Notes under the pieces: generated by a model | Seen by the model: the letters and a program-made list of their open reading frames with translations, nothing else | What the model was told of the DNA's origin: nothing | The model's database searches: none | Origin: a virus | Lineage: Duplodnaviria; Caudoviricetes | Length of the DNA stretch: 64,000 nt | Virus record (IMG/VR): IMGVR_UViG_3300049740_002155 | Reading direction: 5' to 3' (one strand) | Made by a program: the position numbers and the translations under genes | Part shown: piece by piece, positions 1-64,000 of the stretch | How the letters are laid out: the number at the start of each line of letters is the position of its first letter | How positions within the stretch are numbered: the first letter of the stretch is position 1

Positions 1-2
1 TA

Positions 3-185
3 GTAGAAAGAACACGATTAGATCACTTGGCATTTAAATTTTATGATAATCCAAGTTATTGGTGGATACTTGCACTTGCAAATGGAATAAAAGGAACAAT
101 GTATGTTCAACCAGGAACGAGAATAAGAATACCCGAGAGTGTAAATGAAGTAATCAACGATCACAGAAAAATCAACAATCGATAA
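3..185 (+). CDS. C-terminal part of baseplate wedge / LysM-like (T4 gp53-like) protein, truncated by window start
   Basis: Own translation of frame 3: RLDHLAFKFYDNPSYWWILALAN...PGTRIRIP, the LysM/gp53-type pattern; lies directly upstream of a hub-like gene. Confidence 0.7.
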   Translation, partial: VERTRLDHLAFKFYDNPSYWWILALANGIKGTMYVQPGTRIRIPESVNEVINDHRKINNR

Positions 186-187
186 TT

Positions 188-3100
188 ATGTTTCCGAGTA
201 GTATAACTAATTTGCTAAAGAAAAAAGCATCGGATATGATGCCGGCCGGTTTTGACTTCGGTGAACAGGAGCAAGAAGAAGAAAAAAATATTTCAGATTT
301 CGTAAATGATGAAAGTCTCAATCCGTTTGCAAAAACTAATAAACCAAGTAGTCTTGCTGATCAAGGATTGAAAAGTTTATTTGGTGGAGGATCATCCAAC
401 ACAGATAGTGGTGGAGGATTTTCTGACATGGTCGGTGGTGCATTAGGTGCATTTGGTCTAGGTGGGGGTGATGGAAAAGATTTTCTTGATAAATTAAGAA
501 GTGATAAAAAATCAGACGGAGGTGAAAAACCATTATTTGAAAGTAAAGACGCCGCAAAGGCAGAATTGCTTACTAAACAAGCAAAACCACCTCCTACCGG
601 AACTCCAATGGATGAATCATTTCCATCTGGTAATTCTGCACAATTTGGAACTACACATATACGTCCTTGGGTGCGACATGAATTGATGAGAAGAGAACGA
701 AACACTGGTATGAATTATCCAGATAACGGTCAATATTCTTCGTATGTAGGAGCACCATTGGCAGGTGAAGATGGAGATTTTTCTGAAAGTTATGAGGATA
801 CCTTGTATAGAGGACCAAAAACTGCTTGGATGCGAGTAGTATCAAATGCAGTTGCAAAGGATGAAAGTGACCCAACTGGAAATAAAAAGTTTTTCGGATT
901 TGAATTGGGTGGAACTGCAAGCACAAATAAGTCGGCAACTAAATTGGACGATAGGTACGATTCATTTGAAAGAATGTATGGATTTGATCAAGATACTGGT
1001 CAGGGTGTAGGAAAAACATTTATGGGGTGGGGATATGATTCCACAGATGGTGGTCAGAAAGTCCCTCACATGGTAGAGGAAATGGATTTTAAACACAGAC
1101 CGTCACCCGGTATAAATTCAATTAAATGTGAAGATAAAGATCCTGGTGCAAATATAAGAGAAACTACTGTTTCTTTCACCGTATTTAGTAGATCACAATT
1201 AGATTATATTGATGATTATTTTTTTAAATTAGGAACGACTGCAATTGTAGAGTGGGGGTGGAATACATATCCAAGAGAAAATGTTGTAGATTATAGTAAA
1301 CTAGGAGCAATACCTCAATACGCAAGAGGAAGTCGTGTAAAAGATGAAAACTTACTTGATAAAGTAAATGCAAGACGATTTGAAATGGGAAAAACTGACC
1401 CTCTGTCTAAAAAAGATATTGACGATGATGTTGTGTATCAATACGGTGGTGGTAACGGTATACTTGGATTGTGGAATGATAGTGTTTTGGCAAATACTGC
1501 TCTTAAAAATGGAAAAGGCAACTATGCGTTTGCCATCGGATTTCTATCAAGTTATAGTTTTAATTTGCGTGATGATGGTGGATATGATTGTGAAGTAAAA
1601 ATAACATCACAAGCAGGTGGTGCGTGTGCTCTTAGTAACGATTCGTCTGGTAAGAAGGGCAAGAAAAAAGAAGATAAAGAAAAAGATAATAAAGAGGATT
1701 TTAAATATTTTATTGAAAACAAATTGGATGAAATCTTGATGGATGAAGGTGACGGAAATGATTTTTGGGATTGGGGTGATTCTGACGATAACGAAAAACA
1801 CGCAACTAAAATGGCGGGTAAGGCATACGGAAGATTCTTTCAATTTGATCAAAGCATAGGTGGAAAAGATGCGTGGCACTCTGACCGTGAAGATTGTTAT
1901 ATAACATTCGGTTATTTTATTGATATAGTTAATTTCTTTTTCTCAAAAAAAATGAGTAAATCTAAGGCAACGGTATTTGAATTTTCCGTTGGTGGTTGTA
2001 GATGTGTTGCACATCCCAATATAAAATCAACTGACGGAAAGGTTTTATTGATACCAAATGTAACTTCACCCCGATATAACAAAGCAGATAGTGGTGGCTA
2101 TAAGTTTGGTGAGGGTGGATATAAAAGTGATGTTGAAGGTGCAATTATGGAAGAAAGTTTTGAGGGTAATACAGCCGGAGCAGCCGCAGACGCATTTTTT
2201 CAAGTTGTAAATGCAGAAATAAACGAGGGTGGTGGTGGTGATACACGAATTAAATCTCTCAGTGATGCGTTAGATGCTTCCCCCCGTGATGATTTGTATA
2301 GTATGCTATCGGCAGCTGCCAAACGAGCAGTAGAAAGAGGTGATTTACCGAAAGGTGTTACGGATATAATGGTTCGTCCTTTTCCAGATTATGCAACGAT
2401 TGATGGACAATCCACAGATGGATTCAGTGGAAGAATACAAGATTTATTTATAAACTATAATGTCATTAAAGATTCTGTATCAAACGGACAAGATATAAAA
2501 CAAATAATTAAAGACATTTTAAAGAAAGCATCAACGGCTGCAGGTGGGGTATGGGATTTTGATGTAGTTGGAGCAGATACTGCGGTTTCAAACAGCACTA
2601 CTGCAATAATTGTAGATAGACGATATTCTGGTCAAACCAATACATACGATATACAAAAAGATGATCAAACATGGAAATTTAAATCTCATACGAAAAATAG
2701 TGTAGTTAGGGGATTGTCCTTAGACATATCCGTGGCACAAGAAACCTCACAACAAACGATTTTTCCAAAAGAAGATCAGAATTCTCAGGCAGATTTTCAT
2801 TCAAGAGGTAGAATGGATAGAGTTCTTGACGGAGAAGCCGAGCAAATTGAGGCACAAAAACTCAATGAAGATACCAAACCAGAAGACGAAGATGAAGACG
2901 AAGATGACATTGAGTCGGAAGAAAAATTTATAGTAGGGCAGATGGTGGGTGCAAAATGGATAGATATTGAGTGTGTTGACCCAGACAGAAATCGTATGTT
3001 GGCAGGTATGAAGAAAGATAATAACAAAAAAAATAGTGTAAAAAATAATATACCACTTGATGGTTGTAAGGTAACACTTGAACTTGACGGAATAGAGGGC

Positions 3101-3259
3101 ATTCGGTTATTAGATGTATTCACCTGCACAGGTGTACCAACACGATACTTTATGAATGGTCATTGGAGAGCACAATCGGTATCACATGAAATATCCAATA
3201 ATGAGTGGGTAACCACGGTTGAGGGTGAGTATTTACCAAGTCCGGATACAAGCACATAA
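188..3259 (+). CDS. Baseplate hub-like (gp27/late control D-like) structural protein with Gly/acidic N-terminal extension
   Basis: 1023 aa; C-terminal VTLELDGIEGIRLLDVF...QSVSHEISNNEWVTTVEG resembles hub beta-barrel ends; follows LysM wedge gene. Confidence 0.55.
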   Translation: MFPSSITNLLKKKASDMMPAGFDFGEQEQEEEKNISDFVNDESLNPFAKTNKPSSLADQGLKSLFGGGSSNTDSGGGFSDMVGGALGAFGLGGGDGKDFLDKLRSDKKSDGGEKPLFESKDAAKAELLTKQAKPPPTGTPMDESFPSGNSAQFGTTHIRPWVRHELMRRERNTGMNYPDNGQYSSYVGAPLAGEDGDFSESYEDTLYRGPKTAWMRVVSNAVAKDESDPTGNKKFFGFELGGTASTNKSATKLDDRYDSFERMYGFDQDTGQGVGKTFMGWGYDSTDGGQKVPHMVEEMDFKHRPSPGINSIKCEDKDPGANIRETTVSFTVFSRSQLDYIDDYFFKLGTTAIVEWGWNTYPRENVVDYSKLGAIPQYARGSRVKDENLLDKVNARRFEMGKTDPLSKKDIDDDVVYQYGGGNGILGLWNDSVLANTALKNGKGNYAFAIGFLSSYSFNLRDDGGYDCEVKITSQAGGACALSNDSSGKKGKKKEDKEKDNKEDFKYFIENKLDEILMDEGDGNDFWDWGDSDDNEKHATKMAGKAYGRFFQFDQSIGGKDAWHSDREDCYITFGYFIDIVNFFFSKKMSKSKATVFEFSVGGCRCVAHPNIKSTDGKVLLIPNVTSPRYNKADSGGYKFGEGGYKSDVEGAIMEESFEGNTAGAAADAFFQVVNAEINEGGGGDTRIKSLSDALDASPRDDLYSMLSAAAKRAVERGDLPKGVTDIMVRPFPDYATIDGQSTDGFSGRIQDLFINYNVIKDSVSNGQDIKQIIKDILKKASTAAGGVWDFDVVGADTAVSNSTTAIIVDRRYSGQTNTYDIQKDDQTWKFKSHTKNSVVRGLSLDISVAQETSQQTIFPKEDQNSQADFHSRGRMDRVLDGEAEQIEAQKLNEDTKPEDEDEDEDDIESEEKFIVGQMVGAKWIDIECVDPDRNRMLAGMKKDNNKKNSVKNNIPLDGCKVTLELDGIEGIRLLDVFTCTGVPTRYFMNGHWRAQSVSHEISNNEWVTTVEGEYLPSPDTST

Positions 3260-3261
3260 AA

Positions 3262-3690
3262 ATGGAAGAATATACTGAAGATTTAGAAGAAAAAGAAAAG
3301 TATTTACTTCTCTTAAATAAAACAGGAGCAAGTTTGAAACCAACTTATCTTAGTAACAATCCAACAGATAAAGTTGTAGAACCATCGACAGATGATTATA
3401 TAAAAGGAATGATGAATAGATATTTTGTAGCAAAAGCAAACGATTTATACTCACAGATATATGAAGTAACTCCTGCTGAATATAAACAATTTAAAAAAAA
3501 TCCATTTTATGTAACCGCAACAATGAGGTGGAAAATAACAGGTCCTTTAAAAAATGTTTATGACAGAGGAATTTTAAAAAATCGTGGAGTAGTTGATTTT
3601 AATATGGTGTCATATCAGGAAATTCAGGCAGTCATGCCACGAATCGACACTAAGATAAGTGCATTGAATCAATTTCACAAAACTGATTGA
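3262..3690 (+). CDS. Hypothetical phage protein
   Basis: 142-aa ORF packed directly after the hub gene. Confidence 0.7.
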   Translation: MEEYTEDLEEKEKYLLLLNKTGASLKPTYLSNNPTDKVVEPSTDDYIKGMMNRYFVAKANDLYSQIYEVTPAEYKQFKKNPFYVTATMRWKITGPLKNVYDRGILKNRGVVDFNMVSYQEIQAVMPRIDTKISALNQFHKTD

Positions 3691-3715
3691 CATTGTTTTT
3701 ATATTTTAGTATGAT
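3687..3715 (+). promoter_or_regulatory. sigma70-type promoter (polA), leaderless
   Basis: TTGACA-17 nt-TATGAT, then 6 nt to ATG 3722. Confidence 0.8.
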
Positions 3716-3721
3716 GGAAAC

Positions 3722-5020
3722 ATGACAATTTATGTCGAGACATTAAATGATTTCCAAGATTTTCAAACTGGCATAGCAAACGGAACTTGCTTTTTTCATT
3801 TTATTTATGATGAAAGTGTGCATCCGATCAAGGTTCAACCATGTGTTTTATTTGTATATCACTTTGAAACTGACAAAACATTTGTATTTTCATTTAATCA
3901 TCCAGATGTAGTTTGTATAAACTATAACATACTAAAAAATTTAGTAAATGTAAATGCAACAAAATTAATTTATGATAAAAAGAATGTGTCACATTTTTGT
4001 AATATGAATAATTTTATCGATATTAAATTTGATAGGTATACAAAAACACTTAATGAAATTTCATGTAAACTCCCTGCGTATAAAGATATCAGGTCCTGTC
4101 CAATTATGATACTTAAAAAAAGTTTCGACGATACCTTGAAACTTTTTAAAAATGAAATTTCCAATATAGATGTAGATGCTTATACATTTGAAAACGAATT
4201 CTCAAGACAACTATCTAATATAGAAAAAAATGGAATTTATGTGAATAGATCAATGTTCAATATAGGAGATGTATCATTGTTAGATGATGATGATCTAATT
4301 TATAGTCAATATAATATCTTAACCCCAGCGAATAGACCAAGTAATCGTTTTTCAAAAATAAACTTTGCGGCTTTAAATAAAAAGAAAAATGAACGAGATT
4401 CCATTTGTAGTCGGTATGAAGATGGTGCTATTGTAATGGTGGATTACGAGAGTTATCATTTAAGATTATTTGCAGACTATGTGAGATTTGAATTACCAAA
4501 ATCTTCTTTGCATGAATACCTTGGAAAATTATATCACGATAAAGAAACACTAACCGAGGAAGAGTACGAGTTGTCCAAGAAAATTACTTTTAACATAATG
4601 TATGGTGGTGTCTCTGATGATATACGTAATAATATTCCGTTCATGGCAAAAATAGCAGATTATGCGGAGAATATGTATAAAAAATATTTAGAAGATGGTT
4701 TTGTTAATACGTGGTATTTTAATCGTAAGATGAGATACGAAACCTACGGTAAATTAAATCCCTATAAATTATTTAATTATCTTTTACAAAATGCCGAAAC
4801 TGAACGAAATTGTTTAATGATGAAAAATATTCACTCGGTTATTGAGAATACGGATGTTAAATTAATACTCTATCATTACGATGCATTTATATTTGACATG
4901 AAGTCAACCGACTTTATTTTGACCAAGAAAATTAAAAGTAAACTACACGAAGATGGTAAATTTCCTGTAAAGTTTTATGCGGGAATAAACTATGGCAATA
5001 TGAAATTAGTTAATGTTTGA
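3722..5020 (+). CDS. polA: Compact family-A DNA polymerase
   Basis: Motif A VDYESYHLR, motif B SKKITFNIMYG, motif C HYDAFIFD; RPSNRF and INFAALNK palm/thumb motifs. Confidence 0.8.
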   Translation: MTIYVETLNDFQDFQTGIANGTCFFHFIYDESVHPIKVQPCVLFVYHFETDKTFVFSFNHPDVVCINYNILKNLVNVNATKLIYDKKNVSHFCNMNNFIDIKFDRYTKTLNEISCKLPAYKDIRSCPIMILKKSFDDTLKLFKNEISNIDVDAYTFENEFSRQLSNIEKNGIYVNRSMFNIGDVSLLDDDDLIYSQYNILTPANRPSNRFSKINFAALNKKKNERDSICSRYEDGAIVMVDYESYHLRLFADYVRFELPKSSLHEYLGKLYHDKETLTEEEYELSKKITFNIMYGGVSDDIRNNIPFMAKIADYAENMYKKYLEDGFVNTWYFNRKMRYETYGKLNPYKLFNYLLQNAETERNCLMMKNIHSVIENTDVKLILYHYDAFIFDMKSTDFILTKKIKSKLHEDGKFPVKFYAGINYGNMKLVNV

Positions 5021-5075
5021 GAAAAGAATTGATATTTATATGTATATTTTAATTTTTAAATGGTTATATAAGTAC

Positions 5076-5474
5076 ATGAAAACTCAATTGTTATGCACCT
5101 TCTCTCAGATAAATGATTATCGTATGGTGATTAACAAAATAACAAACTTTTACAAAATAGTATTTGGAAAAGTTTATGTATTGCAAAACAAAGATGATGT
5201 AGATGAATTAATGTTGACATATAACATCGACGCAGATGTTTGCACTCAATCTAGTTTTTTTCCAGACACAATAAGTGTGCATAGGAAAAAAGATTCAAAT
5301 ACACTTTACACCATTAACTCACTTAATGGGTTGATTAAAAAACTTAATAATGGTGTTTTGGACACTGCTTATTCAATAAATTGGAATGACTATAAAAATA
5401 CAATATTATTGACAGACTCTGACAAGGGTGTAAGATTAGTGCCAACAAAACTTTACGAAATCATAAAAATTTAA
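5076..5474 (+). CDS. Hypothetical phage protein (MKTQLLCTF...)
   Basis: ORF track 5013-5474; start moved to ATG 5076 to avoid overlap with polA and an AT-rich low-complexity upstream part. Confidence 0.65.
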   Translation: MKTQLLCTFSQINDYRMVINKITNFYKIVFGKVYVLQNKDDVDELMLTYNIDADVCTQSSFFPDTISVHRKKDSNTLYTINSLNGLIKKLNNGVLDTAYSINWNDYKNTILLTDSDKGVRLVPTKLYEIIKI

Positions 5475-5482
5475 TTTATTAT

Positions 5483-5511
5483 TTGACTCACTCACAAAAA
5501 AAATATAAGGT
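5483..5511 (+). promoter_or_regulatory. sigma70-type promoter (prkA operon)
   Basis: TTGACT-17 nt-TAAGGT, 7 nt to ATG 5519. Confidence 0.65.
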
Positions 5512-5518
5512 AATGGTT

Positions 5519-7621
5519 ATGGAAAATAAAAAACGACAAAAAGAAAACAAAGAAGACACTCAAAAGCATCTCGCATCGTTAATTACGGCTGATAACAATG
5601 ATGCGGTAAGCACATATGAGTCTTTAAATTGGACAGGTACATTTTGGGATTATGTAGAAATGTTGGAACAAAATCCAAGTATTGCAAAAAATTCGTATCA
5701 AAGACTTTACGACATGGTTATGTCACATGGTGTAGAAGAATTTACTTATTGTAAACGTAAACACATTAAGTATAAGTTTTTCGAGGGTCTTGGGGACATT
5801 TCTATTTATGGTCTTGAAGAAAATTTGATGGAATTTATGGATATTCTTAAAAGTGCAAGTAGACACTATGGACCAGAACGACGTGTTATTTTATTACACG
5901 GTCCGGTAGGAAGTAGTAAGTCAACTATTGTAACTGCACTTAAAAAGGGTCTTGAGCAATACACACAAACTGAAGAAGGTGCTTTATATTCATTCAGTTG
6001 GAAGGTTTCTGATAAAGATGGAAACGAAGTCATTGTTCCATGCCCAATGAATGAAGAACCTTTGAAACTTTTACCAGACGATGTGCGTAATGAAATTATT
6101 TCTAGATTAAATGCACAACGTAGTGATGATGACTATAAACTTAAATTAGATGGTGCATTGAATCCGGTTAATGAGTTTTACTATAATCAATTAATGGAGA
6201 TGCACGGAGGAGATTACAGAAAGGTACTCGATCATATTGTCGTACGTCGTGTTACTCTTTCAGAAAAGAATCGTGTCGGAATCGGTACTTTCCAGCCGAA
6301 AGACGAAAAGTCACAAGACGCAACCGAGTTAACAGGTGATATTAATTATCGCAAGTTGGCAGAATACGGAAGTGAAAGTGATCCACGTGCATTTGATTTT
6401 GATGGTGAATTTTTAGTATCAAATCGTGGACTCATTGAGTTCCAAGAAATTCTTAAACTTCAAACTGAGTTTTTATATGACTTGTTGGGTGCTACTCAAG
6501 AACACCGTGTTAAACCACGTCGTTTTAATCAAGTACCTATTGATGAAGTTATTCTTGGACACACCAATAATGCTGAGTTTGAAAAGTTAACAAACAATAA
6601 ATTTATGGAAGCACTTCGTGATAGAACTATCAAGATTGACATTCCTTATCTTCTTAAAATTGACGAAGAAAAGAAAATCTATGATCACTTCTACAACACG
6701 GATACTGTAAATAAACACATTGCACCTCATACAACTTATTTGGCTGCATTGTTTGCAGTTGTAAGTCGTTTGGAAGAAAGTTCAAAGCAAGACATGAGCA
6801 TCATTCAAAAAGCAAAACTTTACAATGGTCAAAGTGTACATGGATTCACAGATGAACACGTTAAAGAAATGCAAGAAGAATCTCCAAAAGAAGGATTGTA
6901 TGGTGGAGTATCTGCTCGTTTCGTTCAGAACCAGTTTTCTAATGCAATCGTTAATCCAAGAATGGGTGCTAAGAGTTTGAATCCTTTCATGTTGTTTGCA
7001 CAAATCCGTGAAGGACTTAAAAGTTATAGTGGATTTTCATCGGAAGATGATAAGAAGAACATGATGGAACGGCTTGAATCTGTTGAAAAGGAATACGATA
7101 GAATTGTGAAACGAGAAGTACAACAAGCACTTAGTAGCAGTGAAGAAGCAATAAAAGCACTTTGTACAAATTACATTGATAATATCGTTGCATACATTCA
7201 AGACGAAAAAGTTACCAATCCAGTTACAGGCAAAGAAGAAGTTGCAAATGAACAACTTATGCGTAGTATCGAAGAAAAGATTGGTATTTCCAATGGTATG
7301 AAGGATGACTTCCGTAGAGAAATTATGAACTATATGGGTGGACTTGCCGCCAAGGGTAAAGAATTCAAGTATGATTCAAACGAGCAACTTTACAAAGCAC
7401 TTGAAAAGAAGTTATTTGAAGATACTAAAGATAGCATCAAGTTATCTGCTCTTGCACAAGATACTGCAACCGTAGTTGATAAAGAACTTCTTGAAAAGAT
7501 TGACGCACTTAAGCAACGTCTTATTACATCCTTCGGATATGATGCAGATAGTGCTTCTGATGTTCTTACATATGTAGGTAGTATTTTTGCAAGAGGTGAT
7601 GCAGACGAAGACGAAGATTAA
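5519..7621 (+). CDS. prkA: PrkA/YeaG family AAA+ protein (annotated serine kinase)
   Basis: LLHGPVGSSKST Walker A, CPMNEEPL, GIGTFQPKDEKSQD, NRGLIEFQE, RDRTIKIDIPY; start moved to ATG 5519. Confidence 0.93.
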   Translation: MENKKRQKENKEDTQKHLASLITADNNDAVSTYESLNWTGTFWDYVEMLEQNPSIAKNSYQRLYDMVMSHGVEEFTYCKRKHIKYKFFEGLGDISIYGLEENLMEFMDILKSASRHYGPERRVILLHGPVGSSKSTIVTALKKGLEQYTQTEEGALYSFSWKVSDKDGNEVIVPCPMNEEPLKLLPDDVRNEIISRLNAQRSDDDYKLKLDGALNPVNEFYYNQLMEMHGGDYRKVLDHIVVRRVTLSEKNRVGIGTFQPKDEKSQDATELTGDINYRKLAEYGSESDPRAFDFDGEFLVSNRGLIEFQEILKLQTEFLYDLLGATQEHRVKPRRFNQVPIDEVILGHTNNAEFEKLTNNKFMEALRDRTIKIDIPYLLKIDEEKKIYDHFYNTDTVNKHIAPHTTYLAALFAVVSRLEESSKQDMSIIQKAKLYNGQSVHGFTDEHVKEMQEESPKEGLYGGVSARFVQNQFSNAIVNPRMGAKSLNPFMLFAQIREGLKSYSGFSSEDDKKNMMERLESVEKEYDRIVKREVQQALSSSEEAIKALCTNYIDNIVAYIQDEKVTNPVTGKEEVANEQLMRSIEEKIGISNGMKDDFRREIMNYMGGLAAKGKEFKYDSNEQLYKALEKKLFEDTKDSIKLSALAQDTATVVDKELLEKIDALKQRLITSFGYDADSASDVLTYVGSIFARGDADEDED

Positions 7622-7641
7622 TAGTCAACTGATACATTATT

Positions 7642-8796
7642 ATGCCATCTCGTAGAATTAGAGAAGACCACGGTGAATACAGAGATATCGTCAAGGGTAA
7701 TGTTGACGAAAAACTCAAAAAGCACATAAAGGGTGGTCAAAGAATATCACGAAGAGGAAAAGACTTCGTTGTTGTTCGTGTTCCCCATGTAGAACTTCCA
7801 AGTTTTCGTTACGGACAACCTTCCGATGGAAGTGGAATTGGAAACGGAGAAGCAGATGTTGGTGATGAAGTAGGAGAAGGACCACCCCAAGGTCAGGGGC
7901 AAGGTGGTCAACCAGGTGACGGTGGTGAAGGAGAAGGTGAAGGTCACGAAATTGATGTTGGAATTAGCATGGATGCTTATTTTGATATGATTGGTGAAGA
8001 ACTCCGTCTCCCGAATCTTCTTCCAAAAGAAAATGGGGAAATGGTAAAAGAAAAAATCAAATGGAATCGAATTGCCAAGGTGGGTAACAACAGTCTACTG
8101 CATAAAAGAAAAACTCTTAAAAATGCATTCAAACGATTGATTTCAACAGGTGACTACGATGAAAAAGATTTATCTAATTTCTATCCCATTAAAGATGACA
8201 AAGAATACAGAAGTTGGAGTTCAGTTGAAGTACCTGACACAAACGCAGCCATATTTTTTGTATCTGATATTTCTGCAAGTATGGACGAAGAAAAACGAGC
8301 ACTAATTCGTGAGTTGTGTTGGTATCTTGATAATTGGGTACAAAGATTTTATCAAGAAACACAAGTAAAATATATCGTTCACGATCACCATGCACAAGAA
8401 GTTGACCAAGAAAAATTCTACAAATATAAAAGTGGTGGTGGGACACAAATCAGTAGTGCGTTTCATTTGGTGAATGATATTGTAGAAAAAGCATTTCCTT
8501 TAAATGAATGGAACATCTATGTATTTTATTTGAGTGACGGAGAAAACTTTGGTTCTGATAACGATTTGTGCGTTGATTATTTAAAAACAATGCAAAAGTA
8601 TGCGAACCTAATTGGTATTACTGAAGTCAAGGCAGTTAGAAGTTGGGCTACATTTTTACCACACATTCAATCTAAATTATCAAGTGGTGAACTTGATCCT
8701 AAAACGATTGTAACTGCATCAATGGATTCTCCGTCTGATGTATTCAAAACTCTACAAAAATTATTAACACCTGCCGATGAAGAAGTACCTTTTTAA
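7642..8796 (+). CDS. yeaH: YeaH/YhbH (DUF444) vWA-domain protein
   Basis: Gly-rich linker, SDISASM MIDAS, SGGGTQISSA, WNIYVFYLSDGEN; follows prkA. Confidence 0.9.
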   Translation: MPSRRIREDHGEYRDIVKGNVDEKLKKHIKGGQRISRRGKDFVVVRVPHVELPSFRYGQPSDGSGIGNGEADVGDEVGEGPPQGQGQGGQPGDGGEGEGEGHEIDVGISMDAYFDMIGEELRLPNLLPKENGEMVKEKIKWNRIAKVGNNSLLHKRKTLKNAFKRLISTGDYDEKDLSNFYPIKDDKEYRSWSSVEVPDTNAAIFFVSDISASMDEEKRALIRELCWYLDNWVQRFYQETQVKYIVHDHHAQEVDQEKFYKYKSGGGTQISSAFHLVNDIVEKAFPLNEWNIYVFYLSDGENFGSDNDLCVDYLKTMQKYANLIGITEVKAVRSWATFLPHIQSKLSSGELDPKTIVTASMDSPSDVFKTLQKLLTPADEEVPF

Positions 8797-8799
8797 GTT

Positions 8800-10365
8800 A
8801 TGGGAATTGCATGGGAAGTAGATAGTTTAAACGAAGGAGTATGTCCAGAATTGGCTGCTCTTATACCTGAGTGTTTACAGGCTTGTTATGATAATGGACT
8901 TGATCCATACCCTTTGGTTATTGAAGAATTTGATGCTGACGAAATAGTTGAGATTGCGGCCTATGGTGGTTTTCCTGTTCGTTATCCTCATTTTAATTTC
9001 GGACAACAATTTGAACAACTTCATCATCAGTATCACTCTGGTATGGGTAAGATTTATGAGATGGTTGTAAATACTGATCCGACTTATATGTATCTACAAC
9101 GAAACAATCCTATTGTTGACAATTTAACTGTTGTTGCCCACGCAACTGCACATAGTGATTTCTTTAAGAACAACATTATGTTCAAGCATACGAATCGTAA
9201 TATGATGAATGTCATGGCAAATCATAGTGATAAAATTCGGATGTACATGGACCGTTTTGGTAGAAAGAAAGTAAAAGACTTTTTGAATGCGGCCTTGGCA
9301 ATTGATGATTTAATTGATCCGTCTTTATGCTACCGTGAAAGTAGTTTAAAGAAAGCAACGAAGTTTAATTTTGAAGACCGACAGCCACGTGAACACGTAT
9401 CTCGTCTCGAAACGAAAGAATATATGCAGAAGTATGTCAATCCATCTCATTATATTGAGAGACAAAGAAAAGAACGTGAGGAACGACAAAAGTTGGCAGA
9501 AAATAAATTTCCATTGAAACCTGAACGAGATATTATGTTGATGATAATTAACCATTGTCGTTTAGAACCTTGGCAACAAAATATTCTCAGCATGATTCGT
9601 GATGAGTCTATTTATTATCGTCCACAGGGAATGACAAAAGTTCTCAACGAAGGATGGGCAAGTTATTGGGATTCGTATATAATGGCAACTTGCAACTTTG
9701 CTGGTGATGACGGAATATTTGATTACGCAAAACATCACGCAGGAGTTCTTGGTGGAAAATACAACATGAACAATCCATATAAACTTGGAAATACTTTATT
9801 GCGTGATATTGAAGACCGTTGGAACAAAGGTAAGTTTGGTAAGGAATATGAAAATTGCGACAATGGGGATGAAAAAAGATATTGGAATAAGCATCTCAAT
9901 CTTGGTCGTGAAAAAATATATGAAGTTCGTGAGATGTATAATGATGTTACTTTCTTAAACGAATTTTTTACAAAAGAGTTTTGTGAAAAACATGAATACT
10001 TTGAGTATGCTTTAGATAAGTCAACAAACAAGTATGTTGTAGTAAGCAAAGACTACAAAAAAATAAAAGAGAAACTTGTTAATCGTCATGTTAATATGGG
10101 AAGACCTGTAATTTATATGGAGAATATGAAATATCAAAATACAGAAATCCTACTAAGACATGATTTTGAAGGTCGTCCACTTGATTTAAAATACGCAACC
10201 GGTACTATGGCATATCTGCATGAAATTATCAAGAAACCAATCAACCTTTTAACTTATGATGTTGAAACTGAGGGTTATGGTGAGAATAAAGAGACAATAG
10301 AAGTTGAAGTTCGTTATCGTTACAATAACGGTGAACTCAAACGATACGAAGGAAGCAAGATATAA
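8800..10365 (+). CDS. spoVR: SpoVR/YcgB family protein
   Basis: AYGGFPVRYPH, IYEMVVN, HATAHSDFFKNN, TKVLNEGWASYW, NPYKLG. Confidence 0.93.
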   Translation: MGIAWEVDSLNEGVCPELAALIPECLQACYDNGLDPYPLVIEEFDADEIVEIAAYGGFPVRYPHFNFGQQFEQLHHQYHSGMGKIYEMVVNTDPTYMYLQRNNPIVDNLTVVAHATAHSDFFKNNIMFKHTNRNMMNVMANHSDKIRMYMDRFGRKKVKDFLNAALAIDDLIDPSLCYRESSLKKATKFNFEDRQPREHVSRLETKEYMQKYVNPSHYIERQRKEREERQKLAENKFPLKPERDIMLMIINHCRLEPWQQNILSMIRDESIYYRPQGMTKVLNEGWASYWDSYIMATCNFAGDDGIFDYAKHHAGVLGGKYNMNNPYKLGNTLLRDIEDRWNKGKFGKEYENCDNGDEKRYWNKHLNLGREKIYEVREMYNDVTFLNEFFTKEFCEKHEYFEYALDKSTNKYVVVSKDYKKIKEKLVNRHVNMGRPVIYMENMKYQNTEILLRHDFEGRPLDLKYATGTMAYLHEIIKKPINLLTYDVETEGYGENKETIEVEVRYRYNNGELKRYEGSKI

Positions 10366-10368
10366 TAA

Positions 10369-11127
10369 GTGAAACCTTTGGGTGACCAAGTTCATAATTG
10401 TGATAATTTATCACTTTTAAAAAAACTTGATACAAACTGTATTGATTTAATTTATTGTGACATTTTATACGGAACAGGTAAAAAATTTAAAGATTATCAA
10501 GATTTAGAACCTGACCGACAGATCATTGATACTCATTATATTCCTCGTTTACACGAAATGAAACGAGTATTAAAAACATCAGGAACAATTTATTTGCAAA
10601 TGGATTTAAGAATTGTTCATTGGATACGTATTTTGATGGATAGTGTGTTTGGATATGATAATTTTAGAAATCAAATTGTTGTTAAATTTAATATCGGTGG
10701 TCGTGGAAAAAAAGAGTTTGCAAAAAAGCATGATTATATCATAGTTTACACGAAGTCAGACGAGTTTGTTTTTAATGATATGGATATTCGTATTCCATAT
10801 AAATCCGTAATCAGTAAAAAACAAGATAGACCAAACATCACAGACGAAAAATTAAAAATTGGAACGATACCTACAAATGTTTGGGACGATATTCCTTCCG
10901 GCCTGAAGGTAAAAAAGGCAACTGATTATTATAGTGAAAAGCATCCTAAAATTTTAGAAAGAATAATCAAAGCAAGCAGTAACGAGGGTAATGTTGTTGC
11001 AGACTTTTATTGTGGAAGTGGAACTACATTGGATGTTGCTAAAAGTTTGAACCGTAAATTTATTGGATGTGACATCAACCCAAATGCAGTCAAAATTTCT
11101 AAAGAAAGATTGAGCAAAAAAAGTTAA
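10369..11127 (+). CDS. N6/N4 DNA methyltransferase (beta class) with atypical catalytic motif
   Basis: Motif IV reads YCDILYG (DPPY-equivalent); C-terminal KHPKILERII...DFYCGSGTT...FIGCD. Confidence 0.8.
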   Translation: MKPLGDQVHNCDNLSLLKKLDTNCIDLIYCDILYGTGKKFKDYQDLEPDRQIIDTHYIPRLHEMKRVLKTSGTIYLQMDLRIVHWIRILMDSVFGYDNFRNQIVVKFNIGGRGKKEFAKKHDYIIVYTKSDEFVFNDMDIRIPYKSVISKKQDRPNITDEKLKIGTIPTNVWDDIPSGLKVKKATDYYSEKHPKILERIIKASSNEGNVVADFYCGSGTTLDVAKSLNRKFIGCDINPNAVKISKERLSKKS

Positions 11128-11211
11128 TTTTTTTACCTTGAAATGTGTTTAAAATTCAAGTAAAATATATTTATATATAGTAAATAAAACTGACTAAATA
11201 ATAATTGAAAA

Positions 11212-11442
11212 ATGGATAATGAAGATAAAAAATACAATGCCTACGGCATTCGATTAGAAGTGTTAAAAAACGCAAAAGAAATGGTATGGGAAGCATGGCA
11301 CATGGAAAAAGAAGAGTTGGAAAGTCGTGCCAGTTTTGAAAATACTCCCTTAGAAATACCACCAATTCCAACTACACACGAAGTATTAGAAATTGCTTCG
11401 GACTTTTACAATTTCGTTGAAAATGGCGGAAAATCTTCTTAA
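11212..11442 (+). CDS. Hypothetical phage protein
   Basis: 76 aa, YGIRLEVLKNAK...EVLEIASDFYNFV. Confidence 0.7.
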   Translation: MDNEDKKYNAYGIRLEVLKNAKEMVWEAWHMEKEELESRASFENTPLEIPPIPTTHEVLEIASDFYNFVENGGKSS

Positions 11443-11457
11443 TTAATATCATTCTGA

Positions 11458-11486
11458 TTGACGAAATTCAAATCGAGTTGTATTAT
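11458..11486 (+). promoter_or_regulatory. sigma70-type promoter (ssb-recA)
   Basis: TTGACG-17 nt-TATTAT. Confidence 0.7.
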
Positions 11487-11528
11487 ATTAAGAATAATAA
11501 TAACAAATACAAAATTAAGGAATAAAAA

Positions 11529-12359
11529 ATGGCAATTGACCTAGATAAAATCAAAGCAAAACTTACGAACCTCTCTCAGAGTAACAATCGTAAGAACTAT
11601 CAATGGAAACCCCAACCTGGAAAGCAACAGGTTCGTATCGTGCCTTACAAGCATCAACCAGATAATCCGTTTATTGAGTTGTTTTTTCATTACGGAATCA
11701 ACAATCGGACTTATCTTTCTCCCAAGTCATTTGGTCGTCCAGACCCTATTGTTGAGTTTGCTGAAAAGTTAACTCGTAGTGGAGATAAAGATGATTATCG
11801 CATGGGACGTTCTCTTATGCCAAAAATGAGAACTTTTGTTCCTGTCATCGTTCGTGGTGAAGAAGCAGAAGGTGTTAGGTTTTGGGGATTTGGTAAAGAA
11901 GTTTACCAAGAACTATTAGGAGTCATTGCAGACCCCGATTACGGAGACATTACCGATGCAACTAATGGAAGAGATATTACAATAGAATTTCTTTCAGCAG
12001 AAGAAGCAGGAAGGTCATTTCCAAAGACTAATATTCGTGTTAAACCAAACACATCACCTATATCTGAAAATAAAAATATAGTTGATGGTGTTGCCAACAA
12101 TCAAGCAGAAATCACAGAGATTTATCAAGAATTAAGTTACGATGAATTGAAAGATGCTCTTGAAAAATGGGTAAGTGGAGAAACTGAAGAAGATGCTCCA
12201 CCTGCCGAGTCAGTCACAGACAACGCAGTTGTCGTTGAAGAAACACAAAAAGAAGTAAAGCAACCAACTGTTGCTAGTGCAACTTCTGAACAAAGCAAAC
12301 CAAACGCAACTTCTACGGAAGATGTAGAGGCTGCTTTTGAAGAGTTGTTCAAGTCTTAA
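11529..12359 (+). CDS. Single-stranded DNA-binding protein (T4 gp32-like)
   Basis: WKPQPG..VRIVP, FFHY, FWGFGK, YGDITD, acidic C-terminal tail; next to recA. Confidence 0.8.
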   Translation: MAIDLDKIKAKLTNLSQSNNRKNYQWKPQPGKQQVRIVPYKHQPDNPFIELFFHYGINNRTYLSPKSFGRPDPIVEFAEKLTRSGDKDDYRMGRSLMPKMRTFVPVIVRGEEAEGVRFWGFGKEVYQELLGVIADPDYGDITDATNGRDITIEFLSAEEAGRSFPKTNIRVKPNTSPISENKNIVDGVANNQAEITEIYQELSYDELKDALEKWVSGETEEDAPPAESVTDNAVVVEETQKEVKQPTVASATSEQSKPNATSTEDVEAAFEELFKS

Positions 12360-12365
12360 AACTAA

Positions 12366-12395
12366 GAGGGTGGTTGGAAAAATCCAACCACCCTC
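12366..12395 (+). other. Perfect 13-bp GC-rich hairpin between ssb and recA
   Basis: GAGGGTGGTTGGA-AAAA-TCCAACCACCCTC; no U-tract follows on the + strand. Confidence 0.8.
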
Positions 12396-12412
12396 ATATC
12401 AATTTAAAATTT

Positions 12413-13576
12413 ATGGCAAGAAAAAAAGAAGTAAAATCGACAAGCAAATCAGAAGATTTAGCATCTGTGTTAGCAGAAAGTTTAAACTCAGCATATAAAG
12501 ATGAAGGTAAAGTAGCATTCTTTCTCAACGAGGGTGATGATCCATCGTTGATTTCCGACTGGATTCCAACAGGTAGTAGTTTACTTGATCTGGCAATTTC
12601 AAATCGTCCGAATGGTGGAATTCCTGTGGGACGAATTACCGAAGTAACTGGACTAGAACAAAGTGGTAAAAGTTTGTTGTGTGGTCACATTCTTGCGGAA
12701 ACTCAAAAGAAGGGAGGTGTTGCAGTGTATATTGACACGGAAACAAGTGTTAGTATTGAATATTTAACTGCTATTGGTGTTGATACAACTCAGTTGTTGT
12801 ATGTTCATGTAGATACCGTAGAAGACATTTTTGCAACGATAGATAATATCATCGCAACAATTCGCAAAAGCAATAAAGATAGACTCGTTACTATTGTAAC
12901 TGATAGTGTTGCAGCCGCATCAACAAAAGTAGAAATGTCAGCAGATTATAGCAAAGATGGATTTGCAACGACCAAAGCAATTTTGATTAGTAAAGCAATG
13001 CGTAAGTTAACTTCAACAATTGGACGTCAAAGAATTGCATTAGTATTCACCAACCAACTTCGTCAAAAGATGGGAGTTATGTTTGGTGATCCGTGGACAA
13101 CAAGTGGTGGTAAAGCATTGGCATTCCACGCAAGTGTCCGTCTTCGTTTAAAGAATCTTGGACAAATCAAACAAGGTTCTACAACTGATGTAATTGGAAA
13201 TAAATGCGAAGCAACAATCGTTAAGAATCGTATGGGTCCTCCCCAAAGAAAAGCAGCCTTTGAAATTTATTTCAATCGTGGTATTGATGATTTAGGGAGT
13301 TGGATTACCACACTTAAAACTCATAAAGTATTTAAGCAAGGTGGTGCATACTACACTTATACTGATTCTAAAGAAAATGAACACAAGTTTATGGCAAAAG
13401 AATTTCCAACTTTGTTAGCAGAAAATCCTGATTTAAAAGAGGAATTGTATACTCAAATATGCGACAAAGTGGTTATGCAGTATGAATCTGCAAATAGTGT
13501 CATTGACGAAGACGTTGAATTTGAAGATAACGATACAATTGCTGAACAAGAATTAGCATCTGTATCCGATGAGTGA
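12413..13576 (+). CDS. recA: RecA/UvsX recombinase
   Basis: IPTGS..LD, GGIPVGRITEVTGLEQSGKS, DSVAA, NQLR, TTSGGKALAFHASVRL, KNRMGPP; start at ATG 12413. Confidence 0.93.
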   Translation: MARKKEVKSTSKSEDLASVLAESLNSAYKDEGKVAFFLNEGDDPSLISDWIPTGSSLLDLAISNRPNGGIPVGRITEVTGLEQSGKSLLCGHILAETQKKGGVAVYIDTETSVSIEYLTAIGVDTTQLLYVHVDTVEDIFATIDNIIATIRKSNKDRLVTIVTDSVAAASTKVEMSADYSKDGFATTKAILISKAMRKLTSTIGRQRIALVFTNQLRQKMGVMFGDPWTTSGGKALAFHASVRLRLKNLGQIKQGSTTDVIGNKCEATIVKNRMGPPQRKAAFEIYFNRGIDDLGSWITTLKTHKVFKQGGAYYTYTDSKENEHKFMAKEFPTLLAENPDLKEELYTQICDKVVMQYESANSVIDEDVEFEDNDTIAEQELASVSDE

Positions 13577-14648
13577 TAAACGCAAAATATTCAGTTTATT
13601 TCAAGAGTTTTCAAAAGAGCAGAAAACTGAACTAGAAGTAGATAGAGATATAAATTCCGATGTACTTTTAGTGGATGGAATGAATACATTCATGCGTGTG
13701 TGGAGTATGTATCCAACTACAAATGAAAACGGAGATCATATCGGTGGTTACACCGGATTTCTAAAAAGTATTGGTCATGCTATTCGTTTAAGAAAACCTA
13801 CACGATGTATTGTTGTGTTTGATGGAAAGGGTGGTAGTACACGTAGAAGAAAAATATTTCCAGACTACAAAATGAAAAAGAATGTTCGGTTTAGGGTAAA
13901 CCGTGCGTTGAGTTTGGATATGGATCAAACTGAAGAATCAAGTTCGATGAAGTATCAGATTGTGAAACTCATTGAATATCTTAATATGCTTCCTGTTACA
14001 ACGATTTGCATGGACAATGTAGAAGCAGATGATGTCATGGCATTACTTGCTCGTTCTTATTTCAGTGGTCTTGGTAAAAAGTGTACTATAATGAGTACCG
14101 ATAAAGATTTTCTTCAACTTGTAGACGAAGATGTTACTGTTTATAGTCCAACTAAAAGAACGGTTTACACTCCTGAAAAAGTATCACTTGAATATGGAAT
14201 ACATCCTAATAACTTTTTATTGTATAGAACAATAGACGGAGACCGTGGAGATAATATAGATGGAATGAAAGGTGTTGGTGAGAAAAAACTAAAAACTGCA
14301 TTTCCTGAATTATCAACCGAAGCAAAATTATCAGTTGATGATTTACTAAAAATTTCCGAAGAAAAGAAAAAAGAAATGCCATTGTATAAAAATTTTCTAA
14401 AAGAAGAAAATCAAAGTTTGTTAAAACGAAATTACGATTTAATGCAATTGGTAGATTCTATTCTTCCTGCAAGTATGCAGACAAAAATATTCGACCACGT
14501 CGATTCACCTGTAACAGAATTAAACAAGTTTGAATTTAGTAAAAAATTTGCTGAAGATCAACTATGGGCTGCGTTTCCAAACCACCACACTTGGTTAATG
14601 GAAACGTGGACAATTCTGAATAACTATGCGATTTCTTCACAATCGTAA
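13569..14648 (+). CDS. 5'-3' exonuclease / T4 RNase H-like flap nuclease
   Basis: LLVDGMN, VVFDG, YK, EADD, STDKDFLQL, GDRGDNIDGMKGVGEK. Confidence 0.9.
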   Translation: MSDKRKIFSLFQEFSKEQKTELEVDRDINSDVLLVDGMNTFMRVWSMYPTTNENGDHIGGYTGFLKSIGHAIRLRKPTRCIVVFDGKGGSTRRRKIFPDYKMKKNVRFRVNRALSLDMDQTEESSSMKYQIVKLIEYLNMLPVTTICMDNVEADDVMALLARSYFSGLGKKCTIMSTDKDFLQLVDEDVTVYSPTKRTVYTPEKVSLEYGIHPNNFLLYRTIDGDRGDNIDGMKGVGEKKLKTAFPELSTEAKLSVDDLLKISEEKKKEMPLYKNFLKEENQSLLKRNYDLMQLVDSILPASMQTKIFDHVDSPVTELNKFEFSKKFAEDQLWAAFPNHHTWLMETWTILNNYAISSQS

Positions 14649-14665
14649 TTTTTTTAAAAAAAGTC

Positions 14666-14694
14666 TTGATTGGATTCCAATCATTTGATAATCT
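14666..14694 (+). promoter_or_regulatory. sigma70-type promoter (helicase)
   Basis: TTGATT-17 nt-TAATCT. Confidence 0.5.
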
Positions 14695-14704
14695 ATTTTA
14701 ATAT

Positions 14705-16117
14705 ATGACGGAGACAAATAATAATGTAGATACTTTACAAAAGTTCGGTACTGCATTTCAAAGTAAAACCATTCGTGCTTTAATTGACGATAAAAAGTTC
14801 TTAGAAAGAACTCACGATATTATTGAAACTGAATATTGGGAAAGTGAAGCACATAAATGGATTGTAGATGAAATTTTAACGCACTACGATAAGTATAAAA
14901 GAACAACTACACTTGATGTATTTAAAATTAAGTGCGATGATGTAAACATTGATTCATTAAAGGCTGCAATCATTGATCAACTTAGAAGCATATTCACGCA
15001 GGTTGACACAAATGATGCGGAGTTTGTTAAAAATGAGTTTTTAAACTTTTGTAAAAATCAAAAACTTAAAAATGCAATTATGCAAAGTGTTGACTTTCTT
15101 AAAGGTGGTCAATACGACTCTATTAAACGAATTGTAGATGATGCACTCAAAGCAGGAACTGAACGTGATATTGGTCACGATTATGCACGTGACATTGATT
15201 TAAGAATGTCAGAAACTGCACGGGATACCATCAATACAGGTTGGGAAGTAATCGATGATTTGACTAATGGTGGATTGGGACCCGGAGAACTTGGTGTTAT
15301 TATCAGTAGTGCAGGAGGTGGTAAAAGTTGGTGTTTGGCATCACTTGGTAAATCAGCAATGCAAAGTGGTAAAAATGTATTGCATTATACTTTAGAACTT
15401 AATGAGTGTTATGTTGGACTTCGTTACGATAGTTGTTTCACAGGAATTCCGTTCCAAGATATTACGGACTACGAAGAAAAAGTTAAGAATGTAGTTTCAA
15501 CTATTAAAGGAAAACTTCTTATTAAAGAATATCCAACAAAAAGTGTAGGAGTTAGTACAATTCTTGCACACGCAAATTTAGCAAATACAATGGGATATCC
15601 TGTTGATATGGTGGTAATTGATTATGCAGATATTTTATCTCCGGGTAAAGTGTCTAATAATGCAAATACCTATGTAGAACAAGGTGGTATTTATGAGGAC
15701 TTACGAGGCCTTGCGGGCGAACTCGGAGTACCTGTATGGACGGCATCTCAAGCAAGTCGTTCGTCATTGGATGATAATATTATTGAAGCACAAAAAGTTG
15801 CGGATAGTTATCGGAAAATAATGACGGCAGACTTTGTTATAAGTTTGTCGAGAAAGGCAACTGACAAGGTTAGTAATACAGGAAGATTTCATGTTATCAA
15901 AAATCGTTTTGGGGCAGATGGCATGACTTTTCCAAGTAGAGTAGACACATCTTCGGGTGTTATTGAAATATATGATGAGCAAAGTACAAAGGGTGCGGAA
16001 ATAATGGTGGAAATGAATGATTCCGAGAATGGTGCAAAGAATCTTTTAAAATCCAAGTACGACCAAATGAACAATAAAAATTCATATAATAACGAAGATA
16101 GTGTTGATATTGGTTAA
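14705..16117 (+). CDS. dnaB: DnaB-like replicative helicase (gp41-like)
   Basis: GGLGPGELGVIISSAGGGKS, TLEL, IDYAD, TASQ, KNRFG. Confidence 0.92.
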   Translation: MTETNNNVDTLQKFGTAFQSKTIRALIDDKKFLERTHDIIETEYWESEAHKWIVDEILTHYDKYKRTTTLDVFKIKCDDVNIDSLKAAIIDQLRSIFTQVDTNDAEFVKNEFLNFCKNQKLKNAIMQSVDFLKGGQYDSIKRIVDDALKAGTERDIGHDYARDIDLRMSETARDTINTGWEVIDDLTNGGLGPGELGVIISSAGGGKSWCLASLGKSAMQSGKNVLHYTLELNECYVGLRYDSCFTGIPFQDITDYEEKVKNVVSTIKGKLLIKEYPTKSVGVSTILAHANLANTMGYPVDMVVIDYADILSPGKVSNNANTYVEQGGIYEDLRGLAGELGVPVWTASQASRSSLDDNIIEAQKVADSYRKIMTADFVISLSRKATDKVSNTGRFHVIKNRFGADGMTFPSRVDTSSGVIEIYDEQSTKGAEIMVEMNDSENGAKNLLKSKYDQMNNKNSYNNEDSVDIG

Positions 16118-16219
16118 AAAATTCTGTATATATAGTATGTATGTTTACGCAGAAATTCGTAAATATATTTATATAATTAAATTATAATGTTAATATAAAA
16201 ATCTAACAAAAGGTTACAA

Positions 16220-18703
16220 GTGAAAGTAAAAAAAAGAAACGGCAGATTAGAAGACTTCAATGTTGATAAAATCAACAAATGTGCTGAGAGGGCCTCGAAA
16301 AATTTAGATAACGTTAGTGCAAGTGAAGTTTTGATTGATGCCAAAATCAAGTTGTATGATAAAGTTACAACGGTAGAAATAGACAAATCACTTATTATGA
16401 GTGCGAGGTCTAAAATTGAGTTTGAACCGAATTATGCTTATATGGCTGCGAGAATGCTTCTTAATACAATTTACAAAGAAGTTTTTGGTGAGGGAGTAGA
16501 TAGTGATGCTTTTGAACTTCAGTATCGTAAAAGTTTTATTACGAATATGCGTAGATTAGTCCGTGAAGAAATTCTCAATGAAGAACTTCTTGAGTGTTTT
16601 GATTTACGTGAATTGAGTGATAAACTTAATATTGAACGAGAAAAGGATTGGAAGTATCTTGGTATTCAAACGATATACGATAGGTATCTTCTTCACATAA
16701 ACAATCGTAGAATGGAAACACCACAAGCAATGTGGATGCGTATTGCTATGGGTCTTGCGTTGAATGAGAAACCTGAAGAACGTCAAGCATATGCAATTAA
16801 GTTTTATGAAACACTTAGTTGCTTTGACGTAGTAAGTTCCACACCAACTTTATTTAATAGTGGAACAACTCATAGTCAGTTGAGTAGTTGTTATCTAAAT
16901 ACTTTTGATGATTCTATTGATGGAATATTTGATGGAATTTGGCAAGAAGCAAGAAAAAGTAAGTTTGCAGGAGGCCTTGGATTTGATATTACCAATTTCC
17001 GTGCAAGAGGAAGTTATATCAAAGGAACAAACGGAATCAACCAAGGACCAGTTTACTTTTGGAAACTTTACAATGATATGCTCGTTGCAGTTAATCAAGG
17101 TGGTAAAAGAAAAGGTGCAGGATGTGCATATCTTGAAACCTGGCACGCAGATATTGAAGACTTTTTGGCATTAAGAAAAACTGTAGGTGATGACAGAATG
17201 CGTTGTCACGATATGAATACTGCAAATTGGATTCCTGATTTGTTTATGAAGCAAGTTGAATCAGACGGTCCTTGGTATTTGTTTAGTCCAAATGAAACAC
17301 CTGAGTTGCACGAAATTTTTGGTGAAAAATTTGAAAAGAAGTATTGGAAGTATGTTAAAAAAGGTCAAGAAGGTGAACTTAGTGTTTTTCGTGAAGTAAA
17401 AGCAAAAGACCTTTGGAAGAAGATGTTGAAAAGTATTTTTGAAACAGGACATCCTTGGGTTACATTCAAAGACCCAAGTAACATTCGTTATAGCAATCAA
17501 CACGAAGGAACGGTTCATAGTAGCAATCTGTGTACAGAAATTCTTCTTCACACAAAACCAACTATTCACGACAACGAAGGAACTCGTTCCGTAAAAGAGT
17601 ATGGAGAAACTGCAACTTGTAATTTAGCAAGTGTGAATTTGAAACGACACGTTGATGTAAACAAACACGGAGAAAAATCTATTGATTACAAAAAACTTGA
17701 AAGTAGTGTAAAAACTGCAATGCGTATGTTGGATAATGTCATTGATCTTAATTATTATCCGACTGAAGAATCACGTAAAAGTAATATGAATCATCGTCCT
17801 GTTGGTCTTGGAACAATGGGTTGGCACGATATGTTTTATGAGTTTAATGTTAATTACGAAAGTGATGATGCGATTCGTATTTCCGATGAAATTTACGAAA
17901 ACATTTCTTATTTCGCAATTGAAGCATCTTCTGATATGGCACTTGATCGTGAAACTTATAGTTCATATTCAGGAAGTCTTTGGAGTCAAGGAACATTTCC
18001 AATTGATACTTGGAAGCAAGTGATGAAACTTCGTGGTAATTCCGATGAAGTTGAACTTAGAAAAGATTGGGATGCTCTTAAAAAGAAAGTTGCTAATCAA
18101 GGAATGCGTAATTCCAATACAATGGCAATCGCACCAACTGCAACAATCAGTTACATCGCAGGATGTTCACAAAGCATTGAACCAAACTTCGGTGTTATTT
18201 TCGTATACTCTACATTAAGTGGTGAATTCACAATGATGAATGAATATTTTGTCAACGATATGAAAGCAGAAGGATTGTGGACAAAAGAACTTGCTAACTT
18301 AGTTAAAAGTGTAGATGGAGATTTACAGAAACTTAATGGGGCAATTCCACCTTGGATTAAAGACAAGTATAAAACTGCATTTCAACAAGATCAATTTAAA
18401 CTTATTGATTGTGCAGCCTCTCGTCAAAAGTGGATTGACCAAGGACAAAGTCTAAATCTTTACAACGACAAAAGTAGTATGAAGTTTCTTAACGATGTTT
18501 ATTTCCACGCATGGAAAAGTGGTTTGAAGACAACTTATTATCTTCGTAATCTGGCTGCAAGTGCCGTTGAGAAAAGCACAGGAGTTAATGTAGAAGAGCA
18601 AACGACTGAAACTGAAAATGAAGAATCAGAGGGTGAACCATCTCCATCACTATGTAGTTTAGAAGCAAAAATGCGTGGGGAAGTCTGCGAAAGTTGTCAA
18701 TAA
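16220..18703 (+). CDS. nrdA: Ribonucleotide reductase class I alpha subunit with N-terminal ATP cone
   Basis: VKKRNG ATP cone, STPTLFNSG, SSCY, SSNLCTEI, CNLAS, TMAIAPTAT, TTYY, C-terminal CESC. Confidence 0.96.
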   Translation: MKVKKRNGRLEDFNVDKINKCAERASKNLDNVSASEVLIDAKIKLYDKVTTVEIDKSLIMSARSKIEFEPNYAYMAARMLLNTIYKEVFGEGVDSDAFELQYRKSFITNMRRLVREEILNEELLECFDLRELSDKLNIEREKDWKYLGIQTIYDRYLLHINNRRMETPQAMWMRIAMGLALNEKPEERQAYAIKFYETLSCFDVVSSTPTLFNSGTTHSQLSSCYLNTFDDSIDGIFDGIWQEARKSKFAGGLGFDITNFRARGSYIKGTNGINQGPVYFWKLYNDMLVAVNQGGKRKGAGCAYLETWHADIEDFLALRKTVGDDRMRCHDMNTANWIPDLFMKQVESDGPWYLFSPNETPELHEIFGEKFEKKYWKYVKKGQEGELSVFREVKAKDLWKKMLKSIFETGHPWVTFKDPSNIRYSNQHEGTVHSSNLCTEILLHTKPTIHDNEGTRSVKEYGETATCNLASVNLKRHVDVNKHGEKSIDYKKLESSVKTAMRMLDNVIDLNYYPTEESRKSNMNHRPVGLGTMGWHDMFYEFNVNYESDDAIRISDEIYENISYFAIEASSDMALDRETYSSYSGSLWSQGTFPIDTWKQVMKLRGNSDEVELRKDWDALKKKVANQGMRNSNTMAIAPTATISYIAGCSQSIEPNFGVIFVYSTLSGEFTMMNEYFVNDMKAEGLWTKELANLVKSVDGDLQKLNGAIPPWIKDKYKTAFQQDQFKLIDCAASRQKWIDQGQSLNLYNDKSSMKFLNDVYFHAWKSGLKTTYYLRNLAASAVEKSTGVNVEEQTTETENEESEGEPSPSLCSLEAKMRGEVCESCQ

Positions 18704-18713
18704 TTTAATGTAA

Positions 18714-18742
18714 TTGACTTAAAACCTTTATTGGGGTAATAT
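18714..18742 (+). promoter_or_regulatory. sigma70-type promoter (S1 protease)
   Basis: TTGACT-17 nt-TAATAT; GGAGG Shine-Dalgarno before ATG 18786. Confidence 0.7.
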
Positions 18743-18785
18743 ATATGAATATATTATTAACCAATCAACCCAGGAGGGTAAACCA

Positions 18786-19814
18786 ATGAATTCAAGCAAG
18801 ATTTTCGCAATCGTGGCCTTTATGGCAATCTCCGTCAATGTTATTTTCGGAGCACCAAATCACAAACAATTAAGGGAAGTTGCGGATCACTTGCAAGATG
18901 TATCGGTTACAATAAAAGCAAAAGCACGATATAGTAGTTCAGAAGGTTCTGGTGCAATGATTATCCGTGAAGTTGACGGAAAAAAAGTTACATTTGTTTG
19001 GACGGCTGCTCATGTTGTAGATAATCTTCGTAAAGTTCGTAGTGTCATTGAAGGTGGTGCTCCTGTAAAGATCGTTGAATTTGATGATGCATCAATTGTA
19101 AAAGAACTTGTGGAAAAAGGTCGTAGAGTTGGTGAAATGAAAATGGATGCTAAGATCATCAAGTATTCAAATGCTGACGATGGACACGATTTGGCACTTC
19201 TTATGGTTCGTGCAAAAGACTACGCAAAAGACGGAGTTGATTTTTATCTCAAAGAAGATAACGACAGAATAATTCCAATTGGAACTGATTTATTCCACGT
19301 TGGTTCATTGCTTGGTCAAATGGGTGCTAATTCAATGACAACTGGAATTATTTCACAAGTCGGAAGAACTCTTGATAAATTTGAATACGATCAAACAACC
19401 GTTACTGCTTTTCCAGGAAGTTCTGGAGGTGGAGTTTATTTGCAAAACGGACAATATGTAGGAATGATTGTTCGTGGTGCAGGTGAAGGATTTAATTTGA
19501 TGGTCCCTGTACGAAGAATGATTCGTTGGGCAGAAAAGAATGACATTATGTGGGCAATTGATCCTAAAGTTGAAATGCCACCTATGGACGAAATTCTAAG
19601 TATGCAAATTGAAGACACCGGAGTCATTCGCAAGAATGATGACGAAGACGAAGACGAGTATAGCATAAAGTCTGCGTTTCCATATAGAATTAAAACTGAG
19701 TATAAATTTGACAATAAATTATTAAATGGATTTGATAAATCTGAAGAGTTTGGAAAAGAATTAAAGATTATGCCATTTGATGGAATGAGTCCTTACAAGA
19801 TTGAGCATAGATAA
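18786..19814 (+). CDS. Exported trypsin-like (S1) serine protease
   Basis: N-terminal signal peptide; triad motifs TAAHV, HDLAL, GSSGGG. Confidence 0.88.
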   Translation: MNSSKIFAIVAFMAISVNVIFGAPNHKQLREVADHLQDVSVTIKAKARYSSSEGSGAMIIREVDGKKVTFVWTAAHVVDNLRKVRSVIEGGAPVKIVEFDDASIVKELVEKGRRVGEMKMDAKIIKYSNADDGHDLALLMVRAKDYAKDGVDFYLKEDNDRIIPIGTDLFHVGSLLGQMGANSMTTGIISQVGRTLDKFEYDQTTVTAFPGSSGGGVYLQNGQYVGMIVRGAGEGFNLMVPVRRMIRWAEKNDIMWAIDPKVEMPPMDEILSMQIEDTGVIRKNDDEDEDEYSIKSAFPYRIKTEYKFDNKLLNGFDKSEEFGKELKIMPFDGMSPYKIEHR

Positions 19815-20272
19815 TGCGTTTTTTTGTTAGGTTTTTAATTGTTACATATATTACTTTATTATCACCCTTGGTTACTTCGTGTGCCGAGGGTGATGGGTTT
19901 ATAAAAGCACCACCTCCGAAAAACGAATTTAAAGGTTGGCAGACTTTAATTAATCCTGTGCTTCAAAAGTCATATGAGGAATATCAAAAAAATAAATTGT
20001 TAAAAGAGCAATTTGAAAAAGATATTAGAAGATATGGAACATTAACAAAAGATGATTTAAATCTTGCTATGATGATACATCGTTTTAATTTAAAAAGAGG
20101 AGATGTTGACCAGTATACATACAATGAATGTACAAAATGGATGAAGATATATGAGACAGAAATCGAAATTGCAAGGAAAAATTACGATGGTCCTGCGTAT
20201 GTATTCTTTTTTGAAGAGTTTGTTAAATTAACTTTTATTCGTGCAGGTGTTGATAAACTGGGAACACTTTGA
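19814..20272 (+). CDS. Hypothetical exported or lipoprotein-like protein
   Basis: Hydrophobic N-terminus ending VTSC; translationally coupled to the protease gene. Confidence 0.6.
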   Translation: MRFFVRFLIVTYITLLSPLVTSCAEGDGFIKAPPPKNEFKGWQTLINPVLQKSYEEYQKNKLLKEQFEKDIRRYGTLTKDDLNLAMMIHRFNLKRGDVDQYTYNECTKWMKIYETEIEIARKNYDGPAYVFFFEEFVKLTFIRAGVDKLGTL

Positions 20273-20279
20273 TATTTAT
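20272..20279 (+). promoter_or_regulatory. ATATTTAT motif (candidate late promoter)
   Basis: 4 nt upstream of ATG 20284. Confidence 0.5.
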
Positions 20280-20283
20280 AGAA

Positions 20284-20385
20284 ATGGAAACTTTGAAAAA
20301 AATATTATGTAAAATAAAATGTTTTTTTAGTCCTTGTTGTGATGATGAGAAAAAGTGCGATTGCAAGTGTCATAACAAAAACTAA
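20284..20385 (+). CDS. 33-aa Cys-rich microprotein (metallothionein-like)
   Basis: Own translation METLKKILCKIKCFFSPCCDDEKKCDCKCHNKN: 7 Cys and 1 His; fills the intergenic gap; preceded by ATATTTAT. Confidence 0.55.
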   Translation: METLKKILCKIKCFFSPCCDDEKKCDCKCHNKN

Positions 20386-20446
20386 TTTAATTACTTTACA
20401 TCAATAATCATTTGTGGTATATTTCTTCTATTAAAGGAGAAATAAT

Positions 20447-20761
20447 ATGAAATACATTATATTCATGGTAACATTACTTGTGTCTTCGTGTGGGATCAAA
20501 GAAAAATTAGTAAATTGGAATAACTCAGACGCACTTGGAGTACCAAAGCAAAATACATCACTTGATAAAAGTGACCATACATCTGTAGACGGAATGCATA
20601 CTTTAGACAATCAAAAAATAATTGAAACTACATATACAGAACAATCAACTGATGTTGATGATGAAACTAATTATTATTTTTATTTGATTCCGTTTGTTAT
20701 TTTGAGTATACTTGCGTTTTTAGTATTTCGTTTAAAAAAACAAAATATGAATTCATTATAA
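20447..20761 (+). CDS. Lipoprotein-like membrane protein
   Basis: Lipobox LVSSC, C-terminal TM helix, AAGGAG Shine-Dalgarno. Confidence 0.65.
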   Translation: MKYIIFMVTLLVSSCGIKEKLVNWNNSDALGVPKQNTSLDKSDHTSVDGMHTLDNQKIIETTYTEQSTDVDDETNYYFYLIPFVILSILAFLVFRLKKQNMNSL

Positions 20762-20796
20762 ACTTTATTTGAAATTAAATCGTTATATATATTGAT

Positions 20797-21804
20797 ATGA
20801 AAACTGGAAAATTACTAGGTAAAGAAACAGAGGGAGTAAATCAAATACTTCCTCATAAACATAAATGGGCGTGGGATCTGTATGAACAGGGTGTGAAAAA
20901 TAACTGGGTTCCTACTGATGTACCGATGACAAAAGATGTGCAGAATTGGAAATCTGCTCCTGAAGCATCTTTGAGTGAAGATGAACGATTGGTGATCAAG
21001 AGATGTCTTGGTTTCTTTGCAGGTAGTGAAAGTTTGGTAGCAAATAATTTGATGACATTATCAAAGTACATTACTGATCCTGAGTGCCGTCAATATATGG
21101 CAAGGCAGATGTATGAAGAGTGTTTACACAATCATACTGTAGTTTACATTTGCGATAGTCTCGATTTAGATATTGGTGAGGTATACGAAGCATATCAAAC
21201 CGTGCCTTCTATTAAAGCAAAAGATGATTTTCTTATGAAGGTAACTGGTGGACTCAATGATGCTGAAATTGATACATCAACAAAACAAGGACGAAGAGAA
21301 TTATACAAGGCCGCATTTACATATTGGGTTGTGTGCGAAGGAACATTCTTTTTCAGTGGATTTGCAATGCTTCTTGCTTTGAGTGATAAAATACCTGGAA
21401 TTGCGGAACAGATTCAATATACACTTCGTGATGAAAGTATTCATATTAAGTTTGGAACAACTCTTCTTAATAAACTAAGAGAGCAATATACAGATATAAT
21501 GGATCAATCATTTGAGCAAGAATTGACTGATGTGTTAAAACAAGCAGTTGAACTTGAAATTCAATATGCACAGGATGTGCTTCCACGTGGGATTCTTGGT
21601 TTGAACTCAAGTATGTTCGTTGAGTATATGCAGTTTATTGCTAATCGTAGATTGGAAAATCTGAATATGAATTTCAGATACGACAGTGACAATAATCCGT
21701 TTCCCTGGTTAAGTGAGGTTATTGATATTCGCAAACAAAAGAACTTTTTTGAAACTAGAGTCATTGATTATCAGGATGAATCTGCATTAGTTGACGATTT
21801 TTGA
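20797..21804 (+). CDS. nrdB: Ribonucleotide reductase beta subunit, class Ic (R2c)-like
   Basis: FFAGSESLV (Glu ligand), EECLHNHTV (Val at the radical Tyr position), EGTFFFSGF, RDESIH, NFFETRVIDY. Confidence 0.93.
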   Translation: MKTGKLLGKETEGVNQILPHKHKWAWDLYEQGVKNNWVPTDVPMTKDVQNWKSAPEASLSEDERLVIKRCLGFFAGSESLVANNLMTLSKYITDPECRQYMARQMYEECLHNHTVVYICDSLDLDIGEVYEAYQTVPSIKAKDDFLMKVTGGLNDAEIDTSTKQGRRELYKAAFTYWVVCEGTFFFSGFAMLLALSDKIPGIAEQIQYTLRDESIHIKFGTTLLNKLREQYTDIMDQSFEQELTDVLKQAVELEIQYAQDVLPRGILGLNSSMFVEYMQFIANRRLENLNMNFRYDSDNNPFPWLSEVIDIRKQKNFFETRVIDYQDESALVDDF

Positions 21805-21820
21805 TAATAGACACATATAT

Positions 21821-22039
21821 ATGTATGTGGACTACGATAAAGAATTATACGAAAAAAGTTTATATTATCGTCATGTAGTAGACGAACATAAAGAGATATA
21901 TGTTCATAAATGGCTTGAATCTGAAAAAGAAGGTCAAGACATTGGAGTTGATAAAGCAAGACGTTCGTGGATCATAAATCATAAGAATCAATGGCATTCT
22001 TATTGGATTAAACAAAATTTAGATAATTTAGAAAAATAA
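21821..22039 (+). CDS. Small DUF4032-like protein
   Basis: SLYY...EI..HKWLESEKEGQDIG...W pattern; start at ATG 21821. Confidence 0.55.
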   Translation: MYVDYDKELYEKSLYYRHVVDEHKEIYVHKWLESEKEGQDIGVDKARRSWIINHKNQWHSYWIKQNLDNLEK

Positions 22040-22067
22040 AATAAAATAGTTTTTATATTTATTTTAT

Positions 22068-22469
22068 ATGGATCAAACGGAAAAAATAACAGAACCTTCA
22101 GACGAAAAAAGGTTTCTAAAGTTTTTACCTACAAATCCTTTGAAACATTTAAAACTGCTTATAGTTGTTTTATTGCATTGGGCAGTTGTGATTGGTAATT
22201 TTTGTGCATTCTTTATTTTAGCATTTCAAGGATTTACTCCCTATGGATTTCCGTGGTATGTATGTTTGCCATTATGTTCTTTTATTGCTTTAATTTCATT
22301 TTCGAGAGTTCTGGATTGCCCAATGACTCGGTATGAAAATAAAATGAGAGTGAAACTTGGAAAACCAACAATCAAAGGATTCATAGGTCATTATTTTCTG
22401 AAACCGTATGTTCGTAGAAAAGTGAGAAAAGCAAGAGAGAAACGAGAAGCATCGGGAAAAACAAAATGA
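22068..22469 (+). CDS. Membrane protein, DUF2784-like
   Basis: Two TM segments, H in the first helix, CPMTRYENKMR. Confidence 0.5.
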   Translation: MDQTEKITEPSDEKRFLKFLPTNPLKHLKLLIVVLLHWAVVIGNFCAFFILAFQGFTPYGFPWYVCLPLCSFIALISFSRVLDCPMTRYENKMRVKLGKPTIKGFIGHYFLKPYVRRKVRKAREKREASGKTK

Positions 22470-23545
22470 ATATTAAATTTAAAGAAGCATTTGAGTTTGC
22501 GAAGTGGGTATTTGAAAAAAATGGTGTACCTGTAAAATACTCAAATATTTGTGCAGATGTATTGTTAAGTGGAGATGAATTGGGTTTCACTACCCACGGA
22601 CTGAGTAGACTTGGTTATTACATAAAAAGAATTAAAGATAACGTAATTGACGTAAATGCAACACCAGAAATAGTTCGTGACAATAAATCTTGTGTTACTA
22701 TTGATGGTCATAATGCGTTGGGTCAAATTGTCGGTAAGTATGCAATGAACCAAGCAATTGCAAAAACACAGCAACATGGAATTAGTTGTGTTGCAGTAAA
22801 AAATTCTTCTCACTATGGAATTGCGAGTTATTATTCAAGATATGCAACTACGCAAAATTTAGTAGGAATGAGTTTTACGAATGCTCGTCCCGCAGTTGCC
22901 CCATATGGTGGATGTGAACCTAAAATGGGAACAAATCCTTATGCAGTTGCATTTCCATCAGATATGAAATTTCCGTTTAGCATAGATTGTGCTACATCTT
23001 CTTATCAACGAGGTGATTTGGAAGTGATGGCACGGAAAAATCCAAATAGTTATGTTCCTAATTGTGCAATTGTATCTGATAATCAAAATCTTACATTTGA
23101 ACGTTCTCTTAGGTGGTTAAAGAAAGGTATAGCCGCATTAACACCAATCGGTGGACACAAGGGTTCTGGATTATCAATTGCGATTGAATTAATGTGTTCT
23201 GCTTTTCAAAGTGGTGCCTGTATGAGTCAATTAAGTGGTTTATACGAAGGTGATACACAGAATCCTAATTATGACATTGGACATTTCTTTATTTGTATTG
23301 ACCCTGAAAACTTTACAGACATTGATACTTTCAAGAAAAATGTTGGGGATGTAATGCGTGAAATCAAAGCAAGCAAAACTGCTAAAGATACAAATGAAAT
23401 TTTAGTGCCAGGTGAATTGGAGTATAATACTTCATTGAAAGTTCACAAAAACGGAATAGAAGTATCTGATGAGTTGCTTGTGGAACTAAATACTCTTGAA
23501 TTTTCTAAATGGCAAAAGACAAACACAACAAAAAATTCGAAATAG
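22466..23545 (+). CDS. Ldh_2 family (malate/L-lactate/ureidoglycolate-type) NAD(P)-dependent oxidoreductase
   Basis: THGLSRL, DGHNALGQ, SSHYG, GTNP, GGHKGSGL, VPGE. Confidence 0.9.
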   Translation: MNIKFKEAFEFAKWVFEKNGVPVKYSNICADVLLSGDELGFTTHGLSRLGYYIKRIKDNVIDVNATPEIVRDNKSCVTIDGHNALGQIVGKYAMNQAIAKTQQHGISCVAVKNSSHYGIASYYSRYATTQNLVGMSFTNARPAVAPYGGCEPKMGTNPYAVAFPSDMKFPFSIDCATSSYQRGDLEVMARKNPNSYVPNCAIVSDNQNLTFERSLRWLKKGIAALTPIGGHKGSGLSIAIELMCSAFQSGACMSQLSGLYEGDTQNPNYDIGHFFICIDPENFTDIDTFKKNVGDVMREIKASKTAKDTNEILVPGELEYNTSLKVHKNGIEVSDELLVELNTLEFSKWQKTNTTKNSK

Positions 23546-23757
23546 CAATAGCAGTATTGGGAATGATGGGAGGTGCAATTCTTCCTTTTCCTGATTTAAT
23601 CGGTTGGGGATTTGTTGTATTTACGATTGTAAATTTATTGAGTATGATATTTTTTATTCGTCAAAAAATGTATTGGTTATGTGCATTATCCTTTTATTTT
23701 GTTGTGGTAGACGCAATTGGTGTTTGGATAAATTTAATCGATAAACATTTCTTATAA
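23509..23757 (+). CDS. Small membrane protein
   Basis: Three hydrophobic segments; start uncertain because it overlaps the previous gene. Confidence 0.55.
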   Translation: MAKDKHNKKFEIAIAVLGMMGGAILPFPDLIGWGFVVFTIVNLLSMIFFIRQKMYWLCALSFYFVVVDAIGVWINLIDKHFL

Positions 23758-23839
23758 AAATCATTGAACCAAATGTATATTTTATTCGTTATATTGTTGA
23801 CGGTATGTGTAAAACTATGATATATATAAAGAAACGGTT

Positions 23840-25084
23840 ATGAATAAAAATATATATCTTGTAGAAGGTACACGAACTCCATTTTGTAAGATGGGTTCGG
23901 ATTTCGCAAACACATCTGCATCTGAGTTGGGAGTCTCTGCAACAAAGGCATTATTTGCGAAGATGGATTTAGATCCAAGTTTAATTGATGAAAGTGTAAT
24001 GGGATGTGTTTGTCAACCGGCAGATACTGCAAACATTACACGTGTAATAGCATTGAAAGCAGGAGTACCAAAAAAAGTTCCTGCTTATACGGTACATCGT
24101 AATTGTGCAAGTGGATTTGAATCTATTACACAAGCATTTGATAAAATCAATGCAGGTAGAGGAAGTGTGTATTTAAGTGGTGGAACAGAGAATATGACTC
24201 AAGCACCTTTTTTGTATCGCAAAAGTGCAGTTGATAAATTTACTCAACTTAGTAAATGCAGAACATTTCGTGATCGTCTTCATACGATTTTAAGTTTCCG
24301 TCCGAAAGACTTTGCACCCATTGTAAGTTTACGATTGGGTTTGAGTGATATTACTGTTGGAATGAACATGGGTGAAACTGCCGAACTTATAGGTCGTGAA
24401 AACAAAGTAACTCGTTATCACCAAGATACATTTGCACTAGAATCACATTTAAAAGCACACGTTGCTCAAGAAAAATTAGCACAAGAAATATCTCCTTTTT
24501 ATTTTGCAGATGGAAAATTTGTGAATGTTGATAATGGAGTTCGTGGTGAGCAAAGTATGGGTGCTTTGGAAAAATTGCGACCGGTGTTTGATAAACAAGG
24601 AACCGTAACTGCCGGTAATGCATCTCAAATTACAGACGGAGCAGTTTCATTGTTAATTGCAGATGAAGAAGCAGTAAAACAAAACAATTGGAATCCACTT
24701 GGAAGAATTTCTGCATATGCGTATGCAGGATGCGATCCTGAAAGAATGGGACTTGGACCTGTTAATGCTATTGAAAAAGTTTGTGAAGAAACAAATACTA
24801 TGTTGAATGATTTTGATTTAATTGAAATCAACGAAGCATTTGCAGCCCAAGTATTAGCAGTTTGTAAGCAACTTAAAAATAACACAGACCTTGGTCAAGT
24901 TGACACAAGTAAACTAAATGTAAACGGAGGAGCAATTGCTCTTGGTCATCCTGTTGGATGTTCTGGATCAAGAATTGCACTTACTACTTTAAAAGAACTT
25001 GAAAGACGAAATGCTAAGAAAGCATTAATTTCACTTTGCATTGGTGGTGGTCAGGGTGGAGCAATCATTTTAGAAAGAGATTAA
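23840..25084 (+). CDS. fadA: 3-ketoacyl-CoA thiolase
   Basis: RTPF, HRNCASG, TAGNASQITDGA, NEAFA, GHPVGCSG, LCIGGGQG. Confidence 0.95.
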   Translation: MNKNIYLVEGTRTPFCKMGSDFANTSASELGVSATKALFAKMDLDPSLIDESVMGCVCQPADTANITRVIALKAGVPKKVPAYTVHRNCASGFESITQAFDKINAGRGSVYLSGGTENMTQAPFLYRKSAVDKFTQLSKCRTFRDRLHTILSFRPKDFAPIVSLRLGLSDITVGMNMGETAELIGRENKVTRYHQDTFALESHLKAHVAQEKLAQEISPFYFADGKFVNVDNGVRGEQSMGALEKLRPVFDKQGTVTAGNASQITDGAVSLLIADEEAVKQNNWNPLGRISAYAYAGCDPERMGLGPVNAIEKVCEETNTMLNDFDLIEINEAFAAQVLAVCKQLKNNTDLGQVDTSKLNVNGGAIALGHPVGCSGSRIALTTLKELERRNAKKALISLCIGGGQGGAIILERD

Positions 25085-25085
25085 T

Positions 25086-27161
25086 ATGAGCAACTCAATT
25101 AAAAGAGAACAACACGGTGAAGTGGTTACAATTACATTTGACCAAGAAAAATCGGTGGCAAATGTATTCAATGAAGATATGTTTGCTGAATTGAACGATC
25201 AACTTGATTATATAGAAAACAATCAGAAGTCAATTCGTGGAGTAATATTCAAAAGTGCAAAACCAAGTATTTTCATAGCAGGTGCAGATTTAAAATCATT
25301 TGCAGATGATCCGACACCTGAAAGAATTTCATATTTAATTAAACTCGGACAAGATACATTTAATCGTATTGAAGATTTGTGTATTCCAACCGTGGCTGCA
25401 ATTAATGGTGCGTGTCTTGGTGGTGGATATGAACTTGCTCTTGCGTGTGATCATCGTGTTGCGACTTTAGATTCAAGTACAAAAATCGGATTGCCTGAAA
25501 CGATGCTTGGAATTCTTCCGGCTTGGGGTGGATCAACTCGGTTGCCAAGAATGATCGGAATTGCAGGTGCCATGAATATTATTCTTGCAGGTAAGGTGGT
25601 TGTTCCAAAGTTAGCATACAAATATAAAATGGTGGACAGAGTGTGTCATAAAGAAAATCTCGATTATGTTGCAAAGTCTTATATTCATAACGGAAAAAAG
25701 AAATACAAAAAGCATACATTAAATCGTTTTCCTTTAAAGTATATTGCAAAAAGCAAAGCAACTAAAAATGTTCTTAAAACAACAGGTGGTGTTTATCCTG
25801 CTCCATTAAAAGCAATTGACGTAATGATACAAGGACTTGAAGTAAGTCGTAATGAATCATTGAAACTTGAAGAAAAAGCATTTACTGAACTTCTTAATTC
25901 GGATGTCGCAAGTAATCTTGTTAATATATTCTTTTTACAAGAAAGAAGCAAGAAAACAAAAAGTGACAAGGATTTTAAAGTAAATAAAACTGCGGTAATT
26001 GGTGCAGGTGTTATGGGTGCAGGTATTGCACAATGGATTAGTTCACGTGGAATCAAAGTATTACTTAAAGATATTAAGTCTGAGTTTGTAGCAAATGGAA
26101 TCAAAACAATTAGTAAGTTGTATTCAGCAGCCGTTTCAAAACGAGTAATGACTAAAAGTGAAGCATCAAGCAAAATGGATAATGTTACACCAATTACAGA
26201 ATCGTTGCCAATGAAGACTGTTGATTTAGTCGTAGAAGCAGCCGTAGAACAATTAGACATCAAGCAGAATTTATTTGCAGAACTTGAAGCACTTGTTCGT
26301 GATGATACAATTCTTGCAACAAATACATCAGCACTTAGCATTGTGGATGTCGCAGAAAAAATGGAACACAAAGAACGAGTTGTTGGTATTCACTATTTTA
26401 ATCCTGTTCATAAAATGAAATTGGTGGAAGTGGTAAAAGGAGAATGCACAAGTGAAGAAACGGTTCTCAAAGCAACTCAATTTGTAAAGAAAACAGGTAA
26501 ACTTCCTGTGATTGTAAAAGATAGTCCTGGTTTCTTGGTGAATCGTATTTTGATGCCTTATTTGATTGAAGCAGTTCATTTAGCAAACGGAGGAAATGAT
26601 ATTGAGCATACCGACAAACTTCTTCGTAAGTTTGGAATGCCAATGGGACCATTTCGTTTGATTGATGAAGTTGGTGGTGATGTGTGTCAACACGTTGCGG
26701 ATGATTTACTTAATAGATTAAACACCAAGTTTCCAAATAGTAGTCTTCTTCGTAGAATGATTGAAGAAGGAAATCTTGGAAAGAAAAGTGGACAAGGATT
26801 TTACAAATATAGTAAAGGCAAATCAAATGGTGCGTGTGATGTGCCAAGAAATTCAACATTCAGATTGCAATGTGAAAATGAAGAAATCGTGGACAGATTA
26901 ATTCTTGTAATGATCAACGAATCAGTTCGTTGTTTAGAAGAAGAAGTAGTTGCAAGTCCTAAAGATGTTGACTTTGGAATGATTATGGGAACAGGATGGG
27001 CTCCGTTTCGTGGTGGACCGATTCGTTATCTTGATAGTGTAGGTTCAAAGAAAATAGCAGAAAGATTACAAGAACTAGCAAAAAAAGATGCATACTTTAC
27101 TCCGTGTGATATGCTTCTTGAATACGCAAAAACAAACAAAAAATTCTACGAGGATAAATAA
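25086..27161 (+). CDS. fadB: Multifunctional enoyl-CoA hydratase / 3-hydroxyacyl-CoA dehydrogenase (FadB/FadJ)
   Basis: FIAGAD, GGGYELALACD, GLPETMLG, GAGVMG, NTSAL, GIHYFNP, GFLVNR, MPMGPF. Confidence 0.95.
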   Translation: MSNSIKREQHGEVVTITFDQEKSVANVFNEDMFAELNDQLDYIENNQKSIRGVIFKSAKPSIFIAGADLKSFADDPTPERISYLIKLGQDTFNRIEDLCIPTVAAINGACLGGGYELALACDHRVATLDSSTKIGLPETMLGILPAWGGSTRLPRMIGIAGAMNIILAGKVVVPKLAYKYKMVDRVCHKENLDYVAKSYIHNGKKKYKKHTLNRFPLKYIAKSKATKNVLKTTGGVYPAPLKAIDVMIQGLEVSRNESLKLEEKAFTELLNSDVASNLVNIFFLQERSKKTKSDKDFKVNKTAVIGAGVMGAGIAQWISSRGIKVLLKDIKSEFVANGIKTISKLYSAAVSKRVMTKSEASSKMDNVTPITESLPMKTVDLVVEAAVEQLDIKQNLFAELEALVRDDTILATNTSALSIVDVAEKMEHKERVVGIHYFNPVHKMKLVEVVKGECTSEETVLKATQFVKKTGKLPVIVKDSPGFLVNRILMPYLIEAVHLANGGNDIEHTDKLLRKFGMPMGPFRLIDEVGGDVCQHVADDLLNRLNTKFPNSSLLRRMIEEGNLGKKSGQGFYKYSKGKSNGACDVPRNSTFRLQCENEEIVDRLILVMINESVRCLEEEVVASPKDVDFGMIMGTGWAPFRGGPIRYLDSVGSKKIAERLQELAKKDAYFTPCDMLLEYAKTNKKFYEDK

Positions 27162-27163
27162 CA

Positions 27164-29014
27164 ATGAGTGAAATAGATACTTCAAAAATGTCCAAGGGTA
27201 AAGCAGATGCCTTGGAAGCAGCCGAGGCTGCACGTGATAAAGGAAAAAAAGGAACAAAAAGTTTTAGTGGTGGTTTGTTTACAGGTGAAGCAAATTACGA
27301 TTTGATTTATCCATTTCCAAAACAAAAAGCAGAAGACAAAGCAAAAGGAGATAACTTTCTTGATGAATTAACAAAAGTTTTAGATGAACACGTTGATGCA
27401 GATGCAATTGACCGTGAAGGTGAAATTCCTGATAAGGTATTTGAAGAACTTGCAAAGATTGGTGCATTCGCAATTAAAATTCCAACGGAATATGGTGGTC
27501 GTGGTTTATCACAAACAAATTATTCACGTGCGGCTATGAAGTTGGGTGAAGTGTGTGGAAATATTACTGCATTATTATCAGCACATCAAAGCATCGGAGT
27601 TCCTCAACCATTGTTACTTTACGGAACAGACGAACAAAAGCAAAAGCATCTTCCTCGTTTTGGTAAAGGTGAAGTAAGTGCATTTGCATTGACCGAAGAA
27701 ACTGTAGGAAGTGATCCTGCACAAATGACTGCATACGCAGAATTATCAGAAGATAAAACTCATTATGTTTTAAACGGAGAAAAACTTTGGTGTACAAATG
27801 GAGTAAAAGCAAGTGTTATAATTGTAATGGCAAGAACACCTGATACAGAAATCAAAGGTAAAATGCGTAAAAGCATTTCCGCATTTATTGTGGACATGGA
27901 TACACCTGGTGTTGAAATAGTTACCCGTTGTCGTTTTATGGGTCTTAAAGCATTGTACAATGGTGTTGTAAAGTTTACTGATGTAAAGATACCTGTTGAG
28001 AATTTGGTAGCAGGTGAAGGCAAAGGATTAAAGGTTGCACTTAGCACCTTGAATACAGGTCGTCTTACATTACCGGCTGCTTGTGTGGGACTTATGCGTA
28101 GTTGCTTAAAGATTTGTCGTGAGTGGGGTTCATCACGTGAACAATGGGGATGTGCTATTGGTAAACACCAAGCAATTGGTGATAAAATTGCTAAGATTGC
28201 GGCCAAGAATTTCGCAACTGAAAGTATCGTTCTTTTTACATCAAGTTTAGTGGATGGTAAAAAAGCAGATATTCGTGTGGAATCTGCAATGTGTAAAATG
28301 TGGGGAACAGAAGAAGCATGGAAAGTAGCAGACGAAACGATGCAAATACGTGGTGGTCGTGGTTACGAAACTGCTGACTCACTTCGCAATCGTGGTTCTG
28401 ATCCAATCCCTGTGGAAAGATTTCTTCGTGATTGTCGTATTAATATGATCTTTGAAGGTTCAAGTGAAATTATGCGTTTGCTTTTGGCACGTGAAGCACT
28501 CGATCCACATCTTAAAGCAGCCGGAGCAGTTCTTGATTCACGTCTTCCATTGATGGTTCGTTTAAAAGCAGCCATCGGAGCAGGACTTCATTATGCAGTT
28601 TGGTATCCGAAGCAATGGTTACCAACATTTAATTATGGACCAAAAGGAATTACTTGCTCTTTGAAAAAGTATCTTTGGTATGTATCAAGAACAAGCAAGA
28701 AACTTAGTCGTAAACTTTTTCATAGTATGGCAATTTATGGTCCAGGTCTTGATAAGCAACATAAACTTCTTGGTCGTTTGACTGAAATCGGAACAGAGTT
28801 GTTTGTTATTTCTGCGTGTGCATTGCGTATTGATAGTATGATCAAAGATGAACCTGAAAAGAAAGCAGAGTATCTTGAACTTATGGATGTAGTTTTTAAC
28901 GAATCAAAGATTCGCATCAAAAACAACTTCTATGGAATGCGTAACAATAACGACAAAAAGAATTATTCTTTCGCAAAGAAAATTCTTGGAGGTACTTTCA
29001 AGTTTCTTGAATAA
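27164..29014 (+). CDS. fadE: Acyl-CoA dehydrogenase (long, VLCAD/FadE-like)
   Basis: AHQSIG, FALTEETVGSD, NGEKLWCTNG, LNTGR, GGRGYE, RINMIFEGSSEI. Confidence 0.92.
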   Translation: MSEIDTSKMSKGKADALEAAEAARDKGKKGTKSFSGGLFTGEANYDLIYPFPKQKAEDKAKGDNFLDELTKVLDEHVDADAIDREGEIPDKVFEELAKIGAFAIKIPTEYGGRGLSQTNYSRAAMKLGEVCGNITALLSAHQSIGVPQPLLLYGTDEQKQKHLPRFGKGEVSAFALTEETVGSDPAQMTAYAELSEDKTHYVLNGEKLWCTNGVKASVIIVMARTPDTEIKGKMRKSISAFIVDMDTPGVEIVTRCRFMGLKALYNGVVKFTDVKIPVENLVAGEGKGLKVALSTLNTGRLTLPAACVGLMRSCLKICREWGSSREQWGCAIGKHQAIGDKIAKIAAKNFATESIVLFTSSLVDGKKADIRVESAMCKMWGTEEAWKVADETMQIRGGRGYETADSLRNRGSDPIPVERFLRDCRINMIFEGSSEIMRLLLAREALDPHLKAAGAVLDSRLPLMVRLKAAIGAGLHYAVWYPKQWLPTFNYGPKGITCSLKKYLWYVSRTSKKLSRKLFHSMAIYGPGLDKQHKLLGRLTEIGTELFVISACALRIDSMIKDEPEKKAEYLELMDVVFNESKIRIKNNFYGMRNNNDKKNYSFAKKILGGTFKFLE

Positions 29015-30366
29015 TGCATACGGTTCTTGAGTTTTTCAAGATTGGAATAGGTCCTTCTAGTTCTCATACTATTGGACCTATTTCTGCGTCACGAAAGTTT
29101 GTTTCTTTTTTGAAGCATAAAAAAGTGTTTGGTGAAATTGATTCTATTAAAGTTGAATTATTCGGTTCACTTGCATTAACAGGTGAAGGTCACGGAACAC
29201 CAATTGCAATCAAACTAGGATTGTTAAATTATGCTCCTGATGAAGTAAAACAGAAACAATTGATTGAAGTTGATTCTCTTGGTAATGAAATAAAAATTGG
29301 GGGAATTCGAAATATAAAATTCAATGATGATGATATTATTTTTAACAAAAAGAAAAAACTTCCGTATCATCCAAATGGAATGAAATTTTATGCTTATGTA
29401 AAAAACAAAGAAGTTGCAACACGAATTTATTATAGTATAGGTGGTGGGTTTGTTGTTACCGAGGAAAATGCAAAAAAAGACAAACTAAAATCAAGCAAAC
29501 GTAAACTGACTAATTCATTTAAAACTGCGACTGAATTATTTACAATTGCAGATAATCGTAATTTAAGAATTTCAGATATAATGCTTGAAAATGAAAAATG
29601 CTTTAGAAAAGAAAAAACTACCAAAAAAGAACTTCGCAGAATTTTCAGAATTATGCAAGAATGTGTTGATCGTGGATTAACTACCGATGGTATGTTGCCT
29701 GGTAAAATAAACGTTGAACGAAGAGCAGCCATAATGTATGAAAACTTTTTGAAAAACAGCGAATTAGATTCTCAAGCATTTCTTGATTACGCAAGTATTT
29801 GTGCAATTGCAGTCAACGAAGAAAATGCCAATATGAATCGTGTTGTAACTGCTCCTACTAATGGGGCATCTGGCATTATACCTGCAACGATGATGTATAT
29901 TAAAGAGTATGTCCACGAAAAATCAGAAGATTGGGACATTAGATTTCTGCTTACTGCGGGAGCAATTGCGATGTTGTATAAAATGAACGCAAGCATTTCA
30001 GGAGCAGAAGTTGGTTGTCAAGGTGAAATTGGAGTTGCGTGTAGTATGGCAGCTGGTGCTTTAACTGAAATTGTAGGAGGAACTTTAAAGCAAGTAGAAA
30101 ATGCGGCCGAAATTGCTATGGAGCATAATCTAGGATTAACGTGTGATCCGGTTGCTGGACTTGTACAAATACCTTGCATAGAACGAAATGCAATAGGAGT
30201 TGGTAAAGCAATTAATGCAAGTCGTATGGCAATGCTTAATGAAAAGAATACAAAAATTTCATTGGATGATGTAATAAAAACAATGAAAGCAACTGGTGCT
30301 GATATGAAAAGCAAATACAAAGAAACAAGTAAAGGTGGTTTAGCAGTAAATGTAACTGAGTGTTAA
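29014..30366 (+). CDS. sdaA: Fe-S L-serine ammonia-lyase (single chain)
   Basis: [66 protein letters not shown]. Confidence 0.95.
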
Positions 30367-30410
30367 TTTTTGAGTTTGACTAATATCGTAGTTTATATAA
30401 TAATAGTAAT

Positions 30411-31802
30411 ATGTTTATTGAAGAGTTTAAAGATTATATAAAAGAAGAATATGAAGATTTCAACGGAGATTTGATAAAACCTTATTATGAAATTGATTCC
30501 ATAAGTTGGTCTAAGTTAAAAGAAAAATACGATAAAGAAGATATAAAAGAAACTCTTGCGGAAATTCTAATGCAGTATGAACCACCGTATATGGATATTA
30601 CTGAAAACGATGCAAAATCTGATTTTTATTCTTTGGTTGACTTTACATATAAAAACTTAAATGAATATACAGAAGTAAAACGAAATGTTAATACGAGTTT
30701 TTTTGAGTCGTTTGAAATGACGAATGAACAAGAAGAAAATTACGAAAAAAGTTCAAGTAAAGTAAAAAAGCAAAGACAAAATTCACTTTTTATAGAAACA
30801 CCTTGGTTTGCTCGTTCTGAATATGATTGGAAATTAAGCAATCGTGTTTTGAAAAGAAATAATACAGGTAATAAAGCAAGTAATTATTATCAGCAAAAAA
30901 ATCGTTGGAGTGTAGATGGAAGTGTTTCTCCTGGTCCTTTGCGTACTTGGAGCAATAAAGATTTTATGACAAGTTTAATGGGAAGTTTGTTTACATTAAA
31001 AGCAGAAAAAGTTGATAAATCTTCTTTAAGAACAAGCATAGGACTTAGAAAATATATTTGCAGTCAGTTTAAACCAAATGTTGCAAAACTTATTTATGAT
31101 TTTTATGTAGAATCACTTCCAAAAAAATTTCAAGATAAAGCAAACAAAGTTGAAACTGTGTTGGATTTTAGTATGGGTTGGGGTGACAGATTGTGTGGTT
31201 TTTATGCAAGCAACTCAAAAAAATATATTGGAATAGACCCCCGAACAGAAAATCATCCTATATATAATCAACAAAAATTATGCTATGAAGACTTATTGCG
31301 TAAACAAAAAGAAACTCATTTTATTGAATCACCTGCTGAAGATGCCGATTTAACATCGTTCGCAAATTCAGTTGATTTAATATTCACAAGTCCACCTTAT
31401 TTTTCTGTGGAACGGTATAGTTACGATGACACACAAAGTTGGGTTCGTCATAAAAATATTGATCGTTGGAACGAGGACTTCTTACACAAAGCATTAAATA
31501 ATGTTTTGACAACTTTGAAAAAAGGTGGTTTATTAATGGTAAATATAAGTGATGTTAATGCAACAAGTCAAGGAACTAAAGGTGGAAAGCAATGGTTGAA
31601 AATTTGTGATCCTATGAATGAATATCTTCAAAGTCGTGGTGATATGCAATATGTAGAATGCTTTGGAATGGAAATGGCAAAACGACCAAATTGCTTGGGA
31701 ATTGGTACAGCAGATGACATTGAAGATAGCAATATGGATGCAGAATATCACGAACGAGAAGGAAGTTTTGGAGAACCAGTGTGGGTTTGGCAAAAAAACT
31801 GA
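30411..31802 (+). CDS. Amino-methyltransferase (phage type; DNA target presumed)
   Basis: LDFSMGWGDRL SAM-binding motif, FTSPPYF. Confidence 0.8.
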   Translation: MFIEEFKDYIKEEYEDFNGDLIKPYYEIDSISWSKLKEKYDKEDIKETLAEILMQYEPPYMDITENDAKSDFYSLVDFTYKNLNEYTEVKRNVNTSFFESFEMTNEQEENYEKSSSKVKKQRQNSLFIETPWFARSEYDWKLSNRVLKRNNTGNKASNYYQQKNRWSVDGSVSPGPLRTWSNKDFMTSLMGSLFTLKAEKVDKSSLRTSIGLRKYICSQFKPNVAKLIYDFYVESLPKKFQDKANKVETVLDFSMGWGDRLCGFYASNSKKYIGIDPRTENHPIYNQQKLCYEDLLRKQKETHFIESPAEDADLTSFANSVDLIFTSPPYFSVERYSYDDTQSWVRHKNIDRWNEDFLHKALNNVLTTLKKGGLLMVNISDVNATSQGTKGGKQWLKICDPMNEYLQSRGDMQYVECFGMEMAKRPNCLGIGTADDIEDSNMDAEYHEREGSFGEPVWVWQKN

Positions 31803-31821
31803 ATATATATAGAAAGGTACA

Positions 31822-32361
31822 ATGACTATGGATGATCTAATTTTTGAAATGAACCAACCGAACGAGATTCTTTCTCGTCCGGAGTGGACAGAGTGGTGGT
31901 GTGTTGACGAAACTGGTCTTCATCTTGAATACGCACCGGGATTTGAACCCGAACGTGAAGAAACTGAAACAACAACTGAAAATTCAAAAAGTATTAACAT
32001 TGATGTAAATTATGAATATGATAACAAGATGCAATATTTACAAGAAAGATACGAAGAAGCATTCGGTTCATTGGATGAAAATTACACAAATAATCTTTAT
32101 ACCGAAGATGATATAGATTTATTTGCGGAAAATTCAGTACCAAGTCGTAAACCTTTTCCAATATCAACATCATCAATTGATTACGAAGAATGGCCAAGTG
32201 ATTACCTTGAGTATTTAAGGGATATTATAGATGAGCATAACTCACCGAATGCAGATTGGGCAAAGCAATTACGCAATCTCAGAGCAGATGAAGGTCAAAA
32301 GGATGTCGAAGAAAGTGTAGTTGATATTTCATCTACCGATGGTTTAATTTTACCAAACTAA
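31822..32361 (+). CDS. Acidic hypothetical protein
   Basis: 179-aa ORF, AAAGG upstream. Confidence 0.65.
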   Translation: MTMDDLIFEMNQPNEILSRPEWTEWWCVDETGLHLEYAPGFEPEREETETTTENSKSINIDVNYEYDNKMQYLQERYEEAFGSLDENYTNNLYTEDDIDLFAENSVPSRKPFPISTSSIDYEEWPSDYLEYLRDIIDEHNSPNADWAKQLRNLRADEGQKDVEESVVDISSTDGLILPN

Positions 32362-32363
32362 AT

Positions 32364-32855
32364 ATGCTATTGTTTATGAACCGTAGGGGTAAACGAAAAA
32401 AATACCCAAAGCGACATACATTTGATATTGATGCGAGGGTGATATTCAAATTCGCAGGAAAAACTCGTTTTGGTTATATTATTGAAAAAACCTTTGAAGA
32501 AGTAGGAAGCAATCCAAAAGGTCATGCAACTTATGTAATCAAATCAGGTAAATATGAATATCCATGTATTGGAATAGATGGTAGTAAAGAATTTGGAAAT
32601 ATCTTAACAGATGACACAAAGGCAGGAGAAATACTGAAAAATAAAATGAACCATGTCCAATACGATGACACGATTGATAAACGAGGTTACAAACATTTAC
32701 CACTTCCAAAATTAAAAGAGATGTGCAAAAAGCACAAACTTAAAATTGGTGGAACAAAAAAAGAATTAGTTGAACGTCTTGAGAAATGGTATTATGAAAC
32801 GTCACAATGTGGAGCAACAAGTAATAAGAAGGTAAATGACTCGTTTTTTGCTTAA
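32364..32855 (+). CDS. Protein with C-terminal SAP-like DNA-binding motif
   Basis: [26 protein letters not shown]. Confidence 0.65.
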
Positions 32856-32862
32856 TTATTGC

Positions 32863-32891
32863 TTGTAAATATATATATTTTTGTATATATT
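32863..32891 (+). promoter_or_regulatory. sigma70-type promoter (nusG region)
   Basis: TTGTAA-17 nt-TATATT. Confidence 0.45.
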
Positions 32892-32908
32892 ATTACAAAG
32901 CAAAAAAT

Positions 32909-33496
32909 ATGGAAACAATTAATACAGATGTAAAAAACAAATGGTATACACTCAAAGTATTATCTAATTTTGAAGATAGAGTTAAGAATCTTATTGAGAA
33001 GAAGTTAGAAAATGAACCAGAGTGTAGTAAATTTTTTCACGAAGTTCTTATGCCCTCAGAGATTGTAACCTCTGTTGTAAAAGGTAAGAAAAAAGCAAGA
33101 GTCCGAAAGTTATACCCTGGCTACTTGTTTGTTCGTATGGACATTTATGATGAAAATGAACCAACTCAATTAAACCCACTTGCGTATTATTTTATTACTT
33201 CTATTAATGGCATCACAGGATTTATTGGTGGAAAATCACCTGTTAGATTAAGACAAGATGAAATTGATACAATCAAGTTACACGTAGAGAAGTTTCAAAA
33301 TAAAGAGACTCCAAAGTCTTACTATGAAATTGGTCAAAATGTATCTATACTTGATGGACCTTTTGTTGGACTGCAAGGTTCTGTTGGTGAAGTTAATATT
33401 GAAAACCAAAAATTGAAAGTGCTTGTGAGCATTTTCGGACGTGAAACACCAGTTGAATTAGAAAATTGGCAAGTAGAAAAAGTTGAAGAAGAGTAA
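32909..33496 (+). CDS. nusG: Transcription elongation factor NusG
   Basis: [23 protein letters not shown] domain [20 protein letters not shown]. Confidence 0.95.
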
Positions 33497-33497
33497 T

Positions 33498-33722
33498 ATG
33501 GAATTTGATGATTATTTTAAAAAGATGTGTGGTGTACCCGAAGATACTCCATCACAAACTTTTAAGATAGATAATAACAATACTCCTTTCAATAAAAAAG
33601 AACTTAGATGGCTAAAAGACCAATTAGAGAGTTGCATTGAGTGGGATGATCCAAAACGGTCAACCAAACAAATGTACAAAAATATGCTTAAAAAAGTAGA
33701 AGAAAGATTACAATTATTATGA
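33498..33722 (+). CDS. Hypothetical protein
   Basis: ORF between nusG and DUF1338; start at ATG 33498. Confidence 0.55.
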   Translation: MEFDDYFKKMCGVPEDTPSQTFKIDNNNTPFNKKELRWLKDQLESCIEWDDPKRSTKQMYKNMLKKVEERLQLL

Positions 33723-34513
33723 ATATACACAAATTATTTGATGATATGTGGGATTTATATGCAAGAATAAATCCACAAGTCGTTAAGGTTAAAGAACTAA
33801 TAGAAAAGCGAGAAGGCAGACCTGTAAAAAATGACCATATAGCACTTAGAACTTTTAATCACCCCAGAATCAATCGCAAAGTGCTTGCACAATCCTTCTT
33901 AAATAGTGGGTATATAGAAGTTGAAGATTTAAAGTTTGAAAAGAAAAAATTAGATGCAACTTATTTTACTCACACCGATGATAGTTTGACACGTGTTTTT
34001 ATTAGTGAGTTGAGATTAGAAGAATTTTCTCAAGAACTACAAGATACAATAAATCGTTTAGTGGATGAACTTCCAAACAAAGTAATAGAACAATTTGATT
34101 TCTGTAATTATGGAACTCCTTGGAGTATGATAACAGAAGATACATATAATTTTCTAAAAGAAGAAAGTGAATATGCGGCTTGGGTTGCCACTTTCGGATT
34201 TATCGTAAACCATTTTACAATCAGCATAAATGATTGTGATACATTTGAAAATTTAGAGCAAGTTAACTCATTTTTAAAGGAAAATGGATATAGAGTAAAC
34301 GACTCTGGTGGAGAAATAAAAGGTTCAGTTGAACAGGAACTTGAGCAATCAAGTATAATGGCAGAAAATGTATTAGTTGAATTTGATGCACTTGAATATA
34401 AACCTGTTGAGATACCTGGATGTTATTATGAATTTGCATTGCGTCATAATAATTTCGATGGATTTATTGCAGGTTCTGCTGACAAAATTTTTGAAAGTAC
34501 GGATAATAAGTAA
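33719..34513 (+). CDS. DUF1338 family (HglS-like fold) protein, short ast-associated type
   Basis: NDHIALRTF, FISEL, NHFTISIN, IKGS...LEQSS, YYEFA.R. Confidence 0.85.
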   Translation: MNIHKLFDDMWDLYARINPQVVKVKELIEKREGRPVKNDHIALRTFNHPRINRKVLAQSFLNSGYIEVEDLKFEKKKLDATYFTHTDDSLTRVFISELRLEEFSQELQDTINRLVDELPNKVIEQFDFCNYGTPWSMITEDTYNFLKEESEYAAWVATFGFIVNHFTISINDCDTFENLEQVNSFLKENGYRVNDSGGEIKGSVEQELEQSSIMAENVLVEFDALEYKPVEIPGCYYEFALRHNNFDGFIAGSADKIFESTDNK

Positions 34514-35883
34514 TGGCACTTAGCAAGAATGAAATAAATGATAAATTCAAGAATGCTAAAATAGGTTTTGATACTTGGAGAAAAACCACATTACAACATC
34601 GTAAAAGTATTCTTAGAAAATACAAAAAGTTATTAGAAGCAAATGTTGATGTAATTGCTGAAATAATTTCAAAAGAACATGGAAAACCATTATGGGATGC
34701 TAAGTCTGAAGTGGGTGCAATGGTAGGAAAAATTGATGTAACATTTGAATCTTACAATGACAGATTAAACGCAATACGATCAGTTCATGCTGATATGAGT
34801 ATTCAGGCAAGATTCAAACCATTTGGTGTATTTGCAGTTATCGGTCCTTTTAATTTCCCTGGACATTTGCCAAATGGTCATATTGTTCCATTGCTACTTG
34901 CGGGTAATTCAGTTGTATTTAAACCAAGTCATTTAACACCTGAAACTGGAAGAAAAATGGTTGAGTTGCTACACGGTGCAGGTGTACCAAAAGATGTTGT
35001 AACATTATGCGAAGGAAGTGGTCAAGATATAATTGATAATCCTTTATTGGATGGAGTATTTTTTACAGGAAGTACAAAAGTTGGTCATAGTATTTACAAA
35101 AACTTGAGTGATTACCCTGAGAAGATTGTCGCACTGGAAATGGGTGGAAACAATGCAACAATTTTAGAGGAAGCAGGTGGAATAAACACTGCAACAAACA
35201 TTTTGTTGCAATCTGCTTTTATATCAACGGGTCAAAGATGTACTTGCACACGTCGTTTGATTATGAATAAAGGTAAAACTGCGTGTGAAGGTGACCGTAT
35301 CCTTAGAGGTTTAATTGATGCGTGTAATAAAATGGTGATAGGAAACTACACAGATGATCCAGAACCTTTTATGGGACCAATGATTACAACAAATGCAGTT
35401 AAAACTATACTTGATGCTCAAAAGCATTTGGTTAGTCTTGGTGGAATCATATTAAAAGAATTTAAGCAAATAGGTGGTGTAACAAGCAAGTTAGTGGAAC
35501 CTGGTATCATTGATGTTACAAATATCAAAAATCTTCCTGACGAAGAATATTTTGGACCACTTCTTCAGATTATACGAAGCAACAACTTTGATCATGCAAT
35601 CGAAATTGCGAACGATACAAAATACGGATTAGTTTCTGGCGTTATCACGAAAAACAAAGACTTGTTTTGGAAAGCAGAATCTGAACTAAAAACAGGAATA
35701 GTCAATTGGAATCGTCCTACTACAGGATGTGCCAGTGTTGTTCCTTTCGGTGGAATGGGTTGGAGTGGTTGCAATCGTCCAAGTGGTTATACAACTATTG
35801 AGCATTGCGGCCACCCAACTGCACTACACTTGACTGAAGTACCAGAACTTCCGAGCAAGTTGTTGCCTGGATTAAATTTATGA
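34513..35883 (+). CDS. astD: Succinylglutamate semialdehyde dehydrogenase
   Basis: GPFNFPGHLPNGHIVP, FKPS, FTGS, ALEMGGNN, GQRCTC, EEYFGP, NWNRPTTG, PFGG. Confidence 0.9.
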   Translation: MALSKNEINDKFKNAKIGFDTWRKTTLQHRKSILRKYKKLLEANVDVIAEIISKEHGKPLWDAKSEVGAMVGKIDVTFESYNDRLNAIRSVHADMSIQARFKPFGVFAVIGPFNFPGHLPNGHIVPLLLAGNSVVFKPSHLTPETGRKMVELLHGAGVPKDVVTLCEGSGQDIIDNPLLDGVFFTGSTKVGHSIYKNLSDYPEKIVALEMGGNNATILEEAGGINTATNILLQSAFISTGQRCTCTRRLIMNKGKTACEGDRILRGLIDACNKMVIGNYTDDPEPFMGPMITTNAVKTILDAQKHLVSLGGIILKEFKQIGGVTSKLVEPGIIDVTNIKNLPDEEYFGPLLQIIRSNNFDHAIEIANDTKYGLVSGVITKNKDLFWKAESELKTGIVNWNRPTTGCASVVPFGGMGWSGCNRPSGYTTIEHCGHPTALHLTEVPELPSKLLPGLNL

Positions 35884-37067
35884 AGTTTTTAAATATTATT
35901 GATGATCGGTTTGATGAATTATTGAACCGACTTGAAATGCTATCAAACATCAATACACACACCTATAATTTACTTGGATTAGATTCTTGTATTTATCCTC
36001 TTGAAAAAATGTTTAAGGAATTAGAACCTGACGAACATAAACAAATAGAATTAAATGCAGTTCCGTTCATAGATTTTGATGGAGAGCAAAAAGATCAAAG
36101 ATACGGAAGAATTCTTCGTTTGCGTAAAAGACAAAATGCAGAAACAAAAATTTTATTGTGTGGGCATTATGATACCGTGTATCCCAAAGACCACGATTTT
36201 CAGAAGGTAACAATAGACGGAAACAAAATGATGGGTCCTGGTGTACTTGATATGAAAGGTGGTTTAATGACGATGTTGTATGCTTTACTTGCATACGAAA
36301 ATAGTGATATTAAAAATAAAGTCGGTTGGGAGGTATTAATTTTACCAGATGAAGAAGTTGGAAGTATTGCATCATCTTCTTATTTAGGAACTTCCGCAAA
36401 AAACAGTGATATTGGATTGTTGTATGAACCTGCGTTACCTGACGGAAGCATCGTCAAATCACGCAAAGGAGTAGGAAGTTATACAATGGTATTCCGAGGA
36501 GTATCTGCACACGCAGGTCGTTGCTTTAACGATGGATTAAACGCATTTTACGGAGTATCTGATTTTATTAATTGGTCAAATAATATGATGGAAATCAATA
36601 AAGACTTAATTATCAATCTTGGTAAAGTAGAAGGAGGAGGACCAAATAATGTTGTACCTGATTTGGCAATCGCAAGATTCAATGCAAGAGTGTCCACGAA
36701 AAAACAAAGAACCGAGTTTGAACATCAGTTAGAAATCTTTAATCGTAGAATGCGAAAAAAATATCCTGGTACAGAACTTCACGGAAAATTTACAAGTCCT
36801 CCGAAACCTTATTCTGCAAAAGCAAAACAAATTGTAGATGGTTTGCAGAAGTGTGCGAAGCAACTGAATATGCCAAAAATAAAATTGGTTGCAACTGGTG
36901 GAGCAAGTGACGGAAATAAATTAAATGGATTTGGATTGCCTAACATTGATTCACTAGGTCCTATCGGAGATGGAATGCATAGTCGTGATGAGTATGTGCT
37001 TATAGATTCAATAAAACAACGAACAAAGTTATCTGCGTTATATTTATATAATATAACAAAGGAGTAA
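35880..37067 (+). CDS. M20 family metallohydrolase (candidate succinylglutamate desuccinylase, AstE role)
   Basis: GHYDTV, GPGVLDMKGG, DEEVGS, YEP, AHAG, GGASDGN; embedded in the ast cluster. Confidence 0.85.
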   Translation: MKFLNIIDDRFDELLNRLEMLSNINTHTYNLLGLDSCIYPLEKMFKELEPDEHKQIELNAVPFIDFDGEQKDQRYGRILRLRKRQNAETKILLCGHYDTVYPKDHDFQKVTIDGNKMMGPGVLDMKGGLMTMLYALLAYENSDIKNKVGWEVLILPDEEVGSIASSSYLGTSAKNSDIGLLYEPALPDGSIVKSRKGVGSYTMVFRGVSAHAGRCFNDGLNAFYGVSDFINWSNNMMEINKDLIINLGKVEGGGPNNVVPDLAIARFNARVSTKKQRTEFEHQLEIFNRRMRKKYPGTELHGKFTSPPKPYSAKAKQIVDGLQKCAKQLNMPKIKLVATGGASDGNKLNGFGLPNIDSLGPIGDGMHSRDEYVLIDSIKQRTKLSALYLYNITKE

Positions 37068-37071
37068 TATT

Positions 37072-38427
37072 ATGTGGTACAACGATTTTTTTACAGACAA
37101 AACAACAAATGATGCAAAACAAATTTTATTAAAAGAATATACTAAGTCCGTAAAAAAACTAAAACACACACCACCAACTGCACCCAAAGAAATCACCGAA
37201 GAACTACTAGAACGATTTAAAAATGTTCGTGGTGGTGGGTTGGTATTTCCATATGTAGGAACTGGTAAAGGATATGGATGTTTAACTGAACTCACAGATG
37301 GTTCTGTAAAATATGATATGATTGGTGGCATCGGAGTAAATTATTTTGGACACGGAGATGAAAAAATTGTAGAAGCAACTTTGAATTCTGCATTTAGTGA
37401 TTGTGTAATGCAAGGTAATCTTCAACAAAACGAAGAATCTTTGGTGGTGATGGAAAAGTTTAAACGAGTTGCAAATTTACACGGAGCAAATCTTGATCAT
37501 GTATTTTTAACAACAAGTGGAGCAATGGCAGTTGAAAACGGAATCAAGATGGCATTTCAAAAAAAGTTTCCTGCTGATCGTATTCTTGCATTTGCAAATT
37601 GTTTTCACGGAAGAACAACAGGTGTTTCACAAATCACAGATAAACCATTTTATCGTGAAGGATTGCCTGATACACTTAAAGTTGATTATATCCCGTTCAA
37701 TGCAGAATCGGCAGTAAAGCATCTTGAAAAGCATATAGCAAGACATCCTGGTAAACATTCATGTATGGTCGCAGAACTTATTCAAGGAGAAGGTGGGTTC
37801 AATGTGGGAGATAAAAAGATTCTTCAAGATATTGCAAAATGTCTTAAAAAACACGATATACTTTTCTTTGTAGATGAAGTACAAAGTTTTGCACGAACAT
37901 ATAAACCATTTGCATTTCAAATGTTTGAATTGGATGAATATGTTGATTTGGTTTGCGTAGGAAAAAGTACACAAGTATGTGCAACGATTTTCAAAGAAGA
38001 GGTTAAACCAAGACCAGGATTAGTTTCACAAACTTTTACAGGAGCAACTTCCTCATTGTTTGCGGCCGATGTAGTTTTGTCGGAAATTCTTAAAGGTAAG
38101 TTTTATGATACCGACAAAAAGCATGGAACTAACCATGAGTATTTTGATTATCTGAAAAAAGAATTAAGTGACTGCAAGCATATTTCTAATATCGGTGGGA
38201 TCGGAGCAATGTTTGCATTTCAAGTATTTGATGGAACTCCTGATGTAACAATGAAAGTGGTTCATAAACTTTTTGAGAACGGAGTAATCTCTTTTATAGC
38301 AGGAAAAAATCCAACGAAAGTTCGTTTTCTTCTTCCGACACCAGTGATAAGCAAAAAAGATTTAAAGGCAGTTATTAAAATTACCAAGGATACCTTGAAA
38401 AATTATGATAGTTCGTCAGATAAATGA
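37072..38427 (+). CDS. astC: Class III PLP aminotransferase (succinylornithine aminotransferase role)
   Basis: DMIGGIGV..GH, SGAMAVE, FHGRT, ELIQGEGG, DEVQ, GK; between M20 and astA. The substrate assignment rests on context. Confidence 0.75.
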   Translation: MWYNDFFTDKTTNDAKQILLKEYTKSVKKLKHTPPTAPKEITEELLERFKNVRGGGLVFPYVGTGKGYGCLTELTDGSVKYDMIGGIGVNYFGHGDEKIVEATLNSAFSDCVMQGNLQQNEESLVVMEKFKRVANLHGANLDHVFLTTSGAMAVENGIKMAFQKKFPADRILAFANCFHGRTTGVSQITDKPFYREGLPDTLKVDYIPFNAESAVKHLEKHIARHPGKHSCMVAELIQGEGGFNVGDKKILQDIAKCLKKHDILFFVDEVQSFARTYKPFAFQMFELDEYVDLVCVGKSTQVCATIFKEEVKPRPGLVSQTFTGATSSLFAADVVLSEILKGKFYDTDKKHGTNHEYFDYLKKELSDCKHISNIGGIGAMFAFQVFDGTPDVTMKVVHKLFENGVISFIAGKNPTKVRFLLPTPVISKKDLKAVIKITKDTLKNYDSSSDK

Positions 38428-39397
38428 AAATGATCTAAACGGATTATTGAATCTTGCCAAAAAAGCAGGTACAGGAATAACAACTTTACAAAACGATAAA
38501 GTCTTATTGCAAAAAAGACTTGAGCATACACTTTACTCGTTCAATAAAACTGTTGATAATCCAGAAGGTGAAAGTTATTTGTTTGTAATGGAAAACAACA
38601 ATGAGTTGGTAGGTATATGTGGTATCATCAGCAAAGTTGGTGGATTTGAACCTTTCTACACATATGTCACAGATACCGAAGTACATGAAAATAAAGAACT
38701 TAAAATCAAAACATCAAACGAAGTTTTGCGTTTAGATAAAAAGCATTCTGGTCCTACTGAAATCGGAACTTTATATTTGCTTCCAAAAGCAAGAAAAGGA
38801 AACGGAAAGTTGCTTAGTTATTCACGATTTCTTTTTATGGCGGAATATCTTGATCGTTTTGAAAAAGAAGTAATCGCAGAAATGCGTGGTGTGGTTACTA
38901 CAAGAGGTCATAGTCCTTTTTACGAGTATTGCATGAAACACTTTCTTAAAATAGATTATACCAATGCAGATTATCTTAGTATGAAGAACAAGCAGTTCAT
39001 AGAAGACCTCATGCCGAATCATCCTATTTACATAAATCTTCTTCCAAAGCACGTTCGTGATGTTCTTGGTCAAGTCCACAAAAATACAGAACCTGCGATG
39101 GGAATGTTGAAAAAGCAGAACTTCGAGTTCAACGGAGAAATAGATATTTTTGAAGCAGGACCGACTTATTCTTGTGAAACTAAAAACATTAAAAGTATTT
39201 CTCAAAGTAAAGTAGGAAAATACGTAGGTGATTTCGTGGAAGACCCGAAGGATACACTTATTGCGACATACGAACCTTTTCGTTGTTGTCGTGGAAAAGC
39301 AGAGTATTGGAACAATGGAGAAATACAAATAAACAAAGAATCGGTCAAAAAACTTGGTCTAAAAATAAACGATAAAATTCGTGTATATTTTCTTTAG
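38405..39397 (+). CDS. astA: Arginine N-succinyltransferase
   Basis: GITTL, EPFY, TEIGTLYL, GKLLS..RFLF, IAEMRG, SPF, PIY..LLP, GQVH..T.PA, IDIFEAGP. Confidence 0.93.
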   Translation: MIVRQINENDLNGLLNLAKKAGTGITTLQNDKVLLQKRLEHTLYSFNKTVDNPEGESYLFVMENNNELVGICGIISKVGGFEPFYTYVTDTEVHENKELKIKTSNEVLRLDKKHSGPTEIGTLYLLPKARKGNGKLLSYSRFLFMAEYLDRFEKEVIAEMRGVVTTRGHSPFYEYCMKHFLKIDYTNADYLSMKNKQFIEDLMPNHPIYINLLPKHVRDVLGQVHKNTEPAMGMLKKQNFEFNGEIDIFEAGPTYSCETKNIKSISQSKVGKYVGDFVEDPKDTLIATYEPFRCCRGKAEYWNNGEIQINKESVKKLGLKINDKIRVYFL

Positions 39398-39420
39398 ATT
39401 GTAAATACTTATATATTGTT

Positions 39421-39666
39421 ATGAAGAAATCAGAATTACAATCAATCATCCGTGAAGAAATTCAAAACTTTATCAATGAATCTTTTAGCAATTGGGAAGT
39501 AAAGTTTGTTCGTTCAATCAAAAACAAACTTGCCGGTGATGTAAAAAAAGGTCATGTTGAAGTTGTAAAAGCAAGAGGAACTTCTGAAGCAATTAAAAAG
39601 GCCTGTAAAAATGCAGGATGCGAAGGTGCATGGATGCACGTTGATGTAGAAGTTACCAAGAAGTAA
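39421..39666 (+). CDS. Hypothetical protein with MKKSELQSIIREEI N-terminal helix
   Basis: 81 aa; ATACTTAT motif upstream. Confidence 0.7.
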   Translation: MKKSELQSIIREEIQNFINESFSNWEVKFVRSIKNKLAGDVKKGHVEVVKARGTSEAIKKACKNAGCEGAWMHVDVEVTKK

Positions 39667-39690
39667 TTATTATAAAAACTCATATATACC

Positions 39691-39698
39691 ATATTTAT
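39691..39698 (+). promoter_or_regulatory. ATATTTAT motif (candidate late promoter)
   Basis: 4 nt upstream of ATG 39703. Confidence 0.5.
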
Positions 39699-39702
39699 TG
39701 AT

Positions 39703-40011
39703 ATGGGAAAAAAGTATAATAGTTTCGATGAATACTATGAGTTTTATTTGAGCAAGCATAAAAACCCACTTAATCGTTTTCTTCATCTTCTTGGTAATAT
39801 TGCCACAATAACATTTGTTGTAAGTGTATTCAAGTTTGATTTAAGTTTATGGTGGCTGTTGCTTACTCCATTCGTAGTTTATCCATTGGCTGCATTGGGA
39901 CATTTCATTTGCGAAGGAAATATGCCTGCGTTTTTATCAGGTAATCCTATTTACGCAAAAATGAGTGATTGGAAAATGCTTTATCAATGGTTGACTGGTA
40001 AACTCAAGTAA
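39703..40011 (+). CDS. DUF962 / Mpo1-like membrane protein
   Basis: YEFYLSKHKNP.NR.LHLLG, GHFICEGN.PA, SDW.M. Confidence 0.85.
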   Translation: MGKKYNSFDEYYEFYLSKHKNPLNRFLHLLGNIATITFVVSVFKFDLSLWWLLLTPFVVYPLAALGHFICEGNMPAFLSGNPIYAKMSDWKMLYQWLTGKLK

Positions 40012-40025
40012 TCTATAATAATATC

Positions 40026-41294
40026 ATGTCGTTTGAAGTGAATTTTGATGGGTTGGTCGGTCCAACTCATAATTACGCAGGTTTGTCCCACGGAAATGTT
40101 CACTCGGTAAACAATAAAAACAAACCGAGCAATCCTAGACGGGCTGCACTTCAAGGTTTAGATAAAATGAAGTTGATGTATGATCTTGGATACAAACAAT
40201 GTATTATACCACCACAAGAACGACCTTTAATCAACGATTATGACGATTATTGTAACATGGCAATCAATGCTTCTGCGAGCAGTATGTGGGTTGCAAATTC
40301 GTCTACAATAGTACCAAGTTCTGATACAAAAAATAACAAGTTGAATATTTTGACTGCAAATTTAAATTTCACACATCATCGCAGAATTGAAGCACCCCAA
40401 ACTCATATTACTTTAAATAAAATTTTCAACGATACCTCTAAATTTTTAGTTCATTCTCCTTTGAATAGTGACGGAACATTAGATGACGAAGGTGCAGCCA
40501 ATCATACTAGATTTTGCAATTCATATGAAGAAGAAGGATTGCACTTTTTTGTATATGGTCGTTCAAACGACTCATCGGAGATTCGTCCGATCAACTATCC
40601 TGCAAGACAAACTTACGAAGCATCCAAAAAAGTTGCGGAAAATATGCAAGTCAATAACGCAGTATTTGCACAACAATCTGCGGAAAGTATTGATGCGGGT
40701 GTATTTCACCATGATGTTATTGGTGTGGGTAACAAGAATTTATATTTTTATCACGAAAAGGCACTAGCAGAAGAAGCAGAAACAATTGCAAAGTTACAAG
40801 ATGCGTTTGTTGGTAAATTAAATTTTTTGTGCGTAAAGGAATCTGAAGTTCCGATGGATGTGGCAGTTGAGACATATCTATTTAATAGTCAACTAGTTGA
40901 ATATGAAAATGGACATATGCTAATAGCACCCATAAGATGTCGTAGAAACTCATTGGTAAGAAAATACTTACAAAGTATTACAGGTAAACATAAACTGATT
41001 AAAAAGGTACGGTATGTTAATTTAGAGCAAAGTTTATGGAACGGTGGTGGTCCTGCTTGCTTGAGATTGAGGGTGGTGATGAATAAGTCTGAGTTTTCTG
41101 CTTTGCATCCTGGTATAATTTTTGATGATAGATTATACACAAGACTGCGTAAATGGATTAAAAAATATTATGTAGGAAATTTAATTTATGATGATCTATT
41201 TACACCAAGTTTTATTCAACGAGGTCGAGACGCATTATTTGAACTTACGAATATTCTTGGGTTGGGTTATATATACCCACTTCAGTTGAAATAA
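40026..41294 (+). CDS. astB: N-succinylarginine dihydrolase
   Basis: EVNFDGLVGPTHNYAGLS.GN, ALQGL.KM, PPQERP, ASSMW.AN, DEGAANH, VFH.DVI, NGGGPACLRLRV. Confidence 0.95.
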   Translation: MSFEVNFDGLVGPTHNYAGLSHGNVHSVNNKNKPSNPRRAALQGLDKMKLMYDLGYKQCIIPPQERPLINDYDDYCNMAINASASSMWVANSSTIVPSSDTKNNKLNILTANLNFTHHRRIEAPQTHITLNKIFNDTSKFLVHSPLNSDGTLDDEGAANHTRFCNSYEEEGLHFFVYGRSNDSSEIRPINYPARQTYEASKKVAENMQVNNAVFAQQSAESIDAGVFHHDVIGVGNKNLYFYHEKALAEEAETIAKLQDAFVGKLNFLCVKESEVPMDVAVETYLFNSQLVEYENGHMLIAPIRCRRNSLVRKYLQSITGKHKLIKKVRYVNLEQSLWNGGGPACLRLRVVMNKSEFSALHPGIIFDDRLYTRLRKWIKKYYVGNLIYDDLFTPSFIQRGRDALFELTNILGLGYIYPLQLK

Positions 41295-41316
41295 TTAAAA
41301 ACTGCTATTTATATTT

Positions 41317-41535
41317 GTGTTCTATGACTCAAAACCTTATTTTTATTTGCTTATTGAGTTATTTGTTTTTACAACTATAATATTACATACACAGATTGCT
41401 AAAATTGAAATAGATATAAAAGAAGAAACAAAACGAGAATTGGAACTACATGAATTCATAGAAGATGTAAAAAGTGATCCTGTAAAGATTCAAAAAATTC
41501 TACAACTTCAAAAAAATAGTTTGACAAAAAAATAA
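41317..41535 (+). CDS. Small membrane-anchored hypothetical protein
   Basis: GTG start 4 nt after CTATTTAT; N-terminal TM segment. Confidence 0.5.
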   Translation: MFYDSKPYFYLLIELFVFTTIILHTQIAKIEIDIKEETKRELELHEFIEDVKSDPVKIQKILQLQKNSLTKK

Positions 41536-41559
41536 AAATCGTCATAATTGGATGCTATT

Positions 41560-42234
41560 ATGAAAACATTAGTTAAAATAATCGCAACCGTCGCCGTTCT
41601 TGGTGGAGGGTTTTTCGCATATCAAACCGTTAACGCAGTAGAACTCACAGGTAAGGCTGGAGTCTCTTATACAGACACACGTACATTCCGTGGTGTAAAG
41701 CAAGCAGATGACACTCTTGGTGCTTCTCTTGGTCTTTCCACTTCTGTTTCTGAAAAAGTATCTTTGGGAGTTTCCATTGATTCTTTTAATGCGTTGGAAG
41801 CAGGTCAAACCAATGAACTTCGTAGTGGAGTTTCTATGGGTTATGATCTTGGTAAGGTTGGTTTGAGTGTCGGATACACTAACTATGATTATCAAAGTGC
41901 TACAAGTGCTGACGAAATCGGATTTGGTTTGTCCGTGGAAACTATCCTCAACCCAAGTGTTTTGTATGCAATCGATTCAGATAATGATTCGGATGTAGCA
42001 GAATTATCGGTATGTCATGAGTTTTCTCTTGCAGAAAACATCGGATTGGCATTGTGCGGTTCGTTGGGTAATGTTGATGCGGCTGCTGATTACACTTATC
42101 ATAGTGTAGGAGCACGTCTCAACACAACTATTGCAGGTGCTGACACATTTGCAGGTATTGCCCTCGTTGACAATGATAACGCTGGAAGTGATTCCGAGAC
42201 TGTATTCTCAGTCGGAGTGTCTCTTTCATTCTAA
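41560..42234 (+). CDS. Outer-membrane beta-barrel protein (TorF-like putative porin)
   Basis: Signal peptide ending VNA, FRG motif near the mature N-terminus, alternating beta-strand pattern, C-terminal Phe (VGVSLSF); start at ATG 41560. Confidence 0.75.
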   Translation: MKTLVKIIATVAVLGGGFFAYQTVNAVELTGKAGVSYTDTRTFRGVKQADDTLGASLGLSTSVSEKVSLGVSIDSFNALEAGQTNELRSGVSMGYDLGKVGLSVGYTNYDYQSATSADEIGFGLSVETILNPSVLYAIDSDNDSDVAELSVCHEFSLAENIGLALCGSLGNVDAAADYTYHSVGARLNTTIAGADTFAGIALVDNDNAGSDSETVFSVGVSLSF

Positions 42235-42288
42235 CATTAAAAACCGAAAGGAGGTGTTTTTACACCGAAAACTTTTAAAAAGTTTTGG

Positions 42289-42318
42289 AGACTTCTCATT
42301 TGAGAAGTCTTTTTTTTT
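42289..42318 (+). terminator. Rho-independent terminator
   Basis: AGACTTCTCA-TT-TGAGAAGTCT followed by a T run. Confidence 0.85.
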
Positions 42319-42364
42319 CGACTTTTTTAAATTTTTTTAAAACTACGTTGTAATTATATGAACG

Positions 42365-42625
42365 ATGGCAACAGACGAATATGACTTTGAACTAGATGAA
42401 GACGATTTAATTGATGAATACGCATCGGAAGTGAATTTAATATTAACGGTGCTGAGTAAGATAGATGGAGACTTAGCAAATTCTGTGCTTACAAATTCAA
42501 GCAAGATTGAAGATTTTGATTTGACCGAGGAAGAACTTGATGAGGTAATTAGTGAGATTGGGGTTTCCGTAAAAAACGATAATAAGATTGTTGACATTGC
42601 CAAAAAGTTACGTGATAATGCTTAA
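42365..42625 (+). CDS. Acidic hypothetical protein
   Basis: 86-aa ORF. Confidence 0.6.
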   Translation: MATDEYDFELDEDDLIDEYASEVNLILTVLSKIDGDLANSVLTNSSKIEDFDLTEEELDEVISEIGVSVKNDNKIVDIAKKLRDNA

Positions 42626-42669
42626 CTTATTATAATAAGTTTTATATAGCACCGATATGAATTTGAAAA

Positions 42670-42756
42670 GGCCGAGTGGTGGAATTGGTAGACACATCGG
42701 ACTTAAAATCCGTTTTCTGTAAAGAAGTACGGGTTCGAGTCCCGTCTTGGCCACCA
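42670..42756 (+). tRNA. tRNA-Leu(UAA), CCA encoded
   Basis: Acceptor GGCCGAG/CTTGGCC-A-CCA, D loop TGGTAGA, anticodon loop CT-TAA-AA, long variable arm, T arm ACGGG-TTCGAGT-CCCGT. Confidence 0.95.
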
Positions 42757-42763
42757 TTTTAAT

Positions 42764-42792
42764 TTGACAAATATATGATGTTATAGTACATT
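42764..42792 (+). promoter_or_regulatory. sigma70-type promoter
   Basis: TTGACA-17 nt-TACATT, 5 nt to ATG 42798. Confidence 0.6.
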
Positions 42793-42797
42793 ATGGT

Positions 42798-43040
42798 ATG
42801 AGTACAAAAATATCATTGGATAACGGAAACAAGCAAATTGAATTATCCAAAGAAGGAAAAACTTATCGTATGCGAATAAGTTACAAAAAGAAAGTAACTT
42901 GGAATCCGTTTCAGAAACAAGAAACTGACATAGTTTTAGAACAAGACCAACTTGAACAACTCGCAGGATTTCTGAATCTTCATAATAATAGTTATCCTTC
43001 TTCAACCAATAATATAGATTTCGGAACAAGCATGGAATAA
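42798..43040 (+). CDS. Hypothetical protein
   Basis: 80-aa ORF behind a promoter. Confidence 0.65.
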   Translation: MSTKISLDNGNKQIELSKEGKTYRMRISYKKKVTWNPFQKQETDIVLEQDQLEQLAGFLNLHNNSYPSSTNNIDFGTSME

Positions 43041-43114
43041 TACCTTACCACTTGGTAAGCATTAATAGTTTTTATATTCTTTTGTTTTTTCAAAATTTTT
43101 GGTATTCTTCTTGT

Positions 43115-43900
43115 ATGTGTTACGAAGAAGACTACGAACCTTACGATCATTATGGAAACCACAATCCGTTGGAAGCAGAAGCAAAATCAAACGAACGACA
43201 CTTAAGAAACGGAATGTGTAATCAATCAAATAGAATTGTAATTCATTATGAACTTCCACTTGATCGTGATATGGAGAATTGCGATGAAAAAGGTCATCCT
43301 TTTTATGGAGTTGATTGGCAACGATTATATTATCGTTTTGAATTCCGTGAAGACAAACGTGATCATCACAATGTTTATTTGGTGGACAAAGAAGGTTATA
43401 TACATTTTGTACGAAACGGAAGAAATGGAGAAGCAGAATCACCCAAAGATGCTGACAATGAAAAAGGAAGTTGGAAGTTAAATGATATGGACTATTGGAG
43501 AACTTGTTTAAGTAGTAATCGTGATGAAGAAGAAAAATTCTACACAGGATGTATAACTGCAACCAAGTATTTTTTAGGTAGTCGTGAATTTAGAAGAGAC
43601 TTGCGTGTTGATTTTCATTTAACATTCAAAGATGGAAAAATACTTGAAATTAATCCAGAAGTTAATTACATTTGTAATATTGCGAGATATAAATTAATTG
43701 AGTATCGTGAAAATTGGAAAACATGGGAAGAATCCGACAAATACAAAGCATTGGAAAAATATTATTGGATACCTCTTGATAATACAGAAAAAAAATTGTA
43801 TAATGCAGTAGAAAAAGTATCTGCATTTATTAATAAAATAATCATCCGAGTATGTGCTTTGTGTCGTTTTCAAAAATCAAGATACCCTGAACATTGGTGA
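43115..43900 (+). CDS. Hypothetical protein
   Basis: Start moved to ATG 43115 (TG-n-TATTCT extended -10 lies 6 nt upstream). Confidence 0.65.
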   Translation: MCYEEDYEPYDHYGNHNPLEAEAKSNERHLRNGMCNQSNRIVIHYELPLDRDMENCDEKGHPFYGVDWQRLYYRFEFREDKRDHHNVYLVDKEGYIHFVRNGRNGEAESPKDADNEKGSWKLNDMDYWRTCLSSNRDEEEKFYTGCITATKYFLGSREFRRDLRVDFHLTFKDGKILEINPEVNYICNIARYKLIEYRENWKTWEESDKYKALEKYYWIPLDNTEKKLYNAVEKVSAFINKIIIRVCALCRFQKSRYPEHW

Positions 43901-43908
43901 TTTTTTGC

Positions 43909-43937
43909 TTGACTTTTTATAATAATTTTGGTAGGGT
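43909..43937 (+). promoter_or_regulatory. sigma70-type promoter
   Basis: TTGACT-17 nt-TAGGGT. Confidence 0.55.
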
Positions 43938-43987
43938 GTATATCTAGAGAGAAATTATATAAAAAACTAAAATAGAGAGAAAAAATT

Positions 43988-44395
43988 ATGGGAACGATAA
44001 CAGATAACTGGATAAATTATATTGATAATAGGAATGCGTTTGAGTCAATTGAATGGAATTGGGAAGCATTATCTCCCCACGATTGTTTTAATTCAATTAA
44101 TGCAAGGGTCCCATTTGATGGGGGTGTGATAGAAATATTTACCGGAAATTTAATTCCACACGGATTTTTGTCAAGTAATGTTTGCATTGAAGCATCTTTT
44201 GATCCTGAACATCCTGAAGGACCTGATTCTGCTCTTAATCACGCAACTTTCCACGTTGGCATTTTTGATAACGAAGGAAACGAGATTCAATGCCCAATCA
44301 CCAATGGAATTTTTCCTGAGGAAGGTGACACTCATGGTGCGAATCTTGAACCACAAGAAGTGGGTCAGATTATTCTTCAATTTCAGAACGACTAA
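43988..44395 (+). CDS. Hypothetical protein
   Basis: 135-aa ORF, GAGAG-rich leader. Confidence 0.7.
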   Translation: MGTITDNWINYIDNRNAFESIEWNWEALSPHDCFNSINARVPFDGGVIEIFTGNLIPHGFLSSNVCIEASFDPEHPEGPDSALNHATFHVGIFDNEGNEIQCPITNGIFPEEGDTHGANLEPQEVGQIILQFQND

Positions 44396-44433
44396 TACTT
44401 GACTTTCTATAATAATAATGTATTATAGTATCT

Positions 44434-44754
44434 ATGAATAATAACGCAATGTTTGAAGAATTAACATTCATTCCACATCGTGGATCGGTAAACTGCATCC
44501 AAGCAAGAAAAGATTTTGATAATGGATGTACGATTTCTGTTGTAACTGGTGACGGAATGTATGGTGACATTGATGTAAATGATTTCTATAAATCTACATT
44601 TGAAGTGGCCGCATTCGATAATAACAATGAATTCATTCAGTTGACACCCTCTGATGATGTCATTGGTCATCGAACAAAAACTGAAGTAAATGAAATTATG
44701 ACTGCATTGCGTGATGATCCTGAATCGTTACGAGTAAATGCAACCAATAGTTAA
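44434..44754 (+). CDS. Hypothetical phage protein
   Basis: FDNGCTISVV..YG...FEVA pattern; TTGACT-16-TATTAT promoter 7 nt upstream. Confidence 0.7.
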   Translation: MNNNAMFEELTFIPHRGSVNCIQARKDFDNGCTISVVTGDGMYGDIDVNDFYKSTFEVAAFDNNNEFIQLTPSDDVIGHRTKTEVNEIMTALRDDPESLRVNATNS

Positions 44755-45283
44755 TTCAGACGAATGGAACCCGTGTTCAAGTTGGAGTAAAAATCTAACA
44801 GAGAATACAAAACATCTTGTACAAAATAGACACGGAGAAACAATTTGGAAACCATACTTCAATCCGTTTGCAAATAAACTTCCTACATACGAACTTGATT
44901 TTAATTCCAATCAAACATTTGATTACATAAACGGAGTTGATCCGTGGGGAAGACCCTTTTTGAAAAGTATTTTCTTTCATAATGTACTTTCAGATAAACC
45001 AAAACGAATTGCATTATGGAAAATTCAATGTGGAGCAGGTGTTTCTAATTATTTAGAAACTGCACTAAATAAAGCAAGAGTATTCAAAAATTTTAGATTA
45101 CACGGATTTACAACCGTCAATGGTGAAGTAGTCCGTTTATATATCACAGGTGTAAATAGTGATTCGTTTGATAAAATGGTAAGACCCTATGGCAAAACAG
45201 GTAGATTTATAGAATACGAAAAAGCAAATTCTCTTGATGAAACCATTGATGATGAACGACCTATACCAAGATGGATTATCTAA
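44738..45283 (+). CDS. Hypothetical protein
   Basis: 181-aa ORF. Confidence 0.65.
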   Translation: MQPIVNSDEWNPCSSWSKNLTENTKHLVQNRHGETIWKPYFNPFANKLPTYELDFNSNQTFDYINGVDPWGRPFLKSIFFHNVLSDKPKRIALWKIQCGAGVSNYLETALNKARVFKNFRLHGFTTVNGEVVRLYITGVNSDSFDKMVRPYGKTGRFIEYEKANSLDETIDDERPIPRWII

Positions 45284-45285
45284 TC

Positions 45286-45314
45286 TTGACGGAATCAAAC
45301 TCATTTGATAATAT
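45286..45314 (+). promoter_or_regulatory. sigma70-type promoter (AAA-vWA pair)
   Basis: TTGACG-17 nt-TAATAT. Confidence 0.7.
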
Positions 45315-45346
45315 ATAATATAATTTTAATATAACCAAGGAAATAA

Positions 45347-46915
45347 ATGAATCTTAAACCAAACAACTTTGATTTTTGGATTGAAACCAATCTAAATGTA
45401 TTGCTTCGTGGTAAACACGGAGTTGGAAAAACTGCTATGGTAGTTGATGCGTTTGAACGCAACAATTTGAAGTACAAATATTTTAGTGCAAGCACAATGG
45501 ACCCGTGGGTTGACTTTATCGGAGTTCCCAAAGAAAAGACCGATGATAATGGAAACTCTTATTTGGATTTGGTTCGTCCACAAGAATTTCAAGATGATGA
45601 AGTAGAAGCAATTTTTATGGACGAGTTTTCAAGAGCACACAAGAAAGTTCGTAATGCAGTAATGGAACTTATTCAGTTCAAGAGTATCAATGGTCGTAAG
45701 TTCAAGAATCTCAAAATTGTATGGGCTGCCATCAATCCTGAAGATGATGAAGAATTTAATTATGACGTAGATGCACTTGATCCTGCACAAGAAGATAGAT
45801 TTCATGTTCACATTGAAGTTCCATATAAACCTGATGTAACTTGGTTTCGTGAAAACTTCGGAACACAACTCGCCAATTCAGCAGTATCTTGGTGGAACGA
45901 ACTTCCACCAAATGTGCAAACTAAAGTAACTCCTCGTAGATTAGAGTATGCGTTGAAAGTTTATGGAGCAAAAGGAAATCTTCGTCACGTTCTTCCTACA
46001 TCTTCTAATGTAAGTAAATTGATGCGTGTGCTAACAGATGGACCCATTGAAGAAAAATTGGTTGCGTTGGCTGCTCGTAAGAAACTTGCAGACGCACGTG
46101 ATTTTATTAAAACGGAAAACAATTATCGTGATGGTCTTCCTTATATCATCAAAAGCAAGAAACTTCGTGACTTTTTTGTTCCATTGTTTGCAAACGAAAA
46201 GTTGTCTAATTTAATGGCAACTGAAACTGATGTATACAAACTTGCGGTAGATCGTATCAAAAGCAAAGATCAAAAATTCACGGACATTGCAAAAGATATT
46301 GTTACTGCAAATCAAAACAAAAAGTTGGCAAAGCAGTTGACCAAAGACTTGCATCATATTCTTAATGTTGTAGATATGAGTGAACTTAAAACTGCTCCTC
46401 AAAGTGCAACAGGCAACACCGCAAATGATGATGTAACTTTTCAACAAATTATTAAAGGTTTGCTTACACGAAGAGTAACAACAACTGCACATCGTAAAGA
46501 ATTAATTTCAGATTTGGTTGGAAATATACCTGCAAAGGGAATGTCTGTTAAATCTGCAACAGAAGCAATTGAAATGATTGATTCAGTTGCTGAACGTTCT
46601 CATTCGTATACCATTGCTTCTCCTGAGATTGTAGGTGCAATCAATAGTTGTATTTATACAATATGTTCTGAGCAGAAATTGAATTGGGAAGCATTCATTA
46701 AAAAGCACGGATCAATTATTGCAAACTTTTTTCAGAAAATGAAAGATTCAAATCGTGAAAAAAAGATTTATCAACCTGGAAGATACAAAGATAATGAAAG
46801 CAAAATTGCAAAGAATTTGTTTGCGAACTTGAGTGTTGGTACAAAAAAGAAAACACCACCACCTGTTCCACAAAAAATGGATTCTTATGTACTCACCGGT
46901 GATTGGGACGGATGA
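45347..46915 (+). CDS. MoxR/AAA_5-like AAA+ ATPase
   Basis: GKHGVGKT Walker A, IFMDEFSRA Walker B, WAAIN, LDPAQEDRF. Confidence 0.88.
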   Translation: MNLKPNNFDFWIETNLNVLLRGKHGVGKTAMVVDAFERNNLKYKYFSASTMDPWVDFIGVPKEKTDDNGNSYLDLVRPQEFQDDEVEAIFMDEFSRAHKKVRNAVMELIQFKSINGRKFKNLKIVWAAINPEDDEEFNYDVDALDPAQEDRFHVHIEVPYKPDVTWFRENFGTQLANSAVSWWNELPPNVQTKVTPRRLEYALKVYGAKGNLRHVLPTSSNVSKLMRVLTDGPIEEKLVALAARKKLADARDFIKTENNYRDGLPYIIKSKKLRDFFVPLFANEKLSNLMATETDVYKLAVDRIKSKDQKFTDIAKDIVTANQNKKLAKQLTKDLHHILNVVDMSELKTAPQSATGNTANDDVTFQQIIKGLLTRRVTTTAHRKELISDLVGNIPAKGMSVKSATEAIEMIDSVAERSHSYTIASPEIVGAINSCIYTICSEQKLNWEAFIKKHGSIIANFFQKMKDSNREKKIYQPGRYKDNESKIAKNLFANLSVGTKKKTPPPVPQKMDSYVLTGDWDG

Positions 46916-48180
46916 GTGAAGTCTTAAAATTATCTGAGTTTGAAGAAATTGCGTTTAAGTTAGAAACGCATCATTCAATTTTCTACAAGTTGTGGGAAAT
47001 GGGTGAAATGGTTTTTGATGAAGAAATTCCAACTGCGTGTGTCAAATTTGACAAAGCAGGTAATTATGTTTCGTTTCATTTTAATCCTGAGTTTTGGGAA
47101 TCTAAGACATCTTACGAACGATTGTTTATTATCTGCCACGAATGTTTACACGTTTGGTTGAATCACGGACTTCGCACAAAAAACGCAGAACATCCTCAAT
47201 TGGTTAATACTGCACTTGATGTAGTCATTAATCATATGTTAGTAGAAAACTTTGGTTTTCAACGGCACAAAATTTCAGATGCCAAAGAGTTGTGTTGGAT
47301 TGATACCGTGTATGCTGAAAACGATGGTGAAATTAAAACTGAACAAACCTTTGAATATTACTACAATAAACTTGTTGATAGTCCCAATACCAATTTCATA
47401 AATTGTAAATTGGTTGACTCGCACGATCATTTAGAAGATGTTGACTTTGATAAAATCGTAGATCAACTTGGTCAAGATTTGTCGGAAGAAGAAAAAAAGG
47501 ATATAAGCAAAACAATTGACAAACACCGTCAAAAAACAAAAGACTTTGGAAAAGGTGATCGTGCAATGATGGAGTGGGAACATATGATTCCACCCACCAC
47601 AATCAAAAAGAAAAAAAGTTGGTTTGAACTTATTAAAAGATGGGCAACCGATAAAGGCAGAACTGACGCAGACGCAGAGCAATGGGTAAAAACAAATCGT
47701 AGATTGTCTTTACTAGATACCGACACAGGAAGTCAATTGATGCTTCCATCTGATAATGACGATTATGCTTACGACAATGACAAAGTAGAAATGTGGTTGT
47801 ATTTGGATGTAAGTGGTTCGTGTGCAAATTTGCGAAACGATTTTTATTGTGCATCACTTACAATTCCACAAGATAGAATTAAAATGCGTACATTCTGTTT
47901 TGATACAAAAATAACGGAAGTTAATCTCAAAGATAAAAAACTTATTAGTGGGGGTGGCACTTCGTTTCATATAATTCAGAATCATATTGATCGTGAACTC
48001 ATGCACAAAAAGAAACATCCTGTTATTTTTGTATTCACAGATGGATATGGAGACAATGTTCAAATTAAAGAACCAAAAAAATGGCATTGGTTTATAGATG
48101 GTGGTGATTGGTGTATGCGACAAGCAAAATTTCTTTCTGACAAAAATTGCAATTTTTATTCAATGGAAAACTTCAAGTAA
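46912..48180 (+). CDS. Metallopeptidase-like (HExxH) plus vWA domain protein (DUF2201-like)
   Basis: CHECLHVWLNH, YLDVSGS, GGGTSF, FTDGYG; ATGA overlap with the AAA gene. Confidence 0.85.
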   Translation: MSEVLKLSEFEEIAFKLETHHSIFYKLWEMGEMVFDEEIPTACVKFDKAGNYVSFHFNPEFWESKTSYERLFIICHECLHVWLNHGLRTKNAEHPQLVNTALDVVINHMLVENFGFQRHKISDAKELCWIDTVYAENDGEIKTEQTFEYYYNKLVDSPNTNFINCKLVDSHDHLEDVDFDKIVDQLGQDLSEEEKKDISKTIDKHRQKTKDFGKGDRAMMEWEHMIPPTTIKKKKSWFELIKRWATDKGRTDADAEQWVKTNRRLSLLDTDTGSQLMLPSDNDDYAYDNDKVEMWLYLDVSGSCANLRNDFYCASLTIPQDRIKMRTFCFDTKITEVNLKDKKLISGGGTSFHIIQNHIDRELMHKKKHPVIFVFTDGYGDNVQIKEPKKWHWFIDGGDWCMRQAKFLSDKNCNFYSMENFK

Positions 48181-48182
48181 CA

Positions 48183-48211
48183 TTGACAATTCAAAAATAA
48201 ACGTATAAAAT
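48183..48211 (+). promoter_or_regulatory. sigma70-type promoter (rpsU), leaderless
   Basis: TTGACA-17 nt-TAAAAT, 6 nt to ATG 48218. Confidence 0.8.
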
Positions 48212-48217
48212 AAAAAC

Positions 48218-48412
48218 ATGATTAAAGTAAAAGTAAGAGAAGGTGAACCTGTTGATCGGGCATTAAAACGACTTAAAAAGAAACTCAAAGACGAAGCAAT
48301 TCTTGATTCGGTGAGACAAAGAAGATACTTCGTACCGAAGTCCGAAAAACGCAAGAAGGCAAAGCAAAAAGCATATTACTCTCAGTTGATGCAAGAATAC
48401 AAAAATAGATAA
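48218..48412 (+). CDS. rpsU: Ribosomal protein bS21
   Basis: VKVREGEPVDRALKRLKKK...IL..VR.RRYF..SEKR. Confidence 0.9.
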   Translation: MIKVKVREGEPVDRALKRLKKKLKDEAILDSVRQRRYFVPKSEKRKKAKQKAYYSQLMQEYKNR

Positions 48413-48413
48413 A

Positions 48414-48665
48414 GTGCAGATTCAACACGAAATTACCGAGTCCGAACGAAATGCAGTTAAACGACATCTTGTGTCTTCTGATGACAGATTGTCTTTGAAT
48501 GTGATAAATAAAATGTTATCAAAGTACGAAATAACATTACAAAATAAGTTAACAGAAATAACTAATTTAAAAATGGACTTGGATGATCGTGATATTGCAG
48601 TAGATTTATTTTTCAGAAAAAAACTAAAGTCAGACGATGTAAAAAATCTAATTAAAACAAAATGA
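48414..48665 (+). CDS. Hypothetical protein
   Basis: GTG-start ORF after rpsU. Confidence 0.55.
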   Translation: MQIQHEITESERNAVKRHLVSSDDRLSLNVINKMLSKYEITLQNKLTEITNLKMDLDDRDIAVDLFFRKKLKSDDVKNLIKTK

Positions 48666-48961
48666 ATAAAAATACATACGCACACTCAATATTTGAAGAA
48701 TATTGTGATAAGGTTGAAATATTACCCGGAGAAGATTCAGTTGAAGTAATAGTACAAGGAAAATACTTTACTGAGTTATACACACGGGTTATGTTACACG
48801 GGTGGGCTTGTATATCAATTATGTCTGATGAAAAAGATAATCATACTGCAACTTTTGTTGATGGTGGTGCATTGGGATTTTTAGAACAAATGATGGGTGA
48901 AGACTTTATGAATGAGTTTCCCAATGAAGATGAAAATGATTGGTGGAAGAAGTCTGATTAG
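48662..48961 (+). CDS. Hypothetical protein
   Basis: 99 aa; ATGA overlap; the last base of its stop codon is the first base of tRNA-Ser. Confidence 0.65.
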   Translation: MNKNTYAHSIFEEYCDKVEILPGEDSVEVIVQGKYFTELYTRVMLHGWACISIMSDEKDNHTATFVDGGALGFLEQMMGEDFMNEFPNEDENDWWKKSD

Positions 48962-57928: not shown

Positions 57929-58459
57929 ATGATGGTAATTAAAGGAACTAAAAGAATATTGTCTTTATTTTTGCTTTGTGCTTCTGCATTGAATGCAGAC
58001 TTTGTTAAAAATTGGAGCAAGTATTATCAAACCTCTTTAGATGCTTCCAAAGAAAATCGTGCAAGGTTGGTAATTGAAAACGGATATTCAGTTCCGAGTT
58101 CTGCACAAAAAGCAATTGAAATTGCGGCCGACATCTTTGAGGGTGATGAAGGTAAAACTCGTAGTCAGTTGATAAAGTATCTTTCTCATACCGGTGCAGT
58201 AGAAAGTTTATACAAAACCAAAGTTCAGTATGGTAATGGTCCTGCTCGTAGTTATTGGCAAGTTGAACCTAAAACCGCAATGGATGTAGTTAAAAACTCT
58301 AGTGCTTATTTCGGAAAGAAGTTTCATGCTAAGTATGGTAAGAATGCTTTAAGAAAGTTGCAATCATTGAACGAAGCACAATGGGCAGATGCTCTTGAGA
58401 AGTACGATGAAATTGGTGCTATCATGGCAACTGCAAAGTGGTTAGCAACATCTTGGTAA
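57929..58459 (+). CDS. Exported protein, possibly lysozyme-like
   Basis: Signal peptide (ALNA); VES..K...Q.G.GPARSYWQVEP.TA resembles a lysozyme-superfamily E...GxxQ pattern. Confidence 0.45.
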   Translation: MMVIKGTKRILSLFLLCASALNADFVKNWSKYYQTSLDASKENRARLVIENGYSVPSSAQKAIEIAADIFEGDEGKTRSQLIKYLSHTGAVESLYKTKVQYGNGPARSYWQVEPKTAMDVVKNSSAYFGKKFHAKYGKNALRKLQSLNEAQWADALEKYDEIGAIMATAKWLATSW

Positions 58460-58466
58460 TTTAGAT

Positions 58467-58495
58467 TTGCAATTATTTTTTGTTTCATATAAAGT
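58467..58495 (+). promoter_or_regulatory. sigma70-type promoter, leaderless
   Basis: TTGCAA-17 nt-TAAAGT, 6 nt to ATG 58502. Confidence 0.6.
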
Positions 58496-58501
58496 ATTGA
58501 C

Positions 58502-58954
58502 ATGAACTGGCCGGAATACTTTTATGATATGGCAAATCTCGTTGCCAAGAAAAGCAAAGATCAATCTACACAAATTGGTGCAGTCATAGTGGGACCTGAT
58601 AACGAAATTCGTTCAACTGGTTACAATAGTTTTCCAAGTGGTATAAATGATAATTTAGATATCCGACAACAACGACCTGAAAAATATTATTGGATAGAAC
58701 ACGCAGAACGCAATGCTTTGTACAACGCAGCTAAAATAGGTGTATCCACTAAAAATTGTGTTATGTATTTAAATTGCGGAGTTCCTTGTTGCGATTGTGC
58801 TAGAGGAATTATTAACGCAGGAATTAAAAAAATTTATGTATGCGGGAAAGATATAACCAAATCGGATCATTGGTTAGAGCATTCAAAACGGTCACAAATA
58901 ATGTTTGAAGAAAGTGGAGTTGAAGTTATTCGTTATATGAGTTTCTCAAACTGA
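58502..58954 (+). CDS. dCMP deaminase
   Basis: IGAVIV, TGYN, HAERNA, PCCDCAR. Confidence 0.92.
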   Translation: MNWPEYFYDMANLVAKKSKDQSTQIGAVIVGPDNEIRSTGYNSFPSGINDNLDIRQQRPEKYYWIEHAERNALYNAAKIGVSTKNCVMYLNCGVPCCDCARGIINAGIKKIYVCGKDITKSDHWLEHSKRSQIMFEESGVEVIRYMSFSN

Positions 58955-59220
58955 GTATTTTTTTGAGTAATTGAATCTTTACTTAACTCTTTGTGTACTT
59001 CTTTATGACGATTTACTGCATCCATCATTACTTGATCCCGTGAAGAAATGTGCTTTTGAACTGCATTGGGAATGGGAAGTGTGCTTGTCTCAGTTTTATC
59101 AGAATCCATAATAAGAGCATCAATCATACCAAGTGCCTGACCTAAATAAATGTCTTTTTTTGCGGAATCGTCAATTGATTTTTCCAAAATTTCTTTTACC
59201 TTTTTTAGTTTATCTTTCAT
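58933..59220 (-). CDS. Hypothetical protein
   Basis: Start ATG 59220, 4 nt after minus-strand ATATTTAT (59225-59232). Confidence 0.65.
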   Translation of the reverse strand: MKDKLKKVKEILEKSIDDSAKKDIYLGQALGMIDALIMDSDKTETSTLPIPNAVQKHISSRDQVMMDAVNRHKEVHKELSKDSITQKNTQFEKLI

Positions 59221-59400
59221 ATTTATAAATATGCACAAAAAAAACTATTGACGATAACATTAAAATGTGAAACAATAGTTATTAATAAAAATAATGATGA
59301 TACAAACTAAAATGATTGAACGCACCTAATATGGTATGTTGCGATACATTATTATTTCATATTAAAATACGCATCGCATCTGCGTACCCAACTTACATAA

Positions 59401-59940
59401 ATGGATAAAAACAAGTTCCCTAGAAAAAGAAAAGAGTACGGTCCACGGATTAATGAAAAGATTCGCATACCGCAAATAAGAGTTATTAACGAAGATGGCA
59501 AACTGCTTGGACTTATGTCTCCAAAAGAAGCACTTGATATTGCCAAGCAACAGGGTCTTGATTTAGTTGAGATTGTTGCGACTGCACGTCCACCTGTTTG
59601 CAAAATAATTGAATATGGTAAATACAAGTACGAGCAAAGCAAAAAGCAAAACTTATCTGGTACAAAAAAAGCAAAGTTTAAAGAAATTAAATTTCATCCA
59701 AGAATTGATGAACACGATTACCAAACAAAACTTAAAAAGATATGTGAGTTTTTAGGTAAAGGAAATCAAGTTAGAATAGCAGTTGAATTCAGAGGTAGAG
59801 AAATGCAATACAAGCATCTTGGAAATGAACTACTTGATCGTGTAATAAATGATGCAGGTGAATTGTGTAAAACAAATACACCCTTCACATATGCCGGAAG
59901 AAGAATATCTACCAATTTAAGTCCTGCAAAAAGTTCTTAA
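59401..59940 (+). CDS. infC: Translation initiation factor IF-3
   Basis: INEKIR...RVI, GLDLVEI, PPVCKIIEYGKYKYE, KEIKF.P.IDEHD..TK, GNQVRI...FRGRE. Confidence 0.95.
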   Translation: MDKNKFPRKRKEYGPRINEKIRIPQIRVINEDGKLLGLMSPKEALDIAKQQGLDLVEIVATARPPVCKIIEYGKYKYEQSKKQNLSGTKKAKFKEIKFHPRIDEHDYQTKLKKICEFLGKGNQVRIAVEFRGREMQYKHLGNELLDRVINDAGELCKTNTPFTYAGRRISTNLSPAKSS

Positions 59941-59941
59941 C

Positions 59942-60016
59942 TTAGAATACTAAGACAAGAACAACTGCAACTGCGACTAACGCAACAATCTGCCATACTT
60001 TAACACCGTGTATCAT
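59942..60016 (-). CDS. 24-aa single-TM microprotein
   Basis: Own translation MIHGVKVWQIVALVAVAVVLVLVF; ATATTTAT (60022-60029, minus strand) 5 nt upstream. Confidence 0.55.
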   Translation of the reverse strand: MIHGVKVWQIVALVAVAVVLVLVF

Positions 60017-60054
60017 ATTACATAAATATAATATATACATTCCCAAGATGTAAT

Positions 60055-60062
60055 ATATTTAT
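60055..60062 (+). promoter_or_regulatory. ATATTTAT motif (candidate late promoter), divergent from the copy at 60022-60029
   Basis: 7 nt upstream of the Nudix ATG 60070. Confidence 0.5.
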
Positions 60063-60069
60063 TTAAAAG

Positions 60070-60531
60070 ATGAAATTAGTAGAAGCAATGAAAGAAATAG
60101 CAGAGCAATCGGCAGGAATTATCGTATACAGAAAAAATTCCGAGGGCATTCCTGAGTTTTTATTGCTTAACGGAGATGCAATTGGTTGGGGATTTCCCAA
60201 GGGTCATGTTGATAAAGGAGAAAATCTTATTCAAACTGCAAAGCGAGAAACTTACGAAGAAACTTCTCTTAAAATTTCAAAGTTAGAATCTGGATTCAAA
60301 CAAGAAGTTAAGTATTTTCTGAAGAAGAATTGGTCAACTGGTAAGCAATACAAAATACCCAAGTTAAAGATGGTGACTTATTTTCTTGCGGAAGTTCCTT
60401 ACGAATCAAATGTAAGAATTTCACACGAACATATTGGATTTCTTTGGTTGCCATATTCCAAGGCAAAAAAGAAGCAGTTGTTCAACAAGAAACTTCTCAA
60501 GTATGCAAAGGATTATATTTTGGCAAAGTGA
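60070..60531 (+). CDS. Nudix hydrolase (Ap4A hydrolase-like)
   Basis: SAGIIVYR, WGFPKGH, Nudix box GHVDKGENLIQTAKRETYEET, SHEH..W. Confidence 0.9.
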   Translation: MKLVEAMKEIAEQSAGIIVYRKNSEGIPEFLLLNGDAIGWGFPKGHVDKGENLIQTAKRETYEETSLKISKLESGFKQEVKYFLKKNWSTGKQYKIPKLKMVTYFLAEVPYESNVRISHEHIGFLWLPYSKAKKKQLFNKKLLKYAKDYILAK

Positions 60532-61104
60532 TTACTTCCCAAACTCGTAATTAAAATACTCAATGTCTTTTGCGTATTTTTCCGCAACAATTGAACGAGT
60601 TTCGTCATCATAGTATTCGGTGTATTGTTCATGCTGAGTTTTATTCCAGTGAGGTAATTCACATTCAGAAACTCCAACTTCGTTGCAAATAAAATCAAAA
60701 TCTTTTTGTAAATTTTCAAATTTTCCGATGAAATTTACATAATCGTGGTTTATGAGATTGTATTGTAAACGATGATGTCTATCGCAATTATTGAAATCGT
60801 CATTCTTAATTGCATGAACAAATTCCGTAAAAGAATGATTTTTGTATTTTACATAATCACGTAATTGCCATTTTGTTCCGATTGACATTTTCGTTTTGTC
60901 TAAAAAACAAGATACAAGTCTGTCCCACGGATTTCTAACAAACGCAAACTGAAAATATTTTCTATGTCCGTATAAATGCTTGGATTTTACAGTGGCCACC
61001 GAAAAGTCAGGATGTTTGCAAAAGAACATTTTCACAGAACTGCATCCAGTTTTTGGGACTTCATACCAAAAAAGTTTAAGTTGGGGACATTTGTACAGAA
61101 TCAT
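60532..61104 (-). CDS. Sulfotransferase family 2 protein
   Basis: VPKTGCSS PAPS-binding loop, FVRNPWDRLVS, FIGKFENL..DF; ATATTTAT 6 nt upstream on the minus strand. Confidence 0.85.
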   Translation of the reverse strand: MILYKCPQLKLFWYEVPKTGCSSVKMFFCKHPDFSVATVKSKHLYGHRKYFQFAFVRNPWDRLVSCFLDKTKMSIGTKWQLRDYVKYKNHSFTEFVHAIKNDDFNNCDRHHRLQYNLINHDYVNFIGKFENLQKDFDFICNEVGVSECELPHWNKTQHEQYTEYYDDETRSIVAEKYAKDIEYFNYEFGK

Positions 61105-61117
61105 TAAAAAATAAATA

Positions 61118-61146
61118 TTGACTTTTTATAATATTCATGCTAATAT
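61118..61146 (+). promoter_or_regulatory. sigma70-type promoter (def), leaderless
   Basis: TTGACT-17 nt-TAATAT, 6 nt to ATG 61153. Confidence 0.8.
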
Positions 61147-61152
61147 GCTAAT

Positions 61153-61701
61153 ATGAAAATCGTTAATTACGGACAAGAAATTTTAGAAACTCCGACTCAA
61201 AAGGTTACGGAGTTTAATGAAGACTTAGTAAAGTTTACCGAAGATATGATTTCCACGATGAAGTCAAGCAATGGAGTTGGATTGGCTGCTCCACAAGTCG
61301 GCGATAATCGTAGAATCTGTGTGATTGATTTGGGATTCACCGAAGGATTTGTTTATGATGGAGAAAAGGTTCTAACCGATGACTACTACCCCTTGGTTTT
61401 GATTAATCCCGAAATCAAAGTCGTATCAGAAGCAAAGTCTATTATGAATGAAGGATGTTTGAGTTTTCCTGGTGTAACTCTTGAAGTTAAACGTCCAAGT
61501 ATCATCAAACTTACTTTTCAAGATATTGAAGGAAACAATCGCATCGTAGAATGTGCCGGTGGTCTTGCTCGTTGCATTCAACACGAAGTTGATCATCTTG
61601 ATGGAGTTTTATTTAATCAACGAACCAAGAAAATTAAAAACAAGGATGCTAAATTAATCCGCAAAATCAAATCTGAAAATGCCAATCTTACATTACACTA
61701 A
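61153..61701 (+). CDS. def: Peptide deformylase
   Basis: GVGLAAPQVG, EGCLS, QHEVDHLDG. Confidence 0.96.
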   Translation: MKIVNYGQEILETPTQKVTEFNEDLVKFTEDMISTMKSSNGVGLAAPQVGDNRRICVIDLGFTEGFVYDGEKVLTDDYYPLVLINPEIKVVSEAKSIMNEGCLSFPGVTLEVKRPSIIKLTFQDIEGNNRIVECAGGLARCIQHEVDHLDGVLFNQRTKKIKNKDAKLIRKIKSENANLTLH

Positions 61702-61966
61702 AGACGATAGAGTAGAACACTTTCACATATTCGGTTACTTCAAAGAGTTTACCGACAAAAAAACACGACAATATCTTGGACATCAGTTATTGGAAGAAAT
61801 TGATGCAGATATAAAAATGGGTGCAGAATCTATGACAAACGAAACACACACCAAGAATCTAAAACTTAAAAGTGGTTTCAAGGAAATTACGGTGGAAGCA
61901 TCAAACGATAATCCTTTAGAAGTAGAAGTATTTTACAATTTTGCTTGTGGTCGTGTAAAGAAGTAA
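61679..61966 (+). CDS. Hypothetical protein
   Basis: 95-aa ORF overlapping the end of def. Confidence 0.6.
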   Translation: MPILHYTKDDRVEHFHIFGYFKEFTDKKTRQYLGHQLLEEIDADIKMGAESMTNETHTKNLKLKSGFKEITVEASNDNPLEVEVFYNFACGRVKK

Positions 61967-61996
61967 CTTTTTTTGTTTTCATATATATTTATTGCT

Positions 61997-62338
61997 ATGA
62001 AACATACGAAGTTACTTAGCATTGTAAATGATATTTTAAACGAAGGTAAAACTCTTTGGAAAGCACCTAAAAGACAAAAATACGAAAACGAAGCACACGC
62101 AAAACGTGAACTTAAAAAGATGCCAAGTAAACTGCAAAAGTATTTTACGATTAAACCAGTTGACGGTCCTTCTTACGGAGTTGAAGTTGAAGTAAACAAA
62201 GCATTTGATAAAAAAGCAACTACACTTGATAATAGCATGGATACATATACCAAGGAAGTTGATGGTTTTGAAATTACTCTTGCAGATGGATATTATCCAC
62301 TTGAAATTGCAAAGTTTGACGAATCCGAGTGGAAATAA
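61997..62338 (+). CDS. Hypothetical protein, paralog of 62365-62745
   Basis: Start ATG 61997, 4 nt after ATATTTAT (61985-61992); WKAPK..KY..E......K.PSKL..YFT. Confidence 0.7.
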   Translation: MKHTKLLSIVNDILNEGKTLWKAPKRQKYENEAHAKRELKKMPSKLQKYFTIKPVDGPSYGVEVEVNKAFDKKATTLDNSMDTYTKEVDGFEITLADGYYPLEIAKFDESEWK

Positions 62339-62364
62339 TTTAATTTAAACACAAATCTATTATT

Positions 62365-62745
62365 ATGAAAATCACACGAAATGAATTAAAAGAAATAATC
62401 CGAGAGGTTATTACAGAATCAACTTGGAAAAAACCGAAGTCATATTTTGTAGCACCAAAAAACGCAAAGTATAAAGACGAAAAAGAAGTTGAAAAAAAAT
62501 TTAAAAGAATTCCAAGTAAATTAAAAAATTTCTTGACCCCAACATCAACTGGCATTGAAATAAATAAGAAGAAATTTCACGCAGATGCAGAAGAGTTAGA
62601 CGAAAACATAGATGATGGAACAGAGTATTATCTTGAAGATTATGTCGTTATTCTTGACAAAAAAGGTGGTAAAAATCTAATGGGTGTTCAAGAATTTCGT
62701 GTAGATGATTATCCAGAGTTTGCTTTAAATGCTGGACTTGATTAA
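62365..62745 (+). CDS. Hypothetical protein with MKITRNELKEIIREVITE N-terminus
   Basis: APKNAKYKDE....K.KRIPSKLKNFLT shared with the upstream ORF. Confidence 0.7.
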   Translation: MKITRNELKEIIREVITESTWKKPKSYFVAPKNAKYKDEKEVEKKFKRIPSKLKNFLTPTSTGIEINKKKFHADAEELDENIDDGTEYYLEDYVVILDKKGGKNLMGVQEFRVDDYPEFALNAGLD

Positions 62746-62750
62746 GTTTT

Positions 62751-63131
62751 ATGGCAAAAATAGTAACGTTTGATTTCGACGATACTCTTACATTACCACA
62801 CTACGATGAAGAAGAAGAGTTGTGGACATCTGGTTTAGAACCTAACAAAAAAACAATTTCAGCACTAAAAAAGTTTGCTTCAAACGGATACGAAGTAAAA
62901 ATTGTAACATCACGACACGGAACAGGTAAACATAAAAAAGATGTTGCAACATTTGCAAAAAAGCACAATCTTCCGATAAAAGACATTATATTCACCAACG
63001 GAAAAGACAAAGTACATACTCTACTTAGAATAGGAAGTGTATTGCATTACGATGATGATCCACATGAACTTTCGTTGATAAAAAGCAAGAAAATAAAAAC
63101 TATTCATATTAAACATCCTCTGGATAAATAA
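62751..63131 (+). CDS. HAD-superfamily phosphatase
   Basis: VTFDFDDTL, IVTSR, GKDK, HYDDD. Confidence 0.82.
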   Translation: MAKIVTFDFDDTLTLPHYDEEEELWTSGLEPNKKTISALKKFASNGYEVKIVTSRHGTGKHKKDVATFAKKHNLPIKDIIFTNGKDKVHTLLRIGSVLHYDDDPHELSLIKSKKIKTIHIKHPLDK

Positions 63132-63176
63132 TAAATTTGATTTTTTTCGTAATATTTATATAATATATTATATTAT

Positions 63177-63389
63177 ATGAATACAAAAATAAAATGGGAA
63201 GAAGTCACGACACACGATAAACTCATGGAATATATTCGTGAAGTTATTGGTGAGCATAATTTATATGATGAATTGTATGAAGATTTATTGTATGGTATGA
63301 TTAAAAACCGTGAACTTCAACAAAAGCAGGAAAAACTAAATGAAAGTATTTCCGATATGCAAGGAATTATTATGCCAAATGGAAAATGA
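63177..63389 (+). CDS. Hypothetical protein
   Basis: 70-aa ORF. Confidence 0.6.
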   Translation: MNTKIKWEEVTTHDKLMEYIREVIGEHNLYDELYEDLLYGMIKNRELQQKQEKLNESISDMQGIIMPNGK

Positions 63390-63585
63390 AATAAAAGAAA
63401 GTAGATGGTCTAAATTTGTTTCATCTTTTGAAGATTACAAATATAGTTCTTTTGGTGAGATTGATGAATATTACTTGACATCTCAAGAAAGGACCAATAT
63501 GTTCAAAAAAGCAACAGAAGACTTAAAAATAAAAGTAAAAGCATTACGTGAACAAAAAAAATCAAATAAAGATAAAAATGGATAA
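63379..63585 (+). CDS. Hypothetical protein
   Basis: Start at ATG 63379. Confidence 0.55.
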   Translation: MENEIKESRWSKFVSSFEDYKYSSFGEIDEYYLTSQERTNMFKKATEDLKIKVKALREQKKSNKDKNG

Positions 63586-63709
63586 AATAGAAAGTGCTAT
63601 TAAAAAAGCATACATTTATCATTTTGAACCAAAACCACCGACCCAAAATCAATTAAATATTAGAAAACTAATTGAATATGCAAAGGTGACTGATTTTAAA
63701 AAAAATTAA
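63578..63709 (+). CDS. 43-aa hypothetical protein
   Basis: Own translation MDKIESAIKKAYIYHFEPKPPTQNQLNIRKLIEYAKVTDFKKN; overlapping start. Confidence 0.45.
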   Translation: MDKIESAIKKAYIYHFEPKPPTQNQLNIRKLIEYAKVTDFKKN

Positions 63710-63755
63710 TTAATTTTAATCCAAGATTACATCTTCATCGTATTTATAATTAGAG

Positions 63756-63938
63756 ATGAATTGGAAACGCATAATAAAATATCATGCACGATGGCAAAGT
63801 GGTTTCATCGTATCTTTTCCTGTAATGTGGGTATGTCAGGAAAAATTAGGAATGCCTTTGTGGGCAAGTATATTATTATTTCAGTTTGTTGGTGCGTTGA
63901 TATATTATAATATTGACCATTTCATATTTAAGAAGTAA
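63756..63938 (+). CDS. Small membrane protein
   Basis: Two hydrophobic segments; GTATTTAT 8 nt upstream. Confidence 0.6.
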   Translation: MNWKRIIKYHARWQSGFIVSFPVMWVCQEKLGMPLWASILLFQFVGALIYYNIDHFIFKK

Positions 63939-63947
63939 TATATAATA

Positions 63948-64000
63948 ATGTTAAATAATATATTCTCTTTGATTCTGGTGACTACAATTTGTTTCGCAAT
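63948..64000 (+). CDS. N-terminal fragment of an exported protein, truncated by window end
   Basis: MLNNIFSLILVTTICFA, signal-peptide-like. Confidence 0.4.
   Translation, partial: MLNNIFSLILVTTICFA

Follow-up and report, generated by a model that had tools for sequence, protein, structure and literature searches.

Start codons at the predicted transcription start points of sigma70-type promoters in a T4-like marine phage

The window analysed here, a stretch of 64 kb, is part of the ~263 kb genome of an uncultured T4-like marine phage, the GC content of which is 34%. Coding sequence occupies 95.7% of the window and non-coding DNA 4.3%, with nearly all genes co-oriented. A Shine-Dalgarno (SD) core is present in only 10 of the 70 genes, the phage being SD-poor throughout, and terminator-like hairpins occur without enrichment (12 versus 8.1 expected). 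All the promoters described below lie on the plus strand.

A preliminary description of this DNA had listed seven promoters of the form TTG(A/C)NN-17 nt-TANNNT separated by exactly 6 nt from a start codon, and all seven are present as described. Their -35 elements begin at 3687, 48183, 50787, 53483, 57894, 58467 and 61118, and the start codon is ATG everywhere except for the GTG at 50822. They precede a polA-like gene (432 aa; 3687..3724, TTGACA-17-TATGAT-6 nt-ATG), rpsU (bS21, 64 aa; 48183..48220, TTGACA-17-TAAAAT-6 nt-ATG), a lipoprotein-like gene (140 aa; 50787..50824, TTGACA-17-TATATT-6 nt-GTG), a DNA methylase gene (356 aa; 53483..53520, TTGACA-17-TATATT-6 nt-ATG), a 176-aa gene (57894..57931, TTGACT-17-TAGTAT-6 nt-ATG), the dCMP deaminase gene, which has the weakest -35 (58467..58504, TTGCAA-17-TAAAGT-6 nt-ATG), and the peptide deformylase (PDF) gene def (61118..61155, TTGACT-17-TAATAT-6 nt-ATG). 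The name polA calls for caution: the product has no Pfam match and is only 25% identical to an annotated family A polymerase. Upstream of the polA-like, lipoprotein-like and 356-aa methylase genes, the TGA stop codon of the preceding gene lies inside the -35 (at 3688-3690 in the first case) and the gap between the genes is 31 nt.

Four of the near matches proposed earlier were also recovered. They belong to a PrkA-like kinase gene (700 aa, start at 5519; 5483..5521, TTGACT-17-TAAGGT-7 nt-ATG), a 106-aa gene whose spacer is 16 nt (start at 44434; 44399..44436, TTGACT-16-TATTAT-7 nt-ATG), an 80-aa ORF directly 3' of a tRNA-Leu (start at 42798; 42764..42800, TTGACA-17-TACATT-5 nt-ATG) and a second DNA methylase gene with a weak -10 (463 aa, start at 30411; 30376..30413, TTGACT-17-AATAAT-6 nt-ATG). 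The fifth, at 43115, does show the extended -10 TGgTATTCT but no -35, and was therefore rated weak. Five further sites were found, with starts at 40026, 63948, 56063, 50016 and 41560: astB (39991..40028, TTGACT-17-TATAAT-6 nt-ATG), whose -35 and spacer lie within the 3' end of the preceding gene, an ORF running off the window (63913..63950, TTGACC-17-TAATAT-6 nt-ATG), a 38-codon ORF (56027..56065, TTGACG-17-TATATT-7 nt-ATG), an 84-aa gene (49980..50018, TTGACT-16-TACTAT-8 nt-ATG) and a 224-aa gene with a predicted leader of 4-5 nt (41521..41562, TTGACA-16-CATAAT-11 nt-ATG). In these 16 abutting sites, the -10 is 6 nt from the start codon ten times, 7 nt three times, and 5, 8 and 11 nt once each; no gene start is closer than 5 nt to a -10.

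The pattern TTG(A/C)NN-17-TANNNT-6-RTG occurs 10 times; 100 dinucleotide shuffles gave 1.57 ± 1.33 and never as many as 10. Among 20 TTGACN-17-TANNNT sites, ATG is found at 6 nt in seven (binomial P 1.4e-7), at 7 nt in two and at 28 nt in three, and at most once at each remaining offset up to 30. Seventeen of these 20 sites are on the plus strand, which is the gene strand, and three on the minus strand; 15 of the 17 fall within the 4.3% non-coding DNA. The 15 intergenic sites form two classes, 11 having a start codon 5-7 nt past the -10 and four being leadered. A pyrimidine precedes the start codon in 14 of the 16 abutting sites (P 0.008), which fits the known Y(-1)R(+1) preference. The start codons of bS21, PDF, dCMP deaminase and AstB are fixed by Pfam domains that begin at residues 1-3, and the N-termini of orthologues align. 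The boxes fit the sigma70 consensus (TTGACA-like -35, spacer of 17 ± 1 nt, TATAAT-like -10), and the three best matches within 44-64 kb, with 11 of 12 positions, all abut start codons. Chance is excluded for the start-abutting layout by these several tests.

T4-like phages possess early promoters and PeSL promoter-stem-loop cassettes. We weighed whether the boxes are a product of AT-rich intergenic DNA arising by chance, or a PeSL-like recombination cassette, without any role at mRNA 5' ends. Loose sigma70-like matches are indeed not enriched overall (104 versus 90 ± 10), and TANNNT alone has a small local maximum at 6 nt before starts while being commoner at 0-1 nt. However, enrichment of the composite pattern exceeds six-fold and peaks at a single offset, and the pattern is strand-specific, intergenic-specific and conserved. 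The anatomy of PeSL is also lacking, since a hairpin (57881-57895, overlapping the -35 of the 176-aa gene promoter) adjoins only one of the 16 sites. Such an origin is extremely unlikely.

The four leadered promoters are separated from their ATG by 32-50 nt, with a purine-rich box in each gap; the SD core is present in three and weak in one. They are located at 11458..11531 (TTGACG-17-TATTAT, 42-nt gap with AAGGAA), 18714..18788 (TTGACT-17-TAATAT, 43-nt gap with AGGAGGG), 43909..43990 (TTGACT-17-TAGGGT, 50-nt gap with a purine-rich run) and 45286..45349 (TTGACG-17-TAATAT, 32-nt gap with CAAGGAAA). The first is kept in the relatives G1 and G2 and the second in G1, and the leader of the last is common to six relatives. 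The abutting sites indeed leave no room for a Shine-Dalgarno sequence, but this does not distinguish their genes, because so few genes of the window carry an SD core at all. The 5'-end folding energy of start-abutting genes could not be distinguished from that of other genes either.

Another reading is that the boxes are recognized by a phage-encoded or phage-modified sigma factor and belong to a middle or late class, for which the start-point geometry may differ. Bacteroidota housekeeping promoters have a different consensus (-33 TTTG / -7 TAnnTTTG), which counts in its favour given that bS21 and PDF share features with Bacteroidota proteins and that, among cultured relatives, a Flavobacterium phage is the nearest for the polA-like gene; moreover, the search for a sigma gene covered only 64 kb of the ~263 kb. 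Yet the consensus is that of textbook sigma70 in the -35, the spacing and the -10. In T4 middle promoters, a MotA box near -30 replaces the -35 and is combined with a -10. No MotA-type box near -30 was found at the 16 sites, where the -35 reads TTGAC(A/T/C/G) or TTGCAA, and the TTTG of the Bacteroidota-type -7 element never occurs there at positions 5-8 from TA (ATgg, ATaa, TTat, ATat, GTat, ATgc and similar). The purine-rich boxes that follow the leadered promoters argue for an SD-reading host, unlike Bacteroidota, and the genes served, in replication and nucleotide metabolism, are typical of early or middle classes. A phage-encoded or phage-modified sigma factor is very improbable; the start-abutting promoters would be used by host RNA polymerase.

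We then compared the layout between relatives. At 53-82% protein identity, the boxes, their spacing and the distance to the start are kept for several genes while the spacers have diverged. This applies to the polA-like gene in lineages L003 (66% protein identity) and L005 (53%). The PrkA-like kinase layout occurs in three lineages, including G1 (134743) and G2 (11489), and that of the 463-aa DNA methylase is kept in two relatives, L078 and L080, as TTGACT-17-GATAAT-6-ATG. The distance is 10-11 nt in seven of seven lineages for the 224-aa gene, with fully diverged spacers, 5-6 nt in six of seven for the 80-aa ORF, 6-8 nt for the 106-aa gene and 6-10 nt for the 84-aa gene. For def, a 94%-identical relative has another 6-nt discriminator sequence of equal length. 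The astB distance is 6 nt in five of seven lineages and 8 nt in one, the promoter having decayed in L078; as its -35 lies within upstream coding sequence, this conservation is not independent evidence. In the unique 129 kb of G1, the ATG spike at 6 nt appears again (3 of 12 sites, P 9e-4), and the genes with this layout include the family B DNA polymerase (8 nt).

The layout is not universal. That of rpsU is retained in an 88%-identical relative; in L078, L079 and L080 the same promoter is present but precedes an A-rich leader of 29-33 nt, so that the predicted bS21 leader measures either 0 nt or 29-33 nt across lineages. The GTG of the 140-aa lipoprotein-like gene aligns with the ATG of its orthologues, but starts 6 nt past the -10 here and 13 and 26 nt past it in orthologues; in the orthologues of these two genes, leaders range from ~6 to 33 nt. 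The dCMP deaminase homologues of other phages have no such promoter. A variant of this locus that lacks the promoter, with 11 nt including GGAG in place of 58461-58514, is found in RNA contigs of two runs; these are assembled Logan contigs of metatranscriptomes, from which 5' ends are unreadable. Five unrelated large phages (978 kb) gave one match to the pattern versus four in the reversed control, and HTVC008M gave none.

Taken together, the geometry probably means that the first cistrons of these sigma70-type transcription units are leaderless or nearly so. It is the accepted in silico signature of such genes, has strong statistics, favours intergenic sites in gene orientation and is conserved for several genes; its constancy fails for bS21 and for the gene starting at 50822. 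In the proposed mechanism, housekeeping promoters (TTGACa/t, 17 ± 1 nt, TAnnnT) would open a set of transcription units, and the usual initiation point, the seventh base past the -10 hexamer, would coincide with the first base of the start codon, an A or in one case a G. As a consequence of this placement, the first cistron of each unit would be leaderless, or have a leader of at most 2 nt (4-5 nt for one gene). The 5'-terminal AUG would be bound directly by the ribosome and initiator tRNA without SD contact, while a minority of the same promoters would feed 32-50-nt leaders with a purine-rich box. The positions of the boxes thus suggest that transcription begins at the AUG, and the resulting mRNAs would have to be translated efficiently; judging by their names, the genes served would be early ones. 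Compaction, as illustrated by the three 31-nt gene gaps, and a host tolerant of SD-free initiation are the likely selective reasons. It counts against this reading that, where another unit lies upstream, read-through from it may be the main source of a gene's transcripts.

Read-through is also the basis of a different explanation: the promoters would be real, but the proteins would come mainly from longer transcripts through the SD-independent, A/U-rich translation used for internal genes, abutment reflecting minimised intergenic space and leaderless transcripts being minor. The dense coding of co-oriented genes, the scarcity of SD cores and the lack of hairpin enrichment are all consistent with this, as are the decay of the L078 promoter without loss of astB and the bS21 orthologues that work with a 29-33-nt leader. 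Compaction alone, however, predicts neither the sharp 6-nt mode nor the absence of starts closer than 5 nt, and it leaves unexplained the constant distance of several genes across the 53-82% identity lineages. Furthermore, the genes at 61153 and 42798 need their own promoter because they are preceded by a divergently oriented gene and a tRNA, respectively. On balance we consider a predominant role of read-through unlikely.

Leaderless initiation as such is already known; its setting here would be new. The early transcripts of T4 itself carry SD-containing leaders. The present genome, also T4-like, shares with T4 strong sigma70-type promoters ahead of presumably early genes, but most of them abut the start codon and only one of 16 is adjoined by a hairpin. 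"TA-led" leaderless bacterial genes are marked by a -10-like TANNNT at ~10-12 bp upstream of the start codon (Zheng et al. 2011, PMC3160421), and experimental maps of leaderless genes exist for mycobacteria (Shell et al. 2015, PMC4633059). As in TA-led genes, the TANNNT ends ~6 nt before the start here, no 5' UTR is predicted and there is no SD sequence, and ATG or GTG stands at the predicted 5' end. In contrast, TA-led genes belong to cellular genomes, mostly high-GC Actinobacteria and Deinococcus, and often have a weak -35, whereas the candidate genes described here lie in a 34% GC T4-like phage and have a strong -35 (TTGACA) with a spacer of 17 nt. The lambda cI mRNA is a phage case in which transcription from a sigma70 promoter, PRM, begins with the A of the AUG (structural work: PMC10491246). 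A similar arrangement is predicted here, not for one regulatory gene as in lambda but for about a dozen genes of metabolism, replication and translation, roughly 11 of the 15 intergenic promoters.

The preliminary description had further proposed that leaderless design could protect expression when canonical initiation is shut down or remodelled. This idea is left without a contrast, the phage as a whole being SD-poor, and its inclusion of bS21 does not hold as a constant feature in view of the leadered rpsU of three related lineages. E. coli ribosomes lacking uS2 and bS21 have been linked to efficient leaderless translation (PMC10491246), which does not fit a role of bS21 in assisting leaderless translation. 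The two promoter-to-start classes might instead form a translational timing device, an early-to-late switch at the ribosome level, although we hold this to be very doubtful. Early leaderless first cistrons, here including rpsU, would be read by unmodified host ribosomes; accumulating phage bS21 would then shift ribosomes to leadered purine-box mRNAs, by analogy with the preference of bS21-free E. coli ribosomes for leaderless mRNA (PMC10491246). In freshwater Bacteroidota phages, the bS21 gene is surrounded by structural genes and its expression is late (Chen et al. 2022, PMC9723584). Like them, this is a large phage with rpsU; promoters were outside that analysis, and here rpsU stands behind a sigma70-type promoter with no predicted leader, the sister lineages having the leadered form.

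Finally, the site at 56027 differs from the other abutting sites in what follows it. Its ATG opens only the 38-codon ORF, which heads the long, structured leader (~255 nt) of a DUF2828 (TROVE-like) gene; this promoter therefore probably serves an RNA rather than a leaderless gene and counts against the leaderless reading. RNA contigs with a depth of ~400 span 56083-56190, downstream of this promoter.

The DNA under study has a GC content of 34%, and 95.7% of it is coding, with nearly all genes on the + strand. It encodes a DnaB-like helicase, the ribonucleotide reductase large subunit, a PrkA-like kinase, an arginine succinyltransferase cluster including AstB (Pfam E-value 6e-151), two DNA methylases, bS21, a dCMP deaminase, a peptide deformylase (PDF) and two tRNAs. 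The preliminary description had listed seven promoters of the form TTG(A/C)NN-17 nt-TANNNT followed by 6 nt and then a start codon, and all seven match the sequence exactly. Four of its near matches hold up (5519, 44434, 42798 and 30411); at 43115 the extended −10-like TGgTATTCT is present but the −35 is absent. We added five sites: AstB (−35 at 39991, start 40026, 6 nt), an ORF extending past the window end (−35 at 63913, start 63948, 6 nt), a 38-codon ORF (−35 at 56027, start 56063, 7 nt), an 84-aa gene (−35 at 49980, start 50016, 8 nt) and a 224-aa gene (−35 at 41521, start 41560, 11 nt). Three TTGACA −35 boxes contain, as their TGA, the stop codon of the upstream gene (3688-3690, 50788-50790 and 53484-53486); exactly 31 nt then separate the two genes, all of it promoter. 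For engineering, this 31-nt module of stop-in-−35, promoter and start offers a minimal natural expression unit.

To assess chance occurrence, we compared the window with 100 dinucleotide shuffles. The window holds 10 copies of the pattern plus RTG, compared with 1.57 ± 1.33 expected, and no shuffle reaches 10; long ORFs start at nine of the 10 matches. TTGACN-17-TANNNT occurs at 20 sites on both strands. An ATG follows at 6 nt in seven of them, at 7 nt in two and at 28 nt in three, all other distances up to 30 nt scoring 0-1; the spike at 6 nt has a binomial P of 1.4e-7. The gene strand carries 17 of the 20 sites, 15 of them within the 4.3% of non-coding DNA, while all three sites on the other strand lie inside genes. 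A start codon is found 5-7 nt past the −10 in 11 of these 15 sites. In the other four (11458, 18714, 43909 and 45286) a gap of 32-50 nt precedes the ATG, and a purine-rich box lies in each gap (AAGGAA, AGGAGGG, AGAGAGAAA and CAAGGAAA). Anchored on all candidate starts, TANNNT alone had a local maximum at 6 nt, though only a weak one; the composite −35/−10 test was needed because AT-rich upstream DNA matches TANNNT everywhere. A generic promoter scan showed no enrichment of loose matches (104 vs 90), nor did a generic terminator scan show any. Five unrelated large phages (978 kb in total) contained one match, against four for the reversed pattern. Among the cultured pelagiphage HTVC008M and four other bS21-phage contigs, a close relative has seven matches, one contig has one, and HTVC008M and the two remaining contigs have none. 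By these counts, the sigma70-type layout belongs specifically to the window's lineage.

The start codons themselves are well placed. The Pfam domains of bS21, PDF, dCMP deaminase and AstB open at residues 1-3, and the proposed starts align with orthologue N-termini, including the GTG at 50822, where the next in-frame ATG comes only at codon 45. A pyrimidine precedes the start codon in 14 of the 16 sites, which fits the preference of transcription start sites for a pyrimidine at −1 and a purine at +1. No gene starts closer than 5 nt to the −10, as expected if the start codon must lie within the transcript. At the start of the PrkA-like gene (5513-5521), two in-frame ATGs lie 1 and 7 nt past the −10 (aATGgttATG), and the same is seen in the relatives G1 and G2 (below); given the usual transcription start position, only the second can be on the transcript. 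Over the first 30-40 nt, folding energy and A content did not differ between leaderless-type and other genes (P 0.33). Gene callers sometimes push the starts of these ORFs upstream, which matters for annotation. In several relatives bS21 (48218-48412 in the window) is annotated with 90-96 aa and not 64 aa; the longer versions probably arose because gene callers ran the ORF on into the upstream leader, which is open.

The promoter-to-start layout is thus confirmed as observed. A TANNNT located about 10-12 bp before the start is an accepted computational signature of bacterial leaderless genes (PMC3160421). The 6-nt stretch past the −10 would put the usual transcription start on the A of the ATG, and first cistrons of these sigma70-type units would then be made as 5'-AUG mRNAs translated without Shine-Dalgarno (SD) contact. 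From this geometry and the 6-nt stretch we read the sites as leaderless or near-leaderless first cistrons, the best reading and a likely one. Compaction is plausible as a selective force; alone, it cannot account for the peak at precisely 6 nt. That sigma70 promoters can give leaderless mRNAs is well established, as for lambda cI and for many genes of Actinobacteria and Deinococcus (PMC3160421, PMC4633059). To our knowledge, this mode of expression has not been described for T4-type phages, and our literature search turned up no T4-type or marine phage reported to have such a layout. dRNA-seq of phiKZ detected no leaderless transcripts (PMC8244752), and the paper on bS21 phages did not treat promoters (PMC9723584). 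If transcript mapping confirms our reading, a widespread group of ocean jumbo phages would use leaderless mRNAs for its replication, nucleotide, methylation and translation genes.

Conservation was analysed in relatives of the window. The polA-like gene (3722) shares 66% and 53% protein identity with its relatives L003 and L005. Both retain TTGAC(A/T)-17 nt-TAnnnT-6 nt-ATG, with spacers and 6-nt stretches unrelated in sequence. Two long, partial relatives, G1 (152 kb) and G2 (115 kb), share synteny with window positions 1-22 kb and otherwise cover other genome parts. The unique 129 kb of G1 repeats the spike, with three of 12 sites at 6 nt, one at 7 and one at 8 (P 9e-4). Among its promoter-abutted genes are a family B DNA polymerase (8 nt) and a gene whose G2 orthologue is likewise promoter-abutted. 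Six further lineages were reached via the AstB clade (67-82% identity). The −10-to-start distance is 6 nt for the methylase (30411) in 3/3 lineages, 5-6 nt for the 80-aa gene (42798) in 6/7, 6-8 nt for the 106-aa gene (44434) and 10-11 nt for the 224-aa gene (41560) in 7/7, again with unrelated spacers. For AstB it is 6 nt in five of seven lineages and 8 nt in one, the promoter having decayed in another. For bS21 (48218) the distance is 6 nt in the window's lineage alone; TTGACA-16/17-TATAAT/TATACT is retained in three sister lineages, but there a 29-33-nt A-rich, SD-free leader follows. The 140-aa lipoprotein gene (50822) has 6 nt in the window and 13 and 26 nt in orthologues. None of the dCMP deaminase homologues on 28 viral contigs shares the promoter; most lie inside operons and some have an SD, so that they do not bear on conservation. 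Across the lineages, some genes therefore keep the layout under constraint, and in others a short or long leader can take its place; states with and without a leader swap within single gene families (bS21, the 140-aa gene). The promoter of the 80-aa gene (42764) has a −35 beginning 7 nt after the end of tRNA-Leu(TAA), an arrangement (42670-42800) kept in six relatives. This 80-aa ORF (42798-43040, + strand) overlaps an 82-aa ORF (42781-43029, − strand), and either may be the real gene.

Four metatranscriptome runs were compared with positions 44001-64000; they consist of assembled contigs, with thin cover of promoter-proximal genes and no readable 5' ends. In a strain variant seen in RNA contigs of two runs (X16 and X20), GGAGTGGTCAA, 11 nt including GGAG, stands in place of positions 58461-58514, which hold the promoter and first codons of dCMP deaminase (58502). 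The reading frame is preserved, so the promoter was exchanged for an SD-type junction. The leader (56083-56190) of a TROVE-like DUF2828/DUF7788 gene reaches a depth of about 360-490 in contigs of three metatranscriptomes, and the gene itself 21-111. This suggests that the product of the 56027 promoter (56027-56317) is a stable small RNA, perhaps Y-RNA-like. The ATG following this promoter opens just 38 codons at the head of the very abundant 255-nt leader; this one of the 16 sites is thus probably a coincidence.

It had also been proposed that leaderless translation could keep much of the early programme, including bS21 and PDF, running when canonical host initiation is shut down or remodelled. 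The leaderless geometry stands, but this functional story is weakened on three counts. An SD core (AGGA, GGAG or GAGG at −18 to −4) precedes only 10 of 70 genes, with a background of 7%. SD-free initiation is thus general in this phage, and leaderless genes are not a protected class. Leaderless bS21 is lineage-specific. Finally, the link to efficient lambda cI leaderless translation in E. coli concerns ribosomes lacking uS2 and bS21 (PMC10491246). That the genes are early we infer from promoter type and gene functions only. Host ribosomes presumably initiate well without SD; the purine-rich boxes of the leadered promoters, three of them with an SD core, suggest that SD sequences are still read.

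The host would have to read TTGACA/TATAAT promoters and translate 5'-terminal AUGs. Language-model features of bS21 and PDF resemble those of Bacteroidota proteins. The Bacteroidota-type promoter element is TAnnTTTG; it is absent from the TTGACA/TATAAT consensus of our sites, which, together with the SD-like boxes of the leadered promoters, argues against a Bacteroidota host despite these features. Bacterial AstB homologues share at most 49% identity and are mixed, mainly Gammaproteobacteria and one Parachlamydia, and word-based matches of bS21 all fall within the phage clade.

Of about 80 genes, 17 have TATATA at most 40 nt upstream, an 8-fold excess over the 2.1 expected; examples are the genes at 20797, 23840, 31822, 32909, 37072, 39421, 39703, 50290, 51260, 55221 and 60070. 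The motif lies 2 to about 20 nt from the ATG and probably marks a second, T4-late-like promoter class with short leaders.

Many seawater metagenomes contain DNA near-identical to the window, and the phage group is also present in Tara samples. No match came from a near-identity DNA search or from tblastn of bS21 against cultured phages; no cultured phage is close. For the gene at 3722, the best match has 34% identity and comes from a 484-kb uncultured phage; Flavobacterium phages come next, at 25%. Viral-contig scans with AstB and PDF queries returned nothing or only one near-identical relative. The window's AstB is placed by the protein index on a 263,379-bp contig. AstB (40026-41294) falls in a large phage-only clade, whose roughly 60 clusters share 67-99% identity and lie on contigs with listed lengths of up to 569 kb; the whole AST cluster keeps its synteny in all relatives examined. 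One relative, the long-read ENA contig L071 (569,543 bp), carries an 81%-identical AstB in the same synteny; this contig represents a phage of far greater size, a concatemer or a misassembly.

What the first reader, a model, noticed from the sequence alone, without database searches (positions are those of the whole stretch)
5483..41294. Convergent theme: a phage 'starvation-override' toolkit (AST + PrkA triad + beta-oxidation + serine deamination + porin)
Seen: independent host-derived modules in one ~36-kb stretch. Established: in E. coli both astCADBE and yeaGH belong to the nitrogen-starvation (NtrC/RpoS) response, and fad genes and SdaA release acetyl-CoA, pyruvate and ammonia. Inference: these are not random auxiliary genes but a coordinated system for replicating in nutrient-starved cells by catabolising amino acids and lipids, with succinyl-CoA/succinate linking AST to the TCA flux fed by beta-oxidation. 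The regulon link is borrowed from E. coli and may not hold in the real host.
Basis: inference. Interest (0 to 1): 0.72.

Follow-up and report, generated by a model that had tools for sequence, protein, structure and literature searches.

The report
Jumbo-phage suite of catabolic host genes
A widespread marine T4-like jumbo phage has kept several bacterial gene sets intact for a long time (a PrkA stress/protease trio, fat burning, serine and arginine breakdown), but they came from different sources and nothing yet shows they work as one "starvation override" system.

Summary
The genes are real. PrkA-YeaH-SpoVR lies at 5483-10365. Thiolase-FadB-ACAD is fused to SdaA at 23840-30366. A seven-gene AST-like cluster lies at 33719-41294. 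AstE is missing from that cluster; an M20 hydrolase sits in its place. The "porin" is a small outer-membrane barrel at 41548-42234, just outside the stated range.

Relatives on the same contigs carry T4-type gp23, gp32 and UvsX, so this is a phage. Every close relative whose contig spans the region keeps all the modules in the same order. This includes one 191,803-bp contig with FadB at 67% and AstB at 75% identity. dN/dS is 0.03-0.25, similar to the replication genes.

The modules have different origins. The fad operon copies the gene order of Verrucomicrobiota. PrkA is nearest to Myxococcota and Planctomycetota. AstB has no close donor (49% at best). The trio occurs alone in many other phages; this scan has already noted it in at least 62 other genomes. 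The sister clade lacks all modules in the contigs searched.

AstB and PrkA are rare in Verrucomicrobiota (8 and 3 of 301 genomes), so the E. coli NtrC argument does not carry over. I found no regulatory signal specific to the toolkit.

Verdict: a co-inherited, functional catabolic gene suite. Coordination and a link to starvation remain untested.

The parts
5483..7621 (+). PrkA/YeaG-type AAA+ protein (called a 'serine kinase'; shown to be an ATP-dependent protease in B. subtilis). Relatives are annotated as starting about 10 codons later.
   Evidence: Pfam AAA_PrkA 2e-85 and PrkA 1e-70. Phage homologues are 73-94% identical, then there is a gap to 56-57% in Myxococcota/Planctomycetota. dN/dS 0.045-0.055. 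Protease activity: PMC9512850.
7642..8796 (+). YeaH/YhbH (DUF444, vWA-type) partner of PrkA
   Evidence: Pfam DUF444 8e-67. Adjacent to PrkA in all 32 IMG/VR contigs wherever the contig extends that far. dN/dS 0.04-0.07.
8800..10365 (+). SpoVR/YcgB, third member of the trio
   Evidence: Pfam SpoVR 1e-107. Conserved synteny. dN/dS 0.05.
18786..19814 (+). Exported trypsin-like serine protease.
   Evidence: Pfam Trypsin_2 4e-11. N-terminal signal sequence visible in the translation. Conserved in relatives including L108.
22068..23545 (+). DUF2784 membrane protein plus Ldh_2-family NAD(P)-dependent dehydrogenase. The two genes overlap and are preceded by an ATATTTAT motif.
   Evidence: Pfam Ldh_2 6e-102. 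NCBIfam best hit is L-sulfolactate dehydrogenase at 263 bits, below its 500 cut-off. Conserved upstream of the fad operon. Motif at 22055.
23840..29014 (+). Beta-oxidation core operon: thiolase (23840-25084), FadB/J multifunctional enzyme (25086-27161) and 616-aa acyl-CoA dehydrogenase (27164-29014), with 1-2 nt between genes
   Evidence: Pfam and NCBIfam. The same gene order occurs in Verrucomicrobiota: thiolase upstream in 70 of 80 loci and ACAD downstream in 49 of 80, at 45-63% identity. More than 110 phage-type FadB clusters lie at 66-100% identity, then there is a gap to about 52%. dN/dS 0.10-0.18.
29014..30366 (+). SdaA, iron-sulfur L-serine dehydratase (alpha and beta domains). It overlaps the ACAD stop codon by 1 nt.
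   Evidence: Pfam SDH_alpha 1e-86 and SDH_beta 8e-48. Follows ACAD in every relative but in none of 80 bacterial fad loci. dN/dS 0.10-0.13.
32909..33496 (+). Phage NusG-like factor; the fixed left neighbour of the AST-like cluster in all relatives
   Evidence: Pfam NusG 7e-19. Synteny.
33719..34513 (+). HGLS/DUF1338-family protein (2-oxoadipate dioxygenase/decarboxylase family); first gene of the AST-like cluster, role unknown
   Evidence: Pfam HGLS 2e-27. Conserved at this position in L129, L132, L135, L136 and L234-L236. dN/dS 0.09-0.15.
34513..35883 (+). AstD-type succinylglutamate-semialdehyde dehydrogenase
   Evidence: NF006992, 531 bits against a cut-off of 514. dN/dS 0.09.
35880..37067 (+). 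M20 metallohydrolase (ArgE/DapE relative) at the position where AstE would be expected; a candidate N-succinylglutamate desuccinylase (inference)
   Evidence: NF005602, 407 bits against a cut-off of 357, and DapE/ArgE subfamily hits. No PF04952 in five related contigs. Conserved between astD and astC in all relatives.
37072..38427 (+). Divergent class-III aminotransferase (AstC/ArgD-like)
   Evidence: Pfam Aminotran_3 2.5e-48. Best NCBIfam hits are the acetylornithine/succinylornithine transaminase family, but all fall below their cut-offs.
38405..39397 (+). AstA, arginine N-succinyltransferase
   Evidence: Pfam AstA 4e-109. TIGR03243, 313 against 284.
39703..40011 (+). Mpo1-like/DUF962 small membrane protein, preceded by ATATTTAT 4 nt before its ATG
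   Evidence: Pfam Mpo1-like 2e-23. Always directly upstream of astB in relatives. Motif.
40026..41294 (+). AstB, N-succinylarginine dihydrolase
   Evidence: Pfam AstB 6e-151. NF009789, 512 against 452. About 60 phage-type clusters lie at 67-100% identity, then there is a gap to 49%.
41548..42234 (+). It is a single-gene unit with its own sigma-70-like site (41521-41548) and a strong terminator-like hairpin (42287-42312).
   Evidence: Signal peptide and C-terminal Phe. Atlas neighbours are viral clusters and TorF/Gcw_chp/KdgM-like porins. Porin_4 E=0.003 only. Promoter and terminator matches. High-depth contigs in RNA libraries.

Best explanation
The 36-kb stretch is the replication and nucleotide-metabolism arm of a cosmopolitan marine T4-like jumbo phage. 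The window's own contig is 263 kb, and the host is probably a member of the Verrucomicrobiota.

Over time this lineage picked up at least four separate bacterial gene cassettes at different sites and has kept them ever since:

1. The PrkA-YeaH-SpoVR trio, a cassette that moves among many phages.
2. DUF2784-Ldh_2.
3. A thiolase-FadB-ACAD operon taken as a block from a Verrucomicrobiota-type operon. The phage lineage itself joined sdaA to it.
4. A phage-specific seven-gene AST-like cluster, HGLS-AstD-M20-AstC-AstA-Mpo1-AstB, in which an M20 hydrolase stands where AstE would be.

A separately and strongly expressed small outer-membrane barrel follows the cluster.

Each cassette is functional and is packed as its own transcription unit. 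During infection the phage copies add flux to host catabolism. Fatty acyl-CoA is turned into acetyl-CoA and reducing power. Serine is turned into pyruvate and ammonia. Arginine is turned into glutamate, succinate, ammonia and NADH. The trio probably drives ATP-dependent protein turnover.

The phage supplies no acyl-CoA synthetase or ETF, so it boosts host pathways and does not replace them.

What is shown: gene identity, conservation, purifying selection, the separate origins, and presence in RNA libraries. What is inferred: the enzyme activities, the role of M20, the direction of flux, the host, and any benefit under nutrient limitation.
For: - Gene identities.
- Phage nature: gp32, UvsX and DnaB in the window, and gp23 on 4 of 5 related contigs that also carry the trio.
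- Trio conserved: all 32 IMG/VR contigs found with PrkA show g04-PrkA-YeaH-SpoVR-MTase-gp32 wherever they extend that far.
- fad and sdaA conserved: every contig that passes nrdB has DUF2784-Ldh2-thiolase-FadB-ACAD-SdaA-MTase-SAP-NusG (L123-L127).
- AST cluster conserved: every contig that passes NusG has the AST-like cluster (G005, L129, L132, L135/L136, L234-L236).
- All on one contig: a single 191,803-bp contig (L234) carries Ldh2 through AstB. It overlaps at 99.9% identity a contig that carries the PrkA trio.
- Selection: dN/dS is 0.03-0.25 for all module genes, against 0.06-0.09 for gp32, UvsX and NrdA.
- Separate origins: the fad gene order and nearest homologues lie in Verrucomicrobiota. 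PrkA is nearest to Myxococcota and Planctomycetota at 56%. AstB reaches at most 49% to any cellular sequence. The bacterial AstB loci inspected do not show the phage cluster layout.
- Dependence on the host: no AstE, AMP-binding synthetase or ETF was found in five related contigs.
- RNA: contigs from RNA libraries of four studies lie on fad, sdaA and AST genes at 88-99% identity.
Against: - No enzyme activity, host or infection phenotype is known.
- The Verrucomicrobial host rests on 45-63% identities and on gene order, not on a direct link.
- The RNA libraries are held as contigs and may contain DNA, so transcription is not formally shown.
- The AstC-like aminotransferase falls below every NCBIfam cut-off, and AstE is absent, so the cluster may not run the textbook AST pathway.
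- In relatives, sugar- and sulfate-transfer genes are inserted between the AST genes. This could point to a non-catabolic role.
- Complete co-inheritance of all the cassettes is also what a single coordinated system would produce.
Confidence: 0.6

Rival explanations
1. One reading: the modules form one interdependent system, selected as a unit for replication in nutrient-starved cells. The PrkA trio and the exported protease would release amino acids. AST and SdaA would strip their nitrogen and pass carbon to the TCA cycle. Beta-oxidation would supply acetyl-CoA, and so succinyl-CoA for AstA. The barrel would import substrates.
For: - All modules are fixed together in every sub-lineage of the clade, down to 67% FadB and 75% AstB identity.
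- All are absent from four sister-clade contigs that extend 40-55 kb downstream of uvsX.
- sdaA is translationally coupled to the fad operon only in the phage.
- PrkA is an ATP-dependent protease in B. subtilis (PMC9512850).
- In E. coli both yeaG and astCADBE respond to nitrogen starvation (PMC4664914, PMC4066584).
- The idea that marine phages trigger starvation-like catabolism, and that they carry fadB, is already in the literature (PMC4053976).
Against: - The trio occurs without AstB, FadB or SdaA in complete phage genomes and in another marine T4-like phage context.
- The presence/absence contrast between the two clades is a single evolutionary event per module.
- The modules have different donors and sit in separate transcription units, split by replication genes, methylases and NusG.
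- The only shared motif, ATATTTAT, also precedes unrelated genes.
- AstB and PrkA are rare in the presumed host phylum, so no shared host regulon can be assumed.
Confidence: 0.2
2. The modules serve unrelated purposes and lie together only because this arm of the genome tolerates insertions. The trio would control host stress or dormancy. The fad genes would remodel or recycle membrane lipid. The AST-like cluster would make or modify a succinylated or amino compound, for example for a surface or DNA decoration, and would not burn arginine.
For: - Relatives carry extra genes inserted inside the AST-like cluster: sulfotransferases, polysaccharide pyruvyl transferases, a Fringe-like glycosyltransferase and NUDIX. 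They also carry DUF1796 between Ldh2 and the thiolase.
- Identity is mosaic. HGLS to Mpo1 are 95-99% identical to L129, and AstD to Mpo1 are 93-99% identical to L132, while astB next door is only 79-81% identical to both.
- Many assemblies break at the nrdB/DUF2784 and NusG/HGLS borders.
- AstE is missing, and HGLS and Mpo1 have no place in the textbook pathway.
Against: - AstA, AstB and AstD each pass curated subfamily thresholds for the catabolic enzymes.
- Four or five consecutive pathway steps kept together for this long are most simply read as the pathway itself.
- The inserted genes differ between relatives and so look like passengers.
Confidence: 0.15
3. The stretch is not phage DNA. 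It would be bacterial sequence, a provirus flank or a chimeric assembly, as IMG/VR's 'provirus' label on some related contigs might suggest.
For: - IMG/VR classes four of five related contigs as provirus.
- The metabolic genes look cellular.
Against: - The same gene order recurs in dozens of independent assemblies from many samples, with phage replication genes on both sides.
- gp23 lies on the same contigs as the trio.
- Nearly all genes are on one strand, and GC is uniform at 29-37%.
- The phage versions form their own deep clusters, well separated from cellular homologues.
Confidence: 0.03

Closest known systems
Bacterial prkA(yeaG)-yeaH(yhbH)-spoVR(ycgB) module and its phage-borne copies (Thermus phages phiYS40/TMA, Ralstonia phage RsoM2USA)
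   Same: Three full-length genes in the canonical order, tightly packed. Both PrkA domains are present. The same trio is annotated in cultured phages (PMC8504454).
   Different: Here it sits between a polymerase-like gene and gp32 in a marine T4-like phage. It is only 56% identical to the nearest cellular PrkA. No function has been tested in any phage.
E. coli/Pseudomonas arginine succinyltransferase pathway (astCADBE / aruCFGDBE)
   Same: AstA, AstB and AstD pass curated subfamily thresholds. A class-III aminotransferase occupies the AstC role.
   Different: - AstE is absent and an M20 hydrolase stands in its place.
- HGLS/DUF1338 and Mpo1-like genes are integral, conserved members.
- The gene order differs.
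- The nearest cellular AstB is 49% identical, and the bacterial AstB loci inspected do not share the layout.
- No phage AST pathway turned up in GenBank phages or in the papers searched.
Verrucomicrobiota thiolase-FadB-acyl-CoA dehydrogenase operon
   Same: Same three genes in the same order and orientation, at 45-63% identity. Of 80 bacterial loci, 70 have the thiolase upstream and 49 have the ACAD downstream.
   Different: The phage version carries sdaA fused to its end and DUF2784-Ldh_2 ahead of it. No acyl-CoA synthetase or ETF travels with it.
Virome reports of fadB/fadL and of 'starvation-like' metabolic reprogramming by marine phages (Hurwitz et al. 2013, PMC4053976)
   Same: The same general idea: phage-borne fatty-acid oxidation genes used for energy during infection, and phages pushing hosts towards starvation-type metabolism.
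   Different: That work rested on read counts in viromes. Here the complete core operon lies on long phage contigs beside two amino-acid catabolic modules and the PrkA trio. The barrel is about 224 aa, too small to be FadL.

Membership tests
Arginine succinyltransferase (AST) pathway | AstA, arginine N-succinyltransferase | tested here: met
   Pfam AstA 4e-109. TIGR03243 gives 313 bits against a cut-off of 284. The AstA equivalog model TIGR03244 gives 311, below its cut-off of 391.
Arginine succinyltransferase (AST) pathway | AstB, N-succinylarginine dihydrolase | tested here: met
   Pfam AstB 6e-151. NF009789 gives 512 bits against a cut-off of 452. The equivalog TIGR03241 gives 479, below its cut-off of 538.
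Arginine succinyltransferase (AST) pathway | AstC, succinylornithine transaminase | tested here: inconclusive
   A class-III aminotransferase whose best hits are the acetylornithine/succinylornithine transaminase family. All are far below their cut-offs (155 against 410).
Arginine succinyltransferase (AST) pathway | AstD, succinylglutamate-semialdehyde dehydrogenase | tested here: met
   NF006992 gives 531 bits against a cut-off of 514. The equivalog TIGR03240 gives 523, below its cut-off of 579.
Arginine succinyltransferase (AST) pathway | AstE, succinylglutamate desuccinylase (AstE_AspA fold) | tested here: not met
   No PF04952 in the window's scanned ORFs or in five related contigs. An M20 hydrolase (NF005602) occupies the conserved slot. 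Substitution by M20 is inference only.
PrkA-YeaH-SpoVR module | All three genes, full length and adjacent | tested here: met
   Profile coverage is 2-357 of 358 and 1-255 of 255 for the two PrkA domains, and 7-405 of 407 for SpoVR. DUF444 matches in two stretches. Gaps between genes are 20 and 3 nt.
PrkA-YeaH-SpoVR module | Induction by nitrogen starvation or stress through NtrC/RpoS, as in E. coli | not testable with these tools
   No sigma-54 or NtrC analysis was possible. The trio follows phage gene g04 directly, and a general phage motif lies at 5032. PrkA is rare in the presumed host phylum (3 of 301 genomes).
Fatty-acid beta-oxidation cycle | The four core reactions: acyl-CoA dehydrogenase, enoyl-CoA hydratase, 3-hydroxyacyl-CoA dehydrogenase and thiolase | tested here: met
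   The ACAD N, M and C domains; ECH_1 plus 3HCDH_N/3HCDH in one 691-aa protein; and Thiolase_N/C. This is domain-level evidence only; no activity was tested.
Fatty-acid beta-oxidation cycle | Activation (acyl-CoA synthetase) and electron outlet (ETF) | tested here: not met
   No AMP-binding or ETF family match in five related contigs of 80-170 kb, and none among the window ORFs scanned. These functions must come from the host.
General porins / small outer-membrane channels | Signal peptide, an even number of amphipathic beta strands and a C-terminal aromatic residue | tested here: inconclusive
   The signal peptide and terminal Phe are visible. Porin_4 gives E=0.003, below its cut-off. Atlas neighbours are TorF/Gcw_chp/KdgM-like. 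The AlphaFold model shows 12 strands, but mean pLDDT is only 41.
T4-like (Straboviridae-type) phage | gp23 capsid protein together with gp32, UvsX and a gp41-like helicase | tested here: met
   gp32, RecA/UvsX and DnaB_C lie in the window. Gp23 (PF07068, 278-290 bits) lies on G001-G004, which carry the same PrkA trio.

The most novel reading that the evidence does not exclude
The cassettes may form one working chain that turns an infected, nutrient-poor cell, probably a Verrucomicrobium, into a self-digesting 'virocell'. The PrkA machine and the exported protease would free amino acids. The phage-built fad-sdaA operon and an AST variant with a new M20 desuccinylase would convert lipid, serine and arginine into energy, ammonia and glutamate for nucleotide synthesis. 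The phage would thereby give the cell an arginine pathway that most of the host phylum lacks.
Probability: 0.2. Interest if true: 0.8.

Novelty: new variant of a known kind. Interest (0 to 1): 0.5.

Why it matters
Most known phage auxiliary metabolic genes are single steps in photosynthesis, the pentose-phosphate pathway, nucleotide supply or nutrient uptake. This widespread ocean phage lineage instead carries near-complete catabolic pathways: the beta-oxidation core, serine deamination and an arginine succinyltransferase variant. These sit beside the unexplained PrkA trio, and all are under strong purifying selection.

If they act during infection, viral lysis of these hosts is preceded by phage-driven release of ammonia and burning of lipid. 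That would matter for marine carbon and nitrogen budgets.

The lineage also offers two concrete biochemical questions. Does an M20 hydrolase replace AstE? What do HGLS and Mpo1 do inside an AST cluster? The lineage could also serve as a natural test bed for the function of the PrkA trio.

Tried and rejected
- **IMG/VR scans that found little.** Single-protein scans with AstB and with the 282-aa downstream gene found nothing, or only the one 80-kb relative. Two-sequence alignments gave poor patterns: AstA again found only that relative.
- **Records that could not be scanned.** No whole genome is held for the window. ENA and Logan records cannot be searched by handle. I therefore could not scan the 237,922-bp marine scaffold that carries the trio alone, and could not check directly whether it has AST or fad genes.
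- **Contig-length matching, abandoned.** I tried matching 'longest contig' lengths between the homologue lists as a measure of co-occurrence. It is unreliable. The 191,803-bp contig carries FadB but does not appear in the FadB list.
- **More contigs of the second PrkA clade.** A further IMG/VR scan for this clade returned only short contigs.
- **Promoters.** Sigma-70-like promoter matches are no more frequent than in shuffled sequence: 96 against 89 and 70 against 80. I make no promoter-based case for co-regulation. TATAAATA occurs only once, at 59224.
- **Source of the AST cluster.** The bacterial AstB loci inspected (two of the nearest homologues and three Verrucomicrobiota) show no phage-like cluster. 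No source cluster was identified.
- **Taxon names.** The cluster look-up gave no organism names.
- **Barrel structure.** The AlphaFold model of the barrel has mean pLDDT 41. It was too poor for a fold search, so none was run.
- **Gaps in RNA cover.** Bins without RNA-library cover, such as 32.7-33.3 kb, carry no meaning.
- **Phage-database hits rejected.** AstB, FadB and SdaA hits in the phage database are all in records that are plainly bacterial assemblies or fragments filed as phage. I did not count them as phage occurrences.
- **SdaA origin.** SdaA identity to Verrucomicrobiota (at most 52%) is not clearly above its identity to other bacteria (about 47%), so it says little about origin.

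Full report
**What is there**

The window is AT-rich (GC 29-37%), and almost all its genes lie on the + strand.

- PrkA (5483-7621), YeaH/DUF444 (7642-8796) and SpoVR (8800-10365) are followed by a DNA methylase.
- Next come gp32, a RecA/UvsX-like recombinase, a flap endonuclease, a DnaB-like helicase and NrdA. These are followed by an exported trypsin-like protease, two lipoproteins and NrdB.
- Then DUF2784 and an Ldh_2 dehydrogenase (22068-23545).
- Then thiolase, FadB/J, a 616-aa acyl-CoA dehydrogenase and SdaA (23840-30366). These four are spaced by 1-2 nt, and sdaA overlaps the ACAD stop codon by one base.
- Then a methylase, two small genes and NusG.
- Then HGLS/DUF1338, an AstD-type dehydrogenase, an M20 hydrolase, a class-III aminotransferase, AstA, an Mpo1-like protein and AstB (33719-41294).

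NCBIfam places AstA, AstB and AstD above the curated subfamily thresholds. It leaves the aminotransferase below every threshold.

Two details of the observation need correcting.

- No AstE exists in the window's scanned ORFs or in five related contigs. The M20 hydrolase holds the slot.
- The only porin candidate is a 228-aa signal-peptide barrel at 41548-42234, outside the stated range. Its support is modest: Porin_4 at E=0.003, TorF/KdgM-like neighbours in the protein atlas, and a 12-strand model of low confidence.

**It is a phage, and a common one**

No deposited phage matches at the DNA level. IMG/VR, however, holds hundreds of relatives of the UvsX gene and 32 contigs with a PrkA at 77-96% identity. 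Four of five long related contigs carrying the trio also encode the T4-type capsid protein gp23.

The window's own contig is 263,379 bp. Phage-type AstB and FadB each form dozens to more than a hundred 90%-identity clusters from ENA, JGI, TARA and Logan assemblies. These sit on contigs of up to 570 kb. Each is separated from its cellular homologues by a sharp gap: AstB runs 67-100% and then drops to 49%, and FadB runs 66-100% and then drops to about 52%.

Close relatives (UvsX at 82% or more):

- Every contig that reaches the spot has g04-PrkA-YeaH-SpoVR-methylase-gp32.
- Every contig that passes nrdB has DUF2784-Ldh2-thiolase-FadB-ACAD-SdaA-methylase-SAP-NusG.
- Every contig that passes NusG has the AST-like cluster.
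- One 80-kb contig is collinear with the window across the whole stretch.
- In the most divergent sub-lineage (FadB 67%, SdaA 66%, AstB 75%), one 191,803-bp contig carries Ldh2 through AstB. It overlaps at 99.9% identity a contig that carries the trio.

I saw no exception, so the set is fixed in this clade.

Sister clade (UvsX 60-65%):

- It keeps the g04-gp32-UvsX-FEN-DnaB backbone but has no trio at that site in about 30 loci.
- Four of its contigs extend 40-55 kb downstream of uvsX and hold no AstB, no FadB-type dehydrogenase and no PrkA.

It is, however, one evolutionary contrast and not repeated evidence.

Against the idea, the trio clearly travels alone.

- It sits in a different context (queuosine genes upstream, UvsY nearby) in another marine T4-like phage of about 238 kb.
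- In another contig it lies directly after nrdB (L108).
- It is in complete genomes of Thermus phages and Ralstonia phage RsoM2USA, and in huge uncultured phages (PMC8504454).
- The whole phage database has no genuine AstB, FadB or SdaA. The only hits are bacterial assemblies filed as phage.
- This scan has already recorded the trio in phages of at least 62 other genomes.

**Are the genes in use?**

Pairwise dN/dS against relatives at several distances is 0.04-0.07 for the trio and 0.06-0.25 for the metabolic genes. For gp32, UvsX and NrdA it is 0.06-0.09. Frameshifts in the 80-kb relative also hit NusG and the SAP gene, so they are probably assembly errors.

Contigs from RNA libraries of four different studies lie on parts of the fad, sdaA and AST genes at 88-99% identity. 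The contigs on the barrel gene have far higher word depth: 87-251 in three of the four runs (12 in the fourth), against about 3-11 for the listed fad, sdaA and AST contigs. Even DNA carry-over would not give that difference. The tool warns, however, that contig depth cannot rank genes and that DNA may be present.

The barrel has the best sigma-70-like match in the region directly upstream and a strong terminator-like hairpin downstream, so it is its own unit.

**Where the modules came from**

- **fad operon.** The 80 best bacterial matches to FadB are almost all Verrucomicrobiota (46-51% identity). Thiolase lies directly upstream in 70 of the 80 and the ACAD directly downstream in 49. None has sdaA beside it. 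The fad operon was therefore taken as a block from that kind of genome, and the phage lineage added sdaA.
- **PrkA.** It is nearest to Myxococcota and Planctomycetota at 55-57%. In 301 sampled Verrucomicrobiota it was found in 3 genomes, at no more than 35% identity.
- **AstB.** It reaches only 49% identity to any cellular sequence and was found in 8 of 301 Verrucomicrobiota. The bacterial AstB loci inspected do not share the phage cluster layout.
- **SdaA.** It is common in the phylum (99 of 301 genomes) but at most 52% identical.

The modules therefore have different sources. If the host is a Verrucomicrobium, which is itself an inference, it probably lacks both an AST pathway and a PrkA trio.

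**Regulation**

- Sigma-70-like matches are no more frequent than in shuffled sequence.
- A lead from earlier notes, the motif ATATTTAT, holds up as a start-proximal signal. It has 14 copies on the + strand. Twelve are followed within 37 nt by an ATG that opens an ORF, and seven of those within 7 nt.
- The motif precedes g04 (and so the trio), nrdA, a 33-codon ORF, DUF2784-Ldh2, astC and Mpo1-astB. It does not precede the thiolase, sdaA or HGLS, and it also precedes unrelated genes further right in the window.
- It is therefore a general expression signal of this phage and does not define a toolkit regulon.

**How it most likely works**

Each cassette adds capacity to a host pathway during infection.

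- The fad trio shortens acyl-CoA to acetyl-CoA with FADH2 and NADH.
- SdaA gives pyruvate and ammonia.
- The AST-like cluster gives glutamate, succinate, ammonia, CO2 and NADH from arginine, if M20 does the last step.
- The trio probably acts as an ATP-driven protein-turnover machine (PMC9512850).

No acyl-CoA synthetase or ETF was found in 80-170-kb relatives, so the phage depends on the host for activation and for passing electrons on. A common purpose of feeding replication from the cell's own lipid and protein is a sensible reading. It echoes earlier virome-based proposals (PMC4053976). It remains inference.

**The rival of unrelated roles in an insertion-tolerant arm has real support**

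- Relatives carry sulfotransferase, pyruvyl-transferase, glycosyltransferase and NUDIX genes wedged between the AST genes.
- Identity along the cluster is mosaic.
- Assemblies often break at the module borders.

**Novelty**

The trio in phages and viral fadB are known. I found no report of a phage AST pathway in two full-text searches. I found no genuine AstB, FadB or SdaA in deposited phage genomes.

The combination is a new variant of the known class of auxiliary-metabolic-gene-rich jumbo phages. The claim of a coordinated starvation override is not established.

Noticed in passing
window 5032, 11167, 16165, 20272, 22055, 37040, 39691, 54568, 54588, 55200, 59219, 60055, 61985, 63152 (+ strand): The motif ATATTTAT is strongly strand-biased (14 copies on +, 3 on -). 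Twelve of the 14 are followed by an ATG-initiated ORF within 37 nt, and seven of those sit only 0-7 nt before the ATG. That is too close for a normal leader. It may mark leaderless or near-leaderless transcripts, or a translation signal.
   Followed up: partly
window 41548-42234: In three of four marine RNA libraries, the contigs covering this small outer-membrane barrel gene have 10-40 times the word depth of those on the neighbouring fad and AST genes. The gene has its own strong promoter-like and terminator-like sites. It may be one of the most highly expressed genes of this phage.
   Followed up: partly
L129 2525-8367; L132 4683-9650; L135 8105-9650; L234 732-1355: Relatives carry different extra genes wedged between the conserved AST genes: sulfotransferases, polysaccharide pyruvyl transferases, a Fringe-like glycosyltransferase, NUDIX and a 361-aa unknown. 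DUF1796 lies between Ldh2 and the thiolase. The cluster is a hot spot for insertions.
   Followed up: no
window 33719-41294 compared with L129 and L132: Identity is mosaic. HGLS to Mpo1 are 95-99% identical to L129, and AstD to Mpo1 are 93-99% identical to L132 (its HGLS is only 77%). The adjacent astB is only 79-81% identical to both. This points to a recombination break between Mpo1 and astB.
   Followed up: partly
window 42640-42760: A tRNA-like sequence lies between the barrel gene's terminator and the next ORF. It was seen in the intergenic sequence print-out, and a terminator-like hit on the minus strand lies inside it. It was not run through a tRNA finder.
   Followed up: no
window 18786-20761: An exported trypsin-like protease and two lipoproteins sit between nrdA and nrdB and are conserved in relatives, including the distant L108. 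An exported phage protease could belong to the same nutrient-release theme.
   Followed up: no
ENA contigs behind L129 (569,543 bp) and L132 (528,892 bp): Long-read contigs about twice the size of the window's 263-kb contig carry the same syntenic block. They may be concatemers or truly larger genomes. This was not resolved.
   Followed up: no
related loci L129, L132, L135 downstream of DUF2201 gene; window 45347-48180: A MoxR-like AAA protein (522 aa, no Pfam hit) and a DUF2201 metallopeptidase/vWA-like protein form a conserved pair. In relatives a ribosomal protein bS21 gene follows them.
   Followed up: no

Follow-up and report, generated by a model that had tools for sequence, protein, structure and literature searches.

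The best-described counterparts of the locus reported here are the canonical arginine succinyltransferase (AST) operons of Escherichia coli (astCADBE) and Pseudomonas aeruginosa (aruCFGDBE), which encode a five-step route of arginine catabolism. The E. coli ast operon is part of the nitrogen-starvation and stationary-phase regulons, as is the PrkA/YeaG-YeaH module. Other bacteria carry ast operons without AstE, arranged M20-aminotransferase-AstA-AstD-AstB; we found these in Fibrobacteria, Desulfomonilaceae, Planctomycetota loci, and others, and the literature we searched offered no biochemical characterization of this variant. In a further arrangement, astC-astA-astD-DUF1338, present in the gammaproteobacteria Vibrio, Photobacterium, Shewanella, and Alteromonadaceae, a DUF1338/HglS-like gene of ~265 aa adjoins astD on its downstream side. 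Large phages and giant viruses, for their part, carry multigene auxiliary metabolic clusters that consist of host-derived genes, have viral composition, and are conserved among relatives, but we found no report of one with AST genes or, in a phage, with an equally long complete route of amino acid catabolism.

We analyzed a 64-kb stretch of phage DNA (the window), part of a genome of >255 kb, in which eight genes on a single strand fill positions 33719-41294 (Table 1). We think it likely that these genes form an auxiliary metabolic gene cluster of a cosmopolitan marine jumbo phage family and encode a variant of the AST pathway without AstE. A preliminary description had placed astA, astB, astD, a class III aminotransferase gene, and an M20 hydrolase gene in this interval, and profile searches located all five there; AstA, AstB, AstD, and the M20 protein exceeded curated cut-offs, while the aminotransferase matched only PF00202, with every NCBIfam match below cut-off. 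That inventory had omitted the first gene of the cluster, which encodes a DUF1338/HglS-like oxygenase (HGLS).

Table 1. Positions of the cluster genes and of neighboring features in the window
Feature	Position	Strand	Length (aa)	Profile match or remark
NusG-like phage gene	32909-33496			start of the gene chain into the cluster
Phage ORF	33498-33722	+	74	connects the NusG-like gene to the cluster
HGLS, DUF1338/HglS-like Fe(II) 2-oxoacid oxygenase-decarboxylase	33719-34513	+	264	PF07063, 97 bits
AstD, N-succinylglutamate 5-semialdehyde dehydrogenase	34513-35883	+	456	NF006992, 531 bits (cut-off 514)
M20 metallohydrolase, PRK07338 family	35880-37067	+		NF005602, 407 bits (cut-off 357)
Long class III aminotransferase	37072-38427	+		PF00202, 165 bits
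AstA, arginine N-succinyltransferase	38405-39397	+	330	PF04958, 365 bits; TIGR03243, 313 (cut-off 284)
Phage-only ORF	39421-39666	+	81	between astA and astB
Conserved element TATAAAAACTC...CCATATTTAT	39671-39698	+		3' end 4 nt before the Mpo1-like ATG
Exact ATATTTAT	39691-39698			4 nt ahead of the Mpo1-like ATG
DUF962/Mpo1-like protein	39703-40011	+	102	PF06127, 83 bits
Sigma-70-like site TTGACT-17-TATAAT	39991-40019	+		ends 7 nt before the astB ATG
AstB, N-succinylarginine dihydrolase	40026-41294	+	422	PF04996, 503 bits; NF009789, 512 (cut-off 452)
Promoter-like site TTGACA-16-CATAAT	41521-41548			at the porin-like gene
Porin-like small outer-membrane beta-barrel candidate	41560-42234	+		immediately 3' of astB
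Terminator-like hairpin	42287-42312			at the porin-like gene

AstA, AstB, and AstD are clear homologues of the canonical enzymes, and alignment to solved structures bore out the claim that the catalytic motifs of all five enzymes are intact. AstA was closest to PDB 1YLE (4e-43) and retains 66 of the 66 columns that are invariant among 20 homologues. AstB aligned with 1YNF (4e-108), including the cysteine of GGGPACLRLRV and the histidine of FHxDVI (FHHDVI in the phage), and AstD aligned with 5U0L (2.6e-126), including the EMGGNN and GQRCTC motifs. Counting against the pathway reading, AstB lacks ~18 internal residues compared with the solved structures, and the AstD N terminus is ~35-40 aa shorter. 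In phylogenies, each of the three falls inside a Planctomycetota-rich, non-Pseudomonadota clade (SH-aLRT 99, 97, and 95, respectively) on a long phage stem, which for AstA measures 0.82 substitutions per site.

The phage differs from the canonical systems in the remaining two enzymes. Neither canonical AstE nor canonical AstC was found in the 64-kb window; because only this part of the >255-kb genome could be read, an AstE gene elsewhere in the phage cannot be excluded. In place of AstE, the cluster encodes an M20 hydrolase whose closest solved structure is carboxypeptidase G2, an enzyme that cleaves N-acyl-glutamates, and which retains five of five metal-ligand positions and the EE pair. It is a candidate N-succinylglutamate desuccinylase, with a substrate inferred from context only. 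Across bacterial genomes the two families are complementary: an AstE-family gene was present in just 1 of the 10 genomes that have a PRK07338-type M20 gene beside astA versus 9 of the 10 that do not (Fisher two-sided p ~0.001). The aminotransferase belongs to another class III subfamily than AstC, with just 24-27% identity to canonical AstC/ArgD versus 39-48% to a ~460-aa aminotransferase encoded immediately upstream of astA at non-proteobacterial loci. Its pyridoxal phosphate (PLP) lysine aligns and DEVQ is retained, and we regard it as a candidate N2-succinylornithine aminotransferase replacing AstC, a role inferred from bacterial operon context.

The cluster resembles the AstE-less bacterial operons in having the same five enzyme families, with highest identities of 44% for AstA, 43-48% for the aminotransferase, ~40% for the M20 protein, 40-46% for AstD, and 39-45% for AstB, and the phage proteins branch within the clade of those operons. 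Unlike them, the phage copies are long-stemmed and AT-rich, astD has shifted to the front, and the cluster has gained HGLS, DUF962, and phage ORFs. The resulting order, HGLS-D-M20-AT-A-x-x-B, also departs from that of the canonical operons, which are not virus encoded and lack the conserved DUF1338, DUF962, and phage ORF additions.

The claim of a complete five-step route is supported insofar as each step has a candidate enzyme, of which the M20 protein and the aminotransferase are non-orthologous. As predicted from the canonical chemistry, AstA would succinylate arginine with host succinyl-CoA as donor, AstB would remove the guanidino group as two NH3 and CO2, and the aminotransferase would pass the delta-amino group to 2-oxoglutarate, yielding glutamate. 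AstD would then oxidize the semialdehyde with production of NADH, and the M20 hydrolase would split N-succinylglutamate into glutamate and succinate. One arginine would thereby yield two molecules each of glutamate and ammonia, together with CO2, succinate, and NADH.

HGLS raises the question of whether arginine is the only substrate. Its best structural match is the Shewanella DUF1338 protein 3LHO (1.7e-69), followed by rice HglS/FLO7 (6W1K, 3.8e-33), with the DHxAxRTF, NH, and EF motifs aligned, and its dN/dS is 0.08. Conceivably, the cluster is phage borne and active but arginine is not its sole main flux, with AstA, the aminotransferase, AstD, and the M20 protein acting as well or predominantly on a different basic amino acid, for instance ornithine or lysine, and HGLS finishing a 2-oxoadipate branch; we consider this unlikely, though it is the alternative hardest to set aside. 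HGLS retains the His/His/Glu triad together with the arginine that in HglS binds the distal carboxylate of 2-oxoadipate (PMC7286885). The gene is start/stop coupled to astD in the phage, and at bacterial astA loci it lies directly 3' of astD in 18 of 80 cases, with a further two loci having it no more than 10 kb away. The sister group of the phage HGLS (SH-aLRT 100) is an abundant marine lineage of low GC in which the gene has Bacteroidota-like housekeeping neighbors. The phage gene lies upstream of astD, whereas the ast-linked gammaproteobacterial genes form a distinct clade and lie downstream. Judged from these placements, the origin of HGLS differs from that of AstA, AstB, and AstD and, because the two HGLS clades are separate, linkage to ast arose more than once. 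Among NCBIfam AstA models, moreover, the best one whose cut-off was exceeded describes the arginine/ornithine succinyltransferase subfamily rather than the AstA equivalog. Set against this, the AstB family is specific for succinylarginine, and AstB is never missing from the phage cluster, where it is intact and under selection; even among HGLS-bearing gammaproteobacteria, four of five genomes still encode AstB elsewhere. We also know of no succinyl-lysine route.

As for purpose, we infer that arginine catabolism by the phage would mobilize the nitrogen and carbon needed to replicate a >255-kb genome in nitrogen-poor seawater. Adjacent phage genes encode a thiolase, a FadJ/FadB-like enzyme, an acyl-CoA dehydrogenase, and an L-serine ammonia-lyase, and these beta-oxidation and serine-deamination functions fit such a reading. 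The presence of the pathway suggests, from sequence alone, that these phages re-fuel nitrogen-starved hosts, whether by adding AST to a cell or by duplicating a host pathway. It is doubtful, but imaginable, that the cluster serves host manipulation instead of nutrition, with arginine removal or a rise in ammonia and glutamate altering host physiology, signaling, or competition with other phages. A triad of PrkA, YeaH, and SpoVR genes, encoded by the phage 24 kb upstream, would suit this proposal in view of the regulons that PrkA/YeaG-YeaH shares with ast in E. coli. However, phage proteins themselves require arginine, the neighboring genes are all catabolic and energy or ammonia yielding, in keeping with fueling, and the cluster encodes no regulator or effector.

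The cluster recurs with the same gene order in no fewer than 12 independent marine assemblies, among them contigs of 136, 192, and 217 kb (the last apparently long-read) and one IMG/VR contig. Fourteen DNA runs from 13 studies, of which 13 runs are labeled seawater metagenome and one is labeled power plant metagenome, each contained at least 39% of the words of the region. Contigs 90-95% identical to the stretch from AstD to the 81-aa ORF were present in two metatranscriptome libraries, where contaminating DNA could not be separated from transcripts, leaving only a weak hint of expression. The earlier impression that no whole AST pathway had been described in a phage held up: we found no report of the pathway in a virus in the literature searched, no other phage with astA and astB together in GenBank or IMG/VR, and no astA, astB, or phage-type HGLS in genuine phage records in GenBank, and astA in IMG/VR is restricted to this lineage.

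Conserved across these marine relatives, the cluster is under purifying selection, with dN/dS of 0.02-0.24 for the enzyme genes. It is very improbable, in our view, that the ast genes are passengers drifting toward loss without a role in infection. In favor of drift, phage AstB (422 aa), AstD (456 aa), and AstA (330 aa) are shorter than all their homologues, and the interval between astA and the Mpo1-like gene gains and loses genes among relatives. Drift is nevertheless hard to reconcile with dN/dS of 0.06-0.24 for all enzymes at dS values reaching saturation, with intact catalytic residues, and with a gene order retained in relatives at only 64-74% protein identity.

The cluster lies within a 64-kb single-strand gene array and, as had been claimed, is flanked by phage genes: PHROG matches to a UvsX-like recombinase, DnaB and Dda helicases, and ribonucleotide reductase (RNR) occur on both sides, and the closest cultured RecA is that of Microcystis phage Mel-JY01. 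Two ORFs adjoining the ast genes belong to virus-only protein clusters. Cluster GC (0.31-0.36) and GC3 (0.19-0.30) equal the values for UvsX, DnaB, and RNR, whereas the closest bacterial ast loci have 45-66% GC. The described coupling of adjoining starts and stops, mostly overlapping or at most 36 nt apart, matched the junctions, which run from 5' to 3' as ATGA, TAATG, and ATGA overlaps, a 4-nt gap, a 23-nt overlap, and gaps of 23, 36, and 14 nt. A chain of such overlaps extends from the NusG-like gene through astA; the ATG of the 74-aa ORF lies 1 nt past the NusG stop, its TGA overlaps the HGLS ATG (TTATGA), and the gene holds the equivalent position in two relatives. Least credible of all is that the block is host DNA, whether through chimeric assembly or as bacterial sequence flanking a prophage: although its genes are of bacterial metabolic type and a related 80-kb IMG/VR contig is labeled "provirus" (CheckV completeness 51%), the phage genes on both sides, the phage-like composition, the codon overlaps with phage ORFs, identical junctions in independent assemblies from different samples (among them the 217-kb contig), and a closest cellular AstA only 44-48% identical all speak against it. 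A point that weakens the main reading is that we saw neither a capsid nor a terminase gene, including in that 80-kb contig.

Integration into the phage transcription program had also been proposed, partly on a motif said to be carried by both small genes between astA and astB. Chaining, composition, and selection favor integration into the phage, but the motif argument applies to one small gene only: exact ATATTTAT precedes the Mpo1-like gene, while the 81-aa ORF has merely a similar AT-rich element, and the 8-mer showed no significant enrichment across the window (17 found versus 10.2 +/- 3.7 expected). The TATAAAAACTC and CCATATTTAT blocks are invariant in five relatives with differing flanks, and the window contains a single copy of the two blocks combined versus 0.02 expected, which makes the element a candidate phage promoter on sequence grounds. 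The sigma-70-like site before astB matches 11 of 12 consensus positions, with the -10 hexamer retained in four of five relatives; any function is inferred from this match alone. The cluster's transcription units are likewise inferred.

Throughout the phage lineage the Mpo1-like gene lies immediately upstream of astB, as nine loci show, in one of which (L094) it is split into two frameshifted ORFs. Its dN/dS is 0.02-0.11, and the Atlas clusters closest to it comprise bacterial DUF962 or transmembrane proteins of ~100 aa. HGLS, coupled to astD, and this DUF962 protein are conserved cluster members to which we assign no role. The 81-aa ORF matched no Pfam, NCBIfam, or PHROG family; its closest Atlas clusters are 100% Viruses/Uroviricota, and its relatives show 46-74% identity with dN/dS of 0.26-0.36. 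The porin-like gene is a possible accessory whose membership in the pathway has not been shown; it falls in viral Atlas clusters with Porin_4, MipA, TorF, and KdgM-like features, has its own promoter-like and terminator-like sites, and corresponds in position to a gene of 225-229 aa found 3' of astB in relatives.

ORF calling together with Pfam and NCBIfam searches resolved eight open reading frames within 33719-41294. The five enzymes named in a preliminary description of this region, AstD, an M20 hydrolase, a class-III aminotransferase, AstA and AstB, were all identified as real by these family models. Its gene list was nevertheless incomplete, as it had recognized neither the first gene, which encodes a DUF1338/HglS-like protein (here HGLS), nor the identity of the second small gene as Mpo1-like. 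The Mpo1-like protein covers the PF06127 profile in full (positions 1-95 of 95). Against two further models the phage proteins fell short: AstA scored 311 with the equivalog TIGR03244, under its cut-off of 391, and AstD scored 523 with TIGR03240, under its cut-off of 579.

Genes of the AST-type cluster and their best family assignments
Gene product	Coordinates	Strand	Family evidence
DUF1338/HglS-like protein (HGLS)	33719-34513	+	PF07063, 97 bits
AstD, succinylglutamate-semialdehyde dehydrogenase	34513-35883	+	NF006992, 531 bits (cut-off 514)
M20 hydrolase, PRK07338 family	35880-37067	+	407 bits (cut-off 357)
Class-III aminotransferase	37072-38427	+	PF00202, 165 bits; no NCBIfam model passed
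AstA, arginine N-succinyltransferase	38405-39397	+	PF04958, 365 bits; TIGR03243, 313 (cut-off 284)
orf81, 81 aa	39421-39666	+	no family
Mpo1-like/DUF962 protein, 102 aa	39703-40011	+	PF06127, 82.8 bits (cut-off 24)
AstB, N-succinylarginine dihydrolase	40026-41294	+	PF04996, 503 bits; NF009789, 512 (cut-off 452)

Structural and family alignments bore out the claim that the catalytic motifs of the enzymes are intact. AstB aligned to E. coli AstB (1YNF; 4e-108) with the Cys of GGGPACLRLRV and the His of FHHDVI (FHxDVI) kept, and AstD aligned to 5U0L (2.6e-126) with matching catalytic Glu (EMGGNN) and Cys (GQRCTC) motifs. The top structural relative of the M20 protein was carboxypeptidase G2, with the His, Asp, Glu-Glu, Glu and His positions retained; the aminotransferase retains its PLP lysine and DEVQ motif, and AstA retains 66 of 66 invariant columns in an alignment with 19 homologues. 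HGLS matched both a Shewanella DUF1338 structure (3LHO; 1.7e-69) and rice HglS/FLO7 (6W1K; 3.8e-33), and its DHIALRTF, NHFT and YEFA segments line up with the corresponding motifs in the two structures. In HglS, two His and a Glu form the Fe(II) triad, while an Arg binds the substrate (Thompson et al., PMC7286885); the phage protein retains the His-His-Glu triad and the substrate-binding Arg. For this protein, turnover of 2-oxoadipate to D-2-hydroxyglutarate, the HglS reaction, is a putative activity. The phage proteins are the shortest in their families, with AstD beginning approximately 40 residues into its solved homologues and AstB missing approximately 18 residues.

We have little doubt that the window is phage DNA. 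It is a single-strand gene array of 29-37% GC that encodes a UvsX-like recombinase, DnaB- and Dda-like helicases, RNR and DNA methylases, and its closest cultured RecA is that of Microcystis phage Mel-JY01 (52.6%). Both orf81 and the porin-like gene that follows astB belong to clusters known only from Uroviricota, and one relative is present in IMG/VR. Profiles for the Gp23 capsid protein and Terminase_6N found no match on this 80-kb relative; as it represents roughly half a genome, their absence is uninformative either way. As the preliminary description had stated, phage genes flank the cluster: with viral genes on both sides and a viral composition, it meets the criterion for an auxiliary metabolic cluster. 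The coupling of the genes by overlapping or adjacent start and stop codons was likewise confirmed. The NusG-like gene stops 1 nt before a 74-aa ORF whose own stop overlaps the HGLS start (ATGA), followed by overlaps of TAATG between HGLS and AstD and ATGA between AstD and M20, a 4-nt gap between M20 and the aminotransferase, and a 23-nt overlap between the aminotransferase and AstA. This chain of junctions, running from the NusG-like gene, indicates that the block is part of the phage. The GC (0.31-0.36) and GC3 (0.19-0.30) of the cluster equal those of UvsX, DnaB and RNR; the nearest bacterial ast loci have 45-66% GC.

An assembly chimera, or a prophage flank carrying host genes into the window, could also place bacterial genes beside viral ones. 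The IMG/VR relative (IMGVR_UViG_3300046168_000085; completeness 51%) is in fact classed as a 'provirus', a label that probably reflects a metabolic island looking like host DNA to the classifier. Both explanations are very unlikely, since the same arrangement was found in independent assemblies and much of the region's sequence in DNA runs from 13 studies. It is repeated in a 136-kb ENA contig, in four shorter TARA, JGI and ENA contigs, in the 80-kb IMG/VR contig, in a 191,787-bp JGI contig, in three contigs of a relative with 70% AstA identity, and in a contig of 217 kb, probably a long-read assembly judging by its name and its frameshifted genes. Of the words that make up the region, 39% or more were present in each of 14 DNA runs (13 labelled seawater metagenome and one labelled power plant metagenome). 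Sequence placed along the stretch itself consisted of short Logan contigs only, none of which covers all of it; neither uncovered bins nor one 1649-nt 'joint' (seen in just one RNA contig, with 24 nt on one side) were counted as evidence. A further relative, the 5388-base contig L087, shares the order aminotransferase-AstA-orf-Mpo1-AstB at a GC of 41.8%, versus 34% here, which implies that phages of unlike composition, and perhaps with different hosts, carry the cluster.

The preliminary description had read the cluster as covering all five steps of the arginine succinyltransferase (AST) pathway, which turns arginine into glutamate, succinate, 2 NH3 and CO2. Compared with canonical astCADBE, this stands by family for AstA, AstB and AstD, but not for AstC and AstE, whose places are taken by stand-ins. 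The best NCBIfam score for the ArgD/AstC subfamily was 157 bits against a cut-off of 552; the phage aminotransferase is only 24-27% identical to the canonical AstC of the compared loci and matched E. coli AstC (4ADB) only at 3e-14. Instead, a different class-III subfamily fills the position upstream of astA. Similarly, no AstE/AspA-family gene was matched among the scanned ORFs of the window (64 kb of a >255-kb genome), and the cluster has the PRK07338-type M20 gene in place of AstE.

Both stand-ins have bacterial counterparts. A PRK07338-type M20 gene lies near astA in 22 of 80 bacterial astA loci, and 12 of the loci, all non-proteobacterial, have an aminotransferase of approximately 460 aa directly upstream of astA that is 39-48% identical to that of the phage. 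Full M20-aminotransferase-AstA-AstD-AstB operons occurred in Fibrobacteria, in Desulfomonilaceae and in an unclassified MAG. The phage cluster meets both features of this AstE-less variant, the M20 gene and the long aminotransferase. Presence of AstE was complementary to that of M20: AstE/AspA profiles matched in one of 10 genomes with M20 beside astA versus nine of 10 without it (Fisher p ~0.001 by our own arithmetic), and found no match in the complete chromosome of the M20-bearing Candidatus Njordibacter. Because several of the compared genomes are MAGs, any single absence of AstE is weak evidence, but the overall pattern is clear. Carboxypeptidase G2 cleaves N-acyl-glutamates. Together, this relationship and the complementarity of AstE and M20 suggest that the M20 protein is likely a succinylglutamate desuccinylase, a function that no assay supports and that we did not find described for an M20 protein in the literature searched. 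Each of the five steps therefore has a candidate enzyme, two of which rest on context and on neither orthology nor assay.

HGLS has no place in the canonical astCADBE set, but its adjacency to astD is not unique to the phage, where it precedes that gene. Directly after astD, 18 of the 80 bacterial loci carry a gene of this family (Vibrio, Photobacterium, Aliivibrio, Shewanella and Alteromonadaceae), and two others (Endozoicomonas and Poriferisphaera) have one within 10 kb. We found no comment on this placement of DUF1338/HglS in Vibrionaceae, Shewanellaceae or Alteromonadaceae in the literature. The phage protein falls outside this ast-linked clade, as sister (SH-aLRT 100) to an abundant marine group, and the adjacency of astD and HGLS therefore arose at least twice. 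Such repetition argues for a functional link, the nature of which is unknown. Replacement of AstB by HGLS in gammaproteobacteria was considered and rejected, as AstB is encoded elsewhere in four of five genomes of the HGLS type. The marine sister genes sit in a chromosomal context of 27-29% GC among genes for IleRS, a DksA-like protein, LspA and SusC-like receptors, with ast genes absent. One such copy, at 10001-10795 of a TARA scaffold (L095; 27-29% GC), has a Bacteroidota-like chromosomal context, and the clusters of this group hold up to 930 member sequences. This sister lineage is a possible lead to the host, although one at odds with a PVC-like origin for the ast genes.

That origin emerged from quick maximum-likelihood trees, in which phage AstA, AstB and AstD fell within a clade of Planctomycetota, Verrucomicrobiota, Thermodesulfobacteriota, Fibrobacterota and allies (SH-aLRT 99, 97 and 95, respectively) and not with Pseudomonadota. 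With a phage AstA stem of 0.82 substitutions per site and top cellular identities of only 44-48%, no specific donor can be named. These data fit a scenario in which a PVC-type ast operon was captured once, long ago, and has since been fully ameliorated, although this history is inferred. The host clues thus disagree, the ast trees pointing to the PVC-rich clade and HGLS to a low-GC marine Bacteroidota-like lineage, and neither is decisive. In comparisons with three relatives, dN/dS ranged from 0.06 to 0.24 across the five enzymes and from 0.02 to 0.11 across HGLS and the Mpo1-like protein, with dS often near or past saturation.

The two small genes reported between astA and astB are present, but the motif word ATATTTAT, put forward as a phage-wide promoter element, is not enriched: it occurs 17 times against an expected 10.2 +/- 3.7, a count reached in 8 of 100 shuffles. 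Throughout the phage lineage the Mpo1-like gene lies immediately upstream of astB, while the interval between astA and this gene varies, containing orf81 alone in the window, orf81 and a NUDIX gene in the relative L094 (17622-18313), and a 454-aa ORF, an 85-aa ORF and a NUDIX gene in the relative L092 (15830-17904). A regular expression for the leader 'MKKSEL...EE' matched only orf81 in the window. The Mpo1-like gene shares 97% DNA identity with its counterpart in the relative L001 (11296-11604), compared with 74-86% for the flanking genes, as would be expected if phage lineages had recently recombined at this gene alone. An element of the form TATAAAAACTC...CCATATTTAT, whose end lies 4 nt upstream of the Mpo1-like start, shows no variation across five relatives, and this longer bipartite element was found only at this gene; a TTGACT-17-TATAAT site stops 7 nt short of the astB start. 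These elements suggest putative internal promoters, on the basis of sequence matches only.

Searches of viral databases for astA together with astB found them only in this lineage, apart from misfiled bacterial contigs. Conserved AstA patterns searched across 2.9 million IMG/VR contigs recovered this lineage alone. An alignment-based AstB scan of IMG/VR added four contigs, each with astB at the contig edge and no astA, which we read as provirus flanks and rejected as phage AST clusters. Among GenBank phages, the region had no megablast match, HGLS was not found, M20 proteins were only 25% identical, and AstA and AstB were found in nothing but records named 'Acinetobacter phage MD-2021a'. These false 'phage AST' matches are plain Acinetobacter chromosome contigs, with astCADBE beside gdhA, lysP and aprE; CAKLQH020000003.1 and three sister records, of 50-240 kb, are filed under the phage taxon. 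The novelty proposed in the preliminary description was upheld insofar as no AST genes were described in viruses in the literature we searched, including reviews and surveys of jumbo phages. Coverage of that literature was incomplete, and this result is absence of evidence within the searchable material.

The same gene array continues upstream with further catabolic genes (22466-30366), a run conserved in the relatives L001 and L092. It encodes an Ldh_2-family dehydrogenase (closest model L-sulfolactate dehydrogenase, under its cut-off), a thiolase, a FadJ/FadB-like bifunctional enzyme, a 616-aa acyl-CoA dehydrogenase and an L-serine ammonia-lyase (TIGR00720; 601 bits, cut-off 345). Each of these catabolic enzymes delivers reducing power, acetyl-CoA or ammonia, and with such neighbours a fuelling role for the ast cluster fits better than a purely manipulative one.

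Taken together, these data confirm the original observation and support its reading: the window carries an AST-type cluster of the AstE-less variant that resides in a phage, is under selection and includes additional conserved genes of the oxygenase family; its activities and role in infection have not been shown. As a rule, phages carry auxiliary metabolic genes for one bottleneck enzyme at a time. In this case, candidate enzymes for all steps of a five-reaction amino-acid catabolic pathway are retained by a virus under selection, adjoined by a beta-oxidation set and a serine deaminase, in a lineage present in many seawater metagenomes. If the enzymes are active, arginine in virocells would be converted under viral direction to ammonia, glutamate and TCA carbon, which matters for the turnover of dissolved organic nitrogen in the sea and for the way jumbo phages afford very large genomes in nitrogen-poor water. 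The cluster would then also offer a compact, clonable set for testing an M20 desuccinylase and a long aminotransferase acting as succinylornithine transaminase, both unproven in bacteria, and would point to the repeated, unexplained linkage of a DUF1338 oxygenase with astD. A broader proposal joins two ideas: that a host in which the arginine-to-glutamate route is missing or shut down receives the whole of it from the phage, which would turn infected cells into arginine sinks and sources of ammonium and glutamate in the surface ocean, and that HGLS, possibly with the DUF962 protein, is an unrecognised sixth AST-type partner recruited beside astD independently in phages and in Vibrio/Shewanella-type bacteria. 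We regard this joint proposal as speculative and rather unlikely to hold in full.

Contigs running from AstD through orf81 at 90-95% identity, among them a 1422-nt piece spanning M20 and the aminotransferase, were recovered from two metatranscriptome libraries. As these are assembled contigs for which DNA carry-over cannot be excluded, they hint only weakly at expression. Immediately after astB, the stretch 41521-42312 contains a 224-aa porin-like gene together with a near-consensus sigma-70 site and a terminator hairpin that is strong. The Atlas clusters closest to the protein are viral, with Porin_4, MipA, TorF and KdgM-like features, and an IMG/VR search with the protein returned nothing beyond one already known contig. 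A 518-nt contig over this gene reached a depth of 251 in one of the two metatranscriptome libraries; these features suggest a diderm host and high expression of the gene. Elsewhere in the window (5483-10365), PrkA, YeaH-like and SpoVR proteins match PHROG families (3e-108, 1e-68 and 3e-78, respectively), indicating that this stress module is already recurrent in phages.
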